In this document: one piece after another, positions 1-64,000 of the stretch
Layout: each line of letters opens with the position of its first letter
Numbering within the stretch: position 1 is the stretch's first letter
IMG/VR virus record: IMGVR_UViG_3300020172_001601
Location: 1-64,000 of that record
Strand: one strand, 5' to 3'
Length of the DNA: 64,000 nucleotides
Program-made: the position numbers and the translations under genes
The notes under the pieces: model-generated
Told to the model about the DNA's origin: nothing
Database searches by the model: none
The model's input: the letters and a program-made list of their open reading frames with translations, nothing else

Positions 1-594
1 CAAGGCAACCAAGGCAGACAGGGATTCCAAGGCAACCAGGGTTTTGCCGGTAATCAGGGCGTACAAGGCACGCAAGGCAACCAGGGCTTCGTTGGCAACC
101 AAGGCGCTCAGGGCGCACAAGGAAACCAAGGTTTCGTCGGCAATCAGGGTGCGCAGGGTCCGCAAGGCAACCAAGGTCGTCAAGGTAATCAAGGAAATCA
201 AGGCACACAAGGCAACCAGGGTTTTGTCGGTAATCAAGGCGCTCAGGGCGCACAAGGAAACCAAGGCGCTCAAGGTACGCAAGGTACTCAAGGATTCCAG
301 GGCAACCTTGGAAACCAGGGCAACCAAGGTTTTATTGGAAACCAAGGCAACCAAGGCGCACAAGGCACTGCGATGACATCGCAAAACTTTAGTTTCACTA
401 ATGCGAACTTGTCGTCTGGTGTATACACGGCAAACCATAACTCTGGTCGTCAGTATTGGACTGTGGAAGTATATGACAACAACAATAGGTTGGTTATGCC
501 TGACAGTATAACTTGTACCAACACCAATAACTTGGCAATTGATTTGACGACATTCGGAGTAATCACAGGCACTTGGACAGCGAGGTTATCATAA
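1..594 (+). CDS. Collagen-like (Gly-X-Gln) fibre protein, C-terminal part (5' truncated by window)
   Basis: Frame 1 from base 1 reads QGNQGRQGFQGNQGFAGNQG... with no stop and runs into the listed ORF 373..594, which is its C-terminal beta-rich domain. Confidence 0.9.
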   Translation, partial: QGNQGRQGFQGNQGFAGNQGVQGTQGNQGFVGNQGAQGAQGNQGFVGNQGAQGPQGNQGRQGNQGNQGTQGNQGFVGNQGAQGAQGNQGAQGTQGTQGFQGNLGNQGNQGFIGNQGNQGAQGTAMTSQNFSFTNANLSSGVYTANHNSGRQYWTVEVYDNNNRLVMPDSITCTNTNNLAIDLTTFGVITGTWTARLS

Positions 595-595
595 T

Positions 596-1966
596 ATGAG
601 AATAGGATCATTCCAATTCGCAGGGACACGTCTAAGGGACGCCTCAACAATCAACCTTACGAACGTAAGCACTAGCTTGACTATTGCTGGTTCGTATCAC
701 TTGATTACGGTGTCTACTGGTGCGTGTACTTTGACGAGCATCAGCGGACCTGCCACAAACGGCACGACCGTTCAGTTTATTCTGACGACCGGCTCACAGA
801 ACTGCACCTTCAATACAGGTGGAAACATCACAGATGCCGTGACGCTCGCAGCGGGCGGCATGGTTTCGTATATGTATGACGGAACAGCATGGCTCATGCT
901 TCATACAGATGGTCCACAAGGCGCACAAGGAAACCAGGGAGTACAAGGATCACAGGGAAATCAGGGCTTTATAGGAAATCAAGGCAACCAAGGTCATCAA
1001 GGAAATCAAGGTAATCAGGGTTTCCAAGGCGCACAAGGATTCCAGGGTTTCCAAGGCTCACAAGGCAATCAAGGCTACCAAGGCAACCAAGGAAACCAAG
1101 GTCATCAAGGCAATCAAGGAAACCAGGGTTTCGTTGGCAACCAAGGCGCTCAAGGTCCACAAGGAAACCAGGGTTTCGTTGGCAATCAAGGCGCTCAAGG
1201 CCCGCAAGGAAATCAGGGCTTCGTCGGCAACCAGGGTGCGCAAGGCGCACAAGGAGTTCAAGGCAACCAGGGCTTCGTCGGCAACCAAGGAAACCAAGGT
1301 AATCAAGGCAACCAAGGAACCCAGGGCTTCCAAGGCGCACAAGGCTTTCAAGGCAATCAGGGATTCGTCGGAAACCAAGGAAATCAAGGCGCTCAAGGCA
1401 CCCAAGGCGCACAAGGCAACCAAGGTAATCAAGGCTTCGTCGGCAACCAAGGAAATCAGGGCAATCAAGGAAACCAAGGATTCCAAGGAAACCAAGGAAA
1501 TCAAGGAAATCAAGGTAATCAAGGTTTCCAGGGCAACCAAGGAAATCAAGGAAATCAAGGTAATCAAGGCTTCGTCGGCAACCAAGGAAACCAGGGAAAT
1601 CAAGGCAATCAAGGCTTCCAAGGAAACCAAGGCTTTGTTGGAAATCAAGGTCCGCAGGGCTTCCAGGGCAACCAAGGCGCACAGGGAAATCAGGGCAACC
1701 AGGGCAATCAGGGATTTGTTGGCAACCAAGGTACGTTTGCTTGGAATTTAGCTGGGGCCTTTACTACGTTTAACAATGCCAGCTTATCTGGCTCGACGTT
1801 CTCGTATACTCACAGCCGAGCGGTCGATTGTGCCTTCGTGGTATATGATAACAATAACATAGAAATCATCCCGGCAGCGATTACCCGAACTTCTACCTCT
1901 CAGGTGACGATAGATTTACAGGGCTTTACACCGTTAACGGGGACATGGACATTGGTAGTATTGTAA
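596..1966 (+). CDS. Collagen-like (Gly-X-Gln) fibre protein
   Basis: About 90 consecutive G-X-Y triplets (GNQ/GFQ/GAQ/GFV) between N- and C-terminal beta-rich domains; C-terminal domain resembles that of the upstream gene. Confidence 0.9.
   Translation: MRIGSFQFAGTRLRDASTINLTNVSTSLTIAGSYHLITVSTGACTLTSISGPATNGTTVQFILTTGSQNCTFNTGGNITDAVTLAAGGMVSYMYDGTAWLMLHTDGPQGAQGNQGVQGSQGNQGFIGNQGNQGHQGNQGNQGFQGAQGFQGFQGSQGNQGYQGNQGNQGHQGNQGNQGFVGNQGAQGPQGNQGFVGNQGAQGPQGNQGFVGNQGAQGAQGVQGNQGFVGNQGNQGNQGNQGTQGFQGAQGFQGNQGFVGNQGNQGAQGTQGAQGNQGNQGFVGNQGNQGNQGNQGFQGNQGNQGNQGNQGFQGNQGNQGNQGNQGFVGNQGNQGNQGNQGFQGNQGFVGNQGPQGFQGNQGAQGNQGNQGNQGFVGNQGTFAWNLAGAFTTFNNASLSGSTFSYTHSRAVDCAFVVYDNNNIEIIPAAITRTSTSQVTIDLQGFTPLTGTWTLVVL
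911..1729 (+). repeat. 9-nt degenerate coding repeat (ggN aaY caR) encoding the collagen triple-helix region
   Basis: Direct reading of the sequence; period of 9 nt. Confidence 0.9.
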
Positions 1967-3190
1967 ATGAAAATCTCGATCTTTACACCAACGCATAAGC
2001 CGGTCTATCTCGACCGGCTTTTTCGTTCTCTTCAAGAACAGACATATTCAAATTGGGAATGGGTAATTGTTCCCAATAATGGTGCAGTAGTTGAGCCAAT
2101 TGATGATGAGCGAGTGAAGATATTTCCTTGCAATGATTCAGATAACATTGGTTTTCTAAAACGATTTGCTGCTGGCAAAGCCACTGGTGAAGTTGTTGTT
2201 GAAGTCGATCATGACGACGAGCTTTTCTCAACTGCCATTGAAGAATGTGCGAATGCTTTTGCGGACCCCACTGTTGATTTTGCATATTCCAATTGCTGTG
2301 ATGTGCGAGAGAATTATGTCCCTCGTTGTTTCGGTCCAGAATGGGGTTGGATCAATCGTGTTTGCAAATTCAAGAATCATGATTTGATTGAAACTGTTTC
2401 GTTCCCGCCAGACCCCGCTTCAATTAGCAAAATATGGTACGCTCCGAATCACTTCCGGGCGTGGCGTAAAGAGTTCTATGATCGTATTGGCGGTCATGAC
2501 GCCTCTTTGGATGTGTTGGATGACCAGGATATTATGTGTCGCACATATATTCAGGGCAAAATGTTCCACATCGACAAGCCACTTTATGTTTATCATTTGC
2601 ACCAGGAAAACACCTGCTATGGCGAGAAGAATGCCAAGATTCAAGAAGGCACGTTGATGCTTCACGACAAGTACATCTACCAACTTGTCGAACGATGGTG
2701 CGATCTGAACAATTTGCGCAAAATTGACTTATGCGGTGGTCACAGCAAGCCCGAAGGTTATGAAAGCGTCGATCTCGAACGTGGCGACATACAAGCAGAC
2801 TTGAATGGGCGATGGCCTTTTGAAGATGGTTCGGTAGGCGTGTTTCGTGCGCATGATGCTCTCGAACACTTGAAAGACCCAATCAATACGATGAAGGAAG
2901 CATATCGGTGTCTGGCTCCAGACGGTTGGTTCTTGACTCAAACGCCGTCTACAGATGGTCGTGGGGCCTTCCAAGACCCAACGCACGTTAGTTTCTGGAA
3001 CAGCAATAGTTTCTGGTATTACACCCGTGCAGAGCAGGCGAAGTACATCAATACTCCGGCTCGTTTTCAATTGAATCGCATCAAGAATTTCTTCCCAAGC
3101 GATTGGCATCAGTTCCACAATATCATGTACGTCAAAGCAGATTTGCTGAAGCTCACTGATACTCGGATTCCTGGTGGAGTAGAAATCTGA
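1967..3190 (+). CDS. GT2 glycosyltransferase fused to a class I SAM-methyltransferase-like domain
   Basis: N-terminal ISIFTPT...SLQEQTYSNWEWVIV and VDHDD (DxD); C-terminal IDLCGG...ADLN..WPF...HDALEHL...GAFQDPTH. Confidence 0.85.
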   Translation: MKISIFTPTHKPVYLDRLFRSLQEQTYSNWEWVIVPNNGAVVEPIDDERVKIFPCNDSDNIGFLKRFAAGKATGEVVVEVDHDDELFSTAIEECANAFADPTVDFAYSNCCDVRENYVPRCFGPEWGWINRVCKFKNHDLIETVSFPPDPASISKIWYAPNHFRAWRKEFYDRIGGHDASLDVLDDQDIMCRTYIQGKMFHIDKPLYVYHLHQENTCYGEKNAKIQEGTLMLHDKYIYQLVERWCDLNNLRKIDLCGGHSKPEGYESVDLERGDIQADLNGRWPFEDGSVGVFRAHDALEHLKDPINTMKEAYRCLAPDGWFLTQTPSTDGRGAFQDPTHVSFWNSNSFWYYTRAEQAKYINTPARFQLNRIKNFFPSDWHQFHNIMYVKADLLKLTDTRIPGGVEI

Positions 3191-3228
3191 TTGTAAAGCA
3201 AAATAAATACTTGCTGCACGTCTTGGCC

Positions 3229-3257
3229 TTTATTCAATCTTTGGCTTGGTCTATAAT
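3229..3257 (+). promoter_or_regulatory. Sigma70-like promoter TTTATT-N17-TATAAT
   Basis: Perfect TATAAT with 17-nt spacing, upstream of an AAGGAG RBS and the AAA ATPase. Confidence 0.6.
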
Positions 3258-3285
3258 CCCCTGACCTCGAACAAGGAGTTGTCAT

Positions 3286-4371
3286 ATGTCGAAATCCGAC
3301 AGCCAAGAACTAAATGAAATTCTGAAGAACGCCCCAGATACTCCGTCGTATGACGGAGATGGCGACTCAAATCCATGTTTCAGCAATGATATTGCTGTCT
3401 GTGGTGAACCCGTCGCCTCATTTGATCGTGGTCTGGGTGGATATTGCCAGTGGTCCACATCGGACGGCAAGCGATATATTCCATCCAGCAAGACGGCCAA
3501 GAAGCTCACGCCGGGCGTCTACGATATTCTTCACAGTAACACAATCGGTTTGTATTTTGAACAGATTCCAGTTCTCACAACTGGTTTGATCCGGTTTCCA
3601 GAAACCAATTCCGATAAGGTCGTATCTGAAATTCAGAAGTTCTGGAAAAAGGAAAACATCTTCCGCAGTTACAACCTGACTTACAAGCGTGGCATTATTC
3701 TGTGGGGACCGCCAGGATCGGGCAAGTCTTGCACAATCCAGTTGATTATGCGTGACGTTGTAGAGCGTGGCGGCGTGGTCATCAAGTTTACGCATCCCAC
3801 ATTATTCCTTGAAGGCATTCGCAAGTTCCGAGAGATTCAGCCGGACACGCCTGTTGTCGTATTGATGGAAGATATTGACAGCATCTTGGAGATGTACTCT
3901 GAGAGTGAAGTTCTCAATATCCTCGATGGCGTGAATCAGATCGAGAAGGTTGTCTTCTTGGCGACGACCAATTACCCAGAAAAGCTGGGCGCTCGTATTG
4001 TCAATCGTCCTTCTCGATTTGACAAGCGATTTAAGATCGGCCATCCGAATGCCGAAAGCCGTCGTATTTACTTTGAATACATCATCGGCAAAGACAAGGT
4101 GAAGGCTCTCAAGATCAATCTGGATCAGTGGGTTGAAGACACTGAAGAATTCAGTATTGCTCACTTGAAGGAGTTGTTCACTGCGGTTGTTATTCTCGGC
4201 GACGAATATGAGGATGCCATCGAATCTCTTTCTTTGATGAAAGAAGATAAGCCTGATTCATCCAATGATGAAGCACGGAAGTCAATGGGATTCGGAAATG
4301 GCAAGAAGGCTCGCCGTCACAAGTTGACTGCTGATGATTCATTCATGAAAGAATTAAGGGAGATGGAATGA
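3286..4371 (+). CDS. AAA+ ATPase (BCS1-like single AAA module)
   Basis: YKRGIILWGPPGSGKS (Walker A), LMEDID (Walker B), LNILDG, ATTNYPEKL..RIVNRPSRFD (SRH). Confidence 0.9.
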   Translation: MSKSDSQELNEILKNAPDTPSYDGDGDSNPCFSNDIAVCGEPVASFDRGLGGYCQWSTSDGKRYIPSSKTAKKLTPGVYDILHSNTIGLYFEQIPVLTTGLIRFPETNSDKVVSEIQKFWKKENIFRSYNLTYKRGIILWGPPGSGKSCTIQLIMRDVVERGGVVIKFTHPTLFLEGIRKFREIQPDTPVVVLMEDIDSILEMYSESEVLNILDGVNQIEKVVFLATTNYPEKLGARIVNRPSRFDKRFKIGHPNAESRRIYFEYIIGKDKVKALKINLDQWVEDTEEFSIAHLKELFTAVVILGDEYEDAIESLSLMKEDKPDSSNDEARKSMGFGNGKKARRHKLTADDSFMKELREME

Positions 4372-4913
4372 GCGAGTCAATTCTGATCTCGACCGAGTAT
4401 ACCTTGGTCATTCATACAGATGGTTTTTCGGATGCTTTCGCCAAGAAGCTCTGTGCATATTGCACAGGCTTCGTGGATGAAACCGATAGCGATCTCGAAT
4501 TTTCTGATCTGTATTATCTGGAAGAGAACATCGAAGATGATGAGTCTCCGAGAGGTCAAGTGGCCGAAGAAAAGAATCCGTTTTATGGATTTGTCGGCCA
4601 GAGGCTAGATGAAGACCAGATTTATTCTCCTTGCTGTGTCTGGCTCAATAAGCGATACGGATATAACGCCAATGGCGAATACGCCGTGCTGACCGAGAAG
4701 AATTTCGACGAATACAACTTCCCGGCTCCTTTGAGCGTTGGTATTTTCTTCGATGTGGTTCCAGAGCCGGAGCATATCTCGAAGATCAAGGAGCGGGCCG
4801 TGAAGTTTTTCGAGAAGGTCTGGCCTAAGCTCAACGATGGGGCTAAAAAGGTTACGGTCGAAGACTTTCGGTTGGTAATCCACACCAAGTACGGGGAAGA
4901 AGTGGCGGTGTGA
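4368..4913 (+). CDS. Hypothetical acidic protein
   Basis: ATGA-coupled to the upstream gene; 181 aa. Confidence 0.75.
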   Translation: MSESILISTEYTLVIHTDGFSDAFAKKLCAYCTGFVDETDSDLEFSDLYYLEENIEDDESPRGQVAEEKNPFYGFVGQRLDEDQIYSPCCVWLNKRYGYNANGEYAVLTEKNFDEYNFPAPLSVGIFFDVVPEPEHISKIKERAVKFFEKVWPKLNDGAKKVTVEDFRLVIHTKYGEEVAV

Positions 4914-4967
4914 TTTTACGTTTGAATCGGTTTTGTGGTATGGTGTAGGTAGTTCAAGGAGAACACT

Positions 4968-5840
4968 ATGCACCATCAGCAATTGTGGGAGATGCCTCTT
5001 GCACGTCGATATTTTGAATATCTCGTTCGGTTCTTCGTATTTTACAGCATCGGCATGTACCTCCTTGAGATGGAGGTTACAAAGGCTCATCATAGCGACG
5101 GATTCTGGCTCTTGAATGAGCGATTCGTCGCTATGTTTTTTACGGTGGAGTACCTTGTCCGATGGGCAATATCGGACAACAAACGGCACTTCCCGTTCAA
5201 ACTATTGTCGATAATTGACCTGATTGCCATCGTGCCTTTTTATGTCGGGTTCTTTGTTGACGATCACACGCTTGATATAATTCGCACGCTTCGAGTGTTG
5301 CGAATGTTCAAGCTGGTCAGGTACAGTCCTGCCCTGATGAACGTCATGGAAGGCATAAAAAAGGTCAAAAGCGAACTGTATGTCGTTGGATATATTGTTT
5401 GTATTGTTGTGGTGTTTAGTTCGGTTTTAATCCTGCAATTTGAAAAGGACGCACAGCCAGACAAGTTCGACAAGCCGTCCGATGCTTTGTGGTGGTCCTT
5501 CGTGACGATGGCCACAGTTGGCTATGGTGATTTGGCTCCCGTGACCCTTGCCGGTCGGGTAGTAGCGATCTTTACTATGGTCATTGGCATTGGTATATTC
5601 GGTGTGTTCGTGAGTCTCATCGGCAGCGCCCTTATAGTGACGTGGAAGGAACAACAAGATGAGCAAAGAAAATCTAATGCAAGCCTGCAATCTAAGCCTC
5701 CAGATGAAGGGCTTGGACGGCGATCCGAAATACAAGAAGCGACTGAAGTGGGAAATCGAGGAAATCTTAGCCAGGAACAAGTCGGACTATTTTTGGAACC
5801 TGTACAGCAGTCGAACACGCTATCCGCAAAATCAAAATAA
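4968..5840 (+). CDS. Voltage-gated 6-TM potassium channel (KvAP-like)
   Basis: Selectivity filter TVGYGD, pore helix DALWWSFVTMAT, S4 RTLRVLRMFKLVR, S3 IIDLIAIVPFY; AAGGAG RBS. Confidence 0.92.
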   Translation: MHHQQLWEMPLARRYFEYLVRFFVFYSIGMYLLEMEVTKAHHSDGFWLLNERFVAMFFTVEYLVRWAISDNKRHFPFKLLSIIDLIAIVPFYVGFFVDDHTLDIIRTLRVLRMFKLVRYSPALMNVMEGIKKVKSELYVVGYIVCIVVVFSSVLILQFEKDAQPDKFDKPSDALWWSFVTMATVGYGDLAPVTLAGRVVAIFTMVIGIGIFGVFVSLIGSALIVTWKEQQDEQRKSNASLQSKPPDEGLGRRSEIQEATEVGNRGNLSQEQVGLFLEPVQQSNTLSAKSK

Positions 5841-8460
5841 TCTGTTGATCTGTTGGCTTTTGGGCATCGTCCCCGATCACAATATCGACCAAGAGCCTAA
5901 GTGCGAATACGGCGAATATCCCGACATTGACGTGGATTATTTGCCTATTGTTCGAGACTACCTGAAGACCGTGTGGGCCAAAGACACATTTGGTTCTGAC
6001 TATGTTTGTAATATCGGCAACTACACCACGTTCGGCATTAAGTCGGCTCTGATCGACATGGCCCGTGTTCACGGAGAAAGCCGAGAAGAAGTCCAGGCTC
6101 TCACAAAGAATCTCGACGCCAAGGACGATGAAGGCAAGGTTCTCACTTGGGATGCAGCGATGAAGCTGTATCCTGAGTTGAAGAAGTATTGTGAAATAGA
6201 TGATACTCACAAGCGTATTGCTGACGCAGCCAAGCGACTTCTTCACCGCAATCGAGGCATGGGCGTTCATGCTGGTGGTTTGATTATTGCCAATGCTCCT
6301 CTCTCTGATCTCGTTCCGCTCGTCAAGCGTAAAGACAGTCCACAAGCATCTGCATGGGTGGAAGGGCTGCATGGTCAGGACTTAGGCCCTATGGGTCTAG
6401 TTAAGTTTGACTTGTTGGTTATTTCCAATCTGCTTCAGATTGCTCGTTGCTGTGAGATGGTCAAGAAGCGGCATGGTTTAGTTGGCATTTGCAATAAGCC
6501 CGGCGAACCTGACTGGACCGATGTTCCAGCTTGGCGTGATGACCCCACATCATTGGCTATGGCCAATATTGGTGACTTGAAGTGTATCTTCCAATTTGAT
6601 TCTGAAGGTATGCGTGGACTCGTTCGTGCGGGTGGCGTAGACCGATTTGAAGACTTGGTTGCATACACCGCTTTGTTCCGTCCAGGTCCGCTCGGCATGA
6701 AGATGCAGGAGCGATACGTCGAACGTAAGCGTGGTCGTGAAAAGTATACACTTCACCCGCTGGTGAAGCCTATTCTTGATAAGACTTACGGAGTTTTGAC
6801 TTATCAAGAACAAATTATGCGTATCCTCAACGTGGTAGGTGAAATCCCGTTGAAGGATTGCGAATTGGTTCGTAAGGCGATCAGCAAGAAGAAGGTTGAA
6901 GGGTTCATCAAATACAAGGAGATGTTCGTTCTCAACGGCCAGAGAAACCTGGGCTGCAACGAAGAAGAAATCAATCACTTGTGGAATCAGATTGAAGCCT
7001 TCGCTGAATACGGTTTCAATCTCAGTCACGCCGTCGCATACACCTATATCTCGGCATGGTTGTTGTATCTCAAGGCTCACTATCCTCATGAGTTCTATGC
7101 TTCGATGCTGAGTTGTGAAACGCTCAGTGAGAAGATTAAAGAATACAAGATGGAAGCCAAGATTCACGGCGTCGATATGAATCGTTTGGACATCAATAAG
7201 TCCGATGTGAATTTCGATCTCCAAGGCGACATGATCTATTTCGGCCTGAGCAACATCAAGGGTTTAGGCGAGGCTCCGGCCAAGCGTATTGTTGCCGCTC
7301 AACCTTACAAGTCTTTTGAAGACTTCGTAACTCGGTTCGGCACAGATGCCAGCGTATTGAAGCCCATTTTGGGACTTCGATGTTTCCGTGATCGTGACCC
7401 TGTTACTTTGTGGAAGTTTGCTGAACACTTCAAGGATTGTGCCAAGAAGATTGAGGACAAGAAGAAGCGTTATCATGCGTCGATGATTAAATACGATCAA
7501 GAGTTCAAGGAACTCTTGCCGTTGGAAATCCGCACACTGGCTCAGTTGGAGAATGGACTGGACAATGCCTTCGATAGTGAAGGCTGGCGGGTTCAATGTG
7601 ACAAAGATGAAGAGATTGAAGTCGATAAGGAAGTGCTATGTGAGAAGGATTCCCCAGGGGCCACAGAGCGAGTAGTGGTGGAAGATATTGAGGTTGAAGG
7701 AACTGGTTTATATCTCCAGCGGGAAATCATTAAGTATTACCATGTCGGAAAAGTAAAAAAGACGTGGAATTTGTGGAAAGAATTACGCAAACTATGGCAA
7801 CGTAGGAAAAAGAGCATTGAGCGATACCAGAGCATCGAACGGGGCAACCTGCCGACGCTTCTCAATTTTGACGCTAATGCGTGGGATATTGACGAAGACT
7901 TGATGAAAGAATTCCGTGATCCGGTTGCCTGTGAGGAGAAGTATTACGGATTCGCCTGGATTCACGATCTGGAACGTAGCCCGGATTACAGGGGAAACCT
8001 TACTTTTGCCGATCTGAAGAATAGCATTGATGCTGTTGTTGGCCCGGTTGAACTTCGGGTCAAAAAGGTGGTAAAAACTCAAAGTAAAAAGCGAAAAGAG
8101 TTTACATACTACCAAGTTCTAGCGGAAGACGTGACCGGACAAGAGAATAGGATCAACGTATGGCCAGACGATTGGGAATGGTGGCATACAGAGTTTGGCT
8201 GGGAAGAAGTCGGCGGGAAATCGAAATTCACCGCTGGTAACTTACTTAGAGTAAGGCTCCAGCCTCCGACTGGTGGTTTCAATACTTTCACCCTGGAAAG
8301 CAATCAGGTTGGCAAGTGGCGAAGCCAAAAGCGGTATCACGACAAAGCTGACGATCCACGAGTGTTCGTTATGCAGAAGGGACAGAAAGAAGAAGAAAAA
8401 TTTCTGAGTGATGATGAGGCGATGGAGCAGTTCACAAACTGCACTATGGAACAAAAATGA
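5659..8460 (+). CDS. dnaE: DNA polymerase III alpha subunit (family C), lacking the N-terminal PHP domain
   Basis: PDIDVD, GVHAGG, GLVKFDLL, IFQFDS, ALFRPGP, TYGVLTYQEQIM, FAEYGFNLSHAVAY, YLKAHYP, GLSNIKGLG. Confidence 0.93.
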   Translation: MSKENLMQACNLSLQMKGLDGDPKYKKRLKWEIEEILARNKSDYFWNLYSSRTRYPQNQNNLLICWLLGIVPDHNIDQEPKCEYGEYPDIDVDYLPIVRDYLKTVWAKDTFGSDYVCNIGNYTTFGIKSALIDMARVHGESREEVQALTKNLDAKDDEGKVLTWDAAMKLYPELKKYCEIDDTHKRIADAAKRLLHRNRGMGVHAGGLIIANAPLSDLVPLVKRKDSPQASAWVEGLHGQDLGPMGLVKFDLLVISNLLQIARCCEMVKKRHGLVGICNKPGEPDWTDVPAWRDDPTSLAMANIGDLKCIFQFDSEGMRGLVRAGGVDRFEDLVAYTALFRPGPLGMKMQERYVERKRGREKYTLHPLVKPILDKTYGVLTYQEQIMRILNVVGEIPLKDCELVRKAISKKKVEGFIKYKEMFVLNGQRNLGCNEEEINHLWNQIEAFAEYGFNLSHAVAYTYISAWLLYLKAHYPHEFYASMLSCETLSEKIKEYKMEAKIHGVDMNRLDINKSDVNFDLQGDMIYFGLSNIKGLGEAPAKRIVAAQPYKSFEDFVTRFGTDASVLKPILGLRCFRDRDPVTLWKFAEHFKDCAKKIEDKKKRYHASMIKYDQEFKELLPLEIRTLAQLENGLDNAFDSEGWRVQCDKDEEIEVDKEVLCEKDSPGATERVVVEDIEVEGTGLYLQREIIKYYHVGKVKKTWNLWKELRKLWQRRKKSIERYQSIERGNLPTLLNFDANAWDIDEDLMKEFRDPVACEEKYYGFAWIHDLERSPDYRGNLTFADLKNSIDAVVGPVELRVKKVVKTQSKKRKEFTYYQVLAEDVTGQENRINVWPDDWEWWHTEFGWEEVGGKSKFTAGNLLRVRLQPPTGGFNTFTLESNQVGKWRSQKRYHDKADDPRVFVMQKGQKEEEKFLSDDEAMEQFTNCTMEQK

Positions 8461-8969
8461 GCGATACAACAAACGCAGAGTTGGTCATTGATGAGTCTAA
8501 TTTCTCGCAATACTTTAGGGACTGCCGCATCTCCAAGCCTGAGCGTGGCGATGTGATGGCTCGGTATTCCGCACGAGCGGATTTCCTTGATGGTCAAATG
8601 AAGCGAGACATTATTGACTTGGTTCATAACCGTGATAAAGCGTTTGCGGCAACCCAGGTCATGAGAAAGCTGGGTTGTGCTACCCAAATGGATTCAGTCA
8701 GAATTTGCAAAGAAATTTGCAAAGACTTGGCCTCTGGTATGAGTCTGAAAGAAGTAGAACAGAAAGTCTATACATATGACATTGAACTGTTCTACTATAC
8801 CAAGAAAGAATACATCCCTATTGACGATCCGCACTGGACGCCTATCGGCATAGCTAATCTGGATGAGTTCTTGGATCAGGCAGGTACTCGGCTTACTCTC
8901 AAATCGAAAATCATCGAGAAAGAAAAGGAGCCGGAAACAGAGGAAATTGATGACGAGCAAATTCGGTGA
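8457..8969 (+). CDS. Hypothetical protein
   Basis: ATGA-coupled to dnaE; 170 aa. Confidence 0.75.
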   Translation: MSDTTNAELVIDESNFSQYFRDCRISKPERGDVMARYSARADFLDGQMKRDIIDLVHNRDKAFAATQVMRKLGCATQMDSVRICKEICKDLASGMSLKEVEQKVYTYDIELFYYTKKEYIPIDDPHWTPIGIANLDEFLDQAGTRLTLKSKIIEKEKEPETEEIDDEQIR

Positions 8970-9510
8970 CGTGGTTTATATCGACACGCCGTATAGACCT
9001 GAAGCTGGCAGCTTTTGCAAGCCCAAGGACATTGACGGCGATAGATATAAAGTTGGACAGTGGTATTATTGTCGAGATTTATTCCACGGCCAACTATACA
9101 ATCTGAGTTTGTTTTTCTTTTCCCATGATTCCACCAAAGGGCATTGCGTAGCCGCTTTTATGCGGAAGGTTGAAGAAATGTTGAATGTGGAGCCACGTTC
9201 AACATTTGGCCCAACTCAACGCAAAACCATTATGTGGATTGAACCGTCTCGGTGGTGGACAGTTCGAGCGATGCGTAGATCATTGTTCACAATATTGCTC
9301 CGAGCAGGATGCCAATATTCGCCAAGCAAGGATAATTTTGAAGAAGCACTCTTCAGCGATCCTTACACCATGAGTACCAAGTATGCAGTTAAAAGATTCT
9401 TTGCTGGTAATACAGCATATACTGGAAGAAAGCGTGGTTGGTACAAACAGTTTTATGAAAGTAAACCAACAGAACAAGAAGTCAATTCTTTGTTAGTTGA
9501 GCCTTACTAA
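8950..9510 (+). CDS. Hypothetical protein, paralog of 52248..52886
   Basis: Start re-called to ATG 8950 (AGGA RBS). Motifs CR..F, FSH, STF..T, RSL.TI.LR.G..Y...KDNF..ALF are shared with the paralog. Confidence 0.75.
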   Translation: MTSKFGDVVYIDTPYRPEAGSFCKPKDIDGDRYKVGQWYYCRDLFHGQLYNLSLFFFSHDSTKGHCVAAFMRKVEEMLNVEPRSTFGPTQRKTIMWIEPSRWWTVRAMRRSLFTILLRAGCQYSPSKDNFEEALFSDPYTMSTKYAVKRFFAGNTAYTGRKRGWYKQFYESKPTEQEVNSLLVEPY

Positions 9511-10017
9511 TTGTGGTTTGCGTGCAAACCAAACGCCGTCCTCTTCTTTGAATTCTTTTACGCCTAACGATTCAATTGTTTTCTTTATTGAATCATTCAT
9601 GGTAAAGTTGTGTCCAGCAATGATTCCTCCGGGTTTGATTTTTGGATACCAGTTTTTTATGTCTTTGATTTCGCCGCCGTCTATAAAGACAGCAAAGACG
9701 GCCTCGTGTCCTACGTTGTGGGATGCAACTTCAGGCGTTACCATCATCGTACTGATACAGTCGATCACTCCAGCCTTGGTCATATTTTCGTTGAACTTGG
9801 CCAATGTTTCTCTAAAAGTATCGACACAGACAATTTTCACGTTCTTGCCAGACATTTTTGCTCTGGATGCCAAATAGCATGACGACTTGCCCAGCCATGT
9901 GCCGATTTCGATAATCGTGTCATTTTTGCTGGCTTCTCGAATGATTTGATCGTATATCTTGGCATATCCGAACCATCCCTCGATGTCCTGCCAGCCGAAT
10001 TTGTTGTTTAAGTCCAT
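9493..10017 (-). CDS. Class I SAM-dependent methyltransferase (Methyltransf_24-like)
   Basis: IIEIGTWLGKSS, CVDTF, VFIDG, WYPKIKPGGIIAGH. Confidence 0.85.
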   Translation of the reverse strand: MDLNNKFGWQDIEGWFGYAKIYDQIIREASKNDTIIEIGTWLGKSSCYLASRAKMSGKNVKIVCVDTFRETLAKFNENMTKAGVIDCISTMMVTPEVASHNVGHEAVFAVFIDGGEIKDIKNWYPKIKPGGIIAGHNFTMNDSIKKTIESLGVKEFKEEDGVWFARKPQLVRLN

Positions 10018-10092
10018 GTGCTTCTTTCATAATTTGTTGGGTAGCTCTATATAAGAGAGGGGAGATTGCCCTAAATTGGAGAGGAAACAAAT

Positions 10093-10677
10093 ATGAGCGA
10101 CATGATGGATGACATCAACAAATACGCTGCGATATGGGATGCTGCCCAAGAGAAGGGGATTTTCAAGGACGCTCCTAAGCCACCGCAGCCTCGTAACCAG
10201 GACGACGAAGATTCGTTCTTTGGTGCGGACTTCTTTGGACAGAACCGTTCTGCCGAATACGATATGGACGAGCCGATCAATGAAGTCGATTCAAAATATT
10301 GGGCCACCGTATCTCGTATGGCCGATCCTACCGGCAAATACATTGACCCTTTGTTGGCTGAGGAATCTGTTCCCTCCAAAGAAAACACAAAGAAAGCAGC
10401 CGAGAAAATGTCTGGTGCGCACAACCCTGTATATCCAAACAGCGTTGGAAAAGACCAAGATATGAACGTAACCCAGAATTGGGGCGTTGGCGGCAAAGAA
10501 CATTTCCAACTTGAGGATTTGAAGGTTCGTTTAGAGAAGCTGGAAAGCAAACTGAACGGTATTGAATCCAAAGGTGACTCTGGGAAAGGTACACAGGATA
10601 AGATCGACAGCCTCAAGAAGCAAATTGATGAATTAAGTGATTCTCTCAATGGCGACCGATTCTCAAACGATGGCTGA
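10093..10677 (+). CDS. Hypothetical protein with C-terminal coiled coil
   Basis: GGAGAGG RBS; heptad-rich C-terminus. Confidence 0.75.
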   Translation: MSDMMDDINKYAAIWDAAQEKGIFKDAPKPPQPRNQDDEDSFFGADFFGQNRSAEYDMDEPINEVDSKYWATVSRMADPTGKYIDPLLAEESVPSKENTKKAAEKMSGAHNPVYPNSVGKDQDMNVTQNWGVGGKEHFQLEDLKVRLEKLESKLNGIESKGDSGKGTQDKIDSLKKQIDELSDSLNGDRFSNDG

Positions 10678-10738
10678 TCTTGTTTATGTCCATTGCATAG
10701 TTTAGAATTCAAGCTCCTCTAACTCATAGGAGAATGCA

Positions 10739-11287
10739 ATGGCAGTGAATCCCTGGAAAGCTCCCACCGAAATTGTCGAACTGCTCGATCAAATCAAAGA
10801 TAAGCATCACTCAAGGCTTGCTAATGCGTCCATTGCCGTGTGCATGGATGACAGCAAGCCTTTTTTGCGTAATAAACTCAATCTTGGGAAAGTGACGAAG
10901 TTCAGCCCATTGGCGAGGCTCTGGCAAGGCCAGCAGCATGATTTCTGCCTGTCCATTCCAATGGACTTGTGGCATTCTGTCCTGAAAGGGAACCAACGTG
11001 AGGCTTATCTCGATTTACAACTGTCCCGTTGTGGGGTAGAATATCTCCCGGAAGAAATCGAGGAGAACGGCAAGAAGAAGCCAATCAAGGATGAATGGGG
11101 TCGTGTTCAGTATACGCAAGAGGTAAAAGTCGATGACGAAGGGAATCCGAAGTGGAAAGTTGTTCCACTCGACCTTGAGGTTTTCGCTGATAACGTGCGT
11201 AGATATGGATTATGGTGCGACGATCTTTTGGAGTTAAAAAACGCCATTATCGCAGCACCAGATACCGGAGGGGTGAATGGAGCGTAG
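10739..11287 (+). CDS. Phage metallopeptidase-like domain protein with degenerate active site
   Basis: HSRLANASI, LGKVTK, W..L...QREAYLD, DLEVF...VRRYGLW match the putative phage metallopeptidase family, but HELxH is replaced by LQLSR. Confidence 0.6.
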   Translation: MAVNPWKAPTEIVELLDQIKDKHHSRLANASIAVCMDDSKPFLRNKLNLGKVTKFSPLARLWQGQQHDFCLSIPMDLWHSVLKGNQREAYLDLQLSRCGVEYLPEEIEENGKKKPIKDEWGRVQYTQEVKVDDEGNPKWKVVPLDLEVFADNVRRYGLWCDDLLELKNAIIAAPDTGGVNGA

Positions 11288-11717
11288 GCGAGTAATAGAA
11301 CTGGTTATCGTGGGCCTGTGGCTGACCATAGCTGTAGTGCTGTTTATTCACTACCAAAAGGACACCAACAAGACTGTCCCCATCCCTGACAAGTTGGTTG
11401 CTCCAACTGTGCCGGAATCCGAAAAGGGAAAGCGATTTGATGTTCGCAAGGTAACTGTTTTGCGTGGAGATTCTTTCGACATAACCATGAAGGATGAGGC
11501 GAATACCCGAATCCTGGGCAAGTTGCCCGTCATGGCCACTGAGAATGCGAAAGGAAAAGTGCTGGACCTGTTGAACCACAGCACGAATCCGAAAGTTGTT
11601 TTGCGTGAGAAGCAACCGGATGGCCGCTGGACTATTGATTTCTTTTTCACAAATAATGAAGGAAAAGAAATGAATTTGGTCGAGTGGCTGAGTTCCAATA
11701 ATCTGGTATACAAATGA
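11277..11717 (+). CDS. Membrane-anchored protein, possibly a degenerate thermonuclease (SNase-like) fold
   Basis: N-terminal TM; VTVLRGDSFDI resembles SNase V..DGDT; GRWTIDFF and NLVEWL..NNLV follow the SNase layout. Confidence 0.45.
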   Translation: MERRRVIELVIVGLWLTIAVVLFIHYQKDTNKTVPIPDKLVAPTVPESEKGKRFDVRKVTVLRGDSFDITMKDEANTRILGKLPVMATENAKGKVLDLLNHSTNPKVVLREKQPDGRWTIDFFFTNNEGKEMNLVEWLSSNNLVYK

Positions 11718-12904
11718 ACGAACAAGAGGGTGTAGTGACCGAACAACGGCGTCGTCGGTCCTCGGATGATCTGGCAATAGAAGCAGCGGAAGAGGATGGT
11801 AGTAGACAGGAGCCGCAGAAGCGTGGACGAGAAAATGTTCTCTCCAAAACTCAGCGGCTCTTATCGGAAAGGATCAAGGCGGCTCTTACGGAAAAGGGCA
11901 TGGCTAAGATCGCTATATTTACGCATCCTTGCCCTGACCCCGATGCCATTGGGTCACAAATGGGGCTTGCTTGGCTGCTTCGCAAAGCATATGAGGGTGT
12001 AGATGTTGACTGTTTTTACGATGGTCATCTTTCACACCCGCAGAACCAGCGAATGTGCAATTTGCTGGACCCGGAGTTGAAGCTCTATACAGACTGTCAA
12101 CCCGACGAATATGATCTTCGTGTATCTGTAGATACCGTGCCAGCGCACGCTAGTTGTCCAGATAACACGACATTCGATTTGGTTATTGACCACCATAGAG
12201 AAATACCAAATGGTGGATTCAAGGGCCTGTTCTTAAACCTCAAGGGTGGCAGTTGTTGTGCCACCATCTATCAACTCATCAAGGCTCATGGCCTTGGCTT
12301 CGAGGAAGACAATGATGCTGATTCCAAGGTAGCCACGGCTTTGCTGGTGGGCATCATCACTGATACTGAATATCAAACTTCAGACGATACCACTGATCTC
12401 GAACACGAAGCCTATCGAGAGTTATTTGAATATCGTAACTCTGCACACCTGAAGGAAATCACCCGATATAAACAGCCCCGTGAATGGGTTCAGGCTCGTG
12501 CATGTGTGGCTCAGAAGGCCCATGATCGCATTAAGGACGGCGTATTGATTCACGGTATTGGCTTCATCACTGGAAGCAATCGTGATTTGATCGCTGCTGT
12601 AGCCGATGATATGCTTTCCTGGGAGAACGTCGAAACCGCTGTGGCTTTTGCTGTAGTTGATGGCGACCGCATTGAAGGTTCAGTTCGCAGCATGAATGCT
12701 GCCCTTGCCGTACCAACACTCTGTAAAGAGTTGGGCCACGCTCTTGGTGGCTCTGGTGGCGGTAAATTGGGCAAAGGTGCATATGCCTATGCACTTGGCA
12801 GTTGTGCCAACGATGGCGAAATGGACGAAAGCATTAAAGAGAAGTTGTGGGAATTCATTCACGAACGAGAACTCAAGAGGCTCCACAAAATCATCAAGAA
12901 GTAG
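11714..12904 (+). CDS. DHH/DHHA1 phosphoesterase (NrnA-like)
   Basis: THPCPDPDAIGS, VDT, IDHH, GIITDT, GSVRS, glycine-rich GGSGGG. Confidence 0.9.
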   Translation: MNEQEGVVTEQRRRRSSDDLAIEAAEEDGSRQEPQKRGRENVLSKTQRLLSERIKAALTEKGMAKIAIFTHPCPDPDAIGSQMGLAWLLRKAYEGVDVDCFYDGHLSHPQNQRMCNLLDPELKLYTDCQPDEYDLRVSVDTVPAHASCPDNTTFDLVIDHHREIPNGGFKGLFLNLKGGSCCATIYQLIKAHGLGFEEDNDADSKVATALLVGIITDTEYQTSDDTTDLEHEAYRELFEYRNSAHLKEITRYKQPREWVQARACVAQKAHDRIKDGVLIHGIGFITGSNRDLIAAVADDMLSWENVETAVAFAVVDGDRIEGSVRSMNAALAVPTLCKELGHALGGSGGGKLGKGAYAYALGSCANDGEMDESIKEKLWEFIHERELKRLHKIIKK

Positions 12905-12908
12905 GAAT

Positions 12909-13205
12909 ATGAACTTCAACGAGTATTACCACTACTATCTCAGCTTGCATCAAAACAAGACTTGTCGCCGCTTGCACGTTTTAGGGCAATTGGCGACAAT
13001 CTCGTTTTTGATTTTCATTATCTACATGGGCGGGTGGTATTGGCTTTTGCTGCCCTTGTTGCCTTTTGTAGTGTATCCATTTGCTTGGAGTGGTCACTAC
13101 TTCTTTGAGCATAACGAACCTGCCGCTTTCAAGAACCCTATATGGGCGAAGCTGTGTGATTGGCGAATGTTATTCGACATTATCAGAGGCAGGATCGAAC
13201 TGTGA
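12909..13205 (+). CDS. DUF962/Mpo1-like membrane protein
   Basis: YYLSLHQNKTCRRLHVLG, FAWSGHYFFEHNEPAAFKNP; start re-called to ATG 12909. Confidence 0.85.
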   Translation: MNFNEYYHYYLSLHQNKTCRRLHVLGQLATISFLIFIIYMGGWYWLLLPLLPFVVYPFAWSGHYFFEHNEPAAFKNPIWAKLCDWRMLFDIIRGRIEL

Positions 13206-14006
13206 TTATTCCACAGGAACCTTTTCTCGTTGACGTTCCTCAGCCCAAGCCTTAGAAAAGGTTGGGTGTGGATATGGGATGGTTGCCAGCATTTCTCTGG
13301 TCTTCATAACCTCCCATTCAAAGCGTGGATTTTCTTTCTTTGACATTTCCACCACTCTATGGTCGGGCTGGCTTCCTGGTCCCCAAAACCAACTTTGCAT
13401 ACTGATCGTCTTGTCGATCATATTAGCATCACGTCGAACGAAGCCATAGTGATAGATGATGATTTCGTCAACTTGACGACCCATATATCGTGGATCGCAT
13501 TGCAATACTTCGGCGTCACCAAAAGCCGGACAATCCAGAGTCGCCAGTCGAACCACTTCGTCACTGACAGGTTTGTGTTCTTGTGCGATGTCATATCGTA
13601 AATAGTGATTGCAGTCACCCCAAAGGTTACAACGGCGAATCATATAGGAACGATTTGTCGGATGTTGTATGGCCTTTCTGATGGCCGGGAAACTGCGTTC
13701 ATGAATAACCTCATCAGCCTGAAGCATGAAATGCCAGTCTGTATTGAGGTATGACTTGGCAATATCGGCCAAGATTCTAAGTCGCTCGAATTTTTCGTGA
13801 CACTCCCAATTCGCTCCAGGGATTACCCTCAGCTTTGGCTGGCGGGCTTGAACCTGGGCAAGAAGGTCGAGTGTTCCGTCTGTGCTGCTGGCGTCTACGA
13901 CAACTACATCGTCGCATACAGCACAAAGACTGTCGAGGGCTTCAGCAACGCAATAATCAAACTGAATAGCGTTGCGAATAAACATTGAACCGCCAAGTGT
14001 AGGCAT
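13206..14006 (-). CDS. GT2-family glycosyltransferase
   Basis: VVVDASSTDGT, WHFMLQADE, IYHYGFVR; start re-called to ATG 14006. Confidence 0.85.
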   Translation of the reverse strand: MPTLGGSMFIRNAIQFDYCVAEALDSLCAVCDDVVVVDASSTDGTLDLLAQVQARQPKLRVIPGANWECHEKFERLRILADIAKSYLNTDWHFMLQADEVIHERSFPAIRKAIQHPTNRSYMIRRCNLWGDCNHYLRYDIAQEHKPVSDEVVRLATLDCPAFGDAEVLQCDPRYMGRQVDEIIIYHYGFVRRDANMIDKTISMQSWFWGPGSQPDHRVVEMSKKENPRFEWEVMKTREMLATIPYPHPTFSKAWAEERQREKVPVE

Positions 14007-14023
14007 GTGCTTTCTCTCTCTAC

Positions 14024-14650
14024 TTATTTTTTGAGTAGGCTTATGAATAGTCCGTTCCACCATCCTTGATCTAGCTCCTTTTCAAACAAGGTCTTCAGAT
14101 TGAGTTCTTGGATTGCTTGGCGGGTTCCCCGTTGAGGATCGGGCCAGTTCCAGTCATCGACCAAAAACAGAAAAGTATCATCCAACAGTGGATAGAAATA
14201 CGTTAGTGCTTTTAGTTGAGATTCGTAGCTGTGACAGCCATCATATAGGAAGAAATTGACAGGGTTAGGCAGTTCTTCTTTTGTCAAAGAAAAACAATCT
14301 TGCTCGTAGAATTTGTAACTGTTGGGCGTCAGAAGGCTGCTTGTATACTTAATGAATTCCTTCTTTGTCTCGCCGTCTTGGGCAAATTCTGACCAATTAT
14401 CTACGGCGATTGACGAAAGCAGCTTATTTTTGAAGTTTGTTGCAACAAAAGTTGCTCCTTTATGGACGCCGACTTCCAGGTAGTGTGATCCTGGAAGCTC
14501 GCCCAAATTATTCAATAAGTGTCTTATTTTGGGACTTGTGAAGCCAGGAGCTTCAAAAGCCTGACTGGTGAGTTTGGATTGTTCAGCTTCGGCCTTTTGG
14601 ATGGCTTCTTCGATGAACTTAACGATTGAGTCTTCTAGTGGTCTTTGCAT
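14024..14650 (-). CDS. Class I SAM-dependent methyltransferase (Methyltransf_24-like)
   Basis: YLEVGVHKGATF, AVDNWS, FLYDGCHSYESQ, VDDWNW. Confidence 0.85.
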   Translation of the reverse strand: MQRPLEDSIVKFIEEAIQKAEAEQSKLTSQAFEAPGFTSPKIRHLLNNLGELPGSHYLEVGVHKGATFVATNFKNKLLSSIAVDNWSEFAQDGETKKEFIKYTSSLLTPNSYKFYEQDCFSLTKEELPNPVNFFLYDGCHSYESQLKALTYFYPLLDDTFLFLVDDWNWPDPQRGTRQAIQELNLKTLFEKELDQGWWNGLFISLLKK

Positions 14651-14705
14651 GGGATTATATACCTCGCTCTTTCAGCTTTTTATCGTGGCTACTCTCTAAT
14701 ACAGT

Positions 14706-14891
14706 ATGGACAAAAACTTTATCATCAGGTGTCCCAAGTGCCGGTGGGCTAGAATGTCTACGGGCCTCTCGGAAGACCTTAAAGACCTCAAAGAAATTGT
14801 GACTTGCTCAAATTGCGGCAAGCCACGGACTTTTCGTTGCCCTCAATGCGGGCAAATCGCAAAGCAAACCAGAATAAAGAGCAATAGTTAA
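14706..14891 (+). CDS. Small zinc-ribbon protein
   Basis: Three CxxC pairs (CPKC, CSNC, CPQC). Confidence 0.75.
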   Translation: MDKNFIIRCPKCRWARMSTGLSEDLKDLKEIVTCSNCGKPRTFRCPQCGQIAKQTRIKSNS

Positions 14892-16057
14892 TGAAACTCG
14901 TCAAGGCTTATCGTCGCAATCCCGGTGATGGGAAACCTGTCGCTAAGGAAGAGTTGGTCCCTGAGATCAAGTTCCATAAGCACAAGTTCAATAACCGGCC
15001 CCAACCCAAAGACAAGCGCCGAATCTTATTCATCACTTGTTTTAGTGAGTTCGGCTGTGAGTCATTGGCGTTGATGTATTGCATTCCCAAGATCATCCAA
15101 CAAAACCCAGGCACATACGTTATTTGTGTGGGCTGGTTCGGCAGAGAGTATCTGTACCGGCATTTGGTTGATGAGTATTGGGAGATGCACGAAGAGTTTC
15201 AATGGCTTCGTGAACACACTCAGGCGTTCCAGCACACATCCAAGAACCTGTCTAAGCTCGAAGAGTCCTTAAAGGACTTGGGACAGGTTTATAAGGGTGC
15301 CAGCATGGGGCAGATTTGTCTTGGCAACACTTGCCTTGATTGCCGCCATTTCTGGGGCAGCGAAAGTGAGTTGGCGCAGTGTGAAAAGTGTGGTTCTGAC
15401 AATATTGATCGAGCATTATTGGCAAACATTCAACACAATAAGAAGTTTGCGGTTCACATACCACAGCCTAGCTCTAAGGTTTTGGTTCAGGCTAGGTCTT
15501 ATTTGAAACCAAATTCGGTGGGCATTTTTGCTCGTGGTCGAATCTGCTATGGTCGTAATTTGCGACCGGAGTTTTATGAGCGATTGATCGCAAACCTGGA
15601 AGAACAGGGCTACAACCCTATTTGGCTGGGCGAGAAACAAAGTGTATTGCCGTGTCCGGTTCCGCATATCACTGACTTCAGCCGTTTGCCGGAGTCTCGC
15701 AACCTGGAGTTGACATTAGCAATCATTAGCCAGCTAAGGTTCACTGTTCAGTTCTGGACAGCCAGCACACGCCTTTCGTCTATGATGAATGTGCCTTGGA
15801 TATTGTTTGAGTCGCCAGACCAAATCGTTGGCATGGGGCAGGAAGGCAAGCGTATTGCTTTGACTACAAACAACGACAAGAAGAAGCTGGTGCTTTCCCA
15901 ATACCACAATGTAATGGAAAAGGAAGACGAAGCACTGAAGCTAGTCAATCAAGCCATATCAGAGATGAACTTGAATAATTGGGATGACATCATTGGCTTA
16001 GTCGATCAACCGGAAATCATCAGAATGATGCTACTCAGACAGAGTATGTGGAGGTAA
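14891..16057 (+). CDS. GT-B/GT9-like glycosyltransferase with zinc-ribbon insertion
   Basis: LVDEYW, GYNPIWLGEK, DFSRL..SRNLELTLAIIS, STRLSSMMNVP; CLDC...CEKC insert; similar to the downstream gene. Confidence 0.55.
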   Translation: MKLVKAYRRNPGDGKPVAKEELVPEIKFHKHKFNNRPQPKDKRRILFITCFSEFGCESLALMYCIPKIIQQNPGTYVICVGWFGREYLYRHLVDEYWEMHEEFQWLREHTQAFQHTSKNLSKLEESLKDLGQVYKGASMGQICLGNTCLDCRHFWGSESELAQCEKCGSDNIDRALLANIQHNKKFAVHIPQPSSKVLVQARSYLKPNSVGIFARGRICYGRNLRPEFYERLIANLEEQGYNPIWLGEKQSVLPCPVPHITDFSRLPESRNLELTLAIISQLRFTVQFWTASTRLSSMMNVPWILFESPDQIVGMGQEGKRIALTTNNDKKKLVLSQYHNVMEKEDEALKLVNQAISEMNLNNWDDIIGLVDQPEIIRMMLLRQSMWR

Positions 16058-16059
16058 AC

Positions 16060-17202
16060 ATGAGTTCCGTTGTCGAATTTCTAAAGCGATCTGCCGAACG
16101 TAACGGATTTGCCCGTGAGCGGTTTGAGGAACGCAAAATCCCTACTGACCATAGCAACTTAATCGTTATGCCGTTCTTTGGCGATTTAAGAAGCACTATG
16201 GTTATGTCCAGTCTATTGCTTCAACGATATAGACAAGAAGTCAAAAACTCTAAGTATTTCATTCTTGCTTCTTGGCCAGGGTTCCAGGGCATATTCCCTT
16301 ATGTGGATGAATATTGGGCCATCAATGATGAGGCTCACATTAAGAAGTTCTACGAACAGTCTGATGGTTTTAGGAACAAGTCCGACTTAACAACGATTTA
16401 TACTCGCAATCTCAATGAGTTCTTTCGTGACGTTGTTGATTACAAAGAATTGATCCCATATTACCAGAATGGTTTCACAAGTCAGTTCTTTGAAAAGTTC
16501 AGCACCACTAAAAGGTTCCTTCCTTTCGTGCCGTCCTCGACAGCATTAGGCAAAGACTTTAATCGGGAACTATCCACAAAGGCTGGCTACAAGGTATTCA
16601 TTCATCCTTCGATATTCGCCAAGCAATGGCATATCGGCAGAAGTCAAAATGTTCGCACTAAACGAGAGTTCTGGACTGAACTGGTTGAGAAGCTCTTGGC
16701 GAACAATTATGTCCCTGTTATTTGGCAAAATTATCTTTCCTATGATATTTCGCAAGAATTCGTAGGTCGATGCCTATTTATAGGAGAGACAGATGTGGTT
16801 CGTGTCTTATCGGCGATGCGGACCACGGGCTGTGTTCTGGACGTGTTCAATGGTTTGTCACGTCTGGCAATATTGGCCCGATGTCCATTCGTAGCCGTTG
16901 ATGAGCGTTCTAGGTATACGAACCTCAAAGAATACGAGATTGACGACTTGTGTGCCTCGGACATTCCGAAGGAATATATTTTCACTTTTTCCACTATAAT
17001 ATCAGACGGCAACCCATACAACTGGAGCCAGGATATTTTCCAGTCGATATTGAAAAAGTTGGATAATTTCCTGCCTGAGTTAAACCGAGACGAGTGGCCT
17101 TCGACGGGTGAAACCACTGAGGTCGTACCGTATAAAGAGTATGTGCGAACCAACGAGCGAATCAAGCTCGGCACACGACTTTTGAAGATTACTAGAGATT
17201 GA
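16060..17202 (+). CDS. GT-B/GT9-like protein, paralog of 14891..16057
   Basis: FGD...YFILASWPG...YVDEYW, LSRLAILARCP; GGAGG RBS before ATG 16060. Confidence 0.5.
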   Translation: MSSVVEFLKRSAERNGFARERFEERKIPTDHSNLIVMPFFGDLRSTMVMSSLLLQRYRQEVKNSKYFILASWPGFQGIFPYVDEYWAINDEAHIKKFYEQSDGFRNKSDLTTIYTRNLNEFFRDVVDYKELIPYYQNGFTSQFFEKFSTTKRFLPFVPSSTALGKDFNRELSTKAGYKVFIHPSIFAKQWHIGRSQNVRTKREFWTELVEKLLANNYVPVIWQNYLSYDISQEFVGRCLFIGETDVVRVLSAMRTTGCVLDVFNGLSRLAILARCPFVAVDERSRYTNLKEYEIDDLCASDIPKEYIFTFSTIISDGNPYNWSQDIFQSILKKLDNFLPELNRDEWPSTGETTEVVPYKEYVRTNERIKLGTRLLKITRD

Positions 17203-17216
17203 TTAAGGAGCCTAAA

Positions 17217-17492
17217 ATGGCGTGCAAAGTTGAACTGCGTGATCTGCCACCTAATGCAAGCTGGCAGGAAAGAGATATTGCCTTCAAGAAGATGTTTTCA
17301 GTCTTCAAGAAACAGGTTGCTGAGGCAGGAATACTGCAACAGTGTAAGAAGCACGAATTTTATGAAAGTCCTGGCGAAAAGAAACGCCGCAAGAAGAAGG
17401 AATCCCATAACGCACGGCTCAAGGCCAAGCTCCGGGAAAGTTTCCCAGAGCGAAAGCCTAAGAAAGATACCAAGAACAAAGGTGATAAATGA
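17217..17492 (+). CDS. rpsU: Ribosomal protein bS21 homolog
   Basis: FKKQVAEAGILQQCKKHEFYESPGEKKRRKK matches the bS21 core FKR...AGIL...R.RE.YEKP...R.RK; AAGGAG RBS. Confidence 0.85.
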   Translation: MACKVELRDLPPNASWQERDIAFKKMFSVFKKQVAEAGILQQCKKHEFYESPGEKKRRKKKESHNARLKAKLRESFPERKPKKDTKNKGDK

Positions 17493-17773
17493 GTACCGCT
17501 AAGAAATCCAATATTATGAGCCTATCGGTTGATCTTGAAATTCAAGATCGACTGAAGGCGGTCGCAAAGAAGCGAAATGTCAGCGTTTCTAAATTGGTGC
17601 GTGATATGGTTGAGAAAAACCTATCATCTACCGATGAAGACGTGGACACGGTTATTTTCAAGGTTCCCAATAGTGCCAAAGTCACAGAGGTTGAATTGCG
17701 TAAGTGGTTGGCACCACGGATTGAAAATATTGTCAGGGCATTGGCTATGGACGTTGCCAACGGCAGGGGGTGA
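17489..17773 (+). CDS. Ribbon-helix-helix (CopG/Arc-like) DNA-binding protein
   Basis: IMSLSVDLEIQDRLKAVAKKRNVSVSKLVRDMV. Confidence 0.75.
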   Translation: MSTAKKSNIMSLSVDLEIQDRLKAVAKKRNVSVSKLVRDMVEKNLSSTDEDVDTVIFKVPNSAKVTEVELRKWLAPRIENIVRALAMDVANGRG

Positions 17774-17788
17774 TGATACAATTTCCCA

Positions 17789-18292
17789 ATGAAACCAAAA
17801 GCCGCACCCCTTGCGATAGTTCCCGTAGCCGATATTCCACAGGCGGTGGATGTCCCTGTCGATAATTTACTTCCTGTCTTTCGCACCATCACGCAGATGG
17901 AACAACTTTGCACAGCACAAGAAGGAATTGGCCTATCAGCGGTTCAGGTAGGCATTCCCTGGAAGTTATTTATCGTCCAAAGAGGCCACGGTTACGAATA
18001 TTACATCAACTGTGAGTATAATGGCATTGGTGAAAAACAAAAATCTATCGAAGGATGTTTATCTCTTCGAGACTCGCAGGGCAATTTGCGACGATTCGAG
18101 GTTGACCGATATTCCTCGATTGCCGTAAAGGGCAAGCAACTGAAAATATCATCCGACTCCCCTTCTTTGGTTTTGGATGATGTGGATCACATCGAACACG
18201 ATCTATATGCAGTTGTTTTTCAGCACGAGATAGATCACCACAATGATGTCCTTATCAGCGACATTGGCACCGAAGTCGAACTCACGAGGTAA
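17789..18292 (+). CDS. def: Peptide deformylase
   Basis: All three signature motifs: GIGLSAVQVG, EGCLS, QHEIDH. Confidence 0.95.
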   Translation: MKPKAAPLAIVPVADIPQAVDVPVDNLLPVFRTITQMEQLCTAQEGIGLSAVQVGIPWKLFIVQRGHGYEYYINCEYNGIGEKQKSIEGCLSLRDSQGNLRRFEVDRYSSIAVKGKQLKISSDSPSLVLDDVDHIEHDLYAVVFQHEIDHHNDVLISDIGTEVELTR

Positions 18293-18297
18293 GATAT

Positions 18298-18573
18298 ATG
18301 CTCAGTCAGAAACAATTGCGAGATGTTTGTTTGGTGTACGACACCACTTTTCAGAAGTGTCGATATTTGTCGCAGGACGAAAACGATTACACCAAGTTTT
18401 ACTGTTTGAAGAAAACGGCCAGAGCCAACGATATTGATGTTGAGTTGGACGACTTCATTCGTGACGCTCGGAAGAAGGGCAAAGACCCACGCAAAGAAAA
18501 TGTTCCCTTGGGAGATAATTGCCAAGGGTATCCATTGTTGCGACATATCGAACAAGGCTACGACAAGCCATAA
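18298..18573 (+). CDS. Hypothetical Cys-containing protein
   Basis: GAGGT RBS; followed by a terminator. Confidence 0.7.
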   Translation: MLSQKQLRDVCLVYDTTFQKCRYLSQDENDYTKFYCLKKTARANDIDVELDDFIRDARKKGKDPRKENVPLGDNCQGYPLLRHIEQGYDKP

Positions 18574-18600
18574 AAAAGGCCCGCATTTCTGCGGGCCTTT
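18572..18600. terminator. Bidirectional intrinsic terminator
   Basis: aaaggcccgca-tttc-tgcgggccttt between convergent genes. Confidence 0.85.
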
Positions 18601-18604
18601 CCAT

Positions 18605-19111
18605 TTACTTTGCCATTGATTTCTGAAGTCGCATCAGCATGTGATATACATGGCCTTCCGACTCTGTATTCATTGCTGCTCGAAGTACATTGTCGTTTAG
18701 CACCGGATCGTTGAAGCGGGCGATTTCTTTCGCCATGATTTCAGCGGTCTTTTCGCTTTTGACCGCACGATCTCGATACCAATAAAGTAGCATCCCGATA
18801 ACGGCCAGAGAGAACACGAGAATCAAAGCCCCGTCTCCCTGGAGAATTTGTACGCCACTGTTCTCGTTTCGAGACAATGAGGCGTTCAAGTTAAGAAGTC
18901 CATTCTGAACTTCCTTTAGTTGACTGTTCTGTATTTCGGCTGATTGCTTTAGCTTGCCAATTTCGGCCATTACGCCGTTTTGGTTATTGCGTATTTCGTC
19001 AATCCTACCGTTGTTGTTGTCGATTGGCGAGTTGTTCCGTGGGTTTAGGTTTGCGCATCCGCTCATTCCGACCGACAGAGCAATCACCAGAATTGTAAGA
19101 ATCCTTCTCAT
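18605..19111 (-). CDS. Lipoprotein with coiled coil and second TM helix (possible spanin-like)
   Basis: MRRILTILVIALSVGMSG|C lipobox, AGGAGG RBS, coiled coil, TM GALILVFSLAVIGMLLYWY. Confidence 0.65.
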   Translation of the reverse strand: MRRILTILVIALSVGMSGCANLNPRNNSPIDNNNGRIDEIRNNQNGVMAEIGKLKQSAEIQNSQLKEVQNGLLNLNASLSRNENSGVQILQGDGALILVFSLAVIGMLLYWYRDRAVKSEKTAEIMAKEIARFNDPVLNDNVLRAAMNTESEGHVYHMLMRLQKSMAK

Positions 19112-19211
19112 GGTGTAAATCCTCCTACAGTATGTATTGACAACCCAAAGTTTTTCTCGTATCTTTCTCACCAACCACCCCTCTACGCCAGACCAAAAAG
19201 GAGGTTGCAAT

Positions 19212-19700
19212 ATGGCGCAACAAAAATGGCAGGATGCAGACCTGGATTACGACGAGATCGAAGTTCAGGGTGGCGATGAATCGCCGGAAGAATATACGCC
19301 AGAGCAAGAACGTGCCATCAAGGTCTTTGCCCAGGATTTCTACAGTGATGTGAAAGCCCTGGCTCGACAATATATGGAGCAGTTCTTTCAGGATAAGATG
19401 CTTCACTGCGGCGGCAAAATTCCCAAATCACTTCTCTTCGCTGAACGCCGGGTTTCGATGGTCTTGAATTACGATATAATCAAGGGCGTCGAGCGAGCAT
19501 ACAAATATCTTGAACCCACATTGCGGATTCAAGATGTCGAATCCGCAAAGCAGACAGGTGAGGCCACAGACGATATTAAGCTCGTCAATGAAACCCTCAG
19601 TTTACTCGCTCGGTCAGGCATCCCACAGCAATTTGCTGGCGGTATGATGTGCTTGTACTTAGAGTTTATTGAGGGCGTCCATATTGGCACAGAACCGTGA
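19212..19700 (+). CDS. Hypothetical protein
   Basis: AAGGAGG RBS before ATG 19212. Confidence 0.75.
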   Translation: MAQQKWQDADLDYDEIEVQGGDESPEEYTPEQERAIKVFAQDFYSDVKALARQYMEQFFQDKMLHCGGKIPKSLLFAERRVSMVLNYDIIKGVERAYKYLEPTLRIQDVESAKQTGEATDDIKLVNETLSLLARSGIPQQFAGGMMCLYLEFIEGVHIGTEP

Positions 19701-19986
19701 TCTCAGTTTCCTAGCTCGACAATGGGAAACTGTTGAACTGCCCAAAGAGAAGAAGTATTTGCTCAGATACTTCAATACGCCGCTTCAAGCGGCCTTCTTA
19801 AAGTACGTCCACATCTTTGGAGATTACTCTAATTTCGTTGACCATACTGGCCTAGCAAGTAGCCCTCGATGGCTCGCAATCCTGTACAATAGATTGCAGA
19901 CATTGCAAACACTACACCGTGAAGCTAGGGCTAATATGGATATGACGGCCCTGGCTCACATTGAATCAGGGAATTACAAATTATGA
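19669..19986 (+). CDS. Hypothetical protein
   Basis: Fills the gap; ATGA-coupled to IDO; start uncertain. Confidence 0.6.
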   Translation: MRASILAQNRDLSFLARQWETVELPKEKKYLLRYFNTPLQAAFLKYVHIFGDYSNFVDHTGLASSPRWLAILYNRLQTLQTLHREARANMDMTALAHIESGNYKL

Positions 19987-21170
19987 GCATGTGGGATATT
20001 ACAGATCGTGGGTTTCTAGGCGTGGCCGATCCACTCGTTTCGCTCACGGCTAAAAACGAAAAGTATATTCCAGCCGCCGTTAGGTTGGAAAATATTGCTT
20101 CTGTTTTGCCGTATTGGATTGAAGAAAGATGTATACGAGAAGAACTCGTACACAACCTGCGTGAGATTGCCCCGTTGATTGATGGTGAGTTTTTACTGAA
20201 TCAAGATGAGGTAAAAACCGAACGGCTGATGCACCTGTATTCCTATATGGCCAGTGCTTATGTCTTCGCTAGACATGAGAATGCCGCCACGAGAATACCG
20301 TCAGAGATCGCTGTTCCACTTACTATGGTCGCTGAAAAGCTAGACCGCAAACCGATCCTTTCTTACGCTTCATATTGTTTAACCAATTGGGAGCGTATAG
20401 ACCCTAATGATGAAATCAAGTTGGGCAATATAAAATTGCTTACAAACTTTTCATCGCCAGAGTCGGGAAAATCAGATGAGGACTGGTTCATTCTGGTTCA
20501 TGTCGATATTGAAAATTGTGCTGCCGATGGTGTTGGTGCCTGTAAACAACTTTTGGAAAATCCCTGGAAGCAAGGCAACGAAGTTCACAATATTGTCACG
20601 GCCAACGATATTCTTACCAAGATTTTCGTCAGCTTGGCGAAGATGAATAAGACAATGGCAAAGATGCCAGATGAATGCAGTCCAGACAATTACTTCCGAT
20701 GGGTGAGGCCGTATATCTTCTCGTTCAATAACATGGTCTATAAAGGCTGTTTCCAAGATCAGCCAATTACCTGTCGAGGGGAAACCGGGGCGCAAAGTAG
20801 CATCATTCCTGCTTTTTTGGCGGCTCTCGAAATCAACCATCAGGATTCCATGCTGACGCATCACCTTATGGAGATGCGTGATTACATGCCAGCCCCTCAC
20901 CGACGATTTCTTTCAAATCTTGTGATCCAGACAGCGAATAATTCCGTTGTGGGGGTAGGTCTGCGAGATTTTGCTCGGCGTGACCCGGTGTTGAAGGACA
21001 TCTACAACGAGTGCGTCAATGAGATTATTGCCTTCCGAAACAAGCATTTCGAGTACGCAGTCAACTATATCTCCAAGAAGGTTGAAAATCCTTCCGGGAC
21101 GGGCGGTACGCCCTATGTCCCGTGGCTGAAACAACTTAGAGAAGAAACCGAGTCACACCTGATCCCGTAA
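19983..21170 (+). CDS. Indoleamine 2,3-dioxygenase family heme enzyme
   Basis: P.LSYASYCL.NW, DEDWFILVH, VRPYI, RGETGAQSS, MRDYMP..HRRFL, FRNKH (heme His), GTGGT. Confidence 0.92.
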   Translation: MSMWDITDRGFLGVADPLVSLTAKNEKYIPAAVRLENIASVLPYWIEERCIREELVHNLREIAPLIDGEFLLNQDEVKTERLMHLYSYMASAYVFARHENAATRIPSEIAVPLTMVAEKLDRKPILSYASYCLTNWERIDPNDEIKLGNIKLLTNFSSPESGKSDEDWFILVHVDIENCAADGVGACKQLLENPWKQGNEVHNIVTANDILTKIFVSLAKMNKTMAKMPDECSPDNYFRWVRPYIFSFNNMVYKGCFQDQPITCRGETGAQSSIIPAFLAALEINHQDSMLTHHLMEMRDYMPAPHRRFLSNLVIQTANNSVVGVGLRDFARRDPVLKDIYNECVNEIIAFRNKHFEYAVNYISKKVENPSGTGGTPYVPWLKQLREETESHLIP

Positions 21171-21176
21171 GTTTGC

Positions 21177-21205
21177 TTTACAGCACGGCAAAATCAGGGT
21201 AGAAT
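21177..21205 (+). promoter_or_regulatory. Early-type promoter TTTACA-N17-TAGAAT
   Basis: Same architecture at 56676, 58383, 61181 and 62338. Confidence 0.7.
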
Positions 21206-21246
21206 TGCGGCGTTGACACACAGAAAATTAGACGGGAAGCACAAAT

Positions 21247-22455
21247 ATGCTCAAGCGCTTAATGAGTCTCTTTTTGATGGCGAGTATGATTCTCGCAACC
21301 ATGCCAGAGGAGGCTTTTGCTGGGAAAGGAAGGTCTTATTCTTCCGGCAGAAGCTCGTCGTCGAGTCGGTCTTCGTCCTCGTCCTCGTCAAGTAGTCGTC
21401 CTTCCGGCAAGTCGTACTCTTCTGGTTCGTCCAATAAGGGTTCGTCGTTTGCTACGAAACCGAGTTCGCCGCCCAGCAAGCCATACTCGCCGCCCCAGGC
21501 ATCGAGTCCTAGTGGCAAGAAGTATTCTTCAGGGAGCAGCGCACCACCGGCTGCAAAGTCCAGTCCCCCAGCGGGCAAAAAATATTCATCTGGAAATTCG
21601 TCGCCGCCTGTAAAGTCGAGTCCACCGCCAGTTGCATCTGGTACGGATGGCAAGAAGTATTCATCAGGTTCACCGGGATCGCCACCACCATACACACCGG
21701 GAAAGCAATACACAGCCGGAAGTCCACCGCCATCAACTGGACCGCCAGTTGCCAATAAGTCTGCTGACGGCAATAGTCGTAAGCCAAGTGGTAGTGGGTT
21801 CGGCAATGCAATGAGCAGTGACGCCAAGCGTGTTGAAAGTCAGAAGCGATACGAGGCAGCAACCACTCCGAAGTCAACATATACGTCAAAGGGTGCTGAT
21901 GGCAAAGTCGTTCAGCAAACAATCAAGCCAGATTCTCCCCAGGTTCAAACTGTTCGTCGGAGTGTCACTCATGAACGATATGTGACCTACGACAATCGTG
22001 CCAGTGTGTTTTATGGTGGATACAGCCCGATGTATTATCATGACCCATTCAGCCCATTTTTGATGGGATGGATTATGTCTGATGCCATCAATAGCCATCA
22101 ACGGGCAATGTGGATGTATCATCATCAGCCAGTGTCGGCGGGTGGCACGATTGACGACGCTCGGTATGCTGAAATGCTCAAAAAGGATGCAAAACTACAA
22201 GCTGAGATTGACCAATTGAAGGCGCAGAATATTACTCGTGATCCGAGTTATGTGCCGCCTGAAATGGCCGACAATCCTGACTTGATGTTCAATAAAGATT
22301 TCGTGGATGCTTCTTACAATCCTGTAGAAGTAGAAGCGAATACTCCATCGGGGAGTAGCGGAGCAGGGGCATTCTTCTTCTGGATGTTCATCGTCTTCGT
22401 GGTGGTTGTTGTTGGTGGCTTGGCCGTCTACTTCCTGTTCATGAAGGAATACTAA
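21247..22455 (+). CDS. Secreted Ser/Pro/Gly-rich membrane-anchored protein
   Basis: Signal peptide ending AFA, repeated G(K/R)xYSSG motif, C-terminal TM. Confidence 0.75.
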   Translation: MLKRLMSLFLMASMILATMPEEAFAGKGRSYSSGRSSSSSRSSSSSSSSSRPSGKSYSSGSSNKGSSFATKPSSPPSKPYSPPQASSPSGKKYSSGSSAPPAAKSSPPAGKKYSSGNSSPPVKSSPPPVASGTDGKKYSSGSPGSPPPYTPGKQYTAGSPPPSTGPPVANKSADGNSRKPSGSGFGNAMSSDAKRVESQKRYEAATTPKSTYTSKGADGKVVQQTIKPDSPQVQTVRRSVTHERYVTYDNRASVFYGGYSPMYYHDPFSPFLMGWIMSDAINSHQRAMWMYHHQPVSAGGTIDDARYAEMLKKDAKLQAEIDQLKAQNITRDPSYVPPEMADNPDLMFNKDFVDASYNPVEVEANTPSGSSGAGAFFFWMFIVFVVVVVGGLAVYFLFMKEY

Positions 22456-22458
22456 GCG

Positions 22459-23163
22459 ATGAAATTGTACGAGCTTCTGTTGAGAAAGATCGGCTTGTGG
22501 AGTGATTCCTCTCAGCCAGCCGAGGTCGATAAGGCCCAAGAGGATTTGATTTATAATCCCATCGGTTGTAAAATCGGTGGGGTGGTCAAGATCGACTCTT
22601 TGGACTTTCGAGATCATCGGTTTACGGTGAGGGAGATTCGAGAATACTCTCTGTCTCTCGGCGGGAACAAACACCGTATGGTCGATTATGTCCTGTTGGC
22701 CCGTCCCATCGGGAAGCCCGACTTCACTTGTCGGCTCCGTATTGTGCCGAACCCGGACAGCAAGAGCAAAACGACGCATCGAGCGTTGCTTATGTCGCTG
22801 TACGACGATCTGGCGTACAATGAGGGCCTTCATGAAGTCGTGAAAGATGACACGAAGAAGTTCGTGATTGATGATGACACCGATCCGAACAACATCATTC
22901 ATGATGAGTTTTGGCGGGTGAATGATGTAGGAACTTCCTACGTCAGCAACATCAAAATCCTTGCTGATTCCGATGGGAGTGGCAAGGTGGACGAGAGTGA
23001 AGTCTCCAGAGGTTCAGTCGAGTTTTGGGATTACTCCCGAAACACCGACATGGACGGCGTTGAAGTCGAAGAGTTCGTCTTCGTGGAGATGGACAAGAAA
23101 GATGGTTGGTTCAAAGTCTGGCGTGGGTCTGAGGTCAACCCGGAACGCATCGACGTGTTCTAA
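22459..23163 (+). CDS. DUF4178/DUF2491 (YjfK-like) protein
   Basis: NPIGCKIGGVVKID, EFWDYSR, FVEM...WFKVWRG.EV layout; directly upstream of pspA. Confidence 0.55.
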   Translation: MKLYELLLRKIGLWSDSSQPAEVDKAQEDLIYNPIGCKIGGVVKIDSLDFRDHRFTVREIREYSLSLGGNKHRMVDYVLLARPIGKPDFTCRLRIVPNPDSKSKTTHRALLMSLYDDLAYNEGLHEVVKDDTKKFVIDDDTDPNNIIHDEFWRVNDVGTSYVSNIKILADSDGSGKVDESEVSRGSVEFWDYSRNTDMDGVEVEEFVFVEMDKKDGWFKVWRGSEVNPERIDVF

Positions 23164-23222
23164 AGTTGCCCCGGCGTCGGGTGTCAACGTGATTCAAACT
23201 TCTCACAAAGGGGATTCTGGTT

Positions 23223-24014
23223 ATGAGTATTTTCTCTGCAATCGTGTTGGGTGGTGTGGTTCTTTTGGTGCTGGCAGCAGTCAGCCCTCCGGCTCGTCGG
23301 TTCTTCAAGGCCCTTGGCCTTTGGGGTGGGGCGCAGGCCGATAAGAGTGCTGAAGCGGTGTTGAATGCTGACCCGCTGGGAGTTCTCAAGACGCAGATTG
23401 CCAATGCTGCCGAGAACGGCAAGCAGGCCAATTCTGTGGTCGAGGCTGCTGCCAAGCAGTTGATTTCTTTGGAAAATCAGATTGCTGATGGACTGAAGGA
23501 GCAACAGCGACTTACCAATCGCATCGAGTCGGTTTTGGCAAAGGGCGATCCGAACAAGAACGCTCCGAAGTATGCCGCTGATCTTGCTCGTGTCGAAGAA
23601 AACCTGGGGATCAACCAGGAACAGAAAGAGCTTGCTCAACAGCAGTACGACGACAACCTCAAGTTGGTCGAACGCTTCGAGCGGGAGATTCAAGAGGCCC
23701 GTAAGGACGCCGCTGATCTCGGTCTGCAACTTCAGCAGTCTGAAGCTGAGAAGAACCTGCACCAAATGTCGGCTTCTCTCAAGGACAAGTTGAATGTGGG
23801 CGACTTGGCTGCTGCTCGTCAGCGTGTCAAGGACCAGATCAACTCCAACAAGGGTTCTGCCAAGGCTGCTCGTGACCTGAACCGGGTCGGTCTGGCCGAA
23901 GAGGAAGACGAAGAGTTGGAACGCAGTGTCGCCGCCGATGCTGTTCTGGCTCGCTTTAAGAAAGCCGATGGTGCTGATGCCGGTGGCTCCGGCTCCACCT
24001 TTTCTGGTAGCTAA
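23223..24014 (+). CDS. PspA/IM30 (ESCRT-III-like) protein with N-terminal membrane anchor
   Basis: ADPLGVLKTQI, long helical heptads, C-terminal A.ADAVLARFK typical of the PspA helix 5. Confidence 0.75.
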   Translation: MSIFSAIVLGGVVLLVLAAVSPPARRFFKALGLWGGAQADKSAEAVLNADPLGVLKTQIANAAENGKQANSVVEAAAKQLISLENQIADGLKEQQRLTNRIESVLAKGDPNKNAPKYAADLARVEENLGINQEQKELAQQQYDDNLKLVERFEREIQEARKDAADLGLQLQQSEAEKNLHQMSASLKDKLNVGDLAAARQRVKDQINSNKGSAKAARDLNRVGLAEEEDEELERSVAADAVLARFKKADGADAGGSGSTFSGS

Positions 24015-24082
24015 GGCCAGCTACCCGAACTTGGAAGTCGGAATTGATTATCCAAGTATTGTGAAGCCTAAGAAGTAACTTG

Positions 24083-24113
24083 ACCCCGCTGTGGAAACAC
24101 AGCGGGGTTTTTT
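24083..24113 (+). terminator. Intrinsic terminator
   Basis: accccgctgtg-gaaa-cacagcggggt followed by a U tract. Confidence 0.9.
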
Positions 24114-24126
24114 CGTTTATGGCACT

Positions 24127-24133
24127 CTAAATA
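24127..24133 (+). promoter_or_regulatory. Late-type promoter motif CTAAATA
   Basis: T4-late-like; 7 nt before ATG 24141. Confidence 0.6.
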
Positions 24134-24140
24134 TCAAGTA

Positions 24141-25169
24141 ATGAGCAACTTCAATAAATATCTCAGTTCCCGACGAGTCGATGTAGACGTAGACCGTATT
24201 GCTAGGCTTATGGTTCAAAAGAACGTCGATCCCAATTGGTATATTCGTCGCTACTTAGAAGCGATGGAATCTGATGATGGTTTGATCCTTGAAGGTTGGC
24301 TGGGGAGTTTCTTCAAACGTATTGGCAATGCGTGGAGTGGGTTTTGGAAAGACCCTAATCCTCAAGATTCGCCATCGACCCGTTTAGAGGCCGCAAAGAA
24401 GGCCCTGCAAGACCTTGTACAGATGGTACAACAGAACCAAGGCGCTGAATCAAACGTCTTAGGCGTCGTCCTACGAGGTCTGGAGCAGTCTTTGGGCATC
24501 ATTGATAAGATTGAGCCGCCTCTCAAGACAGCCGAACCACGAATCAAGCAATTTCAAGCGGCCCAGGCAGGTGGACAAGCTGGCACCGTCATGTTCCAGG
24601 GCGATCCCAACAATCGACTGCCGGATGACCTTCATCAGAAGTTTGAAGACATCATGCACCGTCGCAATATGCTGATTCAGCAGCCCGATAGTGAAGCCAA
24701 GGCGACCAATCTGGTCAAGAATGATGATGAGCTATTGCAGTTCAGGCAGCAACTTGAGGATCAATATCAGCAAATGGCCCCCAAGACGCCGCAGGATCAG
24801 CAAAATAAAGAACGTATTAAAACATTTCTAACCCGGATAGATACCGATGCAACCTTCCGAGAGATCGAGAGTTTACTTGATTTTGCTCGAAAGCGGACTC
24901 AAGGCAACAATTTGATGGTGTCTCGTCCGCAAGGTTACGAACAGGCAGTATTGGCTTTTAGGAACATAGCGGCCACAACAACGGACCCTAAACAACAAAA
25001 AGATCAGTTGTTGCATTGGTATCAGTCGTTGCCTGCCAATAATCCAGTAAAGCAATTCGTTATGAACGACGTTCGGGAACATCCTGAGTTGGGCAACGAG
25101 TTGGAATTGTTTTGGAAATACTCCCAAGAATGGATAAATAAACTACCACATTTTTTGGCTTCGAGGTAA
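24141..25169 (+). CDS. Hypothetical Gln-rich protein, candidate internal head/ejection protein
   Basis: MSNFNKYL N-terminus; LILE-GWLGSFFKR resembles a prohead-protease site followed by an amphipathic helix. Confidence 0.65.
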   Translation: MSNFNKYLSSRRVDVDVDRIARLMVQKNVDPNWYIRRYLEAMESDDGLILEGWLGSFFKRIGNAWSGFWKDPNPQDSPSTRLEAAKKALQDLVQMVQQNQGAESNVLGVVLRGLEQSLGIIDKIEPPLKTAEPRIKQFQAAQAGGQAGTVMFQGDPNNRLPDDLHQKFEDIMHRRNMLIQQPDSEAKATNLVKNDDELLQFRQQLEDQYQQMAPKTPQDQQNKERIKTFLTRIDTDATFREIESLLDFARKRTQGNNLMVSRPQGYEQAVLAFRNIAATTTDPKQQKDQLLHWYQSLPANNPVKQFVMNDVREHPELGNELELFWKYSQEWINKLPHFLASR

Positions 25170-25172
25170 AGA

Positions 25173-26207
25173 ATGAAAGATTTTCAGCAAGTATTGAGGA
25201 TGTTGATGGAAGGCGACGAAAGCGTGCCTGATAAGGCTGCGCCGCCCCCAACTTCATTTTCGGGTGGGGTAGAAGATGCTACCAATGCCGCCGAAGCATT
25301 TTCTGCGTTTGCGAATGAACACAAGCAGATATATGGTCAATTCAAGGGTGTGATCGGCACTGCCGAGAAGCAACTCGACGCCTTGCAGCAGCACTCTGTA
25401 TCGTTCAATCGTTCTATGGGTAGTCGTCCCGATCCAAGTACGTTCGCAGCCCAGGCTCCACGTCCTAAGTTTGATCGTAGTCGTGTTGCCGCTTTGCAGT
25501 CTGATCTATCTGGCATGAAGCCACCAGTTACTCCTGGGGCCGTGCCAGAACACACCAGCATCCTCGAAGCTGATGGTGCGGATATGATGAAGACTAGCGA
25601 ATTCATTAAGGGTGCAAAAGAAGCCCTGACTGGTGCATTAGCACAATACGAAGCCCACTTAACTGATCTCATCAAGAGAACAAAGGGCAAGATGCAAGAG
25701 TTCGCAGGTCAAGTTACAGGCATGGCAGCGAATCAAGAGTCACTACAGAAGAAGGTCGAAGAACTTCAGGCCAACTTCGAGCAGGCCAGTGGTCAGGTTG
25801 GAAACCTTGTACAGCGTGTTTCGTCTCTCGAACAACATGGCCGTGCAGAAGATCAAGGCGAAATCAAGAAGCTCAGTGGCGAATTGCAGAACCTTGGTGC
25901 TGCTCTCCAACAGAAGCAAGCCGAAGCAGAAGAATTGGCCAAATCTTTGGGCGACGTTTCTACTCGTGCCAGCGATGCAATGCAGGATATGATGTCCAAG
26001 ATTGAAGAACTGGAACAATACAGTGATGAACTATATCAGCAATACGAGAAGCTGCACGCTGCATATTCCAGCTTGCACAAGCGAGCCAAGGAACAGCAGA
26101 TGATCTCTGCTCCTGAACACGTTAAAAACTATGGCAAGTTCGATTTGATCGAACACCTGTCACGAGCCAAGGCAAAAGACTTCAAAAAGAATTCAGCCGA
26201 TTGGTAA
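25173..26207 (+). CDS. Long coiled-coil protein, candidate internal head protein
   Basis: Heptad repeats over about 170 aa; MKDFQQVLRMLME N-terminus. Confidence 0.7.
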   Translation: MKDFQQVLRMLMEGDESVPDKAAPPPTSFSGGVEDATNAAEAFSAFANEHKQIYGQFKGVIGTAEKQLDALQQHSVSFNRSMGSRPDPSTFAAQAPRPKFDRSRVAALQSDLSGMKPPVTPGAVPEHTSILEADGADMMKTSEFIKGAKEALTGALAQYEAHLTDLIKRTKGKMQEFAGQVTGMAANQESLQKKVEELQANFEQASGQVGNLVQRVSSLEQHGRAEDQGEIKKLSGELQNLGAALQQKQAEAEELAKSLGDVSTRASDAMQDMMSKIEELEQYSDELYQQYEKLHAAYSSLHKRAKEQQMISAPEHVKNYGKFDLIEHLSRAKAKDFKKNSADW

Positions 26208-26226
26208 TGAATTAAGTGGTTTACAG

Positions 26227-26255
26227 AAAAGGACGGCGAGAGCCGTCCTTTTTTT
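26227..26255 (+). terminator. Intrinsic terminator
   Basis: aaaaggacggc-gaga-gccgtcc followed by T7. Confidence 0.9.
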
Positions 26256-26266
26256 GTTTGTATGGT

Positions 26267-26273
26267 CTAAATA
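26267..26273 (+). promoter_or_regulatory. Late-type promoter CTAAATA, 5 nt before ATG (leaderless)
   Basis: CTAAATA-gctgt-ATG. Confidence 0.65.
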
Positions 26274-26278
26274 GCTGT

Positions 26279-26500
26279 ATGGCACTATTAAGTTTCAAAG
26301 ATTGGCGATCTTCGTTGGGCGAAGCAAGCTCCTCAACCAGACAAAGAGCGGGATGGGCGTTAGGTCTATATCCTCCAAATGCTGGAGTTATGTCACGATC
26401 AACGCCTTCTCCGTTTATTGTGGATAAAGCACAACAGGAATTCGGTACGCCGGAACATCCTAAGAAGAAGCGTAAAAAGAAAAAGAAAAAGGAAGACTAA
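26279..26500 (+). CDS. Small basic protein
   Basis: MALLSFKDW...LGE; poly-Lys tail; start re-called to 26279. Confidence 0.65.
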   Translation: MALLSFKDWRSSLGEASSSTRQRAGWALGLYPPNAGVMSRSTPSPFIVDKAQQEFGTPEHPKKKRKKKKKKED

Positions 26501-27069
26501 TGAATTTTTCCGAGTGGCTGATAGATGAAGCACGGCGGGGACATAAGCCCCATCCAGATCAACGCACGTTGTTTGATCGTGGGGATTTCGTGCCTAAGAA
26601 AGCACCAGCCAAAAAGAAGATTTCATCTGTCGCACATACAGATATTGATCGCTGGCTCAAGTCAGTAGACGGTCTTGCGAAAGACCTGAGTGCTTTGAAA
26701 GACGCAGAAGTGAAGGCAAAAGGAAAAATGAATCAGATTGGCAAGCCTAAGTCTGACAAGCCCGATGACGACAAGTCTATTGAAAAAGAGAAGGACAATG
26801 AAAAGCCAGGACTTGAGCGAAAGGCTACTGAACGGCCCCGGCCTGAAGCCGATAGAAAAGTTTTGTCGCTCCGATCTAAGCCTGACGCAAAACCAGAAAG
26901 AGAACCAGAATCAAAACCAAAATCAAAACCAGAGCGCCAATTTAGAATGCGGCGACCCGATGCGGAGGATAGCACCGATGTCAAACGAGTCATTGAAGAC
27001 CAACCAACCCCAAGAAAGTCCAAGCCCAAAGCCGTTAAAAACGTCGATGTGGAAGAGGATATGGAATAA
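26500..27069 (+). CDS. Highly charged low-complexity protein (MNFSEWLIDE start)
   Basis: TAATG-coupled; K/E/P-rich. Confidence 0.7.
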   Translation: MNFSEWLIDEARRGHKPHPDQRTLFDRGDFVPKKAPAKKKISSVAHTDIDRWLKSVDGLAKDLSALKDAEVKAKGKMNQIGKPKSDKPDDDKSIEKEKDNEKPGLERKATERPRPEADRKVLSLRSKPDAKPEREPESKPKSKPERQFRMRRPDAEDSTDVKRVIEDQPTPRKSKPKAVKNVDVEEDME

Positions 27070-27373
27070 TTTCTGCGTTGCCACATTTTCTTTTTGTTGG
27101 ATATTTATTGGCGGGGTTGGGGCGATAGACACTGGATTGACAGTTCATTTACGGGACGGTCTTGAAGAAAACGAAAGAAACCCAATTGCCCGAATGATCT
27201 TGGCAAGCGATGGCTGGGAAGTCTCACGTTTCATTGGATTGAAGATGTTTGGCACTATATTGGTGTTGGGCATCGTCATTTGTCTTTTCAAGCGAGATGC
27301 CAAGCATGGCTTGATTGTTATTGGCTCTTTAGCTGTATTTCAGGCTTTCTTGCTGCTTTACCTGTCATTATAA
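27047..27373 (+). CDS. DUF5658-like membrane protein
   Basis: D..LT...E.NP motif (AIDTGLT...ERNPIAR) and several TM helices; start re-called to ATG 27047. Confidence 0.7.
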   Translation: MWKRIWNNFCVATFSFCWIFIGGVGAIDTGLTVHLRDGLEENERNPIARMILASDGWEVSRFIGLKMFGTILVLGIVICLFKRDAKHGLIVIGSLAVFQAFLLLYLSL

Positions 27374-27390
27374 TTTACAGGAGGGAGAAT

Positions 27391-27858
27391 ATGCCTGATG
27401 AGATCATTTTAAGCTCGATGTCGGAGCCTGATTATGTCGTGGTTACACCAGACTTTAAGGCTAAGACCGCCAAAGAATTGCAACATTTTTTGGAAGTTGT
27501 CCCATCATTTGAGCGGACGTATATTATTGTGACGGCACACCATCGGGAGCGTGGTCGTAACTTTGTGAATAGAATAAGTTGCAAGAAAGGTTTGCCCATT
27601 GGCGGCTACACCTACGATTCGCAGACTGACAGCTATCATGTAGAGTGTTCTGACTATCTCCACTTAGGTTATGTTCCTATTTCTTTCACCACACGGGTCA
27701 AGGGATTGATTGGATGGGAAATGAGAGTGCCTATGCCCGAAAACGTGTTGAAGAAATATCTGTCTTCTTTACAAAAGAAAGAACTCAAGAATTTCAAAAA
27801 CCACTTCAAGGTCGAAGACTATGAAGTTCAGTTCATCCAGATGATTGACCCGAATTGA
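27391..27858 (+). CDS. Hypothetical protein
   Basis: GGAGGGAG RBS before ATG 27391. Confidence 0.7.
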   Translation: MPDEIILSSMSEPDYVVVTPDFKAKTAKELQHFLEVVPSFERTYIIVTAHHRERGRNFVNRISCKKGLPIGGYTYDSQTDSYHVECSDYLHLGYVPISFTTRVKGLIGWEMRVPMPENVLKKYLSSLQKKELKNFKNHFKVEDYEVQFIQMIDPN

Positions 27859-27866
27859 AATGAGCG

Positions 27867-28316
27867 ATGAATAAGGTACGCAGACGTTTCAAAGAAACGG
27901 TTAATCGAGATGATTACTGGATGGCGATGGCATTTATGCTGTCAGCCGGTTCCTCTTCTAATCGTCCACAAGGCTGCATAATCGTTGGCACGAACAATGA
28001 ACCACTGGCTATGGCCTGCGATGGCTCGCCCAGGTCCATGCAGGACAGCAGCCATGTGGTTCATGCCGAGATGAATGCAATATTCAATTGCAAAGGCCCC
28101 ATTCCTGGCGGCACAGCATATTTGACTCACACGCCCTGTTATCATTGCGCCCTGAGTTTAATCGGGGCAAATATCAAAAGAATAGTATATTTTCCCACCA
28201 AATCTATAGACCCAGACACTTTAGATGCTGTACGATGTGCATACGCTCAATCAGATGAGTTCAAGGGCAACCTGAACTGGATGAGGGACTATCTCAAGAC
28301 CCTCAACATATTTTGA
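27867..28316 (+). CDS. dCMP deaminase
   Basis: VVHAEMNAI and TPCYHCA zinc motifs. Confidence 0.88.
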   Translation: MNKVRRRFKETVNRDDYWMAMAFMLSAGSSSNRPQGCIIVGTNNEPLAMACDGSPRSMQDSSHVVHAEMNAIFNCKGPIPGGTAYLTHTPCYHCALSLIGANIKRIVYFPTKSIDPDTLDAVRCAYAQSDEFKGNLNWMRDYLKTLNIF

Positions 28317-28327
28317 TCGCCGAAACG

Positions 28328-28334
28328 ATAAATA
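28328..28334 (+). promoter_or_regulatory. Late-type promoter ATAAATA, 5 nt before ATG 28340
   Basis: ATAAATA-accgt-ATG. Confidence 0.6.
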
Positions 28335-28339
28335 ACCGT

Positions 28340-29125
28340 ATGACATGCACATCATCAGGAATCGGTTGCTCTCCTCAGCCACAGGGTTGCCCAGATCAGT
28401 TAGGCTGCGTTCCGGGCATTTGCCCGGACTTTACTCTTCGTAGACATGACACAAAGCCTGCATTCAAGGTGAAGATGGAGGATTGCGATGGTCCTATGGA
28501 CCTGACCGATCTGATATTGGAAGCTACGATGTGGGCCAAAGCCAAGCTCAAGAAGACGATCACGCCCAGCGACACATATTTTGCGTTAGCTGACAATATC
28601 GGCTTTAACCAAATAATGGTTGGCGATATAATTTTCATGGACCAAGCAAGACTTCCAGAAAAGATGCTGGTTATTGCTTTCGACGAAACCAACAGACTTA
28701 TTGAAGTCCAACGTGGGTATCACGGAACAAGTATTCAGACTTGGAAAAAAGGCACTCCGTTAAGAATTATGAAGTTTATCGGAGCAACAGCAGAAACGGA
28801 AATGTTGTACCAAGATATACTTGAAATGGATGGTACTACAACACCGAACGTCTTGATGGATAGTTTCTTCGTGTACGAATGGGGTCCGACAGATACCTGT
28901 CTTCCTGGTTGCTACTACTTAGAATTCAAACTTCTCAAATTACTCGATGTTGCCCCGATTATGCCGTTGGCAGACCCGATAGTGCCAAGTTTTACCGACC
29001 CAAGTTTGACGCCAGTGGATTTCGGCTGTGGTCTTGGGATCGGAGTTGAATGGGTTCGCCGCTTTCCGGTGGATAGCGAAGGATTCCTGATAAAGATCAC
29101 GGATTCACCAACAGCCGAAAACTAG
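28340..29125 (+). CDS. Putative virion structural protein (BppU-like N-terminal region, Cys-rich)
   Basis: FTLRRHDTKP...PMDLT...YEW...DT..PG.Y..EF...RFP pattern typical of baseplate upper-protein domains. Confidence 0.55.
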   Translation: MTCTSSGIGCSPQPQGCPDQLGCVPGICPDFTLRRHDTKPAFKVKMEDCDGPMDLTDLILEATMWAKAKLKKTITPSDTYFALADNIGFNQIMVGDIIFMDQARLPEKMLVIAFDETNRLIEVQRGYHGTSIQTWKKGTPLRIMKFIGATAETEMLYQDILEMDGTTTPNVLMDSFFVYEWGPTDTCLPGCYYLEFKLLKLLDVAPIMPLADPIVPSFTDPSLTPVDFGCGLGIGVEWVRRFPVDSEGFLIKITDSPTAEN

Positions 29126-29136
29126 GGAGAAGCCTA

Positions 29137-30768
29137 ATGCCATCAGTAGCCGAATTTTTGATCGAACGCCTGGAGAATGCCGGAGTTAAACATATCTTCG
29201 GTGTCCCAGGCGATTATGTTTTACAGTTTATTCAGCAGGTTTCTCAAACCGACAAGATTAAGTTCATCAATACGACTGACGAAAATCATGCCGGATTTGC
29301 AGCAGACGCATATGCGAGAATTCATGGCATTGGTTGCGTGTGTGCCACATATAACGTCGGAGCTTTGAAGCTCTGTAATTCAGTGGCCGGAGCATACGCT
29401 GAAAGATCGCCAGTATTGGTTATCAGTGGCTCGCCAGGACTGAAGGAAAGAAACGATGATTTTCTCCTTCATCATGTTGTCAAAGGGTTCGATAACCAGT
29501 TGAAAATATTCAATCATATAACCTGCCACAGTGTTATATTGGATGACGCCACGACAGCAGGTTGGAAAATCGACCAAGCTCTCGAAATGCTCAAGCACTA
29601 TAAGCAGCCGGTATATATCGAACTGCCTCGTGACGTAGCCGATCAGCCATTGAGATATGACGTATATCGTCAGGGGACTCCTGTGGAGCCGCCGAGCGAT
29701 GAAGAAAATCTCAAAGAAGCTCTGACTGAAATTTCCCAATGGATCAAAGATGCCAAGAATCCTGTCATTATGGCTGGAGTTCAGGTCGCTCGATTTGGAT
29801 TGGGCGGTGCGTTGGTTCGGTTTGCCGAGCGGCACAATATTCCAATGGTCACAACTTTATTGAGCAAATCAACAATCAATGAGCATCACCCATTGTTCGC
29901 CGGAGTATATTGTGGCAATCAAACGTCTGAGGAATCTCTACGAAAATTAGTGGACGATTCAGACTGCCTTCTGATATTCGGCGAAATGCTTACGGATATG
30001 ATGCTAGGGTTCCAATCCCCTAAATTTGCCAAGCGACAAACCGTATCTTGCTCTATTGAAGAGTTGAAGATTCGTAACCATTCTTATACGGACGTGCGGT
30101 TCTTGGATGTCTGCAATCATTTGTTCAAATCTGACTTGGGCAAGCGAGAGGCACCAAATATTCCTGTTCGTAAGAAGGCTGAATCATTTGTGCCTGTGGC
30201 TGACGCCAAGATCACCACAACTCGATTCTTTGAGAAGATCGACAGCATGTTGACCGACCAGATGGCGGTCGTGGCAGATATTGGCGAATGCTTATTTGGT
30301 GCTGCTGAACTCACTGTTTCACATCATCACTTTATCAGCCCCGCATTTTATTGTAGCATGGGTCCAGCCATCCCCGGAGCGTTGGGCTTGCAGATGGCGA
30401 AACCTCATTTGAGGCCAATTGTGCTGGTTGGTGACGGTGCATTCCAAATGTCTGTGACCGAACTGAGTACAATATTAGAACATAAATTGAACCCCATCGT
30501 ATTTGTCCTGAATAATCAGGGCTATACAACAGAAAGATTTCTGTTGGATGGAGACTTCAATAACATAAGAAATTGGGATTACCACAAAGTAACTGAAATG
30601 TTACGAGGCGGTCAGGGAGTTAAAGTAGAGACGGAAGACCAGCTTGAAGCTGCCATCGCTACTGCCTTGAAATGCACTACGTTGTTCGTAGTGAATGTCT
30701 CTGTTGATTCCAAAGACATAACTCCAGGTTTAAGGAGAATGGTTGAAAACCTTTCTAAGAGAGTCTAA
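29137..30768 (+). CDS. ThDP-dependent alpha-keto-acid decarboxylase (pyruvate/indolepyruvate decarboxylase family)
   Basis: FGVPGDY, E..AGFAADAYAR, LLHH, GDGAFQM...NNQGYTTER. Confidence 0.92.
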   Translation: MPSVAEFLIERLENAGVKHIFGVPGDYVLQFIQQVSQTDKIKFINTTDENHAGFAADAYARIHGIGCVCATYNVGALKLCNSVAGAYAERSPVLVISGSPGLKERNDDFLLHHVVKGFDNQLKIFNHITCHSVILDDATTAGWKIDQALEMLKHYKQPVYIELPRDVADQPLRYDVYRQGTPVEPPSDEENLKEALTEISQWIKDAKNPVIMAGVQVARFGLGGALVRFAERHNIPMVTTLLSKSTINEHHPLFAGVYCGNQTSEESLRKLVDDSDCLLIFGEMLTDMMLGFQSPKFAKRQTVSCSIEELKIRNHSYTDVRFLDVCNHLFKSDLGKREAPNIPVRKKAESFVPVADAKITTTRFFEKIDSMLTDQMAVVADIGECLFGAAELTVSHHHFISPAFYCSMGPAIPGALGLQMAKPHLRPIVLVGDGAFQMSVTELSTILEHKLNPIVFVLNNQGYTTERFLLDGDFNNIRNWDYHKVTEMLRGGQGVKVETEDQLEAAIATALKCTTLFVVNVSVDSKDITPGLRRMVENLSKRV

Positions 30769-31346
30769 TGATGAATAGCCCTAACTTCGGTAGGAAGTTC
30801 TATGGTGGTCGAGACGGTGGTAATCGTCGTAACGAAGATGAAAACCGTATCAATTGGCAGATTCGAGTCCCACAGGTTAGGGTCGTCAAAGATGAAGAAC
30901 AACTCGGCATAATGCCGACCGATGAGGCTCGCAGACTAGCTCAAGATGAGGGTCTGGACCTTGTTGAGATTGCTCCCCAGGCCCGTCCTCCGGTGTGCCG
31001 GATTATGGATTACGGACGGTTCAAATATGAGGAGAAGGCAAAGAAAAAGGAAAGCGCCAAGAAGCAGCGTGAGTCGCAAGTGCAATTGAAAGAATTGCGT
31101 TTGCGTCCCGGTATTGCCGAACACGACACCGATACCAAAATCAATCAGGCCAAAAAGTTCCTGGAAGAAGGTAGTCGTGTGCAGTTCACTTTGCAGTTTA
31201 GGGGACAACGAGAGATGTCTCATAAGGATCAAGGCTTTTCTGTCATGAAAAGAGTGACAGATGCTCTTGAACCCGTCTGCATCGTGGAGAAGGCACCCAA
31301 GCTAGAGGGAAACCGGATTATATGCTATTTAGCGCCCAAGGCTTAA
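30768..31346 (+). CDS. infC: Translation initiation factor IF-3
   Basis: RINWQIRVPQVRVV, GLDLVEIAPQARPPVCRIMDYGRFKYE, KELRLRPGIAEHD. Confidence 0.95.
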   Translation: MMNSPNFGRKFYGGRDGGNRRNEDENRINWQIRVPQVRVVKDEEQLGIMPTDEARRLAQDEGLDLVEIAPQARPPVCRIMDYGRFKYEEKAKKKESAKKQRESQVQLKELRLRPGIAEHDTDTKINQAKKFLEEGSRVQFTLQFRGQREMSHKDQGFSVMKRVTDALEPVCIVEKAPKLEGNRIICYLAPKA

Positions 31347-31357
31347 TGGAGCTTTAT

Positions 31358-32635
31358 ATGGCGAACGGGTTATCCGCTGAAAAAGTCCTGGAGCTACAAA
31401 ATGAATTCTTGCGGCGGCTGGCTCGTCATGAGCCACCGCCGAAGCATTGTGTTCCTTCATTGCTTTGTCGTGTCGTGGAATGCGATGATGCCCTCTTAGA
31501 GTTCACGCTCGGCAAGGTGGGCCAGAAGCTCCGTCTGTTCGCTCAAAATGTTGATTTCCAACACCCTGAGATTGTGTCCATATTTGATGGCGTCATTGCC
31601 AACGACCAGGACTTCGCTCAGGAGTGTATGGAGCTATTGGTCCTTGGGCAGTTTGCTAGAGATCACAATCTTCAAAGAATCATTCCAGCATTGGGTCGAG
31701 CATTAACTAAAGAATCGCTCACTCGGAATATCATTAAGAAGATTGACATTCCGGCCAATAATAGAATGCACGTTCGTCTCCTTAAAGACTGTAAGGAGAG
31801 AGAAGAAATACGCATGACCAAGCGTATGCAGACTATTGACCTTCAGTCCGTCTATAAAAAAGGCGAGGAAATCTGGAACGCCCAACCTGACAATTTTACT
31901 AAATTCCTACGCTTCGACACAGCGTATCAGGACGACCTCAAGGTGGCCGAGAAGAAGGCTCTGAGGTATGACGAACTTGGCTGCACATCGTTGGCTGCTG
32001 AAGTCCGCAAAAGCATTGAAGCATTCCGTGAGCATATGGAACAGTCCTATTACGGCTTCAATCGCATCACCATGACGAATGCGGCTGTCATCCTGGCGAA
32101 ATCATTAGGGTATACTTACACCCCTCCTCATGACGCCGGGGGTGCGTCCTACGGCACTTGGAGGACTGAAGGCAAAATCACCATCAACCGGAAGTTCTTC
32201 GGCAAATACAATTTCGATCCTGAGCAAACAATGGAGTTCTCTCCAATCGTTAGTTCTGTCGCTGGGTCGCCAATATTCACACAAAAAGTTCAAAGCCCAT
32301 ACAATTATGAACCTCGTGTATATCCTCTGCACGAATTCTCCGATATTGTAACCGATAATGTTCGCAAGACAGTATCGTTATTGGAGAAGTTCCCGGATGC
32401 GGGCGATAAGCCGATATTCGATCACTTTGGAGTGATCGTCCCTGGCGTAGCGTTCCCACTGGAAAAGCAAACGATGTATACGTTTTCGGACGAACGAGGT
32501 ATGGTGCAGTCTTATACGGCTCGTGAAGACGCACTGAAAACTCTGGATTCAATACTCATTAAAGGTGAGTATTTTCATCCCATCATTGTTGGTGAACGTG
32601 ATGGTAAGTGTTACTTCATTTGCTACTGGAACTAA
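31358..32635 (+). CDS. Hypothetical protein
   Basis: GGAG RBS before ATG 31358; about 425 aa. Confidence 0.75.
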   Translation: MANGLSAEKVLELQNEFLRRLARHEPPPKHCVPSLLCRVVECDDALLEFTLGKVGQKLRLFAQNVDFQHPEIVSIFDGVIANDQDFAQECMELLVLGQFARDHNLQRIIPALGRALTKESLTRNIIKKIDIPANNRMHVRLLKDCKEREEIRMTKRMQTIDLQSVYKKGEEIWNAQPDNFTKFLRFDTAYQDDLKVAEKKALRYDELGCTSLAAEVRKSIEAFREHMEQSYYGFNRITMTNAAVILAKSLGYTYTPPHDAGGASYGTWRTEGKITINRKFFGKYNFDPEQTMEFSPIVSSVAGSPIFTQKVQSPYNYEPRVYPLHEFSDIVTDNVRKTVSLLEKFPDAGDKPIFDHFGVIVPGVAFPLEKQTMYTFSDERGMVQSYTAREDALKTLDSILIKGEYFHPIIVGERDGKCYFICYWN

Positions 32636-32638
32636 ATT

Positions 32639-33010
32639 ATGGCTCTCAAACTGACTGACAAGGCCGTTGGCCAAATCAAAGAAATCATTGCATCTCAGAA
32701 TATGTCCTTGGACACCACCAATGTCCGAGTTGGCATCCGTGGAAAAAGCTGTTCTGGTCCCGTCTATGCTTTTGGGTTGGACGAAGAAACCGATCCTGAA
32801 CACGATGAATTGATCGTTCAGGATGGCGTCAAGATTGTCCACCACAAGCAGTTTGCCGACGACCTTAGTGGCGTCACTATTGACTTCAAAGAAGCTGATG
32901 ACAAGCGAGGATTTACTTTCAGTAATCCTCTTCAGGTTCTTGGTGGGTGCAGTAGCGGCGGGTGTGGAAGTGGTGGCGGCGGTTGTGGAAGTGGAGGATG
33001 CAGTGCGTAA
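32639..33010 (+). CDS. iscA: HesB/IscA-family Fe-S cluster carrier
   Basis: LKLTDKAV, RVGIRGKSCSG..Y, TIDF...GFTFSNP, C-terminal Cys/Gly tail. Confidence 0.85.
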   Translation: MALKLTDKAVGQIKEIIASQNMSLDTTNVRVGIRGKSCSGPVYAFGLDEETDPEHDELIVQDGVKIVHHKQFADDLSGVTIDFKEADDKRGFTFSNPLQVLGGCSSGGCGSGGGGCGSGGCSA

Positions 33011-33296
33011 TTTTTGGTTAGATCGCAAGAAGCCAGTCGATGCTGACACGACGCCTTTGTTGAAAGTCGGCGTTCGCCGACTCATGGTTTACATTGAGCG
33101 ACGAACTCATTACTTGTGGCAGGAAGATGCGTCTATGTACACATTTTCTTCCAAGGTCAAAGAGTTGTTAGACCAGCTACGTCGTCGTGGTGCTTTTTGT
33201 GATTACAACTTCATTTGTTCTGAAAAGACAATGGTGATCGGCATTCAGCCCAATGAAAGAGTTCCTTGGGTATATCTGGAACAGGAATTAGTATGA
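33003..33296 (+). CDS. Hypothetical protein
   Basis: GTG 33003 with GGAGG RBS; in frame with listed ORF 32823..33296. Confidence 0.6.
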   Translation: MRNFWLDRKKPVDADTTPLLKVGVRRLMVYIERRTHYLWQEDASMYTFSSKVKELLDQLRRRGAFCDYNFICSEKTMVIGIQPNERVPWVYLEQELV

Positions 33297-34780
33297 GTCA
33301 ATATGTTGGCATGAATTATATCGGCGGGTTTCTCCCATCCCGTGCCGATTTCGGCAGTTTCAATCCTGCCAATGAAGAACCCATCGGATATTTCCCTCAA
33401 TCGACTGATGCCGAAATTGATGAAGCCCTGGTCGCCGCTCAGAAGGCTTTTCCATCGTGGAAAGCTCTTAGCCGGGTCCAGAGGGCCGAATACTTCTGGC
33501 GTCTAGCGAAGCTGTTGGAAACCAAGGTGGATTATGTCGCTAAGGCCATCTCGCTTGAAACTGGCAAATCATTGAACGAGAGCAAAGCAGAAGTCATTGA
33601 GGCTTTGCATATGACTCAGTTCTGTTTTGGCAAGGGTCGTGAGCCGTCTGGCGACATTGTTGCTTCAGAGCTTCCAGAGCGGGACAGCTATGTGATCCGC
33701 AAGCCCAAGGGTGTTGTGGGCGTCATTGCTCCGTGGAACTTTCCATTCGCCATTGGTGGATTCTGGTGTTCTGGCCCATCTCTTCTGGAGGGCAACACCG
33801 TTGTCTTCAAGCCAAGCGAATTGACTCCAATGGTTGGACAGATCACAGCAGAACTCTTTCAAGACGCTGGCTTCCCACCGGGCGTCTTCAACTTATTACA
33901 CGGCGATGGCGACGTAGGTGCGAAGATCGTCAATGACGAACGAGTGGCACATATTGCTTTCACTGGCAGTGCTGAGGTTGGCCGATATATTCGCATTGCT
34001 TGTGCGAAGAGTTGGCACAAGACCTGTAGTTGTGAAATGGGCAGTAAGTCCGCAGTGATGGTCTTTGCCGATTGCGATTTCGATCTGGCAGTATCAGCCT
34101 GTGTTAACAGTGCGTTCAAGTTGAGTGGTCAGAGATGTGTATCGGCGGGCAGGCTGCTCGTTCAGCGATCAGTATTGGAAAAGTTCAAAGAACGGTTCTT
34201 GTATGAAGTCGGCACAGCGGTAGCCATTGATCCTTTTGATACGCCGCCCGGCGTTTGCTCTGTTGCGTTTGGTCCATTGATTAGCCAGGAGCAGATGAAT
34301 AGGGTTGCAGAGTTCAACGATCTCGTGCGATCAGACCCGGACGCCACAGTTTTATTTGACGGCGATAAAGATGGAAGGATGGATGGAAAGGGATATTTTT
34401 TGCGGCCATTCGTATATCAATCGGAATGGGCTGATAAGATGTATCTAAAACAAGAAGTATTTGGCCCGCATGTGGCAATTATTCCTTTCGATACCCTTGA
34501 AGATGCGATCAGAATATACAATGATACTGAGTACGGGTTGGCGTTGGGCGTTATTACCAACGACTTTCGTACTGCCAGAGAAGTAAGGAACCGATGTGAT
34601 TTCGGTTTAGGATATTGGAACGGCGGCAGCATTGCTGCCGAGAGCCATAATCCATTTGGTGGCGTGAAAAAGTCTGGTAATGGATGGCCTTCTGCTGCCG
34701 GTATGTTTGACGCAATCACGCACAAGGTAGCGTGGTCTGCGAATCACGGCGGGTTGAGCTTTCCACAAGGACTGAAGTAA
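33293..34780 (+). CDS. Aldehyde dehydrogenase
   Basis: IAPWNFP, KPSELTP, FTGS, EMGSKS, GQRC (catalytic Cys), QEVFGP, PFGGVKKSG. Confidence 0.95.
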   Translation: MSQYVGMNYIGGFLPSRADFGSFNPANEEPIGYFPQSTDAEIDEALVAAQKAFPSWKALSRVQRAEYFWRLAKLLETKVDYVAKAISLETGKSLNESKAEVIEALHMTQFCFGKGREPSGDIVASELPERDSYVIRKPKGVVGVIAPWNFPFAIGGFWCSGPSLLEGNTVVFKPSELTPMVGQITAELFQDAGFPPGVFNLLHGDGDVGAKIVNDERVAHIAFTGSAEVGRYIRIACAKSWHKTCSCEMGSKSAVMVFADCDFDLAVSACVNSAFKLSGQRCVSAGRLLVQRSVLEKFKERFLYEVGTAVAIDPFDTPPGVCSVAFGPLISQEQMNRVAEFNDLVRSDPDATVLFDGDKDGRMDGKGYFLRPFVYQSEWADKMYLKQEVFGPHVAIIPFDTLEDAIRIYNDTEYGLALGVITNDFRTAREVRNRCDFGLGYWNGGSIAAESHNPFGGVKKSGNGWPSAAGMFDAITHKVAWSANHGGLSFPQGLK

Positions 34781-35019
34781 TGATTGACATCAAGTATGGA
34801 ATTTTGGCGGTTGATTCTCGACAAGACGCAGAGGGCATGAATCCTATTCTTCATTTTTGTGGATATGAAGACCCGCCCAACGAAGATGATTTTGATGATT
34901 TGAGACATGAGTTATCTACAGACCAGGAGTTTGGCTTAACTGAAATGATGGATTATGTTGTTTTGGTTGAAGCGAGTTCTGAAGTTGTAGCCATGTATAG
35001 GGAAATGCTAAATGAATAA
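34780..35019 (+). CDS. Small acidic hypothetical protein
   Basis: TAATG-coupled start 34780. Confidence 0.65.
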   Translation: MIDIKYGILAVDSRQDAEGMNPILHFCGYEDPPNEDDFDDLRHELSTDQEFGLTEMMDYVVLVEASSEVVAMYREMLNE

Positions 35020-35860
35020 AATTGGAGTAGTCGGTGCCGGTATTGTGGGCAATGCCTTTTATGAAGGCATGAAGCACGCTTTCGATGTCATCAGATACGA
35101 CAGACGGCCAGAGTGTTCGGACGTAGACAGCCTACTCAAATTGGCCCACCGTCTCGACGGACCTGTTTTCGTGTGCGTTCCGACCCCGATGAACCCAGAC
35201 GGCAGTGCGAGTACGGCGATTGTCGAAAGTGTCCTAGCTGAGTTGGAGTATGCGTTTTCGTTGATGCCGGAGGCTAGTCGCATTGTAGTCATCAAGTCTA
35301 CCGTTCCACCGGGGACGTGCGACCGCTTGGGCGAGCAGTTCAAGTCCCTTCAGGTCGTATTTAATCCTGAGTTTTTGACTGAAGCCCAGCCAGTCGAAGA
35401 TTTCAAAAATCAGGATCGTATTATTGTGGGTGGTAAGTCAGAGGCTACACAGATTGTGGCCGACATTTACTCAGTTGCTTATCCTGGCGTTCCTCAATTC
35501 CAGTGTGACGCAACGACCGCAGAGATGGTCAAGTATGTCGGAAATTGCTTCTTAGCTACCAAAATTAGTTTTGCAAATGAAATTAGTCAAATTTGTGAAA
35601 AGTTAGGCGTGGCATATGATGGCGTAATCAATTTGGCAATGCTGGATAAACGCTTGGGACGATCTCATTGGAAGGTTCCAGGCCCAGATGGTCATTATGG
35701 ATTTGGGCTTACATGCTTTCCGAAGGACATTAACGCTCTGATTGCTGTCGCCATCGAATTGGGAGTTGACCCTAAGATTCTTCGAGCAGCTTGGGAGAAG
35801 AACTTAGAAGTTAGACCCGAAAAAGATTGGGAAAAGATGAAAGGCAGGGCTGTCTTATGA
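35012..35860 (+). CDS. UDP-glucose/GDP-mannose dehydrogenase family, short phage form
   Basis: GAGIVG, FVCVPTP, KSTVPPG, NPEFL, AEMVKY..N, GFGLTCFPKD; lacks the C-terminal UDP-binding domain. Confidence 0.9.
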   Translation: MNKIGVVGAGIVGNAFYEGMKHAFDVIRYDRRPECSDVDSLLKLAHRLDGPVFVCVPTPMNPDGSASTAIVESVLAELEYAFSLMPEASRIVVIKSTVPPGTCDRLGEQFKSLQVVFNPEFLTEAQPVEDFKNQDRIIVGGKSEATQIVADIYSVAYPGVPQFQCDATTAEMVKYVGNCFLATKISFANEISQICEKLGVAYDGVINLAMLDKRLGRSHWKVPGPDGHYGFGLTCFPKDINALIAVAIELGVDPKILRAAWEKNLEVRPEKDWEKMKGRAVL

Positions 35861-36267
35861 CGCACTATAAATTTAGTCAAGATGAATTGTTGGCATTTGC
35901 CAAGAAGATTTACGAGGAAGCCTGTTATGGATACATGGACCTCAAAGAATCGGTTTGTGATGTATTGGTTCGTGAATTTATTGATGGAAGACAAATAGTT
36001 TCACCAATTGACACTAACATAATGGCAGTGCCAGAAAATGTTGTTAGTGGCTATATGGGTCACGGCAATGCTTATACTGGTAGTGTTGTATCGTTTACGA
36101 CTACTAACACGGCGATGATCCCAGGCAATTTGAGCATGGGAAGCATCAGTGTAAACGACATACCCGCAAGTGGGCCAACTTGGGAAGTCAATGCTCCTCA
36201 AGTTCGCACAGAAGAGTATGTTCGACCAGAACAAAATTTCCACGGCAACGAATCCGAAAGGTTTTAA
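35857..36267 (+). CDS. Hypothetical protein
   Basis: ATGA-coupled start 35857. Confidence 0.65.
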   Translation: MTHYKFSQDELLAFAKKIYEEACYGYMDLKESVCDVLVREFIDGRQIVSPIDTNIMAVPENVVSGYMGHGNAYTGSVVSFTTTNTAMIPGNLSMGSISVNDIPASGPTWEVNAPQVRTEEYVRPEQNFHGNESERF

Positions 36268-36269
36268 CA

Positions 36270-36653
36270 ATGGCAAAGAGCAAGATTTTAGCCCCGTCAG
36301 GGCTTTCGATTTCCAGCACCACACCGATTATCGGTCAGCAGACTTTCACTCCTGTTCCAGAGATCACAGGCGTTAAGCCATGTGGTGCGCAGGTGTTGAT
36401 CGAGATGTTGACAGCACAGGAATTGGCAAATACGCCGATTACCATTTCCGAAAAGACGGACCTCAAGGTTCCGCTTCAGGGATATGTTCGAGCAGCAGGC
36501 CCATCCTTCAAGAGTGAGGATTGGGGTTTCAAGGTTGGCGACCGAGTGTTGATTTCAGGTGGTGGCGTTATTGCTCCCAACTATGATGATTCTCACCGTG
36601 ATCGCTTCTTCATGGAAGCACACGCTGTTAAGTGCGTGCTGAATGAGGAATGA
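36270..36653 (+). CDS. GroES-like co-chaperonin
   Basis: VKPCGAQVLIE...GYVRAAGP...FKVGDRVLIS; adjacent to dnaJ. Confidence 0.75.
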   Translation: MAKSKILAPSGLSISSTTPIIGQQTFTPVPEITGVKPCGAQVLIEMLTAQELANTPITISEKTDLKVPLQGYVRAAGPSFKSEDWGFKVGDRVLISGGGVIAPNYDDSHRDRFFMEAHAVKCVLNEE

Positions 36654-37732
36654 AAGACTACTACGAAGTCCTTGGTGTAGAGAGGGGCGCAACTGACGAA
36701 GAGATCAAGAAGGCGTATCGCAAGAGAGCCAGGACTCATCATCCCGATATGAATCCTGGCGATCCTGACGCCACTAAAAGATTTCAAGAAGTCCAAGAGG
36801 CATATGATACTTTAGGCGATCCGATAAAGAAGTCTAGGTATGATGGTGCCGCTCCGCACATGCGATTTCGTCGTAGGCCGCAAACAAAAACAAATCCTGG
36901 TACACCGCCACCAGGATTTGCTTTTGAAGAAGTCATGGAAGAGTTCTTCGGTGGTAGCACTTTCAAAGGCAGAAACATTACTGTCCGTTTGGAAGTAGAT
37001 TTTAAGGAGGTCTTGACTGGTTGCACGAAGCACATCAAGATCAAAAAGCGAAAACGATGTACAGGTTGTATGGGCAATGGGTTCACAGGTTTTCAACCGT
37101 GTCCTAATTGCGAAGGCAGCGGCGCTGTACAGGTTGCTGATTCCCCATTTGGGTTTCGCACTGCTTGTCAAGTTTGTAGTGGAACGGGCAAGGCGAGTGT
37201 AGTAAAGTGTGGGGACTGTATTGGCTCTGGGTATCTCCCAGGCTACCACGAAAAAGCTCTCGACATAAACATCCCTGCTGGTATCGACAACGGTATGCAG
37301 GTTCGGTTGGCCGGAGAAGGTGAGGAATCCCTTCGAGGCGGCAGGGCCGGAGATGTCATGGTCTTTGTTCTTGTTAAAGAACACCCTTTGTTCAGCAGAG
37401 AAGGGCCTCATTTATCTGTTGAAGTCCCTGTTTCCTATACACAACTGGTCCTTGGGGATGAGATTGAAATCCCTACTTTAGCCGAAGGCTCCTTGAAGGT
37501 CAAAGTTCCTGCTGGGAGTCAATCGCACACAAAGTTCCGTCTGAAGGGGAAAGGTTTTCCGGCTGGCAATGGCTCGCTGGGCGACCTAATAGCTACTTTG
37601 AAGATCGAAACGCCTAAATCTTTTGATGAAGACTACAAGCAGGCGTTAGAAAGGCTTTCTGAGCTAGAAAAGAAGAACATCACACCCCGACGAGAACAAT
37701 GGGCGAAAAAAGTCAGCGGCGAGGGTAAATAA
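36650..37732 (+). CDS. dnaJ: Chaperone DnaJ (class A)
   Basis: J-domain DYYEVLGV...HPD, four CxxCxGxG repeats, C-terminal domain IPAGIDNG. Confidence 0.95.
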   Translation: MKDYYEVLGVERGATDEEIKKAYRKRARTHHPDMNPGDPDATKRFQEVQEAYDTLGDPIKKSRYDGAAPHMRFRRRPQTKTNPGTPPPGFAFEEVMEEFFGGSTFKGRNITVRLEVDFKEVLTGCTKHIKIKKRKRCTGCMGNGFTGFQPCPNCEGSGAVQVADSPFGFRTACQVCSGTGKASVVKCGDCIGSGYLPGYHEKALDINIPAGIDNGMQVRLAGEGEESLRGGRAGDVMVFVLVKEHPLFSREGPHLSVEVPVSYTQLVLGDEIEIPTLAEGSLKVKVPAGSQSHTKFRLKGKGFPAGNGSLGDLIATLKIETPKSFDEDYKQALERLSELEKKNITPRREQWAKKVSGEGK

Positions 37733-37773
37733 AAGGATAATGGAGTGTTACTTTACCGCCGTCAGGAGTTCTC

Positions 37774-38058
37774 ATGAACAATAACAATAAATTACTCTGG
37801 GTCGTTATCGCATTGACGATAGCCATGATTGGGATCGGAGTTGGCAACAAGGTTTTTGTGGACAAGGTTGCTGACAGGGTTATTCAAAAGTTGCAGAAGG
37901 AATATTCTCCTTCTCCTTATGGTCCCGGAATTGATCCTGATAAACTAGATGCAGAGAAGCTGAAGAAGGCCCCTAATGCTCCAGCAGAGCCGCCATTTAA
38001 GGCAATTCAGCCTACTGGCGGTAATTGGACCGAAGATTGGGAAAAGCAGCGTAAGTAA
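37774..38058 (+). CDS. Small membrane-anchored protein
   Basis: AGGAG RBS; N-terminal TM. Confidence 0.7.
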   Translation: MNNNNKLLWVVIALTIAMIGIGVGNKVFVDKVADRVIQKLQKEYSPSPYGPGIDPDKLDAEKLKKAPNAPAEPPFKAIQPTGGNWTEDWEKQRK

Positions 38059-38412
38059 TCAGATTACTTGGCATTTAACTATTTGAGACGGTAAGTCAGA
38101 AGTATCGTGGCCTAGACGTTGCATGGTAACAACCATAGTCTTGCCTCGTTCTGGCTTGCCGTCTATTCTTTTGAATTCGTCATGTGAGAAGAACAGCTTG
38201 GAATTATCTGAGAGTTGCACATAGATTGGGTTCTTCTTATCCATGATAAGCTCTATTTTGCCTCGTTTTTCAACGCTCGGCAGTTCTAATTGGTGTGACG
38301 GCAGCGATTGCGAAATCGACTTAGCCCAGGCGAAATTCTCTGGAATAAGGACTGCGCCGTGCTTCTCAACGCACTCGATCAAATCTATGTAATTTTTGAA
38401 ATTGTTTTTCAT
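38059..38412 (-). CDS. Hypothetical protein (late motif upstream)
   Basis: CTAAATA on the - strand at 38423-38429; MKNNFKNYIDLIE start. Confidence 0.7.
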   Translation of the reverse strand: MKNNFKNYIDLIECVEKHGAVLIPENFAWAKSISQSLPSHQLELPSVEKRGKIELIMDKKNPIYVQLSDNSKLFFSHDEFKRIDGKPERGKTMVVTMQRLGHDTSDLPSQIVKCQVI

Positions 38413-38457
38413 GGTACTACCTTATTTAGCAGCCCCCTAGATGTTTTCAGGACTAAT

Positions 38458-38772
38458 ATGGAACGTAAATACCAAGTCACGTCAGCGACCAGTTTGATGA
38501 AAATGATTGTCACATTCAATAAAACTGAAGATGAAATCTCTGAGCCAACCATTATCCATGTTGGCGTGGACTATTTCAACGACCGGGTATTCTTTGAGGG
38601 CGATCCAATTCCTGGCGTTGATTACCAGGATTTGGAACAAGAAATACTTGTTTATTTACGCCCACCAATGATTGAACAGCCTAAATTGAACCCGGAAATG
38701 ATGCAGAGAATATCTGATGTCAAAGCAGGCAATTATGGTACAGACATAAAGAAATACGGAGTTGGTCAATGA
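38458..38772 (+). CDS. Hypothetical protein
   Basis: AGGA RBS before ATG 38458. Confidence 0.65.
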   Translation: MERKYQVTSATSLMKMIVTFNKTEDEISEPTIIHVGVDYFNDRVFFEGDPIPGVDYQDLEQEILVYLRPPMIEQPKLNPEMMQRISDVKAGNYGTDIKKYGVGQ

Positions 38773-39254
38773 GTACAAACAACACAGAGAATTTAGGCTT
38801 CAAAGTCTTGACAATGGGTCGAGAGGATTTTGATGCACGAAAGCCATGCAACTTACGTCCTATGACTTTAGCAAGGCTTCATGCCTGGATTGATGCTAAG
38901 ACCATTGATGTTCGACTAAAGGCCGAGTTGAAAAAATCTTCTGCCGCTTATCCGCAGCAGGCACTTGGAACATGGCTGAAAATGTTTTCACGCCATTTGG
39001 CGACAGCGCAAAATTCATTACAAAATTCATTAAAAGATAAGCCTGCGGCACCGAAAGAGTTTTTGGTGGAACTAGGCGATGAACCAGAAAGAGAAATCCA
39101 TGAAGAAGAAAACAACGTCCCCTTCAACGACGAATTTGACGCTGGGTGGGAGAATCCAAGTAAAGATCAAGGCCGACAGCCCCCAATTTATCCCAATGTA
39201 CAAGACGAAGGGTTCAGCAGCGGCAGACTTGATAGCGAACATCCCGGCGAATGA
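38769..39254 (+). CDS. Hypothetical protein (acidic tail overlaps dut)
   Basis: ATGA-coupled; 161 aa. Confidence 0.65.
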   Translation: MSTNNTENLGFKVLTMGREDFDARKPCNLRPMTLARLHAWIDAKTIDVRLKAELKKSSAAYPQQALGTWLKMFSRHLATAQNSLQNSLKDKPAAPKEFLVELGDEPEREIHEEENNVPFNDEFDAGWENPSKDQGRQPPIYPNVQDEGFSSGRLDSEHPGE

Positions 39255-39600
39255 TGTAGGCGAACGAATCCTTCGTTTGGCCCCTGGTCACATTGAAACT
39301 ATTGATTGTGGTTTCAGCATGGCTTTGCCGCCCGGTTGGGAAGCTCAGATTCGTCCTCGTAGTGGATTGGCTCAAAAGGGCATCCAAGTCACCAATAGTC
39401 CCGGAACCATTGATGATGACTACCGTGGTCGGTTGATGGTTGTTCTCAACAATGCAGGACGAGAAATAGTCAACATTAAGCATGGCGACCGTTTCGCTCA
39501 GATGGCCCTCAAGCCAGTTTGGTATTTCTCTTGGAATATTGTTAACGAACTGGAATCTACTGAGCGTGGTGAAGCTGGATTTGGCAGCACAGGCGTTTAA
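39100..39600 (+). CDS. dut: Trimeric dUTPase
   Basis: GSAAADL, QIRPRSGLA, NSPGTIDDDYRG, GDRFAQ, RGEAGFGSTG; start is 39079 or 39100. Confidence 0.95.
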   Translation: MKKKTTSPSTTNLTLGGRIQVKIKADSPQFIPMYKTKGSAAADLIANIPANDVGERILRLAPGHIETIDCGFSMALPPGWEAQIRPRSGLAQKGIQVTNSPGTIDDDYRGRLMVVLNNAGREIVNIKHGDRFAQMALKPVWYFSWNIVNELESTERGEAGFGSTGV

Positions 39601-39615
39601 CACAAGGGAAGAATT

Positions 39616-39828
39616 ATGAAGGTATTTGCAATCATTTCCATTGCCCGTCAGGTCGATGGCGAGTATGTCGTGGTAAAGGCCGAGAAAGCCTTTAAGCAAG
39701 CATCTAAGGCTGATGAGTACGCTAAGAGTTTGGCAAAGCGATATACTGAATCAATTCCTACTCCAAGCGGCCCGATGGCCTGCATTTGTGAGCGAGGAGT
39801 TTTTGAATTGGACGTAGACGAAGAATGA
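39616..39828 (+). CDS. Small hypothetical protein
   Basis: GGGA RBS; 70 aa. Confidence 0.65.
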   Translation: MKVFAIISIARQVDGEYVVVKAEKAFKQASKADEYAKSLAKRYTESIPTPSGPMACICERGVFELDVDEE

Positions 39829-39885
39829 TTGGGGATGCACTCTCTTAGCTCAAAGCAGGGTGCATAATTTTCCCCAAGGAGTAAC

Positions 39886-40641
39886 ATGGCAAATTCAATT
39901 ACGCCGCACACGAACCAAGCGGTCCACAATCCCCTAGAGGGCGACAGGCCAGAACTGAGCGTCAAACTTCACGAGAATACCGACGAGCATGTTTCGATCA
40001 TCGTGGTTCACAAGGACAGACCTGAATACCTCAACATCTGTCTCCAGTCTATTGCAGTAGCTTCTTTTAACAACAACTATGAAATCATCGTTGTTGACAA
40101 CGGCTCTGGCAAGGAGTCTCAGGAGTTTCTGGACGAGATTGAAGGCGAAGTGAAGGTTGTTCGCAATGAGAAGAACTTGTATTGGTCAGCCGCAGCCAAC
40201 AAGGGCGTGCAAGCTGCTGACAAGAACAGCAAGTATTTTATTTTCATGCACTGTGACGTGGTTGTTCTCAACCCAGCGTGGATTGACTTGTTGATTAACG
40301 TCTCCGAGGCACAACAGTCTGGATTCGTTGGTATTGATACTCAGACCTACATGATGGGAAACCAGCGAGTTGACTTCTTGCAGGAATATGTCCTATTGAT
40401 TACTCGTGAAGCGTGGGACGATATTGGCCCTTGGCCAGAACAGTTGCCGCAGATCGGGCCATCTTTCATCATGACGTTAAAGGCTCAGAATCGTGGACAC
40501 AAGCCACAGATCATGAAGAATCAGATCATTCACCATTATCGCATTTTCAGTTTGGACATCAGCGAGTTTGAGCGAATGACTGAACAAGCTATGGTGACAT
40601 TGCCCAAGTTGATGAGCGACGTACAGTCGAGGCCACTATGA
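39886..40641 (+). CDS. GT2-family glycosyltransferase
   Basis: VSIIVV, YEIIVVDNGS, NLYWSAAANKG, FMHCDV. Confidence 0.85.
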   Translation: MANSITPHTNQAVHNPLEGDRPELSVKLHENTDEHVSIIVVHKDRPEYLNICLQSIAVASFNNNYEIIVVDNGSGKESQEFLDEIEGEVKVVRNEKNLYWSAAANKGVQAADKNSKYFIFMHCDVVVLNPAWIDLLINVSEAQQSGFVGIDTQTYMMGNQRVDFLQEYVLLITREAWDDIGPWPEQLPQIGPSFIMTLKAQNRGHKPQIMKNQIIHHYRIFSLDISEFERMTEQAMVTLPKLMSDVQSRPL

Positions 40642-41321
40642 AAGTAACTGCTAAGGATTCCAGTCTGGCTGTATTGGATGAAGTCTTTGAACAAGAGCGA
40701 TTTCAATACTTTTGGAACTACTTTAATGGTTTGGAATACGCTTATAAATCAAGCACTGCTTGGCATAAAGTGTGGCGAATCAATGACGGGCAGGTTTTAG
40801 CCAGTCTGTCTTCACATCATTCAAAGGCTCCTTTTAACAGCCCAATGGATTGGATTGACCAAGCCGTGACTGCTGTGGCAGGTCAGCTTGAAGATGTGGT
40901 CGGCAAGAAGGGCGAAGACTGGAACGACATCATTTATACGCCGTACATATATCCTGCCGGAACCAAGATTTCTTGGCATGATGACACTGGATATACTGGA
41001 GCGTGTATTTTTTACCCACACCAAGAGTGGAGTCCGCATTGGGGCGGCGAGCTTTATATCGCTAAAACACCGCCTCCAGAAGAGAGCAAACAGCTTGTTT
41101 TGAATAACGCCAAGGGATCAGTGGTAGACACGATGACTCGTGATTACGTTGCTCCTCTTTTGAACGCTTATGGAATGGGAACTTACATTGCTCCGTTGCC
41201 TAATCGCATGGTGTTCACTTCGGGAGCCGTGTGGCACGCTGTCAATCGTGTAGACGTAGCGGCGGGCGACAAGATGCGATGTTCTATCGTGGCTTTCTTT
41301 TTGCCTGAGAAGGTAAGCTAG
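40638..41321 (+). CDS. 2OG-Fe(II) oxygenase (prolyl-hydroxylase-like)
   Basis: WHDD (HxD), WGGEL, PNRMVF...WHAV...R.S. Confidence 0.88.
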   Translation: MKVTAKDSSLAVLDEVFEQERFQYFWNYFNGLEYAYKSSTAWHKVWRINDGQVLASLSSHHSKAPFNSPMDWIDQAVTAVAGQLEDVVGKKGEDWNDIIYTPYIYPAGTKISWHDDTGYTGACIFYPHQEWSPHWGGELYIAKTPPPEESKQLVLNNAKGSVVDTMTRDYVAPLLNAYGMGTYIAPLPNRMVFTSGAVWHAVNRVDVAAGDKMRCSIVAFFLPEKVS

Positions 41322-41752
41322 TCAGGAATTTTTTTCATGAATTCATGCCATGCTGGATGGTCATGCACTTTAATTTTGTGCTTGGCGTAGTGGCAGGCAT
41401 AGGCCATAGCGAATAATTCTTCATCATTTTGCTTTTGGCGATCTGGGTTCTTTTTGACTACTTCGCTCCATTCTTTCTTCAATTTGGGAGTCATTTTGTA
41501 TTCCCAAACCAAGTGGGCGATTTCATGGAGCGTAGTGAATTCACGTCCGTAGTTCCACGGAGCAGCCACAACGATCTTATCCTTATGGATATAGCCAATA
41601 TGATCGTCATCGCCCTTCAGTGTATTGCCAGGGGTGTATTTGAACTTGTAGCCATTCAATAATTTTTGATGGCCCTTCGGCAGCTTAGAGATCATCGCCT
41701 TGACGTTCTCATGCTCCTCGCTTTCCAGAAATGTTCTAAATCCGTCCATCAT
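41318..41752 (-). CDS. Small zincin metalloprotease-like protein
   Basis: TTLHEIAH (HExxH) and downstream EELFA; CTAAATA at 41771-41777 and GGGAG RBS upstream. Confidence 0.75.
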   Translation of the reverse strand: MMDGFRTFLESEEHENVKAMISKLPKGHQKLLNGYKFKYTPGNTLKGDDDHIGYIHKDKIVVAAPWNYGREFTTLHEIAHLVWEYKMTPKLKKEWSEVVKKNPDRQKQNDEELFAMAYACHYAKHKIKVHDHPAWHEFMKKIPD

Positions 41753-41822
41753 GTTATTTTCTCCCTGGTGTATTTAGAACTCTCTGATGTTTTTTGTCGG
41801 CAAGCATACAATACATTATCAC

Positions 41823-42296
41823 GGCCCCATTTGGGGAGGAGTCGATTGCCTTAAACATCGAGAGCCACTTGTGGTTGGCTACAAATATTCCACGATGCGG
41901 AGTCTGCAATAAGACCTGGAGTATCATCTCCTCAAAACTGATCGCTTGTCTTTTAGCGTTAGATCAGGCCGCATGTCTATTGGCGATACAATAGCAGGGT
42001 GACGACAACGACCTTAACTGACGGACAGCCCTAAGAGAGCGGCAATCTCTTAACCGTGGTCTTGGAAGGTACGGGTATCCGTGGTAGGAGCAGAAATAAA
42101 ACACATCAACTATTGTCTGATCGAGGAAGTCCCCAATGTCGTATCGGGGAACTTTAACCCAAGCTGGCCTTGGTTAGTCTATGACGTATTTTCGACATTC
42201 TGCAATAACCAGCCCATTCTAAATGCGCCGGAAAAGAACAATTTCGTGGAAAACTGACCATCCTGGGGAGCTTGTGTAAACAAGCTCCCTTTTTTT
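41823..42296 (+). ncRNA. Large structured non-coding RNA candidate, class unknown
   Basis: About 590-nt gap without a credible ORF; more than 10 hairpins; long-range helix ttccacga(41888)/tcgtggaa(42244); ends in a strong terminator. Confidence 0.7.
42266..42296 (+). terminator. Intrinsic terminator closing the ncRNA candidate
   Basis: gggagcttgt-gtaa-acaagctccc followed by T7. Confidence 0.9.
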
Positions 42297-42339
42297 ATCT
42301 TTGATACTAAATAAGAGCAGAGAGGTTCTACATAATAAC

Positions 42340-43065
42340 ATGGCACGACAAAAACCCCAACGGCCTGAAAAGGCCACCAGCAGACGAGATACCGCAATCC
42401 CTCAAGCTCAGGGGAAACGACATCCGTTTCATCTCGAATTTCTCAATCAGGCTCAGAAAATGGCCTGGGGCGCATTCGATCAACACGATGTATTGTTTCT
42501 CTTAGGCCCAGCCGGTTGCGGCAAAACCCACTTGGCGTGTGCATTCGCCATCAGTGAAATTCTTGCGAAACGTAAGAAGAAGTGTGTTCTGACTCGACCT
42601 ATTGTTGAAGCAGGAGAGGCACTAGGCTTCTTGCCAGGAACCTTCGATGAGAAGGTTATGCCTTACATGATGCCTATGTACGACTGTATTCAGAAGTGCG
42701 TTGGTCTTGAAGGCCCTCAAAAAGAAATCATTGACCGCAGTATTGAAGTTGCACCAATCGCTTATATGCGTGGTAGAACCTTTGACAGTTCCGTGTGTAT
42801 ATTTGACGAAGCTCAGAACGCTACCAAGTCTCAACTCAAGCTATTCATGACCCGCTTTGGAGAGAATAGTAAGATCATCATCACTGGTGATCCGAATCAA
42901 AGCGATCTTCGCCCCCAGGATCAGGGCTTGATGCACATTGTCAATAAGCTCGAAGATTTACCGGGTGTAGGAGTTATATACTTCAAAGCTAGTTCTATTG
43001 TTCGTCACCCACTGATTGCAGCAATCTTGGAGCGGCTTGAAGAAAAGGCCCCAGACCAACAGTAA
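42340..43065 (+). CDS. phoH: PhoH-family ATPase
   Basis: GPAGCGKT, TRPIVEAGEALGFLPG, YMRGRTF, DEAQN, TGDPNQSD, VRHPLI. Confidence 0.95.
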   Translation: MARQKPQRPEKATSRRDTAIPQAQGKRHPFHLEFLNQAQKMAWGAFDQHDVLFLLGPAGCGKTHLACAFAISEILAKRKKKCVLTRPIVEAGEALGFLPGTFDEKVMPYMMPMYDCIQKCVGLEGPQKEIIDRSIEVAPIAYMRGRTFDSSVCIFDEAQNATKSQLKLFMTRFGENSKIIITGDPNQSDLRPQDQGLMHIVNKLEDLPGVGVIYFKASSIVRHPLIAAILERLEEKAPDQQ

Positions 43066-43074
43066 AGGAAATTT

Positions 43075-43488
43075 ATGCCACTCGTAATAGCAAACGTCGG
43101 AGAGTTAGAGCTTCTGGACAAGATGTTGAAAGACGCTCTAACTGTAGACGAAAATTACACATTGAAGTTGTTTAACAACAACGTAACTCCCGACCAAGCA
43201 TCGGTTGCTGGTACGTTTACTGAAACCGCATTCACAGGATATGTGGCTAAGACTTTGACTCGCACTGGTTGGAGTGCCGCCACAACTGTTTCTAACAAGG
43301 CCCAAAGCAGTTATTCACAGCAAAGTTGGACTTGTGGTGCTACGGGTGACACGATCTATGGATATTATGTGATCGCAGCTACGTCTTCTACTCTTCTATG
43401 GGCAGAGCGATTTGCATCTCCAAGAATTGTAGTAAATACAGACGTGTTGAATGTCACGCCGATTTTCACTTTCAATAGCGAAAATTAA
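43075..43488 (+). CDS. Putative virion/tail structural protein
   Basis: Thr-rich beta protein: LKLF.N..TP...FTE..FTGY...IYGYYV...LLWAERF. Confidence 0.6.
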   Translation: MPLVIANVGELELLDKMLKDALTVDENYTLKLFNNNVTPDQASVAGTFTETAFTGYVAKTLTRTGWSAATTVSNKAQSSYSQQSWTCGATGDTIYGYYVIAATSSTLLWAERFASPRIVVNTDVLNVTPIFTFNSEN

Positions 43489-44816
43489 AACAATTCTTCA
43501 TAAGAGATCGAACACAGAGCAGTGGCGCTAGAGCCACTTGCTCTGATCGCTGCCAGAGTCAGTGTGTCAGATGTCCCTGCGATATTAGATGTGATGTTCA
43601 GCCTCGAAATTAAGTTGCTTGCATCAGCGCTGTCTGTGTTTTCTGCATATCCTGAAAGAACAACATCGCCCCCAGTTATGGCAGATGCCGTAACGTCATA
43701 TTCTGATATAGCACTGCTTCCAACCGATGTCCAAGATGGACCCGTCAGAGTTGCATTCCATAGCAATTGCCATTTCAAGGGCTGTGCATTCATTCCTTTG
43801 ACGAATGTTCTGATGAGCCTTAGCTTTGATCTAATATTTGCACTTTTCAATCTTAAAGACAAAAGTGGAATTAAAGTTCCTGCAATTGTTACAGCGGTAT
43901 TTCCATTGTCAATAGACCGCAAGACGCCTGGATAGTTAAAGCCGCCTTCGCTAATCACCGTGCAGCATATTTGTTTCATGCTGGTTGACGAAGCACTTGT
44001 TCCTGTATTGGTGATTTCGTATCGACAAGGGAGAGATGGTCTTGCCATGTATACTGTTGTTTGTACGTTGGCATTCAAAACTTGATGGCAATAGTAAACT
44101 AAACCATTGATTACAAATCCGAATCGAACACGACCGACACCAAGCCACTCAAAGTCAATAATGAAAATTTGAGTTTTTGACATATCCAGAGTGATGCCGC
44201 TGTTTCCGGTTCCGTCTAGTTTGTCGATGTTCCAGGATGATTGATTTACTGCTGTGTCTGTGGGCGATCCACTTGTGCTGCTTCTAACTACAACTCGTAG
44301 ATTGGTTCCATTTTGTTCAAAAAACAGTCCGTTATTAGCATCGAAATATCCAATTCTTTGACGGACGTTAGCTTTGATTGCTCCCATTACGCCAGTCATC
44401 AATATCATTTGGCTTTTGCCGGGCTGATATTGGAAATATTCTTTGGTTTGACGAACTGCTTGGTCGGCGTTTGTGGTTCCAACTTGAAGTTGTTGGGCGG
44501 CTTCAAGGTTTAGCCAAGACACTGCACCGCTGCCGGTTGTCGAAGAGTCCCAAAACAATGATCCATTTGTTTCAACGAGATTTGAATCAAAAAGCGTAAA
44601 TGGAAAACTTGTTCTTAGGCGGCAAAAAGCGTCAATGGCCGCATTGTCTCCAGTGACAAGTTGCACTGGAAGTGGATTGATTTTAGAAACATCTCCGTCA
44701 TTGGTGCCGTCTGGTCCGAAAACGAGTTTGCCTCTTTGATATTGGATGCCTCCAATATCGTCAGATGCCAATTGTGGTCCACCGTTGCCCGGATTTAGTG
44801 TGATGTTGTCAGCCAT
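43485..44816 (-). CDS. Putative virion structural protein with lectin/ConA-like domain
   Basis: DAFCRLRTS..TLFD, YQPGKSQ, IDFEWLGVGRVRFGF; start re-called to ATG 44816, 5 nt after ATATATA. Confidence 0.65.
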   Translation of the reverse strand: MADNITLNPGNGGPQLASDDIGGIQYQRGKLVFGPDGTNDGDVSKINPLPVQLVTGDNAAIDAFCRLRTSFPFTLFDSNLVETNGSLFWDSSTTGSGAVSWLNLEAAQQLQVGTTNADQAVRQTKEYFQYQPGKSQMILMTGVMGAIKANVRQRIGYFDANNGLFFEQNGTNLRVVVRSSTSGSPTDTAVNQSSWNIDKLDGTGNSGITLDMSKTQIFIIDFEWLGVGRVRFGFVINGLVYYCHQVLNANVQTTVYMARPSLPCRYEITNTGTSASSTSMKQICCTVISEGGFNYPGVLRSIDNGNTAVTIAGTLIPLLSLRLKSANIRSKLRLIRTFVKGMNAQPLKWQLLWNATLTGPSWTSVGSSAISEYDVTASAITGGDVVLSGYAENTDSADASNLISRLNITSNIAGTSDTLTLAAIRASGSSATALCSISYEELF

Positions 44817-44860
44817 GCCCTTATATATCTGAAATGAAACAAAAAAAGGATACATAAGGC

Positions 44861-46498
44861 ATGTGGATCACTGCATTCGATAGTTTGAACCTTAATATTT
44901 TTGATGGCGGCGCTGTTGGCGGCGGCACAGCAGATGTATCGGTTGTTTATGGTTCTTTGGCATCGGGCGGTGCTGTTGCTGGTGGAACAGCCCTTAACTC
45001 GGTTGTTTATGGCAATGCGTCATCTGGTGGTGCTATTGGTGGTGGCGAGGGCGGGCTAACCGCTGAGTACAGTTACTTCCCAGATGGCGGGGAAGTTTTA
45101 ACTGGTGGCGAAGCTCTAACCGGCTTTTCTCTCATATTTGATCTTGAGCTTCAGTGGCAAACCAGAGCCACGATTGAGATCGACAAAGAGTTCTCCTGGA
45201 ACACAGGGCTGTTGCCTCTACGATGGTATCGAGTGCAAGGTTGCTGTGTGTTCCCCACGTCAGCAGGCGATGGCATTGGCGCTGGTCAGCCGGGCGGTTG
45301 CGATATAACAGGCATCCAAACTGATGACAACAGTTGCGTAGGAGCTACAGGTAAGCAGCAGTTCATTCAGAACCTCGTTGGCAGCAGCGTTTCGGATATT
45401 TGCCAGCAACTTACAGACAGCAGATTGAATTGGGAAATATGCAGCATCAAGCAATGGAGTCGGCCTGCCGATGGCAGACTTGTTCCTCCAGACGATCAGT
45501 GCAATACATTGACCGAAGTGCCGTTCTGCGAAATTCCTGAATGTCTAAATTTCTGTATTCACACGAATTCAATAACCAACATTGGTGTTACCACATACGT
45601 CATTGAATCGTTTGCTTCTTATATTGCATCTGGCGGTGCAGTAACGGGTGGAGAAGCTCTAACAAGTATTGTCGGTGGCGGCGATACAAATCAGTCATTC
45701 TTTGAATACTTCCCAGATGGTGGCGAAGTGTTGACTGGTGGCGAGGCGTTAACTTCATCTTCGTGGGAAAACGAGTTGTTGACTACGATTGGAGTCACAA
45801 CATACGTTGAAAACCTCGAAGCTGTATTTGGCGCAGGAACAGAAGGGCCTGTGTTGGAGTTGCCTACAATAGTCATAGGCACAAGTTGTGGTTCTTGCGA
45901 TTCGATGCCGGTGGTGTTGTATTTATTCCACAATTTAGCCAACGAAAACGTGTTGGTGAACTACATGCAACGAAATGGATTGGAGTTGCCTAACCCATTG
46001 CCTATGCACTATAGTTCAAGATTGCAATCGTGGGTTGCCAACTTCCACATGACTGGCACCAGTGACGATAATTTAGGCAGCACAGAGACTTGGAGATTTT
46101 CATTTGAGTGGGCATGTGTTAATTCATTTGGTGGCGATGAACTAGGGTCTTCTTCTTGGAAGTTCTCTATGCTTGTTGTTCGCAAGAATGAATTCAGTGG
46201 CATTGATTTCGACACGAGAAACGTGGTTATTTTCCCGCCTGAGCAAATTTGCTTGACGAGTCAAAATTTAGGCTTTGATTTCTCTTTTAAGCTCAACACA
46301 TTGACCAAGTTCGTTTCAAACGACTCGGATATTGTGCCGAATATGACTTTGTTGACGGATAATATCGGATTATTCAAATCCAAGTTTTGGGCAAAGACGC
46401 CGAACTTCACAATTCGTTTGTCCAGGGGAATTACAACAACCGCTGTGCAGCGTCAGGATATTTATCCTATATTCCCTCAAGTGGTCTTGTCGCAATAA
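44861..46498 (+). CDS. Putative virion structural protein, Gly/Cys-rich with internal repeats
   Basis: YFPDGGEVLTGGEALT occurs twice; ASGGAV.GG.AL repeats; ATACATA 4 nt before ATG. Confidence 0.65.
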   Translation: MWITAFDSLNLNIFDGGAVGGGTADVSVVYGSLASGGAVAGGTALNSVVYGNASSGGAIGGGEGGLTAEYSYFPDGGEVLTGGEALTGFSLIFDLELQWQTRATIEIDKEFSWNTGLLPLRWYRVQGCCVFPTSAGDGIGAGQPGGCDITGIQTDDNSCVGATGKQQFIQNLVGSSVSDICQQLTDSRLNWEICSIKQWSRPADGRLVPPDDQCNTLTEVPFCEIPECLNFCIHTNSITNIGVTTYVIESFASYIASGGAVTGGEALTSIVGGGDTNQSFFEYFPDGGEVLTGGEALTSSSWENELLTTIGVTTYVENLEAVFGAGTEGPVLELPTIVIGTSCGSCDSMPVVLYLFHNLANENVLVNYMQRNGLELPNPLPMHYSSRLQSWVANFHMTGTSDDNLGSTETWRFSFEWACVNSFGGDELGSSSWKFSMLVVRKNEFSGIDFDTRNVVIFPPEQICLTSQNLGFDFSFKLNTLTKFVSNDSDIVPNMTLLTDNIGLFKSKFWAKTPNFTIRLSRGITTTAVQRQDIYPIFPQVVLSQ

Positions 46499-46512
46499 TT
46501 TAAGGGTGAAAT

Positions 46513-46911
46513 ATGGAATTGATATTGTTGATCTGTTTGACCGTTATATCGGTTCTCAATTTGATATTCCTTGCTGCCATCGGCCTTTTTCTGGTGAGGT
46601 TTCGAGATCGAGTCAACAATATTTTTGCTGATTTAATCGAAGCCCTTGAGGTTATGTGGGGAGCCGTGCCGGTGCCTGCTGCTCCTGAATCTGAACCTGA
46701 ACGTCCAAAAACGTGGGATGAAAAATATGAAGAGGAGCTTGAGTCGATAACAAGACGGCTTCGTGGCGATTCTGGTCTTCGAGATTTGCCCGATCCAGTT
46801 CTCTCTTGGGGAGAACCACCTGCATTGAATACACAAAATACAGATGGTCTGTCGATCAAAGATATAGCAAAATCTCCAATGAACGCTAACAGACTTGATC
46901 GGCCTGAATAG
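46513..46911 (+). CDS. Membrane-anchored hypothetical protein
   Basis: N-terminal TM. Confidence 0.7.
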   Translation: MELILLICLTVISVLNLIFLAAIGLFLVRFRDRVNNIFADLIEALEVMWGAVPVPAAPESEPERPKTWDEKYEEELESITRRLRGDSGLRDLPDPVLSWGEPPALNTQNTDGLSIKDIAKSPMNANRLDRPE

Positions 46912-46947
46912 ATGCCGTAATATCCTGGATGGAGCTTGGAGAATCAC

Positions 46948-47949
46948 ATGGCATATTCGGTTGTAAAGTATAAAAAGTTCGTTAGCCAACGTAGATTTGG
47001 AGTCGAGCTTGAAACAGGCAATACGCTTACAAAAGCGAAGGTCAAGTCTGTACTCAAGACGTTATCTGAGCGTACTTCTTTTATCACCAAGTATCAGTTG
47101 AGTGGTGACAACCCTTCTTGGCATGTGAAGGATGATGCGACGTGCGGTCCTCTGGGCAGATTAGGCCCCAAGGGGGTTGAAATAGCGTCCTTTGTAGGCA
47201 AGGGCATAAATGACCTTCAACACATCGCCGATGTCGCTGAGGGCCTTTATAGGGCCGGTTGCAGGGTCAACGACAACTGTGGTCTTCACGTTCATGCTGA
47301 AGCGAAAGATTTGACGACGGCCCAGGTTGGCGTCATTATTGCACATTGGGTTAAGATCGAACCCATTCTCTCTATGGCAATGCCATTGCGACGGTTTGAG
47401 AATCCATATTGTCGAAGTTTGAGAAAGACTAAACTTGACGCATCTCTTCGTTGGAGCGGAGAGGATATATGGGAAATTTTCAAACCCAACAACTTGAACT
47501 TTTACGAGAATGAAGATCGGCGTATGACCTTGAACTTGGTCAACTATGCACGAGCCATTCAATACGACAGCACTCATCGCAAGACGTTGGAGCTTCGCTG
47601 GCCTGAAGGCACATTAGACGGACGAGATGTTCGCTGTTGGGTGAGACTCTTTTTGAGTTTCATCGACACCTGCAAAGATCGTCCGATGCCATCCAACTTG
47701 TACACGGCGAACTTATCTGATGCTCTTACATATCTTGGCATGAATCACGACAAAGATTCATTTGTTATTTTTAGCGAAGGTCTGCATGATACCAAGACAT
47801 GGTTTTTGGAAAGAATAATTCAGTACGGCAGTAGCGAATTGTGCATGGCTTTGCATGGACATCCGGCAATCAATACTCCAGGAGATTCTGTCAAGGAGGC
47901 CAAAAAGATATTGAATCTGATGTGGTCGCCTGTCAAAAAATACGCCTGA
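46948..47949 (+). CDS. Putative amidoligase (phage COOH-NH2 ligase family)
   Basis: RRFGVELET, WHVKDDAT, EIAS, CGLHVH, TLELRWPEGTLD. Confidence 0.85.
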   Translation: MAYSVVKYKKFVSQRRFGVELETGNTLTKAKVKSVLKTLSERTSFITKYQLSGDNPSWHVKDDATCGPLGRLGPKGVEIASFVGKGINDLQHIADVAEGLYRAGCRVNDNCGLHVHAEAKDLTTAQVGVIIAHWVKIEPILSMAMPLRRFENPYCRSLRKTKLDASLRWSGEDIWEIFKPNNLNFYENEDRRMTLNLVNYARAIQYDSTHRKTLELRWPEGTLDGRDVRCWVRLFLSFIDTCKDRPMPSNLYTANLSDALTYLGMNHDKDSFVIFSEGLHDTKTWFLERIIQYGSSELCMALHGHPAINTPGDSVKEAKKILNLMWSPVKKYA

Positions 47950-48021
47950 CCTTTAACTTGAATGACTACAACTACACTATATAATTCACTGTGACTTTCA
48001 CTTACTTTCTAGGACTTTCAA

Positions 48022-48564
48022 ATGACAAATTTTACAACAACGGAGCGACATGCGCTCGTATTGGATCACGTTTCTTTGGCTGAAAAGATTGCCAAAAGCA
48101 GAAAAAAGAAACTTACGCAAGTTTCTTATGATGAGTTGAAATCGGCGGCGTATTTAGGGTTGGTTGAGGCTGCTGCACACTATAATCCGCAGGAAAACGA
48201 CTGTTTCCCAGCGTATGCAGTATGGCGAATTATTGGAGCGGTAAGGGATTATCTCCGAGAACTATCTTGGGGTCCACGTTCCAACCCGGTAAAGATGGTA
48301 GAAATTTTTGTTTTTGAAGAACACATCTTTGACCAAGAAATAGTAGATCGTGCCGGATTTTTCGAGAACGTGATTAGGCAGTTACCAACCGTAAACAAAA
48401 CTGTTCTGAAACTTTACTATCAGGAAGGAATGAAGATTAAGGAAATCGCCAGCGATTTAGGTGTTCACCAATCGAGGGTATCCCAAATTCTATCCGACTC
48501 CCGACTAAAACTGAAGAACATATGGAAAGAGCAGCAGGCTGAATTATGGGCCGCAGCAGCGTAA
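48022..48564 (+). CDS. Sigma70-family sigma factor (FliA/WhiG-like regions 2 and 4)
   Basis: DELKSAAYLGLVEAA..Y, FPAYAVWRIIGAVRDYLR, LYYQEGMKIKEIASDLGVHQSRVSQI. Confidence 0.9.
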   Translation: MTNFTTTERHALVLDHVSLAEKIAKSRKKKLTQVSYDELKSAAYLGLVEAAAHYNPQENDCFPAYAVWRIIGAVRDYLRELSWGPRSNPVKMVEIFVFEEHIFDQEIVDRAGFFENVIRQLPTVNKTVLKLYYQEGMKIKEIASDLGVHQSRVSQILSDSRLKLKNIWKEQQAELWAAAA

Positions 48565-48586
48565 ATATGGTCATCAGGGAGGGATC

Positions 48587-49492
48587 ATGAAAAATTACAT
48601 AGGACTGTTAGTATTGGTAATTGCCTTCGGCTTTGCAGCAGTTGGGCCAAATAGTGTTGGCTCAATTGCTCAAGCCCAAGACGTAATCTATCCATATGGG
48701 GCGGCTGTTCCTACAGACCCAGACCTCAAGAATTTGGAGTGGAACCGATACACGGCAGATAACATTGTCATCTTGAGCATTGACAATGAACAAGGCAAAT
48801 GGCTTGGCGATAATATTGACAAGGTTCGTTCTTGGTGCTTGACTCGTTGGGGATTTCCAGAATCCAAGTTCACAAAAGAATGTCGTATTTTCTGCGTGCC
48901 AAATAAAGAGCTATTCAAGAAGCTGTTCAATTTGGAGCAGTCCAAAGTTGAACTGCGCAAAGACATGACGGTGATATGGGTTGTGTTGGACGACAAGCCA
49001 GCTAAGACTCTCCCACCATTGCTGACGCAAATCTGCCTCGCTGAGTTCGAGGCCAAATACAACGTAAAGATTGGTTGGTGGTTTAAGCGTGGCGCTTCCC
49101 AACTCAATGGTTCTGTTCCCGATATACGACAAAGCGTGTCTGGGCTGAACGATATGTTGAAAAAAGACCAGCCGATATTCGTGAGCGAAAAGATGTTCAC
49201 GATGACCGAAGAAGACTATCTGAAAGAAAGCGTCGAGAACAGAAAGATGTTCGATCAAGAGGCAATTGCTTTGTGCATTATGCTTCGGAAAGAATTTGGA
49301 GAAGCAAAGCTGCAAGGGTTTTTGCGAATCGCAAGTAGGAACAACTCACAGGATGTGCTGAAAGTTGTTTATGGCTTCAGTGGATATGGGCATTTTGATA
49401 GGCAGTACATTAGGTTCATGCGAGACTTGACCTCAGATGTGCTAAATAACAAGACGCCAGATTCATATCTGGAAATCAGACCAGTTCGTTAA
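48587..49492 (+). CDS. Secreted peptidase-MA-like protein with degenerate zinc motif
   Basis: Signal peptide; LPPLLTQICL...IGWWFKRGAS aligns with the family pattern LPHE.TH..L...PRW..EG.A. Confidence 0.5.
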   Translation: MKNYIGLLVLVIAFGFAAVGPNSVGSIAQAQDVIYPYGAAVPTDPDLKNLEWNRYTADNIVILSIDNEQGKWLGDNIDKVRSWCLTRWGFPESKFTKECRIFCVPNKELFKKLFNLEQSKVELRKDMTVIWVVLDDKPAKTLPPLLTQICLAEFEAKYNVKIGWWFKRGASQLNGSVPDIRQSVSGLNDMLKKDQPIFVSEKMFTMTEEDYLKESVENRKMFDQEAIALCIMLRKEFGEAKLQGFLRIASRNNSQDVLKVVYGFSGYGHFDRQYIRFMRDLTSDVLNNKTPDSYLEIRPVR

Positions 49493-49501
49493 GGAGGATT
49501 T

Positions 49502-49801
49502 ATGTTTTCACTTTTGATTTGGATTGTCTTCGGCCTTATTGTGGGCCTTATTGCAAAAGCATTGCATCCCGGCGATGAGCCTGTGGGATGCCTATCTACC
49601 ATCGGCATTGGCGTAGGTGGATCGTTTATCGGCGGCGGCATTAACTGGATGTTAGGCATGGGCAACCATTCATTTCATCCATCGGGATTCTTAATGTCTA
49701 TTCTTGGTGGCATTGTTTGCTGCATGGCATGGCGTTGGTATACGCTCAAGACTTCTCCGACCGGGCCTAAAAATTTCTTTACAGGCAAACGATTGAAGTA
49801 A
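49502..49801 (+). CDS. GlsB/YeaQ/YmgE (transglycosylase-associated) membrane protein
   Basis: WIVFGLIVGLIAKALHPG...TIGIGVGGSFIGG...SILG. Confidence 0.88.
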   Translation: MFSLLIWIVFGLIVGLIAKALHPGDEPVGCLSTIGIGVGGSFIGGGINWMLGMGNHSFHPSGFLMSILGGIVCCMAWRWYTLKTSPTGPKNFFTGKRLK

Positions 49802-49839
49802 GTCTTGATTCAAGTTTACTCGTGGGGTAATATTCAATT

Positions 49840-50070
49840 ATGTTAGACCCTACAATCATCGAAAAACTTCGGGAGCGTTATCCCGATCTTCACCCGTTGC
49901 TTTTTCATCGTTCCGTGGAGCGTGCAAAGAGCAACGGTGATTTATTTGATATACTGGATACTATGCCCAAAAAATATCCTTTGATATGGTGTGAAGACAC
50001 TTATCGGTGGGTCACAGCTAAAGAGTTGTACTTATCTGAAGAATTTTTTGGAGAGATGAAAAGTGAATAG
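49840..50070 (+). CDS. Hypothetical protein
   Basis: Preceded by TTGATT-N17-TAATAT, 6 nt before the ATG. Confidence 0.7.
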   Translation: MLDPTIIEKLRERYPDLHPLLFHRSVERAKSNGDLFDILDTMPKKYPLIWCEDTYRWVTAKELYLSEEFFGEMKSE

Positions 50071-50731
50071 CACTCTGTTTCTATTGGTAGCAACATTGCC
50101 AATCACGCAATGTCAAGATGTATACTACGGACCTGTCGTCTATGGCCCACCAATTGTGTGCGCTCCCGCCGATTACAATAACATCCACTATTCCGGTACA
50201 GTATACAGCAAAAAGTATGTCACTGCGGTAATGGATGACGGACAAAAAATGTCCGTGCCAGTAATCAATGGTCTTCTGCCATCTGTTAATTACAAGCGTC
50301 TCCCCAGCGGTGGGATGCAAAGAGACTTCTGGTATGATGAAGGCTTTAAGCATGGTGGCGAGGCCGTTGTTGAATATGGCCCAAATGAAAAGAAAAAAGT
50401 GGTTGTGCCTCCGAAGGCAAGTTACTCAGAAGATTTACCACTTTCTAAGAAGGCTGGCATTCGTGAAGAAAGCAGCCTTGATGACCCGCCCGCCCGTCCC
50501 CCAGCCAAGGCTAGGGTGAGAGAAGATGATGAGTCGCCGCCCAAGAAGGTGCAAATGCCTGATCCTAAGATTCAGCAATTACAGGATTCAATTGGTGAGC
50601 TTCAGAAGACTGTTGTTGAATTGAGAGAAGCGGTCAAGAAGCAACAGGCTCCGGTTGTTCCTGAGCCAAAAAAGGTTGAGGCTCCTTCGCCAATGAAAAA
50701 GCCGTCTGAATTCGATAAAGAACCAAAGTGA
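50063..50731 (+). CDS. Hypothetical secreted protein with Pro/Lys-rich tail
   Basis: GTG start with GGAG RBS; hydrophobic N-terminus. Confidence 0.65.
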   Translation: MNSTLFLLVATLPITQCQDVYYGPVVYGPPIVCAPADYNNIHYSGTVYSKKYVTAVMDDGQKMSVPVINGLLPSVNYKRLPSGGMQRDFWYDEGFKHGGEAVVEYGPNEKKKVVVPPKASYSEDLPLSKKAGIREESSLDDPPARPPAKARVREDDESPPKKVQMPDPKIQQLQDSIGELQKTVVELREAVKKQQAPVVPEPKKVEAPSPMKKPSEFDKEPK

Positions 50732-50734
50732 ATA

Positions 50735-51373
50735 ATGCGGCCATACGAAGAGTATTTTAAGCGACATTCAATCGCTGATGTTCCTGTGGCGCATCACTGC
50801 TCTGCCGGGTCATTGATTTTACGAACCACCGATCCTTCTATTTGGAAGAGTCGGTGGGTTCTCGTTTCTATGCGGTGGGAGAACCACGACCACCATCCAG
50901 GCCAATACCAAATTGGGATCAACTATCCAATTCACGATGGATACATCAACGATCAGTTGTTCACTCAATCGCCATCCATAGCAAAGAAGTGGCATGAATA
51001 TGAAGATTTTTTTCTTGATTGGAGTGGCAACCTTAAAGCAGCCGTGCCAGTGATTGGCCCACATGAAGTTGTGTTGGCAGCATGGGAAATGTTTGTTTTT
51101 TCTTACGATAGCTGGTTCATCAAGCAGCCCTACGAAATCAAAAGATCGTTATTTGAAGGGCTGGACAAAGACAATCCAATACATCATCGGTATCAACATT
51201 ACCAGGATGTTGCTATATTTCTTTCAACACACCATCCGGCAGTATTGCGTGCGTGGAAATACGAAGTGCTGGCTCGTGTGCAGAATTATTCTGATTGGTT
51301 GGCTGCAATCGTAGATAAGAAATGCAAATTGGAAGAGAAAAATATTCGCCCGTTCAAATTAGAAATCCCATAA
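50735..51373 (+). CDS. Hypothetical protein
   Basis: 212-aa ORF in the operon. Confidence 0.7.
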   Translation: MRPYEEYFKRHSIADVPVAHHCSAGSLILRTTDPSIWKSRWVLVSMRWENHDHHPGQYQIGINYPIHDGYINDQLFTQSPSIAKKWHEYEDFFLDWSGNLKAAVPVIGPHEVVLAAWEMFVFSYDSWFIKQPYEIKRSLFEGLDKDNPIHHRYQHYQDVAIFLSTHHPAVLRAWKYEVLARVQNYSDWLAAIVDKKCKLEEKNIRPFKLEIP

Positions 51374-52197
51374 GCCGGGAGCATCTTGTTCGTTTACTGC
51401 CTAAACAGAAGCTCCACCTTGTCTTTACCAAACCTGAATTCAGGTCTTGTAGTGTAAATATTTCCGGCGATTTTCTAAAGCTGGATGACATAGAGCAAGT
51501 CAAGAACGGATGGGTCGCCTCAATATCACAATCATGGGACATTGAGGAGATCATCAACACTAGCCTGTACCTCGGCGAAGTCAATGTGATGGGTGCCGAT
51601 GGTCTTGTGGCTTCTCTCTGTGTTGTTTCTGACGTTGCCAATGCCGACTGCTTACGAGTTGTTCAACCGACCATAAATCAATTCAGGCTCGAACCACATC
51701 AGGTTTTAGATGTGTTGTTTTATTCGCCGGAATGGGGCGACCAATGGGTTTGCACGGCTGGTGCCGGACAATTGAAGATGGAGCAAATTGACCAATGTTC
51801 TCGGACTTTTGGAGGATTTGATGCTCCGGTTTTGCCAAGTGGCGATCAATGGCCGGTGGAGGAACACTACTTTAGATTTAGACTAGACGCTTCAAGTATT
51901 GAACTGATTCAGAGTCTACCACATGGTCGCTATGATGGAGGAAGTCTTTCCTTTTTCAAAACCAATGGCACCCTAAATCGGTCAAACATACAGATTGTGT
52001 TAAACTGGCGTGACAAAAAAACTACCGTATACAAAGCATTACTACTCCCAAAAAATGCCCAATGTGGAGTCAAATCTCAATATAAACAGCAAAACAAGAA
52101 GTCAAAACACGCAATACAGTCCACAATTGTTTTGAAAAAGATAGAATGTGATGAGATGGACGCAGGGTGTAATGTTATTTTTACCAAATGTCGTTGA
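51322..52197 (+). CDS. Hypothetical protein
   Basis: 291-aa ORF; start uncertain. Confidence 0.65.
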   Translation: MQIGREKYSPVQIRNPISREHLVRLLPKQKLHLVFTKPEFRSCSVNISGDFLKLDDIEQVKNGWVASISQSWDIEEIINTSLYLGEVNVMGADGLVASLCVVSDVANADCLRVVQPTINQFRLEPHQVLDVLFYSPEWGDQWVCTAGAGQLKMEQIDQCSRTFGGFDAPVLPSGDQWPVEEHYFRFRLDASSIELIQSLPHGRYDGGSLSFFKTNGTLNRSNIQIVLNWRDKKTTVYKALLLPKNAQCGVKSQYKQQNKKSKHAIQSTIVLKKIECDEMDAGCNVIFTKCR

Positions 52198-52247
52198 TTG
52201 TCTGGCTAAATAAACAGATAATGCCACCTGTAGAGAGCGAGGGTAAC

Positions 52248-52886
52248 ATGAAGGCATCGTTTGGAGAAGTAAAAAAATTCAAGTGTCATGTTCAGCCTCC
52301 TGTTGGCAATTATGCTTTGGAGGCCGAGCCGCCCAAAGATGTGCATTGGGATCATTGTCGAGAGCAGTTTGCCGCTAAGTTCAATGAGTTGACTCCTGGG
52401 TTTTATTTTTCGCACCCTGTAGGCAAGTCACATGATGTGGGAGAGTTTCTTGCTAAATTTGAAACCATCATTGGATTGACTGCTTTTTCGACGTTTTCCA
52501 AGACCGAAAAAGAATCGGTGCTTTGGATCGTGCCAGCCGCATTCTGGACGAATTGTCAAATGAAGAGATCGTTGATGACGATTATTCTTCGCTGTGGGAT
52601 CAACTACGATTCTGCCAAAGACAATTTCGACGATGCTTTATTTGGTGAATACAAAGAAACCACTTATGTAAAAGAAACCCGATCAGCAATGCTTCGTTTT
52701 ATGTTTGGTTTCACGAAATTCACTGGCACCCTCAATCCAATAACTTCTACCAGTTCAGTGATAAAGCATGGCTGGCGTGAAGAGTTTCAAAAATTAGACG
52801 ATTCAACTATTCGCCGCCGACTGGTTCTCCCAGAAGGAGCGGCTAGAGAATCAAGCATCATAGGCGTGGAGTCTCTTTGGACATGA
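52248..52886 (+). CDS. Hypothetical protein, paralog of 8950..9510
   Basis: WDHCREQF, FYFSH, STFSKT, KRSLMTIILRCG.NY...KDNFDDALF, GW..EF; start 52221 or 52248; CTAAATA at 52206. Confidence 0.75.
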   Translation: MKASFGEVKKFKCHVQPPVGNYALEAEPPKDVHWDHCREQFAAKFNELTPGFYFSHPVGKSHDVGEFLAKFETIIGLTAFSTFSKTEKESVLWIVPAAFWTNCQMKRSLMTIILRCGINYDSAKDNFDDALFGEYKETTYVKETRSAMLRFMFGFTKFTGTLNPITSTSSVIKHGWREEFQKLDDSTIRRRLVLPEGAARESSIIGVESLWT

Positions 52887-53185
52887 AATCATTAACAGAA
52901 TCAACATTTGATACAGATGTTACCGCCGATTCAAATTGGCTGGTTATGTTTTGGGCCGCTTGGTGTGGACCTTGTATTGACGTGAAATATCTCGAAGAAT
53001 TTGAAGTGGTCACTCCTGGCACCCTTGTTGGTCGGGTCAATGTTGAGGAAAACCCAGATTTAGCAGCCACTTACTCTATTGTTGCTGTCCCTACTTATGT
53101 CCTTTTTAAGCATGGACAGCCAGTCAAACGGTTGATCGGTTTGCAAACAAAAGAGTCGCTTCAAGAAGCTGTTAGATCACAATGA
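52883..53185 (+). CDS. trxA: Thioredoxin
   Basis: FWAAWCGPC, VNVEENP, VPT. Confidence 0.9.
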   Translation: MKSLTESTFDTDVTADSNWLVMFWAAWCGPCIDVKYLEEFEVVTPGTLVGRVNVEENPDLAATYSIVAVPTYVLFKHGQPVKRLIGLQTKESLQEAVRSQ

Positions 53186-54231
53186 AAAGAGTTTTACTTA
53201 CTGGCGTCGGTGGTTTCATCGGCGCTCACTGCGTTGAATATTTCCTCAAAAACACAGATTGGTTCATAATCGGTTTGGATTCCTTCAGACACAAAGGAAC
53301 GTATTCCAGGTTGTCTGAAATAGAAAATCTTGATCCATCCCGATTTCAATTGTTAAGGCATGATCTTTCAGTTCCTCTTGATGTTCAGCTTGAAAACAGA
53401 ATCATGTCTCGTCGCATTGGCGACCGTGGGCAGACAGTTGAAGCAAAGCTCGACTACATCATCAATATGGCCTCTGATAGTGCTGTAGAGCGGTCTGTGA
53501 GCGATCCCGGCTGGTGCTGGCGAAACAATTGCGAACTCGCTTACAACATGCTTGAGTTCGCTCGTCGTGTTAAGCCAAAGATATTCTTTCATGTCAGCAC
53601 TGATGAAGTGTATGGCGACTGTCCAGAAGACTATTCTCATCCAGAGTGGGATGTGATTGTGCCATCGAATCCATATGCTGCTTCTAAGGCGGCACAAGAG
53701 GCTCTGGCAATTTCTTATTGGCGAACTTTTGATGTTCCTGTAGTTTTGACCAATTGCATGAACTGCATTGGTACATGGCAAGACAAAGAAAAGTTCCTTC
53801 CTAAGTTGATTTGGAAAATAGCCACAGATCAACAAATGGAAATTTACGCCGATACGAAGCCAGATGGCGAGTGTGTGATTGGCAGCAGGTTTTATCTACA
53901 TTGTGACAATCACGCTGACGTATTCAAGTATTTGGCGAGTAAACCAATTGCCATGTACAACAAAGGCGATCAAAGACCTGACAGATACAATGTCGTTGGC
54001 GAAGTGGAACTAGACAACTTAGAAATGGCAAAGTTGGTTGCTCAAATCATGGGCAAAGATTTGAAGTGTAAGTTGGTTCCTTCTGAATCTGCTCGGCGTG
54101 GTTATGATCGTCGATATGCTTTAGATGGAAGTAAACTCAAAAACATGGGCTGGACTCCACCTGTTGAATTTCGCAAGGGATTAGAAGACATCGTTAAATG
54201 GACTCTGGAGCATCCGTGGTGGGTAGTCTAG
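53182..54231 (+). CDS. rmlB: dTDP-glucose 4,6-dehydratase-like extended SDR
   Basis: TGVGGFIG, STDEVYG, PSNPYAASKA, EKFLPK, DRRYALD. Confidence 0.88.
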   Translation: MKRVLLTGVGGFIGAHCVEYFLKNTDWFIIGLDSFRHKGTYSRLSEIENLDPSRFQLLRHDLSVPLDVQLENRIMSRRIGDRGQTVEAKLDYIINMASDSAVERSVSDPGWCWRNNCELAYNMLEFARRVKPKIFFHVSTDEVYGDCPEDYSHPEWDVIVPSNPYAASKAAQEALAISYWRTFDVPVVLTNCMNCIGTWQDKEKFLPKLIWKIATDQQMEIYADTKPDGECVIGSRFYLHCDNHADVFKYLASKPIAMYNKGDQRPDRYNVVGEVELDNLEMAKLVAQIMGKDLKCKLVPSESARRGYDRRYALDGSKLKNMGWTPPVEFRKGLEDIVKWTLEHPWWVV

Positions 54232-55091
54232 GTTTATTGCCGAACAAAGTGGCTTTTCCTCCTCGTGAAAACTGGCTCAGGCAGCTAGTGCATCACGAGC
54301 AAGACGATTACCATCGTGGATTTTACCAATACTTTGTGAATACGGCTGTGTATGCAGGGCTTGAAGTCATTTGTGATGATAGCTTGGGAGCCATCAGTAA
54401 CCAAGCTATTTCGTTTGTTGTGGACGGCATTAAGTGCGCTTACGATATTTCTGATTATAGCGTTATTCAACCACAAGCCTGGAGCGGTGAATTCAAATGT
54501 TACTTTATGATTCATCATCTGCCTGTATTTGATGTTTACCCTAATCTTGGATCGGTCCCGCAGCAGTCCTTTTTTGATTGGGATGAATACAATCTATTGG
54601 TTGAAGGTCAGTATGATTGTTCTTCAGACTTGATTTTGCATTGTCAAAATTTAGGGCAGATAGCTCGCCGGAAGTTGGCCAGAAAGATATTGGTTGACAA
54701 AGGCTATAACTTAACTACAGAATGTTGGCCGATTTCTGATTTTTGGAAGCTGGGACAAAAATGCTGCGCCAGCGTCCACATCCCTGGGTCTACTCCTCAC
54801 ATACTGGATCGAGGGCAACTTCAATTGATGGCGATGGGAGTTTGCACTGTGTCGCCAAATATCTATTGTTCATTGGGCGAACTTCGACCTGAACCCAATA
54901 TTCATTATGTTTGTGTTCGAGATGACTTTTCTAATCTGATTGAAAAAGTAGATTGGTGTTTGGCCAATCCAACACGTTGTATTGAGATTGGGCAAAATGC
55001 CAAGAAGTTGTTTAATGATTCTTGCACACCACATGCCATATGGAAATACATCAAGAAGCGTATCTCGCCAACCATTAAGATGTTCGCTTAG
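54198..55091 (+). CDS. Glycosyltransferase-like protein (GT90/CgeB-like C-terminus)
   Basis: P..HYV.V.DDFSNLIEK.DWC..NP....EIG.NA motif; start uncertain. Confidence 0.6.
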   Translation: MDSGASVVGSLGLLPNKVAFPPRENWLRQLVHHEQDDYHRGFYQYFVNTAVYAGLEVICDDSLGAISNQAISFVVDGIKCAYDISDYSVIQPQAWSGEFKCYFMIHHLPVFDVYPNLGSVPQQSFFDWDEYNLLVEGQYDCSSDLILHCQNLGQIARRKLARKILVDKGYNLTTECWPISDFWKLGQKCCASVHIPGSTPHILDRGQLQLMAMGVCTVSPNIYCSLGELRPEPNIHYVCVRDDFSNLIEKVDWCLANPTRCIEIGQNAKKLFNDSCTPHAIWKYIKKRISPTIKMFA

Positions 55092-55648
55092 TATCCTAGT
55101 AGCGATTTGACTCGTTCAAAGTCGGCCTCGATGTTGTCACATCGCCAGACCCAAAAAGCTCCCACGTTGAGTGTAGGGTGGTAGTTCGGGGCGACAATAG
55201 AAGCAAAGCCCTCGAAGTCTTCTGGCCACCATCCTGATTTGTGGCATTTCGGATCAGGGTTGCCCACTTCAACCATGTATTCGCCGAGCGGCGTGAATAG
55301 AATTTGCTTATCAGAAATAGACTTCATTCGTTCTACGAGACGGAATCCGTCTTCTTTGGACAGGTGTTCGATGCCATCAGAGCAGTTTGCCACTGTGTAA
55401 TGTTTGTTGAAGCACTTGTGGTTTCCAAGAACGTCAGCTTGAACAAATCGGTGCATTTGGCCTGGAATATTCCAGCAGTCCAAAGCATCGACATACACTT
55501 TATCTTTGAACTCCAAATTTCTGGTGACAGTTGCCTCGCAAGAACAAAGGTCAATGAGTGTTTGTTCATCAATGGTGTTGCCAATGATAGCCCTGATTAC
55601 TTTCTCATAAAGAGGGAAGCTGCCGTGATCTTGGATGTCTAGTTTCAT
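55088..55648 (-). CDS. SAM-dependent methyltransferase-like protein
   Basis: LIDLCS, DGIEHLSKEDG, LFTP.G, HKSGW; CTAAATA 5 nt before the ATG. Confidence 0.75.
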   Translation of the reverse strand: MKLDIQDHGSFPLYEKVIRAIIGNTIDEQTLIDLCSCEATVTRNLEFKDKVYVDALDCWNIPGQMHRFVQADVLGNHKCFNKHYTVANCSDGIEHLSKEDGFRLVERMKSISDKQILFTPLGEYMVEVGNPDPKCHKSGWWPEDFEGFASIVAPNYHPTLNVGAFWVWRCDNIEADFERVKSLLGY

Positions 55649-55767
55649 GAAAGTATTTAGCTACTTTCTTCGTTTTTCTCCCGATGGTACTAGAGCTAAT
55701 GAATTTTTACCTCACTTCAAAATACATACTCATGTAAAGTAACCCATTAAGTACACGGAGGGCTATC

Positions 55768-56331
55768 ATGGGCATGGAAGAAGAGGAAAAACCCAAACAA
55801 CGCACCAGAAGGGAATTCGAGGAAGATCACACGCCGCTATGGATCAAGATATTCGGCGGTTCAATTTTGAGTATTGCCTTTTTGTGCGTAATAACTCTCA
55901 CTGGATATATCGTAAGCAATATCAACAACATTCAAACGCAAGTGAATTGCGTGAATGCTGACATGATAACAAAAAAAGAATTCACAGATCGTCAAAAATC
56001 TATCTGGGATTCAATGAAGGTTGACAGCGATAATATTGCCGGACTGAAAGAGCGACTGAATGCCATCGAGAGTTTGGCAAAAGAACGACAGTTGTGGATG
56101 GAAAAATACGAAGCCAAGATTGCTGAACAAAATAAGGCACTCGAAGTGGTTAACAAGGAAATTGCGGCTTATAAAGAGCGAGCAAATGGTGCAGAAACAC
56201 AGTTGATGCAAGTCCGAGAAGAGAATCGTCAACTTCAGAAGGACATTCAATCTCTTCGAGAAAGAGTGGCCGCTATTGAGGGCAAAACTGGCGCACCGGC
56301 TCCACCCGCTCCAGAAAAGAAAAAAGAATAA
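55768..56331 (+). CDS. Single-TM coiled-coil protein
   Basis: GGAGG RBS; TM followed by about 110-aa coiled coil. Confidence 0.75.
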   Translation: MGMEEEEKPKQRTRREFEEDHTPLWIKIFGGSILSIAFLCVITLTGYIVSNINNIQTQVNCVNADMITKKEFTDRQKSIWDSMKVDSDNIAGLKERLNAIESLAKERQLWMEKYEAKIAEQNKALEVVNKEIAAYKERANGAETQLMQVREENRQLQKDIQSLRERVAAIEGKTGAPAPPAPEKKKE

Positions 56332-56373
56332 CTCCTTCAAGGGAGAGACATATAATCTCTCTAGGAGGACATT

Positions 56374-56673
56374 ATGAAATATCTAGCTTTTGTCGTAGCT
56401 TTGCTTGCGGGCAGCTTTTTCGCTGCCCCAGCAAACGCTCAGTTTGTGCATTATCCACAGCCGCAGGTTTATCCAAGGCCGTATCCGCAAATCAGGGTTT
56501 ATACGGTTTATCCGGTTTATCCCGTCTATCCCGTTTATCGGGTTTATCCGCAATATAACCCATATTTCAACCCATATACGCCGTACTACAACCCGTATCC
56601 GTACCAGCCGTATGTGCCTTATCAGCCGTATCGTCACCAGTACCAGTTCCAGTTCCAAATCTACCGCTGGTGA
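56374..56673 (+). CDS. Secreted Tyr/Pro/Gln-rich low-complexity protein
   Basis: Signal peptide ending ANA; VYP and YNPY repeats; AGGAGG RBS. Confidence 0.75.
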   Translation: MKYLAFVVALLAGSFFAAPANAQFVHYPQPQVYPRPYPQIRVYTVYPVYPVYPVYRVYPQYNPYFNPYTPYYNPYPYQPYVPYQPYRHQYQFQFQIYRW

Positions 56674-56675
56674 GC

Positions 56676-56704
56676 TTTACAAGAGCGAAAAACCACGGTA
56701 TAAT
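56676..56704 (+). promoter_or_regulatory. Early-type promoter TTTACA-N17-TATAAT
   Basis: Exact 17-nt spacing with GG before the -10. Confidence 0.75.
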
Positions 56705-56745
56705 GAGGAATCTAAAAACGAAAAGAAAGTCTCAGAGGAAAACAG

Positions 56746-57597
56746 ATGTGGTTTTTCAGTGCGGATTGGCATCTTGGACATGCCAATATCATCAAGTATT
56801 GCAAGAGGCCCTTTCTATCCCGTGAGGAAGAAGGGCTTCTTTCAATGGCAGACCGTGGAGTGATTCCAGCCAGGGAACTGCGTATATCTCAGGAATCCAC
56901 CAATCGGATGACGGATACCATTCTCGACAGCACAAATGCTGTTGTTGGTCCAGACGATACGCTGGTCATTATCGGCGATTTCTGTTGGACCCCAAGGGAT
57001 GACCGATTTGCCGTCGCCAAAAAGTTCCGTGACCGAATCAATTGCAAGAACGTGTATTTGATTTGGGGTAATCATGACGACCGCCGAATCCTTTCCCCCT
57101 TGTTCAAAGCGTGCTACGATCAATACGTTTTCAACGTAGATGGTCAGAACATCTTTACCAGCCACTACCCTTGTCGATCTTGGGATATGGCTCATCACGG
57201 CTCCTGGGATTTATATGGGCATGTTCATGACCTGTATGGCCCGGAAGACAATGGTGATCTGATGCCATATGAGAAGCAAGTCTTTTCGGAAGGTTTCACT
57301 TCCGTCTTGAACCGATATGGCCTACTCCATAACATGGCCGAGCAACTGGATGTGGTAGAAGACCTTCTGGCCGTTTGTGCGTCTCTCAACGGCATTGACT
57401 TGACAGTTGACGTTGGTGTGGATAATCGCATTCGAGGCGAAGCCGTACCATTTGGTACGCCGTGGAGCATGAACGATCTCCGCACCCACATGGGCAAGAA
57501 AAAGGCACGCTGGGATGCTCGACACGAAGGATACAGAAGTCTTCGTCCGGCATCCAGTTTGAAGGGTGGAAACCCTAACGCCGATCCGAAATTCTAA
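56746..57597 (+). CDS. Calcineurin-like metallophosphoesterase
   Basis: DWHLGH, GDF, GNHD, SHYP, GHVH, DVGVD. Confidence 0.9.
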   Translation: MWFFSADWHLGHANIIKYCKRPFLSREEEGLLSMADRGVIPARELRISQESTNRMTDTILDSTNAVVGPDDTLVIIGDFCWTPRDDRFAVAKKFRDRINCKNVYLIWGNHDDRRILSPLFKACYDQYVFNVDGQNIFTSHYPCRSWDMAHHGSWDLYGHVHDLYGPEDNGDLMPYEKQVFSEGFTSVLNRYGLLHNMAEQLDVVEDLLAVCASLNGIDLTVDVGVDNRIRGEAVPFGTPWSMNDLRTHMGKKKARWDARHEGYRSLRPASSLKGGNPNADPKF

Positions 57598-57643
57598 ATA
57601 CGGCCTGAACCTAAAGCGGTTTCGGCCTCTCTAGGTTGGCATC

Positions 57644-58372
57644 ATGAATATCAATAAAGTAACTATAACCGGGGCCGATAACAGTGTTCGCCCTGAAGAC
57701 CTTTTGGCTTTGTCTGCCGAATTCCCATTTGTCGAGTGGGCGATCCTGCTGAGTAGCACGAAAGAAGACAACCCCAGGTTCCCAAGTCGTGCCTGGATTG
57801 ACGAGCTTGCTGCTTTAGGAAAATCTCACAACCTTCAATTAGCAGGCCATGTTTGTGGAGCCTGGGTCCGAAATCTCGTTGTCAAGAAAGACCCTGCTGT
57901 ATTTGTTGAGCGGCCTGAATTTCTCGAATACTTCCCTCGTATTCAATTGAATTTCAGCCCATATCACGCAGCCCAATTGTTTTTGGATGTATTGAAGCCG
58001 TTCAACAACGAGTTCATTTTCCAAGTGGGCAGTCAAGGCAAGACAGACAAAGTAGCCTTGCTTAACCTTGGTCGTAGCTTGGGCTTAAACCTCTCGATCC
58101 TCTTTGATCGGTCGGGCGGCAAGGGCGTGGTGCCATCAGATTGGCCAGAGCCTATTGACCCATTTTACCTGGGTTATGCTGGCGGGCTGGGTCCAGACAC
58201 ATTGTCAGACCAATTGCCGAAAATATCGGAAACGGTGGGCGATAGAACGATTTGGATCGACATGGAATCCAGAGTTCGATCTGATGACGACCAGCAGTTC
58301 GATCTTGATAAGGTTCGTGCATGTCTTGAAATATCAAGACCTTGGGTCGATTCTACAGTACGATTGCCGTAA
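57644..58372 (+). CDS. TrpF (phosphoribosylanthranilate isomerase)-like TIM-barrel protein
   Basis: LFDRSGGKG, YAGGLGPD, WIDMESRVR, FDLDKV echo the PRAI C-terminal half. Confidence 0.6.
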   Translation: MNINKVTITGADNSVRPEDLLALSAEFPFVEWAILLSSTKEDNPRFPSRAWIDELAALGKSHNLQLAGHVCGAWVRNLVVKKDPAVFVERPEFLEYFPRIQLNFSPYHAAQLFLDVLKPFNNEFIFQVGSQGKTDKVALLNLGRSLGLNLSILFDRSGGKGVVPSDWPEPIDPFYLGYAGGLGPDTLSDQLPKISETVGDRTIWIDMESRVRSDDDQQFDLDKVRACLEISRPWVDSTVRLP

Positions 58373-58382
58373 AGAAGTCGGT

Positions 58383-58411
58383 TTTACAACCAACAAAAAA
58401 CGTGGTACAAT
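58383..58411 (+). promoter_or_regulatory. Early-type promoter TTTACA-N17-TACAAT
   Basis: Same class as 56676; embedded in a hairpin. Confidence 0.65.
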
Positions 58412-58440
58412 GTCTACAAGGGCATTGCCCACGTTTTTTT
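58395..58440 (+). terminator. Long hairpin/terminator overlapping the promoter
   Basis: aaaaaacgtgg..caatgtc / ggcattg.ccacgtttttt. Confidence 0.6.
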
Positions 58441-58493
58441 ATTGGTCGGGTTGAACCTGTTCCCCGGTTTCCTCTCTTGGCCTTCAGGAGAAA

Positions 58494-59009
58494 ATGATGG
58501 GCATCGACTACACGACATATATTGGACCTCACGTTCGTTGTAAGACGAAGAAGGTTCCGTCCACCAAGACGATTCGCACTTGTTCCGACGCAACCTGCAA
58601 GTTGTATGCAAGCGAAGTGTACGAGAAGCAGAAGAAGTTCTGTGGTCAATGTGGATCGCCGGTTGAAGATCGTGACCTTCCTATTGAAGTTGATAACGTC
58701 ATTGCCCATGACGTGCGAATGGACTTGTTGGATGAAGCCTTATATGACGTGCCGGGTGATTCTTTTCACTTTTGGATGAGAGACAATAATACCCACATTT
58801 GGCTCGCCAATAGGCATGTTCCTGACGCACGGGAATTCTCATTCGACCCTGAAGCGGACATTCAATATGTCCCCATGAATGCCGAATTGATCGCCAAAGA
58901 AATTGAACAGTTCAGTTCCTTCTACGAGAAGGAAATTACCATACTTCGAGAAGAGTATGGTGCTGAAAACGTAGAGGTTCAGTGGGGCCTCATTCACTAC
59001 ATCAGCTAA
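58494..59009 (+). CDS. Hypothetical protein with zinc ribbon
   Basis: CSDATC and FCGQCG; AGGAG RBS. Confidence 0.75.
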   Translation: MMGIDYTTYIGPHVRCKTKKVPSTKTIRTCSDATCKLYASEVYEKQKKFCGQCGSPVEDRDLPIEVDNVIAHDVRMDLLDEALYDVPGDSFHFWMRDNNTHIWLANRHVPDAREFSFDPEADIQYVPMNAELIAKEIEQFSSFYEKEITILREEYGAENVEVQWGLIHYIS

Positions 59010-59046
59010 CAAACCGACTAAACACCTAACTAGGAGATTTTTACCA

Positions 59047-61161
59047 ATGGCCGTCAAGCAGCAAGATCAAGAAGTTTCGGAACTTGAGTCAATCATCGAA
59101 ACCCTCGACACTTTGTATGAATCGGGCGATGATTGTGTGCATCCGATCACCGGGAAGTTGGTTTCTGACCCGGAATACGATACGCTACGCAAGCGGCTGT
59201 TTGACTTGCATCCCAAGTCCTATATCTTCAAGGACGTGACGGCTTCAAACGCTGTACAGCACAGCAGGAAGGTTCCTCACAATCCTCCGATGGTGTCGAT
59301 CTCCAAGGCTATTGGGCCTTTGCAGGAACGCACCGATACGTTGAAGGATTTCGTCGGCAAGGTTCAGGCAGAACTTGCCTATGCCGACAGCGAAGAGAAG
59401 TATCTTGTGCAAGCCTACAAGCGTGATGGCGTTGCCGTGGCATTGTACTATGAGAACGGCGTCTTGACTCGTGCCGGTCTTCGTCCTCGCAATGGTACTG
59501 ATGGTGAAGACGTGACAGAAAACATCAAGCACGTTGAAGGCGTTCCGACTGAATTGTGGGAACATGACAAAGACGGCAACCGGGTGAAGTTCCTGCCTGT
59601 CACTTGTTCCATTCGTGGCGAAATCGAATGCCGCAAGTCTGTCTTCCGCAAGGTCGTGGAAGATTGGAATGATCCCAAGTTCGGCCTCGATTCTGAACCC
59701 AAGAATCCTCGCAACTACTCAGCGGGCAGCATTCGTCAGTTCTCGAATCCGGGTGTCACGAAGGAGCGTCGTTTGACGTTCACTGGATATTCTATCCTCG
59801 GCTGGAATGCCAAGGACAATAGCCCTGCTCCGTTCAAGACGGAGATTGAGCGGGCGAAGTACAGCAATGCCAAACTTCGCATTCCGTTCGTGCAGGTTCG
59901 TCCTTTCCGTTGGTCCGATCTTCAAATCCTCGAAGACTTGTCTTCGCAATTGGATTATGAAGTTGACGGCGTGGTTATTTCCGTCAACAACCTCGAAGAC
60001 GCCGAACAGATGGGTACTCACGGTGGCACGGCTACCGGAAATCCCAAGGCCAAGATTGCTTGGAAGTTCGCCGAAGAGTCGGCAGTGGTCGAAGTCGAAG
60101 GCATCACTTGGACGCCGGGTCGCAGTGGCAAGCTGACGCCTGTGTTGAACTTCAAGGGTGTCAAGCTGGATGGCACAACCGTCAGTCAATGTACTGGTCA
60201 CAGCCTTGGTTTCCTCGACGGAACCAGCAAGGCCAGCCTGGGCGAGATCGGCAAGTGGACGGAAGTTCGCATCATCAAGTCCGGCAAGATCATTCCAAAG
60301 GTGATCGAGATCGTCAAGAAAGGCTTCAGCAAGTTGGAAGTTCCGACGAAGTGTCCTTCGTGTAACTCCAAACTGGAAACCCGTCAGGGCGGCGACGGCA
60401 AAGACTTGGTGTGTACGTCAGACTTCTGTGGCGTTCGGGCCGTTGCTCGTCTTGTTCACTTCCTTTCCACGATTGGAGTGAAGGGAATTTCGGACAGCAT
60501 CCTGACCCGTCTGCTGGACGAGAAGTTGGTTCAATATCCTGATGAACTGTATAGCCTTTCGGTGGGCAAGTTGACGACTATTGGATTTTCCAAGCGTCAA
60601 GCGTTGTTGATTGTGTCTCGGCTGTATCTGCATGATGATCCTGCTCATGCTACTGATGATGAATTGGATCAATTCATCAAGCAGAAGAAGACCATCAAGA
60701 TTCCGGCGTGGCAGTTCTTTGCTTCCTTCGGCATTCCCGGCACGGGCAAGTCCGCAGGGCAGGCGCTTATCAATCACTTCGGGACGTTCGACGCTATTGG
60801 GTCTGCAACCCTGGCTCAACTTCAGGAAGTGGATGGGCTGGGCGAAACTTCGGCCAATGCCATCGTCGCCTTCTTTGGCGAACATGATGATATGGTGAAG
60901 CAATTGCTCAAGTTCATCGAGCCGGAAGGCAAGAAGCAAGGCAAGTTGTCTGGCCAGACGTTCGTGTTCACGGGTGGCTTCGATGGTGGCAAGGCCGCTT
61001 GGGAAAAGAAGGTTATTGACCTGGGTGCCTCGGTGTCAGGATCGGTCAGCAAGACGACCAATTATGTGGTGGTCGGAACCGATGCAGGCAGCAAGGAAGC
61101 CAAGGCCAAGCAACTCGGCATCAAGATGCTGAGTCCCGATCAGCTTGAAAAGCTGCTGTAG
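59047..61161 (+). CDS. ligA: NAD-dependent DNA ligase
   Basis: SDPEYD, KRDG adenylation motif, RGE, NPRN..AG, YEVDGVV, AWKF, C4 zinc finger, HhH, BRCT (FVFTG...GSVSKTT). Confidence 0.95.
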   Translation: MAVKQQDQEVSELESIIETLDTLYESGDDCVHPITGKLVSDPEYDTLRKRLFDLHPKSYIFKDVTASNAVQHSRKVPHNPPMVSISKAIGPLQERTDTLKDFVGKVQAELAYADSEEKYLVQAYKRDGVAVALYYENGVLTRAGLRPRNGTDGEDVTENIKHVEGVPTELWEHDKDGNRVKFLPVTCSIRGEIECRKSVFRKVVEDWNDPKFGLDSEPKNPRNYSAGSIRQFSNPGVTKERRLTFTGYSILGWNAKDNSPAPFKTEIERAKYSNAKLRIPFVQVRPFRWSDLQILEDLSSQLDYEVDGVVISVNNLEDAEQMGTHGGTATGNPKAKIAWKFAEESAVVEVEGITWTPGRSGKLTPVLNFKGVKLDGTTVSQCTGHSLGFLDGTSKASLGEIGKWTEVRIIKSGKIIPKVIEIVKKGFSKLEVPTKCPSCNSKLETRQGGDGKDLVCTSDFCGVRAVARLVHFLSTIGVKGISDSILTRLLDEKLVQYPDELYSLSVGKLTTIGFSKRQALLIVSRLYLHDDPAHATDDELDQFIKQKKTIKIPAWQFFASFGIPGTGKSAGQALINHFGTFDAIGSATLAQLQEVDGLGETSANAIVAFFGEHDDMVKQLLKFIEPEGKKQGKLSGQTFVFTGGFDGGKAAWEKKVIDLGASVSGSVSKTTNYVVVGTDAGSKEAKAKQLGIKMLSPDQLEKLL

Positions 61162-61180
61162 GATTCGTGAAATTCTTGAC

Positions 61181-61209
61181 TTTACAACATAGAAGGCAGG
61201 TGGTATTTT
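61181..61209 (+). promoter_or_regulatory. Early-type promoter TTTACA-N17-TATTTT
   Basis: Same class; the -10 lies at the tip of a 14-bp inverted repeat. Confidence 0.5.
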
Positions 61210-61223
61210 ATACCACCTGCCTT
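61193..61223. repeat. Perfect 14-bp inverted repeat (possible ligA terminator or operator)
   Basis: aaggcaggtggtat-ttt-ataccacctgcctt. Confidence 0.8.
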
Positions 61224-61231
61224 TCTTTAGA

Positions 61232-62332
61232 ATGCTGCTGAATGGAGAGAAGATGGAACGTCAAGAATTACTCAATAGCATTACTGCACAATTGGATGTA
61301 GCTGTTGATGAGAGCGATATTCGCCTACTGGCAAACAAATTGTGGCTTGATGCTGGTTCACCAGAAGGTGACGGAGCCTCTTTCTGGTTGGAGGCAGAGT
61401 CTCAATTGCTTGCCGACAAACGTGAGCAAATTGCCAAGACCATTCTTAATCGGGTGTTGATGCCCGTCATGCAAGAATCGGCAGCGTCTATTCAAGACGA
61501 GGCCCAAAAGTACACGCAGAACGCCGTCGCCGTATTGCAAAAAGAACTATTGGAGAACCAACAGTTGGTTTTGCCAGAAGGCGTTCGTTTTCACAAGCGA
61601 GTCGGCAAACTCGATTATCTTGTCATTGAACAGCAGCCTATGGTTCGCACCGTATTGGTTGATACCAGTTATCACAAAGGCAAAATTGGTGCGTCTCGAT
61701 ATGCAGAAGCGTCGTTGGGTGCAAAGGAATATCGCATTGCTTTGCCTTATGTGGTTTATCAGATTACGTTATCTGATTATCAAATGGCTAAGTTTCACAT
61801 TGCCTTCCGCACGGAACCATTGAAGACGCTCAAGGACAAATTGAGTCTTTGTGTTCTTCCTAACTCACATGCAGAAGGTACTGTGTGCTGTCCTTTCACA
61901 AGGCATAACCACACGAATATCGTTGATGCCGTGAGTCATATCATCGGCTTCTATTGGCAGTCGCAATATCGGTATTGTCTTCATCATAGTTTCCCCAACG
62001 ACCCAGCTTTCAAAACCTGGGATGCGTGGGAAAAAGCCAGTGAAGAAAACCCACTTTTTGTTCTCAATCTGAAGTGGCCGGAGTTGGGATACACATTGGC
62101 CGGATACCTGGGCGATGCTGCCAAGGAACAACCGCCAGCGCCGCCAGCAGGCTTCCAGGACTTGTCCTCGAAGTTCATCCGGGCAGCATCAAACATTCTG
62201 TCTTTCAAGGAAATTCCCAAACCCCAGCCTGTGGTCCAAATGACTGATGGCGATGTTCAAAATAAGGTCAAGCAGGCTCTTGATGCCTGCCTTAGAAGGT
62301 TACGGGAAGAACGGGAAGACGAAGATATTTAA
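61232..62332 (+). CDS. DUF2934-like plus prokaryotic E2-like (Prok-E2/PRTRC-B-like) domain protein
   Basis: IRLLANKLWLDAGSPEG...FWLEAE (DUF2934-like); LPYVVY...LPNSHAEGTVC...FYWQS (E2-like N..G.VC); start may be the GGAG-preceded downstream ATG. Confidence 0.55.
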   Translation: MLLNGEKMERQELLNSITAQLDVAVDESDIRLLANKLWLDAGSPEGDGASFWLEAESQLLADKREQIAKTILNRVLMPVMQESAASIQDEAQKYTQNAVAVLQKELLENQQLVLPEGVRFHKRVGKLDYLVIEQQPMVRTVLVDTSYHKGKIGASRYAEASLGAKEYRIALPYVVYQITLSDYQMAKFHIAFRTEPLKTLKDKLSLCVLPNSHAEGTVCCPFTRHNHTNIVDAVSHIIGFYWQSQYRYCLHHSFPNDPAFKTWDAWEKASEENPLFVLNLKWPELGYTLAGYLGDAAKEQPPAPPAGFQDLSSKFIRAASNILSFKEIPKPQPVVQMTDGDVQNKVKQALDACLRRLREEREDEDI

Positions 62333-62337
62333 TCTGC

Positions 62338-62366
62338 TTTACAGCCAGACCTATATGGGGTATAAT
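62338..62366 (+). promoter_or_regulatory. Early-type promoter TTTACA-N17-TATAAT
   Basis: Exact spacing with GG before the -10. Confidence 0.75.
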
Positions 62367-62374
62367 CGGTCATT

Positions 62375-63073
62375 GTGATCGCACGATATACTCCTGGCAA
62401 AGCAAAAGCCATGTTGCTCGAATTAGTGACAATTGAAACACCAGCCGCCTTCAAGGTGGTTAGCAGGGAGGCTATTGATCCGACGAAGTATATTTTCTTG
62501 GTCGAAGCGATTGCGCACAAGTTTCGGAAAAGGTTCCGGGGTAAATTCGAGAAGATCGAGGATACCGAGCCATATTCCATTGCTTCAATGGAGTTGGTCA
62601 AGGCCGCTGCCGGATACGATCCTGAAGTGAATGAAGACTTTAGCCGGTACGCATTTCGTGCGATGCGAAATGGAATTATCGAAGCCATTCGTCATCGTAA
62701 TCGTCAAAAGCGAACTGCTGAATTTGCCAAGTTGACCACTCTTGAGTGGCAAGAATTGCCAGAGAAAGAACAAGTTCTGTCTGCCGATATTCCCTCGGAT
62801 GTATATCAGACCTTGATGGCGAATCACCCGGACGATACCGAACAAGATCGTGCTGATAAGGCACTCTTGACGGAAATCTATATCCAGGGCAAAAAGATTC
62901 CATTCATTGCGGAGAAGTATGGAATCAGCAGAATGACGGTATACAACCGTCTTCGTCGCATCATTGGAAAAATCCGTCAGCGTCACAGCGACCTGATTGA
63001 GTCACACGGGGGAATACTCGATGAATGTCCTGAAAGAGAGCCTTGTCGTCTTCACCGAAGGGGCGAGGGTTAA
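62375..63073 (+). CDS. Sigma70-family (ECF-like) sigma factor
   Basis: LVKAAAGYDP...FSRYAFRAMRNGI (region 2); IAEKYGISRMTVYNRLRR (region 4 HTH); start 62375 or 62411. Confidence 0.85.
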   Translation: MIARYTPGKAKAMLLELVTIETPAAFKVVSREAIDPTKYIFLVEAIAHKFRKRFRGKFEKIEDTEPYSIASMELVKAAAGYDPEVNEDFSRYAFRAMRNGIIEAIRHRNRQKRTAEFAKLTTLEWQELPEKEQVLSADIPSDVYQTLMANHPDDTEQDRADKALLTEIYIQGKKIPFIAEKYGISRMTVYNRLRRIIGKIRQRHSDLIESHGGILDECPEREPCRLHRRGEG

Positions 63074-63527
63074 TTTCAAGGTATACGGCCATTTGGTTCC
63101 AGTGTTTGCAGGCTTGCTGGATGGTGAGCCTCAGATATTCGGAGTTGTGTGGGAAGATGCCGCTCAGAAAGAGGCGTTTGCCCGTCAGGTTCGTGATTGG
63201 ATCGCCGCAGATCGTCTCAAGGAATATATCATGGTGGTCGAAGCATGGACCGCCAATATTCCAGAGGGCGACCAGTATAAAGTCCGGGATTGGCTCAAAT
63301 CTCACGGAACCCTGCAAAATTGGCCCGACCGCAGCGAAGTGGTCATGGTCCTATATTGTTCGCCAACCGAAGAAATTGAGTATACAGCAGACATTATTCG
63401 TGGTAGAATCCCGGCACCAATGATCGGGGAATGGAAAATCAGCCAGCGTAAAGTGAAGTTCAACCACGAAGACTTCACTACTCGATTTCAAGGTTTGTTC
63501 CTTAAAAGCAAAGCGGGGCAAAACTAA
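63021..63527 (+). CDS. Hypothetical protein
   Basis: GGGGGA RBS before ATG 63021; EAW...P.R.EV motif. Confidence 0.7.
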   Translation: MNVLKESLVVFTEGARVNFKVYGHLVPVFAGLLDGEPQIFGVVWEDAAQKEAFARQVRDWIAADRLKEYIMVVEAWTANIPEGDQYKVRDWLKSHGTLQNWPDRSEVVMVLYCSPTEEIEYTADIIRGRIPAPMIGEWKISQRKVKFNHEDFTTRFQGLFLKSKAGQN

Positions 63528-64000
63528 TGCCATCACAACAAGAAATCGTCGATGCAGTCGCTCGCCAGTTGAAGGGCAAAGACCTCAGCCAGCAAGCAGT
63601 CATGGTTCTTCAGAAGGCTACGGCACGGGTGCTTGAGCGAATCAAGCAGAACGTCGATGCCCAAATCAAAGAAGACTCTTCGCCCATCGTTGAGAAGTTC
63701 GTCAAGAATGCCGCCACGAAAATGTCGGCAATGACCCAGCAATGGGCCGATGGCGTCAAGAATGATCTTGTCGTATTCCCGGAAGGAACTCGATATATTT
63801 GGCGTGATGGTCAAATGACAACCATCATCGTTGAGCAGCAGCCGCAGGTTCGCCATATCAACGTCTATGGCAAGATTTACTTGCTGTCGCTGCCATACGT
63901 CCAGTTCATCATGACGTTCAAGAACCACCAGTTGACACAATCTCTTCGGGTGACTTGCACCAAGAAACCAATCACTGATCTCGATCAGGCGGCGAACTTT
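63527..64000 (+). CDS. E2-like protein, paralog of 61232..62332 (3' truncated; absent from ORF track)
   Basis: Manual translation MPSQQEIVDAV...VVFPEGTRYIWRDG...IVEQQPQVRHI...YLLSLPYVQF...KKPITDLD, open to the window end. Confidence 0.75.
   Translation, partial: MPSQQEIVDAVARQLKGKDLSQQAVMVLQKATARVLERIKQNVDAQIKEDSSPIVEKFVKNAATKMSAMTQQWADGVKNDLVVFPEGTRYIWRDGQMTTIIVEQQPQVRHINVYGKIYLLSLPYVQFIMTFKNHQLTQSLRVTCTKKPITDLDQAANF

What the first reader, a model, noticed from the sequence alone, without database searches (positions are those of the whole stretch)
1..64000. Window is part of a huge phage genome, host possibly a Planctomycete
Seen: dense, translationally coupled, mostly + strand genes, many hypotheticals, virion-like proteins, and single copies of host-like genes (dnaE, ligA, infC, rpsU, def, dnaJ, phoH, sigma factors) outside their bacterial operons. 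infC has no rpmI/rplT beside it, and the groES-like gene has no groEL. Established: this mix typifies huge phages. Inference: the DUF5658, peptidase-MA-like and Tyr/Pro-rich secreted proteins resemble Planctomycete families, and few Planctomycete phages are known.
Basis: partly seen in the sequence, partly recalled or inferred. Interest (0 to 1): 0.6.

Follow-up and report, generated by a model that had tools for sequence, protein, structure and literature searches.

The report
Fragment of a freshwater huge phage
The window is the first 64 kb of a 340-kb piece of a very large freshwater bacteriophage that carries its own translation, chaperone and replication genes; which bacterium it infects is still open, and a Planctomycete is one candidate among several.

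Summary
The "huge phage" reading holds. The window is the start of a single 340,341-bp IMG/VR virus record with a CheckV completeness of 69%. Relatives with 87-100% identical proteins sit on contigs of 390-603 kb. The contig has no rRNA. It has 47-52 tRNA genes in one array, a T4-type terminase ATPase, a gp6-type baseplate wedge and a fragment of a gp23-type capsid gene. Pfam confirms DnaE, LigA, IF3, bS21, Def, DnaJ, PhoH and two sigma factors. A GroES-like domain is just over the cut-off. IF3 lies between a TPP enzyme and an unknown gene, not beside rpmI/rplT, and this module is syntenic in many metagenomic phage contigs.

The host claim is not established. DUF5658 and Peptidase_MA_2 gave no match. 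IF3 trees place the phage clade next to or among Planctomycetota and other PVC bacteria (SH-aLRT 76-96). An AU test does not reject a Pseudomonadota affinity (p = 0.20), and raw similarity is flat across phyla. DnaJ, LigA and bS21 carry no host signal. One relative is binned in a "Neisseriaceae" MAG. Bacteroidota were never tested.

Unexplained: terminase and capsid genes are present only as conserved N-terminal pieces.

This is a new member of a known kind, of moderate interest.

The parts
1..1966 (+). Two collagen-repeat (G-X-Y) proteins (1-594, open at the contig end; 596-1966). They are likely fibre or virion-surface proteins. The contig starts inside their tandem repeats.
   Evidence: Pfam Collagen, 6.7e-23 and 3.4e-47; TRF arrays at 28-1632
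1967..4371 (+). A GT2 + methyltransferase fusion (1967-3190) and an AAA ATPase (3286-4371)
   Evidence: Pfam
4968..5840 (+). Voltage-gated-type ion channel protein (Ion_trans + Ion_trans_2)
   Evidence: Pfam 1.4e-32 and 1.1e-18
5659..8460 (+). DNA polymerase III alpha (DnaE) without a PHP domain hit. The true start is probably downstream of 5840.
   Evidence: Pfam DNA_pol3_finger 8.8e-37; DNA_pol3_alpha from model position 100 onward; HHH_6
9493..14650 (.). Mixed-strand block: methyltransferase (9493-10017, -), PhageMetallopep (10739-11287, +), DHH/DHHA1 phosphoesterase (11714-12904, +), Mpo1-like (12696-13205, +), glycosyltransferase (13206-14063, -), methyltransferase (14024-14650, -)
   Evidence: Pfam
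17199..18292 (+). bS21 (17199-17492), an RHH/CopG-like protein (17489-17773, weak) and peptide deformylase (17789-18292). The bS21-def order is kept in relative L331.
   Evidence: Pfam S21 4.6e-13, Pep_deformylase 4.3e-18; synteny
19983..21170 (+). Indoleamine 2,3-dioxygenase-like gene, a lineage-specific insertion
   Evidence: Pfam IDO 2.8e-61; absent at this place in relative L331
21247..22455 (+). Pro-rich (10%) 402-aa protein with an N-terminal hydrophobic segment, conserved in the phage clade
   Evidence: composition; 85 homologues; Atlas neighbours
23223..24014 (+). PspA/IM30-like coiled-coil membrane protein, conserved in relatives
   Evidence: Pfam 1.1e-05, below cut-off; PF04012 hits in relatives L022 and L281
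27867..37732 (+). Conserved core module: dCMP deaminase (27867-28316), 270-aa unknown, TPP enzyme (29137-30768), IF3 (30768-31346), 437-aa unknown, Fe-S_biosyn (32639-33010), aldehyde dehydrogenase (33266-34780), truncated UDP-glucose dehydrogenase (35012-35860), GroES-like (36180-36653), DnaJ (36650-37732)
   Evidence: Pfam; same gene order in phage contigs L020, L022, L281, L282 and L284
39079..43065 (+). dUTPase (39079-39600), GT2 (39886-40641), 2OG-Fe(II) oxygenase (40638-41321), PhoH (42301-43065)
   Evidence: Pfam
46936..48564 (+). Amidoligase_2 (46936-47949) and a sigma-70 family factor (48022-48564)
   Evidence: Pfam
53182..54231 (+). NAD-dependent sugar epimerase/dehydratase
   Evidence: Pfam GDP_Man_Dehyd 8e-36
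56374..56673 (+). 99-aa Tyr/Pro-rich protein (22% Tyr, 18% Pro) with an N-terminal hydrophobic segment
   Evidence: composition; no Pfam hit; Atlas scores below 0.9
59047..61161 (+). NAD-dependent DNA ligase (LigA) with full domain set
   Evidence: Pfam adenylation, OB, HHH_2 and BRCT domains
62375..63073 (+). Second sigma factor, ECF-like
   Evidence: Pfam Sigma70_r2 3.9e-06; Sigma70_ECF 20.8 bits, just under the cut-off

Best explanation
The window is the left 64 kb of an incomplete genome of a tailed huge phage (Caudoviricetes, T4-type packaging and baseplate lineage) from fresh water. The full genome is probably about 0.45-0.6 Mb.

The window is an early, host-takeover and replication region, not the virion module.

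Shown:
- It encodes bS21, IF3 and peptide deformylase.
- It encodes a DnaJ next to a GroES-like protein.
- It encodes two sigma factors.
- It encodes DnaE, LigA, a DHH phosphoesterase, dUTPase, dCMP deaminase and PhoH.
- It encodes many glycosyl- and methyltransferases.
- It encodes metabolic genes: a TPP enzyme, an aldehyde dehydrogenase, an IDO and an ion channel.
- The dCMP-deaminase / TPP-enzyme / IF3 / ... / GroES-like / DnaJ / dUTPase / GT2 order is conserved in a broad, old clade of metagenomic phage contigs whose IF3 has diverged to below 50% identity.

Inferred from what is established for huge phages (Al-Shayeb 2020, PMC7162821; Chen 2022, PMC9723584):
- bS21 and IF3 are loaded on host 30S subunits to bias initiation towards phage mRNAs.
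- Def and the co-chaperones process and fold the large load of phage proteins using host DnaK and GroEL.
- The sigma factors time phage transcription on the host core polymerase.
- The nucleotide and replication enzymes make replication largely independent of the host.

The host phylum is not determined. PVC bacteria (Planctomycetota, Verrucomicrobiota) are the leading guess, at about one in three.
For: - Contig identity: a single contig of 340,341 bp, flagged as an IMG/VR virus record, 'linear', CheckV completeness 69%.
- RNA genes: Rfam over the whole contig finds 47 tRNAs and nothing else; ARAGORN finds 52, clustered at 72.8-101 kb. There is no rRNA or tmRNA.
- Virion genes: TerL ATPase at 296300-297199 (phrog_5989 1.3e-27, phrog_2 6.5e-25); baseplate wedge at 326760-328316 (phrog_219 2.7e-31); gp23 family PF07068 at 54.8 bits.
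- TerL relatives: the nearest GenBank TerL is the 595-kb uncultured phage LR756511 (42% identity), then the jumbo myoviruses Phosso, PAU, RsoM2USA, PA5oct and XacN1.
- Larger relatives: the identical IF3 lies on a 390,142-bp contig; aldehyde dehydrogenase is 94% identical on a 462,616-bp contig and 87% identical on a 602,679-bp contig.
- Synteny of the IF3 module in L020, L022, L281, L282 and L284.
- IMG/VR holds 74 viral contigs with an IF3 gene.
- Habitat: freshwater and sediment metagenomes, 19 studies.
- Both contig ends lie in tandem repeats, which explains the assembly break.
- Window gene content by Pfam.
Against: - No complete major capsid, portal, sheath or terminase nuclease was found on the 340 kb. 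Virion evidence therefore rests on TerL-N, one baseplate protein and an MCP fragment.
- About 30 of roughly 68 large ORFs outside the window, and none of the small ones, were scanned against PHROGs.
- The functional roles of bS21, IF3, DnaJ and the sigma factors are inferred from other phages. Nothing here shows expression or activity.
- The genome size estimate rests on CheckV and on the contig lengths of relatives, not on a closed genome.
Confidence: 0.9

Rival explanations
1. The host is a Planctomycete, or another member of the PVC superphylum. The phage IF3 was captured from such a host lineage.
For: - In a scan of GTDB genomes, 18 of the 80 best IF3 matches are Planctomycetota. The best identity (55-56%) is the bona fide bacterial locus L025, which has infC-rpmI-rplT-pheST context.
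- IQ-TREE (LG+C20), 92 rows: phage clade plus 18 Planctomycetota form one side of a branch, SH-aLRT 96.
- 118 rows: the phage supergroup is sister to all labelled Planctomycetota, support 76.
- 59 rows: a bipartition of phage with Planctomycetota, Verrucomicrobiota, Kiritimatiellota and Krumholzibacteriota has support 92.
- The highest IF3 score in any sampled phylum is 183 bits, in Planctomycetota.
- Atlas neighbours of the Pro-rich 402-aa protein are labelled Verrucomicrobiota, and a 27%-identical homologue lies on a true Verrucomicrobiota chromosome contig.
- The only IDO homologue in the 50-genome panel is in an Isosphaeraceae MAG.
- Large phages predicted to infect Planctomycetes are mentioned for Lac Pavin (PMC9875498).
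Against: - The AU test does not reject phage + Pseudomonadota (delta lnL 19.2, p = 0.204).
- FastTree on 240 rows does not nest the phage clade in the labelled Planctomycetota.
- Identities are flat at 47-56% across phyla: 173.5 bits in 301 Verrucomicrobiota, 172.6 in 101 Bacillota, and 181.7 for a Myxococcota-like representative.
- No IF3 above 56% identity was found in 401 Planctomycetota genomes, so any capture is ancient and need not reflect today's host.
- The DnaJ clade falls outside all bacteria. LigA and bS21 carry no signal.
- IDO is absent from 401 Planctomycetota genomes at E <= 1e-30.
- DUF5658 and Peptidase_MA_2 gave no match.
Confidence: 0.33
2. The host is a Proteobacterium, for example a freshwater betaproteobacterium.
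For: - A syntenic relative (IF3 65% identical) is deposited as contig RXKI01000004.1 of a 'Neisseriaceae bacterium' MAG, GCA_003962895.1.
- All cultured phages with the most similar TerL infect Proteobacteria: Sinorhizobium, Sphingomonas, Ralstonia, Pseudomonas, Xanthomonas and Erwinia.
- The AU test does not reject an IF3 clade with Pseudomonadota.
Against: - Co-binning of one 70-kb contig is weak evidence; the contig is plainly phage.
- Cultured jumbo phages are heavily biased towards Proteobacteria.
- In every ML tree the phage IF3 lies away from the Pseudomonadota clade.
- TerL identity to those phages is only 28-33%.
Confidence: 0.25
3. The host is from a phylum not tested here, such as Bacteroidota, which hosts many freshwater bS21-encoding and >500-kb phages.
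For: - Published bS21-encoding freshwater phages and the largest Lac Pavin phages are assigned to Bacteroidetes (PMC9723584 per its listing, not opened here; PMC9875498).
- The closest GenBank TerL and MCP belong to a 595-kb uncultured phage.
- No Bacteroidota reference entered my trees. The one genome labelled 'Bacteroidaceae' sits in the Bacillota sample.
Against: - No true Bacteroidota IF3 appeared among the best 80 genome hits.
- About a third of starts have an SD-like 4-mer upstream against 15% background. From my own knowledge, this is more than Bacteroidota-type leaders usually show.
Confidence: 0.2
4. The contig is not a virus but part of a cellular genome (a reduced symbiont) or a giant plasmid-like element.
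For: Many cellular-type genes are present (IF3, bS21, DnaJ, DnaE, LigA, aaRS-like, 50 tRNAs). No complete capsid, portal or sheath gene was found on 340 kb.
Against: - There is no rRNA and only one ribosomal protein gene was found. infC lacks rpmI/rplT.
- TerL ATPase, baseplate wedge, MCP fragment, RnlA-type RNA ligase and PhageMetallopep are present.
- The tRNAs sit in a single array.
- IMG/VR classes it as a virus.
- Most ORFs have no family match.
Confidence: 0.02

Closest known systems
Huge phages from metagenomes (Al-Shayeb et al. 2020, PMC7162821), in particular uncultured phage LR756511.1 (595,163 bp)
   Same: - Closest GenBank TerL (42% identity over the ATPase half) and closest MCP motif (78% over 51 residues).
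- Genome class above 200 kb.
- Large tRNA sets.
- Translation initiation factors, which that paper mentions (search listing; the rest of its gene inventory I know from memory, not from a reading here).
   Different: - LR756511 has a full 619-aa TerL frame and a full 497-aa MCP. Here only the N-terminal pieces are present.
- There is no nucleotide-level similarity.
- Clade membership in the named clades of that paper was not tested.
Cultured T4-type jumbo myoviruses: Sinorhizobium phage Phosso (469 kb), Sphingomonas phage PAU, Ralstonia phage RsoM2USA, Pseudomonas phage PA5oct, Xanthomonas phage XacN1
   Same: TerL ATPase 28-33% identical; gp6-type baseplate wedge and RnlA-type RNA ligase PHROGs.
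   Different: - Those phages infect Proteobacteria and have one-piece TerL genes (for example Phosso, 532 aa).
- T4 portal and sheath families were not found here.
- The IF3/TPP-enzyme/DnaJ module was not examined in them.
Freshwater bS21-encoding phages (Chen et al. 2022, PMC9723584)
   Same: A phage-borne bS21 gene in large freshwater phages; a proposed role in taking over translation initiation.
   Different: - The abstract line of that paper gives genomes up to 331 kb, and the Bacteroidetes host assignment is from my own knowledge.
- bS21 here is divergent (at most 29.5 bits to 50 bacterial genomes).
- Here it sits on the + strand beside def.

Membership tests
Huge/jumbo tailed phage (Caudoviricetes, genome >200 kb) | Contiguous viral genome sequence longer than 200 kb | tested here: met
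   One contig of 340,341 bp with no N; IMG/VR virus record, 69% complete
Huge/jumbo tailed phage (Caudoviricetes, genome >200 kb) | Terminase large subunit | tested here: inconclusive
   The ATPase half is clear (phrog_5989 1.3e-27; 42% identity to the LR756511 TerL). The nuclease half was not found by tblastn or PF17289. The short ORF is conserved in two relatives.
Huge/jumbo tailed phage (Caudoviricetes, genome >200 kb) | HK97-fold major capsid protein | tested here: inconclusive
   PF07068 Gp23 at 54.8 bits, but only model positions 1-55, in an 85-95-aa ORF. The rest of the MCP is absent from the contig. PF05065 gives no hit.
Huge/jumbo tailed phage (Caudoviricetes, genome >200 kb) | Tail or baseplate genes | tested here: met
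   Baseplate wedge phrog_219 2.7e-31 at 326760-328316. Sheath family PF04984 not found.
Huge/jumbo tailed phage (Caudoviricetes, genome >200 kb) | No rRNA or ribosomal operons; cellular-type genes isolated from their operons | tested here: met
   Rfam finds only tRNAs on 340 kb. infC lies between a TPP enzyme and an unknown gene. bS21 lies beside def.
T4-like lineage (gp17/gp20/gp23/gp18 virion module) | gp20-type portal and gp18-type sheath | tested here: not met
   PF07230 and PF04984 give no match on the contig. About 31% of the genome is missing, so absence from the phage is not shown.
Phage of Planctomycetota | Host-derived genes branch within Planctomycetota with support | tested here: inconclusive
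   IF3 leans to Planctomycetota/PVC (SH-aLRT 76-96), but AU p = 0.20 for Pseudomonadota. DnaJ falls outside all phyla. LigA and bS21 are flat.
   PF18902 and PF13485 give no match on G000. The DUF5658 control rang only in archaea.
Phage of Planctomycetota | CRISPR spacer, prophage or physical linkage to a Planctomycete genome | not testable with these tools
   No spacer database is available. No IF3 above 56% identity was found in 401 Planctomycetota genomes.

The most novel reading that the evidence does not exclude
This is a widespread freshwater clade of roughly half-megabase phages that infects PVC bacteria (Planctomycetota or Verrucomicrobiota). For those phyla, to my knowledge (not checked here beyond), almost no phages and no megaphages are characterised. 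Its terminase and major capsid genes are 'genes in pieces': the conserved N-terminal ORFs found here would work with separately encoded partners located elsewhere in the genome.
Probability: 0.15. Interest if true: 0.7.

Novelty: new member of a known kind. Interest (0 to 1): 0.4.

Why it matters
Huge phages that carry ribosomal proteins and initiation factors are known. The contig itself is already in IMG/VR, so the main claim is ordinary.

Three things give it some value.

First, it belongs to a large, old and globally distributed freshwater and sediment clade. Related sequence was found in 19 studies, on contigs up to about 600 kb, so the clade approaches the largest phage genomes. It has a conserved IF3 / TPP-enzyme / DnaJ module and no known host.

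Second, if the PVC lean were confirmed, it would open a host phylum with very few known phages.

Third, the conserved truncated TerL and MCP ORFs are an oddity that a closed genome could explain.

Tried and rejected
- Stop-codon recoding. Two tRNA(CUA) genes raised the idea. Reading TAG, TGA or TAA through gives no region-specific gain, and the stops after the MCP and TerL pieces are mixed TAA/TGA/TAG. Rejected.
- Introns near the MCP piece. Rfam at E <= 1 over 7 kb finds nothing relevant.
- CRISPR arrays on the contig. None found.
- Near-identical GenBank phage. None found.
- MCP, portal or sheath among 30 large ORFs by PHROGs. None found.
- DnaJ, LigA and bS21 as host markers. Uninformative.
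- Aldehyde dehydrogenase as a 'recent' host gene. It is itself conserved across the phage clade, and no named bacterial hit appeared.
- IDO as a donor marker. It is a lineage-specific insertion, but is absent from 401 Planctomycetota genomes.
- Phylum of the bacterial contig L283, whose IF3 (P0263) sits basal to the phage group, via its ATP synthase beta subunit. At most 70% identity to several phyla; unresolved.
- Getting a Bacteroidota sample through the 'Bacteroidaceae' genome L074. Its phylum sample contains Moorellaceae, so it is Bacillota. Bacteroidota remained untested.
- AU test on the 118-row IF3 set. It did not finish in 573 s and was replaced by a 59-row set.
- 'relatives' search.

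Full report
**What the sequence is**

The window is bases 1-64,000 of a single contig of 340,341 bp (47.8% G+C, no N). The genome tool identifies it as an IMG/VR virus record, 'linear', with a CheckV completeness of 69%. That implies a genome near 490 kb.

A crude ORF set gives about 525 genes, 90% coding, 381 on the + strand. Rfam over the whole contig finds 47 tRNAs and nothing else. ARAGORN finds 52, almost all in one array at 72.8-101 kb, plus two tRNA(CUA) at 182 kb. The window itself has none. There is no rRNA and no tmRNA.

Both contig ends lie inside tandem repeats: collagen G-X-Y repeats at 28-1632 and a 33-bp repeat at 339,458-340,341. This is the likely reason the assembly stopped.

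**Check of the observation**

| Gene | Window coordinates | Note |
|---|---|---|
| DnaE | 5659-8460 | no PHP domain hit |
| bS21 | 17199-17492 | |
| peptide deformylase | 17789-18292 | |
| IF3 | 30768-31346 | |
| GroES-like domain | 36180-36653 | only just over the cut-off |
| DnaJ | 36650-37732 | |
| PhoH | 42301-43065 | |
| sigma factors | 48022-48564 and 62375-63073 | |
| LigA | 59047-61161 | |

infC sits between a TPP enzyme and an unknown 437-aa gene. No GroEL is present in the window.

Of 61 same-strand junctions, 23 overlap, and nine of those by 4 bp. Tyr/Pro-rich proteins exist: 56374-56673 has 22% Tyr and 18% Pro.

Two items fail. DUF5658 and Peptidase_MA_2 have no match on the contig. 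The only peptidase-like hit is PhageMetallopep at 10739-11287.

Other content:
- collagen-repeat proteins
- several glycosyl- and methyltransferases
- an AAA ATPase
- an Ion_trans channel
- a DHH phosphoesterase
- an Mpo1-like protein
- an IDO (2.8e-61)
- a PspA-like protein
- dCMP deaminase
- a three-domain TPP enzyme
- an Fe-S_biosyn protein
- an aldehyde dehydrogenase (1e-126)
- a truncated UDP-glucose dehydrogenase
- dUTPase
- a 2OG-Fe oxygenase
- an amidoligase
- a sugar epimerase/dehydratase

**Is it a phage?**

Yes. Outside the window there is a terminase large-subunit ATPase (296,300-297,199; phrog_5989 1.3e-27, phrog_2 6.5e-25). There is also a gp6-type baseplate wedge (326,760-328,316; phrog_219 2.7e-31). 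The gp23 capsid family PF07068 matches at 54.8 bits.

Other phage-type genes outside the window:
- an RnlA-type RNA ligase
- a helicase
- clamp loaders
- a ParB-like protein
- a tRNA nucleotidyltransferase
- a tRNA methyltransferase

The most similar GenBank TerL is that of the 595-kb uncultured phage LR756511 (42%). Next come the jumbo myoviruses Phosso, PAU, RsoM2USA, PA5oct and XacN1 at 28-33%. There is no nucleotide-level match in GenBank phages.

The clade is large. The identical IF3 lies on a 390,142-bp contig. IF3 homologues run in a continuous series from 95% to 60% identity in metagenomes. The aldehyde dehydrogenase is 94% identical on a 462,616-bp contig and 87% identical on a 602,679-bp contig. 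IMG/VR holds 74 viral contigs with an IF3 gene.

The order dCMP deaminase / 270-aa protein / TPP enzyme / IF3 / about 400-aa protein / ... / GroES-like / DnaJ / dUTPase / GT2 recurs in phage contigs whose IF3 is only 46-65% identical to the window's. The module is therefore old and core to the group.

Near-identical or partly identical sequence is held by freshwater and sediment metagenomes of 19 studies.

**How it most likely works**

What is shown is gene content and conservation. What follows is inferred from published work on huge phages (PMC7162821, PMC9723584).

The window is a takeover and replication region:
- bS21 and IF3 would be incorporated into host 30S subunits to favour initiation on phage messages.
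- Def trims nascent chains.
- DnaJ and the GroES-like protein recruit host DnaK and GroEL.
- The two sigma factors redirect host core RNA polymerase.
- DnaE, LigA, the DHH protein, dUTPase, dCMP deaminase and PhoH supply replication and nucleotide metabolism.
- The glycosyl- and methyltransferases may modify DNA, virion or cell surface.

None of this was tested here.

**Host**

This is the weak part of the finding. I tested markers one by one.

*IF3, genome scan.* A scan of one genome per GTDB species returned 80 loci. Eighteen of the 80 are Planctomycetota. The best identity, 55%, is L025, which is truly bacterial (infC-rpmI-rplT-pheS-pheT).

*IF3, first tree.* An LG+C20 tree of 92 rows puts the phage clade on one side of a branch with all 18 Planctomycetota (SH-aLRT 96).

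*IF3, unbiased check.* I then ran a search of 1.84 billion cluster representatives. Several of the nearest ones (P0253, P0260, P0274) turned out to be further phages with the same synteny. P0263 is bacterial. With these added, a 118-row IQ-TREE keeps the enlarged phage group as sister to the Planctomycetota, but at support 76. FastTree on 240 rows does not nest the phages within the labelled Planctomycetota.

*IF3, smaller set.* A 59-row tree gives a PVC-like bipartition with support 92: Planctomycetota, Verrucomicrobiota, Kiritimatiellota, plus Krumholzibacteriota. The AU test on that set does not reject a phage + Pseudomonadota clade (delta lnL 19.2, p = 0.204).

*IF3, raw similarity.* It is flat:

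| Sample | Best IF3 score (bits) |
|---|---|
| 401 Planctomycetota genomes | 183 |
| 301 Verrucomicrobiota genomes | 173.5 |
| 101 Bacillota genomes | 172.6 |
| a Myxococcota-like representative | 181.7 |

*Other markers.*
- DnaJ forms its own long branch outside all bacterial phyla.
- LigA is 29-34% identical to everything.
- bS21 scores at most 29.5 bits.
- IDO is a lineage-specific insertion. It has one homologue in the 50-genome panel, in an Isosphaeraceae MAG at 40% identity, but none in 401 Planctomycetota genomes.
- The Pro-rich 402-aa protein has Atlas neighbours labelled Verrucomicrobiota. A 27%-identical homologue lies on a genuine Verrucomicrobiota contig.

*Against PVC.* A syntenic relative is binned in a 'Neisseriaceae' MAG, and all cultured TerL relatives infect Proteobacteria. 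Both are weak evidence.

*Not tested.* Bacteroidota could not be sampled.

My estimate is PVC about 0.33, Proteobacteria about 0.25 and an untested phylum about 0.2, with the rest open. The literature search found only a passing mention of large phages predicted to infect Planctomycetes (PMC9875498).

**Unexplained**

The two hallmark genes occur only as N-terminal pieces.

TerL is a 299-aa ATPase-only ORF. The same short ORF (292-296 aa) is present in two IMG/VR relatives at 97% and 77% identity. No nuclease domain is found on the contig.

The MCP of LR756511 is 497 aa. Here only residues 74-124 (78% identical) are present, in an 85-aa ORF (124,962-125,216). The same ORF occurs at 89% identity in a collinear relative. 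More distant phages carry the full gene at that place.

Stop-codon recoding and introns do not explain this. Either these are conserved partial paralogues and the intact genes lie in the missing third of the genome, or the genes are split.

**Verdict**

This is a real huge-phage fragment of a known kind. The host claim is an open hypothesis with a mild, non-significant lean in its favour.

Noticed in passing
G000 296300-297199 (outside window; L012 12300-13199): The terminase large subunit is present only as a 299-aa ATPase-domain ORF. The same short ORF is conserved at 97% and 77% identity in two IMG/VR relatives. No nuclease domain was found on the 340-kb contig.
   Followed up: partly
G000 124962-125216 (outside window; L004 962-1216): An 85-aa ORF holds only residues 74-124 of a gp23-type major capsid protein (78% identical to LR756511). 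It is conserved at 89% in a collinear relative. An HNH endonuclease (126549-127196) and a truncated ArgRS-like gene (127653-128963; HVGHLR and KMKSR motifs read by eye) lie downstream.
   Followed up: partly
G000 72800-101233, and 182011-182778: An array of about 49 tRNA genes, and two tRNA(CUA) suppressor-type genes. No genome-wide or local sign of TAG recoding was seen.
   Followed up: partly
window 4968-5840: A phage-borne ion channel (Ion_trans 1.4e-32, Ion_trans_2 1.1e-18). Its 3' end overlaps the longest DnaE frame.
   Followed up: no
window 5659-8460: DnaE matches start at model position 100 of the NTPase domain and no PHP domain is detected, so this is an N-terminally reduced polymerase III alpha.
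   Followed up: no
window 19983-21170: An indoleamine 2,3-dioxygenase-like gene (2.8e-61) is inserted in this lineage only. With the TPP enzyme (29137-30768) and the aldehyde dehydrogenase (33266-34780) it hints at aromatic amino-acid or indole metabolism. This is untested.
   Followed up: partly
window 34732-36267: The UDP-glucose dehydrogenase (35012-35860) lacks the first 80 positions of its N domain and the whole C domain. The flanking 95-aa and 146-aa ORFs have no Pfam hit. It may be a decayed gene.
   Followed up: partly
window 23223-24014: A PspA/IM30-like protein with an N-terminal hydrophobic segment. It is conserved in relatives, where PF04012 hits are recorded.
   Followed up: no
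L022 (GCA_003962895.1, RXKI01000004.1) and L331 (GCA_043536625.1, JBFDID010000989.1): Contigs of this phage clade are deposited inside bacterial MAGs, one of them labelled Neisseriaceae. This is MAG contamination or co-binning.
   Followed up: partly
L282 8765-9919: A related phage contig carries an IS605 OrfB/TnpB (Cas12f-like) gene just after its DnaJ module.
   Followed up: no
window 1-1632 and G000 339458-340341: Both contig ends lie in tandem repeats: collagen G-X-Y repeats, and a 33-bp repeat in a minus-strand ORF.
   Followed up: yes
It is either a coincidence or a table quirk.
   Followed up: yes

What the first reader, a model, noticed from the sequence alone, without database searches (positions are those of the whole stretch)
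1967..55648. Dispersed phage glycan-building toolkit, partly under late-type promoters
Seen: GT2-MTase fusion directly after the collagen genes, GT2s (13206, 39886), GT9-like pair (14891, 16060), GT-like 54198, three Methyltransf-type genes (9493, 14024, 55088), a UDP-sugar dehydrogenase and RmlB-like dehydratase. At least two MTases (14650, 55648) carry the late motif. Established: giant eukaryotic viruses glycosylate and methylate their fibrils with such kits. Inference: this phage makes methylated glycans for its virion, or remodels the host surface.
Basis: partly seen in the sequence, partly recalled or inferred. Interest (0 to 1): 0.6.

Follow-up and report, generated by a model that had tools for sequence, protein, structure and literature searches.

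The report
Sugar and methyl enzymes, huge phage
A 340-kb freshwater phage really does carry about a dozen sugar-transferring and methylating enzymes, but they are several unrelated modules rather than one kit; the best-supported role is decorating its collagen-like fibres, and one conserved enzyme pair sits unexpectedly in an operon with a ribosomal protein.

Summary
The GT2-methyltransferase fusion after the collagen genes, two more GT2s, two Methyltransf_24 genes and an RmlB-type 4,6-dehydratase (T-D-E and YxxxK present) are confirmed by profile. The "GT9-like pair" and "GT-like 54198" have no Pfam hit but fold as GT-B: GT9 heptosyltransferases are nearest for the pair (Z 16), POGLUT/GT90 for 54198. 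The third methyltransferase is nearest to Hen1 RNA 2'-O-methyltransferases. The "UDP-sugar dehydrogenase" is a conserved 282-aa form without the UDP-binding domain.

It is not one kit. The GT9-like pair is a core gene pair in all 53 related huge-phage contigs, always in the order Zn-ribbon, GT9A, GT9B, bS21, with RHH and peptide deformylase following in most. The MT24-GT2 operon occurs only in the nearest relative. The GT2-MTase fusion ends an operon of four collagen-like fibre genes, and its GT2 subfamily lies near collagen-like genes in 26 of 80 viral loci against 0 of 53 controls.

The "late motif" is real: TAWATA fixed 10-11 nt before the ATG of 16 genes, and TATAAATA in a relative. Late timing is untested, because no RNA runs exist.

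Best reading: cytoplasmic glycosylation and methylation of fibre proteins, plus modules of other function. Ordinary in kind, with one interesting part.

The parts
1..594 (+). 3' part of a collagen-like fibre gene, cut by the contig end. G-N-Q/G-F-V repeats plus a C-terminal beta domain.
   Evidence: Collagen profile matches; translation. It is the 461-aa gene in the 390-kb assembly.
596..1966 (+). Collagen-like fibre protein, 456 aa. About 92 uninterrupted G-X-Y triplets with almost no Pro or Lys. Six N-X-S/T sequons, all outside the G-X-Y run.
   Evidence: PF01391, 158 bits; sequence; repeat and sequon counts.
1967..3190 (+). GT2 (residues 4-109, DHDD motif) fused to a class I SAM methyltransferase (residues about 250-340). 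Its start follows directly on the collagen gene's stop (TAAATG).
   Evidence: At least 55 full-length relatives in IMG/VR. 41% identical to Synechococcus phage S-CRM01 g90.
9493..10017 (-). Methyltransf_24 methyltransferase. Accessory: found in few relatives.
   Evidence: PF13578, 46.5 bits. RMNT_CmcI only 18.8 bits, below its cut-off. Synteny.
13206..14063 (-). Weak GT2 (Glyco_tranf_2_4), second gene of a two-gene minus-strand operon.
   Evidence: 27.9 bits against a 27.5 cut-off; phrog_13126 E 3e-5. Present only in the nearest relative L021.
14024..14650 (-). Methyltransf_24 methyltransferase, first gene of that operon. GGTATATAATCCC lies directly before the ATG.
   Evidence: PF13578, 29.3 bits; phrog_1458 E 8e-24; motif.
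14706..14891 (+). 61-aa zinc-ribbon protein, first gene of the conserved operon.
   Evidence: Conserved in 43 of 53 relatives.
14891..16057 (+). GT9-like GT-B protein A, with an invariant Cys4 insert (C148, C151, C164, C167).
   Evidence: AF2 pLDDT 90. Foldseek: GT9 and TibC, E 7e-6. VIA: WaaF and 3tov Z 16.2, next fold 10.7. 989 homologues.
16060..17202 (+). GT9-like GT-B protein B, paralogue of A.
   Evidence: hhalign 94%, E 1.4e-7 over 249 columns. 502 homologues, most of about 380 aa, which fits a start at 16060.
17199..18292 (+). bS21, a ribbon-helix-helix protein and peptide deformylase, in a tight same-strand run with the GT9-like pair (bS21 and RHH start 4 nt inside the preceding gene).
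   Evidence: synteny in 53 loci.
35012..35860 (+). 282-aa UDP-glucose/GDP-mannose-dehydrogenase-like protein. It has the Rossmann motif and the catalytic Cys (GLTCFPKD) but no C-terminal UDP-binding domain.
   Evidence: The same 282-aa length at 42% identity in L085.
39886..40641 (+). GT2, conserved even in distant relatives of the clade.
   Evidence: PF00535, 70 bits; 67-77% identity in L047, L068-L070 and L073.
40638..41321 (+). P4H-type 2OG-Fe(II) oxygenase (HxD and distal His present). It overlaps the GT2 stop and is absent from the relatives examined.
   Evidence: PF13640, 31 bits; sequence; no hits in relatives.
53182..54231 (+). NDP-hexose 4,6-dehydratase (RmlB-like): GxxGxxG, T-D-E and YxxxK all present. 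The only sugar SDR in the 340 kb.
   Evidence: Absent between thioredoxin and the GT90-like gene in relative L159.
54198..55091 (+). GT90/POGLUT-like GT-B glycosyltransferase. It overlaps the dehydratase gene by 34 nt.
55088..55648 (-). Class I methyltransferase nearest to Hen1, with invariant D91, E94, H95 and H157. CTAAATA starts 11 nt before the ATG.
   Evidence: 84% identical in L159, where the box reads TATAAATA.

Best explanation
The span holds several independent modules, not one glycan kit.

(A) Fibre decoration, the best-supported part. The GT2-methyltransferase fusion (1967-3190) is the last gene of an operon of four collagen-like fibre genes. It most likely adds a sugar to those fibre proteins in the host cytoplasm and O-methylates it before assembly. 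This would work like chlorovirus A064R, a GT plus MTase on capsid glycans, and in spirit like mimivirus L230 acting on viral collagen.

(B) The thioredoxin, RmlB-like dehydratase and GT90-like genes run in one tight direction. They probably turn a host NDP-glucose into a 4-keto-6-deoxy sugar and pass a sugar to a protein acceptor. The GT2 plus P4H-like pair and the accessory MT24-GT2 operon are further strain-level decorations of unknown acceptor.

(C) The GT9-like pair is not part of this. It is a core, always-paired GT-B gene pair co-oriented and tightly packed with bS21 and peptide deformylase, and its acceptor is unknown.

(D) The 55088 methyltransferase is more likely an RNA (ribose 2'-O) methyltransferase than a glycan one.

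Shown: the folds and families, the gene order, the associations, and the fixed-position TAWATA box. Inferred: every donor, acceptor and timing.
For: - Families and motifs.
- Fibre operon in the 390-kb assembly of the same phage: a 290-aa gene, collagen-like 446 aa, a 164-aa gene, then collagen-like 488, 461 and 456 aa, then GT2-MT. All are on the + strand, and the 164-aa, 488-, 461- and 456-aa products share a C-terminal domain (the 446-aa one ends differently).
- Relative L121: an Mtd_N fibre gene, three collagen plus Peptidase_S74 genes, two P4H-like genes, a GT2-DUF6445 gene, then GT2-MT.
- Neighbours of the fusion in 41 loci: DUF6445 in 29, GT2 in 19, and also T4 neck, tail collar, Peptidase_S74 and Collagen.
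- Collagen-like runs occur in 26 of 80 loci holding this GT2 subfamily against 0 of 53 control loci (970 kb). Fisher p = 5e-7, or 2e-6 with three duplicates removed.
- A tail or baseplate module lies at 311.8-340 kb.
- No toolkit protein has a membrane segment.
- GT9-like fold. Core synteny.
- Hen1-like. An RNA ligase and a CCA-adding enzyme are in the genome.
Against: - No glycan or modified residue has been observed; all of this is context.
- The collagen repeats are G-N-Q/G-F-V with almost no Pro, Lys or Thr, so the classical hydroxylysine or BclA-type sites are missing.
- In the only cultured relative, S-CRM01, the fusion sits among psbA, hli and phoH, not by fibre genes.
- Only 9 of 55 full-length relatives have collagen nearby.
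- The dehydratase stands alone: no nucleotidyltransferase and no second SDR enzyme (a reductase would be one) in 340 kb; a 3,5-epimerase was not searched for.
- The record is incomplete (69%).
Confidence: 0.45

Rival explanations
1. Host-surface remodelling: the enzymes alter host LPS, capsule or wall glycans during infection, to block superinfection or change recognition. This is the usual proposal for glycosyltransferase-rich cyanophages.
For: GT9 neighbours are LPS heptosyltransferases. GT2 NCBIfam near-hits are wall and EPS enzymes, all far below their cut-offs. The literature proposes this for S-SCSM2R, which has 13 GTs (PMC12801897).
Against: No toolkit protein has a membrane segment, while the ion-channel control scores 2.69. 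No NDP-sugar nucleotidyltransferase was found. No GtrA/B-like family came up among the genes scanned, though no dedicated search for flippases or polymerases was run. The GT9-like pair is fixed in a translation-gene operon. The fusion is tied to fibre genes.
Confidence: 0.2
2. DNA hypermodification: one or more of the GT-B or GT2 enzymes glycosylate phage DNA bases, as in T4, to evade restriction.
For: The GT-B fold is that of T4 beta-glucosyltransferase (my own knowledge). The GT9-like pair lies between DNA polymerase III alpha with a DHH protein and the rest of the core block. The literature raises this possibility for cyanophage GTs.
Against: No thymidylate-synthase-family protein, the family that supplies hydroxymethylases, in 340 kb. 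The nearest structures are GT9 and POGLUT protein or LPS transferases, and no DNA glucosyltransferase appears among the listed matches. The immediate operon partners are bS21 and deformylase.
Confidence: 0.1
3. The GT9-like pair, and perhaps other members, are not enzymes of glycan synthesis at all. They could be structural or regulatory GT-B-fold proteins, or they could act on the translation apparatus.
For: No GT9 profile hit. A GT9-like non-enzymatic subunit of the chloroplast NDH complex (7wff_a) is among the top structural matches, Z 14. The order GT9A, GT9B, bS21 holds across 53 loci.
Against: The fold match covers both Rossmann domains, and many residues are invariant across 40 sequences, as expected of an enzyme.
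Confidence: 0.2

Closest known systems
Chlorovirus PBCV-1 A064R (with A061L)
   Same: A virus-encoded multidomain protein joining GT-A-type glycosyltransferase domain(s) to a class I SAM methyltransferase that methylates the sugar just added to a virion protein (PMC9614988).
   Different: A064R has three domains and acts on N-glycans of a eukaryotic virus capsid. Here there are two domains, a GT2 family domain, a phage, and no sequence relationship was tested. No activity is shown.
Mimivirus L230 and its collagen-like proteins
   Same: A virus with several collagen-like genes plus its own glycosyltransferase and a 2OG oxygenase for them (PMC9614988). Relative L121 has collagen genes, two P4H-like genes and GT2s in a row.
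   Different: L230 hydroxylates Lys and glucosylates hydroxylysine. The repeats here have almost no Lys or Pro, the P4H-like gene is 37 kb away, and the GT is GT2 rather than GT25-like.
Mycobacteriophage virion glycosylation (Freeman et al. 2023; seen only as a citation, details from my own knowledge)
   Same: Phage-encoded glycosyltransferases modifying the phage's own structural proteins in the cytoplasm.
   Different: Different GT families, hosts and targets (capsid and tail tube). That paper could not be opened here.
Glycosyltransferase-rich T4-like cyanophages (S-SCSM2R, P-SSM2, S-CRM01)
   Same: Many dispersed GTs and NDP-sugar SDR enzymes in a large phage. S-CRM01 g90 is a full-length homologue of the fusion at 41% identity.
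   Different: Those genes lie among auxiliary metabolic genes, and their function is equally untested. They have no GT9-like pair next to bS21.
GT9 heptosyltransferases WaaC/WaaF and the protein heptosyltransferase TibC
   Same: Nearest folds to 14891-16057: Z 16.2, 13.7 and 13.3, spanning both domains.
   Different: About 10-13% identity and no profile hit. A Cys4 insert lies between the two domains. The genes form a paralogous pair in a phage translation-gene operon.
Hen1 RNA 3'-terminal 2'-O-methyltransferase
   Same: Best solved relatives of the 55088 family: 3jwi and 3jwg at E 3e-9, also HENMT1. The invariant acidic and His residues are where, as I recall it, Hen1 binds its metal.
   Different: Only the 186-aa catalytic domain is present. 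No Pnkp partner was looked for, and the substrate is untested.

Membership tests
GT2 (PF00535, GT-A) | Profile score over the curated cut-off | tested here: met
   1967-3190: 36.2 against 23.3. 39886-40641: 70.2. 13206-14063 only 21.4 on PF00535, but 27.9 against 27.5 on PF13704, so borderline.
GT2 (PF00535, GT-A) | Asp-rich nucleotide-sugar and metal motif (DxD-type) | tested here: met
   Read from the sequence: DHDD (fusion), DASSTD and ADE (13206), DNGS and HCD (39886). Activity is not testable here.
GT9 (PF01075 heptosyltransferases) | Sequence-profile membership | tested here: not met
   No Pfam, NCBIfam or PHROG match for either paralogue. Family profiles find no GT9 chain in the PDB.
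GT9 (PF01075 heptosyltransferases) | GT-B fold with GT9 enzymes as nearest structures | tested here: met
   1psw and 3tov Z 16.2, 2h1f 13.7, 4rap 13.3, next unrelated fold 10.7. Foldseek E 7e-6. B is tied to A by hhalign at 94%.
GT9 (PF01075 heptosyltransferases) | Catalytic Asp after strand 1, the C-domain D-S/T-G..H-L-A motif, and ADP-heptose as donor | not tested
   No residue-level comparison with a GT9 sequence was run. Set against the motif as I remember it, A reads W-T-A-S-T-R-L-A and B reads L-D-V-F-N-G-L-S-R-L-A. This is a lead only.
GT90 (PF05686, POGLUT/CAP10) | Profile or structure relationship to POGLUT enzymes | tested here: met
   Family profile against the PDB: POGLUT2 E 6.6e-5, POGLUT1 E 0.0028. 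Foldseek top hits are POGLUT2 and POGLUT1. One homologue carries a weak PF05686 hit. The window protein itself has no Pfam hit.
Methyltransf_24 (PF13578) | Profile score over the cut-off | tested here: met
   46.5 and 29.3 bits against 26.3.
Sugar O-methyltransferase (RMNT_CmcI, rhamnosyl O-MTase) | Score over the family cut-off | tested here: not met
   PF04989: 18.8 below 23.2. NF045824: 19.6 against 400. A glycan substrate is therefore only an inference from neighbours.
Hen1 methyltransferase | Closest solved relatives, and the metal-site residues | tested here: inconclusive
   Profile E 2.7e-9 to bacterial Hen1 MTase domains. D91, E94, H95 and H157 are invariant. Their mapping onto Hen1's site is from memory. 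RNA-binding parts are absent.
UDP-glucose/GDP-mannose dehydrogenase | Three domains: NAD-binding, central (catalytic Cys) and C-terminal UDP-binding | tested here: not met
   N domain partial at 73.7 bits, central 86.3 bits, Cys motif GLTCFPKD. The protein ends 18 residues after the central domain, and the next ORF has no family. The short form is conserved.
dTDP-glucose 4,6-dehydratase (RmlB, TIGR01181) | Equivalog score | tested here: not met
   207.4 bits against a 365.1 cut-off, so the nucleotide specificity is open.
dTDP-glucose 4,6-dehydratase (RmlB, TIGR01181) | Extended SDR fold with T-D-E and YxxxK | tested here: met
   PF16363 124.6 bits and PF01370 117 bits. GVGGFIG, STDEVYG and YAASK read in the sequence.
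T4-type late promoter | TATAAATA-like box upstream of the gene | tested here: met
   TAWATA starts at -11 or -10 in 14 of the 43 sites found upstream of called starts, out of 133 in the genome. 16 genes carry it between -13 and -10. It reads TATAAATA in L159.
T4-type late promoter | Late expression, and dependence on a gp55/gp33-type factor | not testable with these tools
   No RNA runs hold this phage. A sigma-70-family gene lies at 48022-48564. One box-bearing gene (gp2-like, 311818) lies directly upstream of the tail/baseplate gene run, but five are methyltransferases.

The most novel reading that the evidence does not exclude
The GT9-like paralogue pair (14891-17202) always lies in the order Zn-ribbon, GT9A, GT9B, bS21, usually followed by peptide deformylase, across a clade of huge freshwater phages with contigs up to about 600 kb. 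It could be a glycosyltransferase that modifies the translation apparatus itself: a ribosomal protein such as the phage bS21, a translation factor, or an RNA. That would be phage-directed glycosylation of the host's protein-synthesis machinery.
Probability: 0.1. Interest if true: 0.85.

Novelty: new member of a known kind. Interest (0 to 1): 0.45.

Why it matters
Virus-encoded glycosylation is well worked out for chloroviruses and mimiviruses and has been shown for a few mycobacteriophages. For huge environmental phages it is only a list of annotations.

This work sorts the list into testable units:
- A fibre operon that ends in a GT-MTase fusion whose GT2 subfamily tracks collagen-like genes across viruses. 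This gives a cheap co-expression and mass-spectrometry test.
- A core GT-B pair tied to phage ribosomal protein bS21, which nobody seems to have noted. It could link glycosylation to the translation takeover that huge phages are thought to perform.
- A fixed-distance late-like box that predicts leaderless transcripts.

If fibre glycosylation holds, it would bear on host recognition and on how such phages evade grazers or immune recognition.

Tried and rejected
- Megablast of the first 20 kb against phage records found no match.
- Direct PDB sequence searches with the four unassigned proteins gave nothing usable. Profiles of both GT9-like families also found no GT9 chain.
- A complex prediction for GT9A with GT9B gave no verdict (score 0.00, controls not run). 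It is evidence neither for nor against binding.
- ESM Atlas searches for the unknown ORFs 51322-52197 and 52188-52886 gave only sub-threshold or mixed leads.
- Tail sheath (PF04984) and terminase (PF17289) profiles found nothing in the 340 kb. The 'late' label could therefore not be checked against capsid or terminase genes. Only a baseplate wedge and a gp2-like protein were recognised.
- GT1 (PF00534), NTP_transferase and thymidylate-synthase families are absent from the record. The record is incomplete, so absence is weak evidence.
- Run search: only DNA runs from freshwater and sediment were found, none on record as RNA.
- The DUF6445 protein (77983-78894) has no solved relative.
- The idea that the collagen repeats are classical hydroxylase substrates was rejected after reading them (G-N-Q, G-F-V).
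- The 282-aa dehydrogenase as a broken gene was rejected, because the same length is kept at 42% identity in another virus.
- The Freeman 2023 paper could not be opened.
- No other genetic code was used, although two tRNAs with anticodon CUA exist. All genes discussed are open in code 11.

Full report
**What the sequence is.** The window is the first 64 kb of a single 340,341-bp IMG/VR virus record. The record is linear, CheckV rates it 69% complete, and its GC is 47.8%. A 390,142-bp assembly of the same phage exists and adds about 50 kb upstream of window base 1. It is a huge phage:
- 52 tRNAs.
- DNA polymerase III alpha, PhoH, DnaJ, a Cpn10-like protein, bS21, IF3 and peptide deformylase.
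- A baseplate wedge protein at 326760-328316.

Relatives of its core genes lie on viral contigs of up to 572 kb, and on a 595-kb uncultured phage genome in GenBank. Only DNA runs from freshwater and sediment hold it.

**Check of the observation.** Profile searches confirm most of the list.

Confirmed directly:
- 1967-3190 has a GT2 domain (residues 4-109, 36.2 bits against a cut-off of 23.3) and a class I methyltransferase domain (Methyltransf_11, 33.6 bits). It starts directly after the stop of collagen gene 596-1966.
- 39886-40641 is a clear GT2 (70 bits).
- 13206-14063(-) is borderline (27.9 against 27.5 on Glyco_tranf_2_4).
- 9493-10017(-) and 14024-14650(-) are Methyltransf_24.
- 53182-54231 is an extended SDR with GxxGxxG, the T-D-E triad of 4,6-dehydratases and YxxxK. 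It scores below the RmlB equivalog cut-off, so its nucleotide specificity is open.

Four genes had no family hit at all and needed more work:
- For 14891-16057 I collected 989 homologues, aligned 40 of them and obtained an AF2 model with pLDDT 90. Foldseek and an independent all-against-representatives search both put GT9 enzymes first: WaaF and 3tov at Z 16.2, WaaC 13.7, TibC 13.3, and the next fold at 10.7.
- 16060-17202 is its paralogue (hhalign probability 94%, E 1.4e-7).
- 54198-55091 has only eight homologues. Their profile finds POGLUT2 and POGLUT1, and the model's best structural matches are the same.
- 55088-55648(-) belongs to a class I methyltransferase family whose nearest solved members are Hen1 RNA 2'-O-methyltransferase domains (E 3e-9). 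D91, E94, H95 and H157 are invariant.

One of the three 'glycan' methyltransferases more probably acts on RNA.

The 'UDP-sugar dehydrogenase' (35012-35860) keeps the Rossmann motif and the catalytic Cys motif but ends 18 residues after the central domain. The same 282-aa form occurs at 42% identity in another virus, so it is a conserved short form rather than a wreck.

**One kit or several.** I fetched 53 viral loci around homologues of the GT9-like gene and mapped all window proteins onto them. The order Zn-ribbon, GT9A, GT9B, bS21, RHH protein, peptide deformylase is kept in nearly all of them. It lies between polymerase III alpha with the DHH protein on one side and IF3, Cpn10 and DnaJ on the other. 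The GT9-like pair is therefore a core gene pair of this phage clade in a block of translation genes. In contrast:
- The MT24-GT2 operon (13206-14650) is found only in the nearest relative.
- MT24 9493 is in few relatives.
- The P4H-like gene after GT2 39886 is in none of the relatives examined.
- The dehydratase is missing between thioredoxin and the GT90-like gene in relative L159.

These genes have separate histories, so 'toolkit' overstates their unity.

**The fibre module.** In the 390-kb assembly the fusion gene closes a same-strand run: a 290-aa gene, a collagen-like gene (446 aa), a 164-aa gene, three more collagen-like genes (488, 461 and 456 aa), then GT2-MT. The 164-aa, 488-, 461- and 456-aa products share a C-terminal beta-rich domain; the 446-aa one ends differently.

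At least 55 full-length relatives of the fusion exist in IMG/VR. Their neighbours are enriched in DUF6445, further GT2s, 2OG oxygenases, T4 neck and tail-collar proteins, Peptidase_S74 and collagen. One locus, L121, reads as follows: Mtd_N fibre protein, three collagen plus Peptidase_S74 proteins, two P4H-like oxygenases, GT2-DUF6445, GT2-MT.

More distant cousins of the GT2 domain (30-36% identity) sit in two-GT proteins of 610-650 aa, downstream of very long collagen-like genes, in 17 of 25 AT-rich viral contigs. Overall, 26 of 80 loci with this GT2 subfamily have collagen-like runs, against 0 of 53 control loci (Fisher p = 5e-7; 2e-6 after dropping three duplicates). Relatedness among the loci inflates this figure, but the direction is clear.

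The working model is cytoplasmic glycosylation and sugar methylation of fibre proteins, as A064R does for chlorovirus capsid glycans and L230 does for mimivirus collagen (PMC9614988).

There are caveats:
- The repeats here are G-N-Q, G-F-V and G-A-Q, with almost no Pro, Lys or Thr, so the known collagen acceptor sites are absent.
- In Synechococcus phage S-CRM01 the 41%-identical homologue lies among psbA, hli and phoH.

**Other modules.** The dehydratase gene overlaps the GT90-like gene by 34 nt, which suggests coupling. However, it is the only sugar SDR, and no nucleotidyltransferase was found. Host NDP-glucose and perhaps host finishing enzymes would be needed, or the missing genes lie outside the record. 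No toolkit protein has a hydrophobic segment, whereas the ion-channel control does. No thymidylate-synthase-family protein was found. This lowers, but does not remove, the host-surface and DNA-glycosylation rivals. A Hen1-like enzyme would fit with the RNA ligase, the CCA-adding enzyme and the tRNA array of this genome.

**The motif.**
- TAWATA starts at -11 or -10 from the ATG in 14 of the 43 sites found upstream of called starts, out of 133 in the genome. 16 genes carry it between -13 and -10, usually as CTAAATA and without a Shine-Dalgarno sequence.
- In relative L159 the box before the Hen1-like gene reads TATAAATA, the T4 late consensus as I know it, while the flanks differ.
- Its distance from the ATG predicts leaderless transcripts.
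- Of the box-bearing genes, one (gp2-like, 311818) lies directly upstream of the tail/baseplate gene run, but five are methyltransferases and most are unknown.
- A sigma-70-family gene lies at 48022-48564.
- With no RNA data, 'late' remains a resemblance.

**Verdict.** Glycosyltransferase-rich large phages are already known (PMC12801897), so the kind is known. The useful results are the fibre-operon link of the GT2-MTase fusion and the unexpected fixed operon of a GT9-like pair with bS21.

Noticed in passing
window 17199-17492, 17789-18292, 30768-31346: Phage-encoded ribosomal protein bS21, peptide deformylase and IF3 in one conserved core block. bS21 directly follows the GT9-like pair in nearly all relatives.
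   Followed up: partly
window 19983-21170: An indoleamine 2,3-dioxygenase gene (208 bits), which seems to me an unusual gene for a phage. It is present in only a few relatives.
   Followed up: no
window 4968-5840: An Ion_trans/Ion_trans_2 cation-channel gene just upstream of DNA polymerase III alpha. The polymerase start is probably 5860, not 5659.
   Followed up: no
window 29137-30768, 33266-34780: A TPP-dependent enzyme and an aldehyde dehydrogenase (423 bits) lie just before the short dehydrogenase-like gene. Possibly a small metabolic cassette.
   Followed up: no
window 48022-48564: A sigma-70-family protein, 72% identical to a relative's protein that carries Sigma70_r4. A candidate factor for the phage's own promoters.
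   Followed up: partly
whole record; 16 genes, e.g. window 24141, 14650(-), 55648(-); G000 206179, 247979, 311818: A TAWATA box fixed at -10/-11 of the ATG without a Shine-Dalgarno sequence, which predicts leaderless mRNAs. Five of the 16 genes are methyltransferases.
   Followed up: partly
G000:C1 72800-101233, 182011-182084, 182708-182778: An array of about 50 tRNAs, plus two tRNAs with anticodon CUA (amber-reading). No recoding was assumed; the genes studied are open in code 11.
   Followed up: no
L155:2410-2786 (390-kb assembly, about 47 kb upstream of window base 1): A phage-encoded tmRNA with tag peptide GETVKFPSAAPVALAA, just upstream of the collagen-like fibre operon.
   Followed up: yes
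G000:C1 outside the window (e.g. upstream of 268554): A 19-mer family TAGGTCCAGTGTACCCTAG, enriched up to about 9-fold upstream of genes. None in the window.
   Followed up: partly
G000:C1 159336-159815 and 306298-307914: An RNA ligase (119 bits) and a tRNA nucleotidyltransferase. With the Hen1-like methyltransferase they could form an RNA repair or protection set.
   Followed up: no
L129-L153 (IMG/VR contigs, GC 31-35%; one labelled GVMAG): Two-GT proteins of 610-650 aa, whose C-terminal GT2 is a cousin of the fusion's GT2, lie downstream of collagen-like genes of up to 280 triplets.
   Followed up: partly
G000:C1 312414-321752: A 3112-aa ORF with no PHROG match, just downstream of the gp2-like gene and upstream of the baseplate wedge gene.
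   Followed up: no

What the first reader, a model, noticed from the sequence alone, without database searches (positions are those of the whole stretch)
5659..6000. DnaE lacks the PHP domain and the GRGS and FERF palm motifs: a likely split polymerase
Seen: catalytic PDIDVD lies only about 90 aa from the start. Where DnaEs read GxGRGS.AGSLVAY.LGIT...LLFERF, this one reads RYPQNQNNLLICWLLGIV...EPKCEYGEY. Established: the GS and Arg residues of those motifs contact the dNTP phosphates. Inference: a separate gene elsewhere supplies PHP, GRGS and FERF, giving an intein-free two-chain replicase with a vestigial duplicated segment. Alternatively the active site is rewired.
Basis: partly seen in the sequence, partly recalled or inferred. 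Interest (0 to 1): 0.7.

Follow-up and report, generated by a model that had tools for sequence, protein, structure and literature searches.

The report
Two-gene split DnaE polymerase, huge phage
This freshwater huge phage encodes its DnaE-type DNA polymerase as two separate proteins, so that the nucleotide-binding loop and the proofreading domain sit on one chain and the metal-binding catalytic residues on the other, without inteins.

Summary
ORF 5659-8460 (+) encodes a 933-aa DnaE-like protein with no PHP domain. PDIDVD is at residues 88-93. The GxGRGS loop and the FERF segment are cleanly deleted.

The window is the first 64 kb of a truncated 340-kb huge-phage contig. All relatives with enough upstream flank encode a separate ~465-aa protein 3-15 kb upstream on the same strand. 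That protein carries an intact PHP motif set, GPGRGS and LLFSRF, and ends just before where PDxDxD would be.

Pfam PF07733 is divided exactly: positions 2-98 on the N chain and 100-259 on the C chain.

The window's own partner is not on its record. It lies on an abutting IMG/VR contig (L023). Both contigs break in the same collagen-like repeat gene, and both are found without differences, at depths 13.7 and 13.1, in the probable source run.

A complex model puts the N chain's strand before RGS against the C chain's catalytic strand (ipSAE 0.84, best control 0.00).

There are no inteins at the ends. The "vestigial" overlap segment is conserved, so it is probably functional.

A minimal split Pol III has been described in other jumbo phages, so I rate this a new variant of a known kind.

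The parts
5659..8460 (+). DnaE-C gene: the C-terminal chain (933 aa) of a split C-family DNA polymerase. It holds the palm from the catalytic strand onward, thumb, fingers, HhH and an OB-fold C-terminal region.
   Evidence: ORF and translation. Pfam domains. PDB sequence matches to Pol III alpha of Thermus aquaticus and E. coli, E 3.5e-80 and 1.9e-68. AF2 model with pLDDT 80 and Foldseek top hits 7pu7, 4iqj, 3e0d, 2hnh. More than 120 clusters of full-length relatives.
5725..5913 (+). Residues 23-85: retained copy of the segment that precedes the catalytic strand in DnaE (helices equivalent to YxxRLxxEL...YFL and SLVxYxLGIT), but without the strand-GRGS loop and without FERF. Probably a docking module.
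   Evidence: Alignments A1, A3 and BLASTP to the fused LR756511.1 protein. Invariant R28, W31, E32, E35, N58, N60, N61. Mean majority fraction 0.68. pLDDT 83-92. Residues 31-62 are in the predicted interface.
5815..5844 (+). RYPQNQNNLL: the place where GPGRGSxAGS (the NTP-binding GS loop) is deleted. N58, N60 and N61 are invariant in the family.
5896..5919 (+). PKCEYGEY: the place where the LLFERF/LLFSRF segment is deleted.
5920..5937 (+). PDIDVD catalytic strand. D89 and D91 align with E. coli D401 and D403. D93 is also invariant.
   Evidence: HMMER alignment to 2hnh. Invariance. D93-L95 contact N-chain residues 399-403 in the complex model.
6403..6411 (+). K249-F250-D251. D251 aligns with the third catalytic carboxylate, E. 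coli D555, and K249 with K553.
   Evidence: alignment (VKFD). Invariant.
6436..6942 (+). Finger domain (PF17657). It includes R405-K406, which align with the Arg pair in LLRRAMGKK of T. aquaticus (R766/R767).
7168..7347 (+). Helix-hairpin-helix DNA-binding module (PF14579).
8041..8373 (+). C-terminal beta-rich region, probably an OB fold.
   Evidence: Secondary structure. Weak Foldseek matches to OB folds (E about 0.1, probability 0.97-1.0). phrog_405 alignment reaches profile position 1081 of 1190.
4968..5840 (+). Ion-channel gene inserted just upstream of DnaE-C. Its last 182 nt overlap the first 60 codons of DnaE-C in another frame. It is not part of the polymerase, but it explains why gene callers shorten DnaE-C in relatives.
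   Evidence: Absent in the 95% relative. Present in the 90% relative, where DnaE-C was called as 867 aa.
1..1966 (+). Collagen-like (GNQ)n tail-fibre gene array at the contig start. This is the assembly break that separates the window from the contig carrying the partner gene (L023:9962-11362, PHP-N, 466 aa).

Best explanation
The gene encodes the C-terminal chain of an intein-free, two-chain DnaE-type (C-family) DNA polymerase of a freshwater huge phage.

The N chain is about 466 aa and is encoded about 15 kb upstream on the same strand, on the abutting contig. It carries a PHP domain with all nine metal-ligand positions, the helix and strand 1 of the Pol-beta-like palm, the GPGRGS nucleotide-triphosphate-binding loop, and the LLFSRF segment.

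The C chain is the window ORF. It carries the catalytic strand (D89, D91), the third carboxylate (D251), thumb, fingers, HhH and an OB region.

Inferred: the two chains associate non-covalently. Strand 1 of the N chain pairs with the catalytic strand of the C chain, so that the active site is composite, and the PHP domain proofreads.

[quoted passage not shown] Both chains keep a degenerate copy of the overlap. This points to fission of a fused ancestor like the 1179-aa protein of LR756511.1, followed by complementary loss. The C chain's retained N-terminal module now probably serves as a docking element.
For: The Pfam domain PF07733 is divided exactly between the two chains:
- N chain, profile positions 2-98.
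- C chain, profile positions 100-259.

The N-chain family has the features expected of the missing half:
- There are more than 120 clusters, about 465 aa long.
- R404-G405-S406 and L428-F433 are invariant, as are the PHP ligands.
- The protein ends about 28 aa after LLFSRF.

The two genes co-occur:
- In 8 of 8 IMG/VR loci with at least 9 kb of upstream flank, and in further loci, the N gene lies 3-9 kb upstream on the same strand.
- In the 95%-identical relative the gap is 15 kb.
- Nine N/C cluster pairs share a longest-contig length.

The window's own partner is on the abutting contig L023:
- L023 ends, and the window starts, at the same point of the relative's map (L022 positions 5170 and 5129), inside one collagen-like ORF.
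- In the probable source run X1, L023:9800-11600 is matched with 0 differences by a contig of depth 13.7, and window 1561-6000 by a contig of depth 13.1.
- In run X3 both lie at depth about 2-5.

The complex model supports binding but does not show it:
- ipSAE 0.84 against a best control of 0.00. That mark was reached by 58 of 80 solved complexes and 2 of 110 mismatched pairs.
- The runs agree in at least 94% of contacts, and the partner's pLDDT is at least 87.
- C-chain residues 93-95 contact N-chain residues 399-403.
- C-chain residues 454-464 contact N-chain residues 402-409 and 421-428.

Other support:
- The monomer AF2 model is unconfident exactly in the palm (residues 85-95, 120-124, 198-248).
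- The fused relative aligns collinearly with both chains.
- No intein domains are found at the ends.
Against: - No biochemical data exist.
- The partner gene is not on the window's own record. Its assignment rests on contig abutment, identical presence and matching depth in two runs, not on a spanning read.
- The complex score can come from the model's memory of single-chain DnaE structures, and my own alignments were used.
- N58, N60 and N61 are invariant exactly where the GS loop was deleted. This could mean a substitute function within the C chain.
- The tree does not place the fused protein outside the split clade, although monophyly of the split forms is not rejected (p-AU 0.129).
- Relatives also carry a ~440-aa PolA-like gene, so the role as sole replicase is not shown.
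Confidence: 0.8

Rival explanations
1. The C chain is a self-sufficient polymerase with a rewired nucleotide-binding site, for example using the invariant NQNN loop and finger residues. The ~465-aa PHP protein would then work on its own as an exonuclease or phosphoesterase.
For: N58, N60 and N61 are invariant at the site of the deleted GS loop. The catalytic carboxylates, K249, and R405/K406 in the fingers are intact.
Against: The N chain keeps RGS and LLFSRF invariant, plus 100 residues of palm that a free PHP nuclease would not need. The two genes co-occur strictly and in the same orientation. The complex model reconstitutes the canonical sheet. The palm of the monomer model is poorly defined.
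Confidence: 0.1
2. The two products are joined after translation, by trans-splicing with a split intein as in cyanobacterial DnaE.
For: The family is rich in cis-inteins.
Against: No intein or Hint domain is found at the C end of the N chain or the N end of the C chain. The N chain has only about 28 residues after LLFSRF. The first 85 residues of the C chain are homologous to DnaE itself. Splicing would also duplicate the overlap segment.
Confidence: 0.02
3. The gene is a decaying remnant or a non-catalytic paralogue: a truncated DnaE with no polymerase function.
For: The PHP domain and two nucleotide-binding motifs are missing.
Against: The reading frame is intact at 933 aa. It is conserved at 55-97% identity over more than 100 clusters, with all catalytic residues invariant. 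No other DnaE is present in the record.
Confidence: 0.03
4. The finding is an annotation or assembly artefact: a wrong start codon, a frameshift, or a chimeric contig hides the PHP part.
For: The contig is a fragment (69% complete), and the upstream ORF overlaps the start by 182 nt.
Against: A stop lies 6 codons upstream of the ATG. The upstream ORF is an ion channel. Independent assemblies from many samples show the same gene start. The Logan contig of the source run matches with 0 differences.
Confidence: 0.01

Closest known systems
'Minimal' split DNA polymerase III alpha of group 2.2 (T4-like) jumbo phages, predicted by Iyer et al. 2021, Viruses 13:63 (PMC7824862)
   Same: A phage C-family catalytic module encoded as two separate proteins by distant genes. 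The split runs between an N-terminal NTP-binding unit and a C-terminal Mg- and template-binding unit. It was predicted to reconstitute one enzyme.
   Different: That version is minimal, with no PHP or other Pol III domains. It accompanies a family B polymerase and was read as an ancestral form. Here the two chains together make a full-size DnaE (PHP, palm, thumb, fingers, HhH, OB). No family B polymerase is found. Overlapping relics on both chains point to fission of a fused ancestor. I could not obtain that paper's accessions, so I could not test sequence relatedness.
Fused 1179-aa DnaE of uncultured huge phage LR756511.1 (595 kb)
   Same: It is the nearest single-chain relative: 55% identical to the N chain and 48% to the C chain, collinear with both. 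It shares the clade-specific insert before GPGRGS and the C-terminal region.
   Different: It is one polypeptide with a single copy of the overlap segment, and with GPGRGS, LLFSRF and PDVDVD all in cis.
Two-gene DnaE of actinobacteriophages (Microbacterium phage Krampus gp56/gp57; Arthrobacter phage Wollypog gp56/gp59, with an HNH endonuclease gene between them)
   Same: A phage DnaE encoded in two genes without inteins.
   Different: The split lies between PHP and palm. The C part keeps GPARGS, ERF and PDIDLD in one chain, so the polymerase active site is not divided. The genes are adjacent.
Cyanobacterial split DnaE (DnaE-n/DnaE-c) joined by a split intein
   Same: A replicative DnaE encoded by two distant genes.
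   Different: The cyanobacterial halves carry intein halves and are ligated by trans-splicing (Caspi et al. 2003, cited in PMC3919608). No intein is found at the ends here. From my own knowledge, the cyanobacterial split site is further downstream.
Canonical bacterial and phage DnaE (E. coli and T. aquaticus Pol III alpha; Peebs, Bigswole and Nate phage DnaE)
   Same: Same fold and catalytic residues. Viral C-family polymerases normally run from PHP through the fingers in one chain (PMC3201878).
   Different: They are a single chain. The GS loop and the catalytic Asp residues are in cis.

Membership tests
C-family DNA polymerase, DnaE type (Pol III alpha) | Pol-beta-like palm with three catalytic carboxylates (E. 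coli D401, D403, D555) | tested here: met
   D89, D91 and D251 align with them and are invariant in 53 sequences.
C-family DNA polymerase, DnaE type (Pol III alpha) | GS (GxGRGS) nucleotide-binding loop in the same chain as the catalytic strand | tested here: not met
   The loop is deleted in the window protein. It is present on the separate N chain.
C-family DNA polymerase, DnaE type (Pol III alpha) | N-terminal PHP domain | tested here: not met
   There is no PF02811 in the protein or in the 340-kb record. PHP is on the separate N chain, with all nine ligand positions present (motif definition from PMC12926913).
C-family DNA polymerase, DnaE type (Pol III alpha) | Finger domain and HhH module; overall Pol III alpha fold | tested here: met
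   PF17657 at E 8.8e-37 and PF14579 at E 1.5e-13. Foldseek top hits are all Pol III alpha, E down to 1.1e-26.
C-family DNA polymerase, DnaE type (Pol III alpha) | DNA polymerase activity | not testable with these tools
   Needs biochemistry.
Split-intein DnaE (cyanobacterial type) | N-intein at the end of the N half and C-intein at the start of the C half | tested here: not met
   No intein or Hint family is found in either chain. The ends are DnaE-homologous sequence.
Minimal split Pol III alpha of group 2.2 jumbo phages (Iyer et al. 2021) | Split between the NTP-binding and the Mg-binding subdomains, in two distant genes | tested here: met
   PF07733 positions 2-98 against 100-259. The genes are 3-15 kb apart.
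Minimal split Pol III alpha of group 2.2 jumbo phages (Iyer et al. 2021) | Minimal architecture (no PHP or other Pol III domains), together with a family B polymerase | tested here: not met
   PHP, fingers, HhH and an OB region are present. No PF00136 is found in the record or in four relatives.
Two-chain obligate heterodimeric polymerase (proposed here) | Physical association of the N and C chains with a composite active site | tested here: inconclusive
   The model supports binding but does not show it: ipSAE 0.84 against a best control of 0.00; that mark was reached by 58 of 80 solved complexes and 2 of 110 mismatched pairs; contacts agree in at least 94%; partner pLDDT at least 87. The score may reflect memory of single-chain DnaE structures.
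Two-chain obligate heterodimeric polymerase (proposed here) | Partner gene present in the same genome | tested here: met
   It is met in relatives. For this phage it is met by contig abutment plus identical sequence and equal depth in the source run. No single read or contig spans the repeat.

The most novel reading that the evidence does not exclude
A large clade of freshwater and sediment huge phages replicates with an obligate heterodimeric C-family polymerase whose active site is built from two polypeptides: the GS loop, an Arg and the PHP proofreader on one, the metal ligands and DNA-binding domains on the other. It arose by fission with overlap of a fused DnaE. The retained, remodelled overlap module of the C chain (invariant NQNN loop) has become a new subunit-docking element.
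Probability: 0.6. Interest if true: 0.6.

Novelty: new variant of a known kind. Interest (0 to 1): 0.55.

Why it matters
Replicative C-family polymerases are treated as single catalytic chains. Viral ones are described as running from PHP through the fingers in one protein (PMC3201878).

Here a full-size DnaE is divided inside its nucleotidyltransferase core, between the nucleotide-binding loop and the metal-binding strand. There is no intein to rejoin the parts, and the arrangement is conserved over hundreds of sequence clusters. This has four consequences:

- It marks a natural, tolerated split site in the C-family-specific insertion. That is useful for thinking about how the palm folds and for making split polymerases.
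- It gives a worked example of gene fission with complementary degeneration of an overlap.
- It extends the earlier prediction of a minimal split Pol III in T4-like jumbo phages to a complete, PHP-bearing enzyme.
- It has a practical annotation consequence. Both halves are labelled 'DNA polymerase III alpha' or 'hypothetical', the C half is often called too short, and fragmentary contigs look as if they had a defective polymerase.

Tried and rejected
- PHP search in the window's own record, by Pfam profile at E up to 10 and by tblastn with three N-chain proteins. Nothing was found, and I first read this as absence. It is explained by the contig break.
- The genome search on the 602-kb ENA contig of a 90% relative. 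The record is not held.
- Upstream ORF 4968-5840 as a possible PHP part or frameshifted N-terminus. Rejected: it is an ion channel.
- Direct overlap between the L023 end and the window start. No exact overlap, only collagen-repeat similarity of 65-75%. The abutment was instead shown through the relative's map.
- Direct BLASTP of the N-chain tail against the C-chain head. The result is weak (E 0.02 and 0.15, collinear). The homology of the overlap rests on both aligning to fused DnaEs.
- Rooting the fission with a tree. The fused LR756511.1 protein groups with the split L032/L036 at 93/93 support on a long branch. The AU test does not reject monophyly of the split forms (p 0.129). The direction is argued from the relics, not from the tree.
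- Looking for cultured phages with the same split site. Bigswole, Nate and MT835885 are full length, and Krampus and Wollypog split elsewhere. The phages behind phrog_7513, phrog_13169 and phrog_12219 were not traced.
- Accessions of the Iyer et al. minimal split Pol III. No supplement is held.
- First attempt at look-up of sequencing runs failed because the machine was busy. The repeat succeeded.
- Beta-clamp search (PF02768) in the record found nothing. The conserved LPxLxxF motif at residues 731-737 as a clamp-binding site remains a guess.
Full report
**What is in the sequence**

The window is the first 64 kb of a 340,341-bp linear IMG/VR virus record that CheckV rates 69% complete. ORF 5659-8460 on the + strand encodes 933 aa. 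Pfam finds three domains: the second part of the Pol III alpha NTPase domain (PF07733, profile positions 100-259 of 260), the finger domain (PF17657) and HHH_6 (PF14579). There is no PHP.

The protein matches solved Pol III alpha chains from residue 86 on:
- Thermus aquaticus 2hpi, E 3.5e-80.
- E. coli 2hnh, E 1.9e-68.

In that alignment D89 and D91 fall on E. coli D401 and D403, and K249 and D251 fall on K553 and D555.

An AlphaFold model built on 53 relatives has mean pLDDT 80. Its 19 best Foldseek matches are all C-family polymerases.

PDIDVD is at residues 88-93, and the stretch before it reads RYPQNQNNLLICWLLGIV...EPKCEYGEY.

I aligned the protein with Streptomyces phage Peebs DnaE and with the fused DnaE of huge phage LR756511.1. 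Two clean deletions account for the difference: the GPGRGSxAGS loop and the LLFxRF segment. The flanking helices are kept.

A stop codon lies 6 codons upstream of the ATG. The upstream gene is an ion channel. A wrong start or a frameshift is therefore excluded.

**It is a family character**

More than 120 clusters at 90% identity, from metagenomes, encode full-length relatives that are 55-97% identical. None of them has PHP. The deletions are present in all 53 aligned members. The catalytic residues are invariant. More distant members at 46-54% identity have the same N-terminus.

**The partner**

I searched five related virus records for PHP. Each gave one hit. In four records it lies in a separate open frame a few kb upstream of the DnaE-like gene; the frame is about 470 aa in three of them and 875 aa in the fourth. 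In LR756511.1 it is fused to the polymerase (the open frame is 1183 codons; the ORF from its ATG is 1179 aa).

The separate proteins have this layout:
- a PHP domain;
- the first part of the palm, including GPGRGS and LLFSRF;
- an end about 28 residues after LLFSRF, just where PDxDxD would follow.

This N-chain family is as large as the C-chain family. R404-G405-S406, L428-F433 and the PHP ligand positions are invariant or nearly so.

Pfam places the N chain on PF07733 positions 2-98. That is the exact complement of positions 100-259 on the C chain.

In every locus with enough flank, the N gene is upstream of the C gene on the same strand. The distance is 3-9 kb in IMG/VR loci. It is 15 kb in the relative whose C chain is 95% identical.

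**Where this phage's own partner is**

The 340-kb record has no PHP or N-chain homologue. The window starts inside an array of collagen-like (GNQ)n tail-fibre genes.

On the map of the 95% relative, window position 1 corresponds to L022 position 5129. IMG/VR contig L023 carries an N-chain gene 97% identical in protein to that relative's. L023 ends at L022 position 5170, inside the same collagen-like ORF.

The sequencing runs agree:
- In run X1, the probable source sample (a freshwater metagenome), a Logan contig of depth 13.7 matches L023:9800-11600 with no differences.
- In the same run, a contig of depth 13.1 matches window 1561-6000 with no differences.
- In run X3, a second run of the same study, both regions lie at depth about 2-5.

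I conclude that L023 is the left neighbour of the window. The N-chain gene (L023:9962-11362, 466 aa) lies about 15 kb upstream of the C-chain gene. No single contig spans the repeat, so this is a strong inference, not proof.

**How it most likely works**

The following is shown by computation:
- In C-family enzymes that region holds a lineage-specific insertion of about 40 residues (PMC11646218).
- The N chain holds the proofreading-type PHP motif set (definition in PMC12926913).
- The C chain holds the metal ligands, the finger pair R405/K406, HhH and a probable OB fold.

A complex model of the full N chain with C-chain residues 1-530 supports binding but does not show it. The scores and caveats are:
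- ipSAE 0.84 against 0.00 for the best of three controls.
- That mark was reached by 58 of 80 solved complexes and 2 of 110 mismatched pairs.
- The runs agree in at least 94% of contacts, and the partner's pLDDT is at least 87.
- My own alignments were used, and memory of single-chain DnaE structures may contribute to the score.

Its best-defined contacts are:
- N-chain residues 399-403 (the strand before RGS) lie against C-chain D93-L95.
- The GS loop and LLFSRF lie against the FNLSH finger segment, residues 454-464.

The monomer model is unconfident exactly in the palm sheet.

The following is inferred:
- The chains form a non-covalent heterodimer with a composite active site.
- The N chain binds the triphosphate.
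- The C chain does the metal chemistry and binds DNA.
- PHP proofreads.

**The overlap segment**

C-chain residues 23-85 and N-chain residues of about 350-445 both align to one segment of fused DnaEs. Each chain keeps what the other has lost. The N-chain tail (FRNMDPLP) may be a degenerate copy of the catalytic strand (DIDVDYLP), but this is weakly supported.

The C-chain copy is conserved, folds confidently and lies in the predicted interface. It is therefore not vestigial, and I read it as a docking module.

This pattern fits fission of a fused ancestor followed by complementary degeneration. The tree does not settle the direction.

**Comparison with what is known**

- Viral C-family polymerases are described as single chains from PHP through the fingers (PMC3201878). 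The cultured phages I checked conform.
- Actinophages Krampus and Wollypog have two-gene DnaEs, but these are cut between PHP and palm, which leaves the active site in one chain.
- Cyanobacterial DnaE is split but is rejoined by a split intein. No intein is present at the ends here.
- The closest precedent is the 'minimal' Pol III alpha of T4-like jumbo phages, predicted to be split into NTP-binding and Mg-binding units encoded by distant genes (PMC7824862). The principle is the same. That version, however, lacks PHP and the other domains and accompanies a family B polymerase, which these phages lack.
- I found no paper describing the present full-size split. PHROGs does hold unannotated families whose ends coincide with it.

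**Verdict**

The split-polymerase interpretation is supported, with confidence about 0.8. The novelty rating is a new variant of a known kind. Interest is moderate to fairly high (0.55).

Noticed in passing
window 4968-5840 (+): A voltage-gated-type ion-channel gene (PF00520, PF07885) is inserted between the 181-aa gene and DnaE-C. It is absent in the 95% relative and present in the 90% relative. Its last 182 nt overlap the first 60 codons of DnaE-C in another frame, and gene callers then start DnaE-C 66 codons too late (867 aa).
   Followed up: partly
window 1-1966 (+); L023:18600-20390: An array of paralogous collagen-like (GNQ)n tail-fibre genes. IMG/VR and Logan assemblies from several samples all break here, which splits this phage's genome into separate records.
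   Followed up: yes
window 19983-21170 (+): A phage-encoded indoleamine 2,3-dioxygenase homologue (PF01231, E 2.8e-61), an unusual auxiliary gene for a phage.
   Followed up: no
window 17199-17492 (+) and 17789-18292 (+): Ribosomal protein S21 and peptide deformylase genes, with a ribbon-helix-helix protein between them. The same pair is present in the 95% relative.
   Followed up: no
window 11714-12904 (+), 12696-13205 (+), 29137-30768 (+): A DHH/DHHA1 phosphoesterase (RecJ/NrnA-like), an Mpo1-like protein and a thiamine-pyrophosphate enzyme (acetolactate-synthase-like).
   Followed up: no
L008, L010-L013 (C chain, about residue 456-460); P0159, P0193, P0196, P0201, P0216, L013, L033 (N chain): Many family members carry cis-inteins, some with homing endonuclease domains. 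In the C chain they sit in the FNLSH finger motif. Inteins also occur in the N chain. The window's copy has none.
   Followed up: partly
L020:1133-8222 (relative of the window's phage): A PrkA, DUF444 and SpoVR gene set and a ClpP protease lie upstream of the N-chain gene in the 95% relative.
   Followed up: no
G001:74868-75554, G005, G006, LR756511.1:393932-394588: Related huge phages also encode a short (~440 aa) family A polymerase-like protein. None was detected in the window's 340-kb record.
   Followed up: partly
window 7849-7869 (residues 731-737 of DnaE-C): A conserved LPxLxxF motif (P732, L734 and F737 invariant) resembles a sliding-clamp-binding motif. No beta-clamp gene was found in the record.
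   Followed up: partly
PHROGs phrog_7513, phrog_13169, phrog_12219: Reference-phage families of 461-463 aa match the whole N chain (one is labelled unknown function). A family of 823 aa starts exactly at PDIDVD. This suggests the same split exists in genomes already in public phage collections, without being annotated as such.
   Followed up: partly
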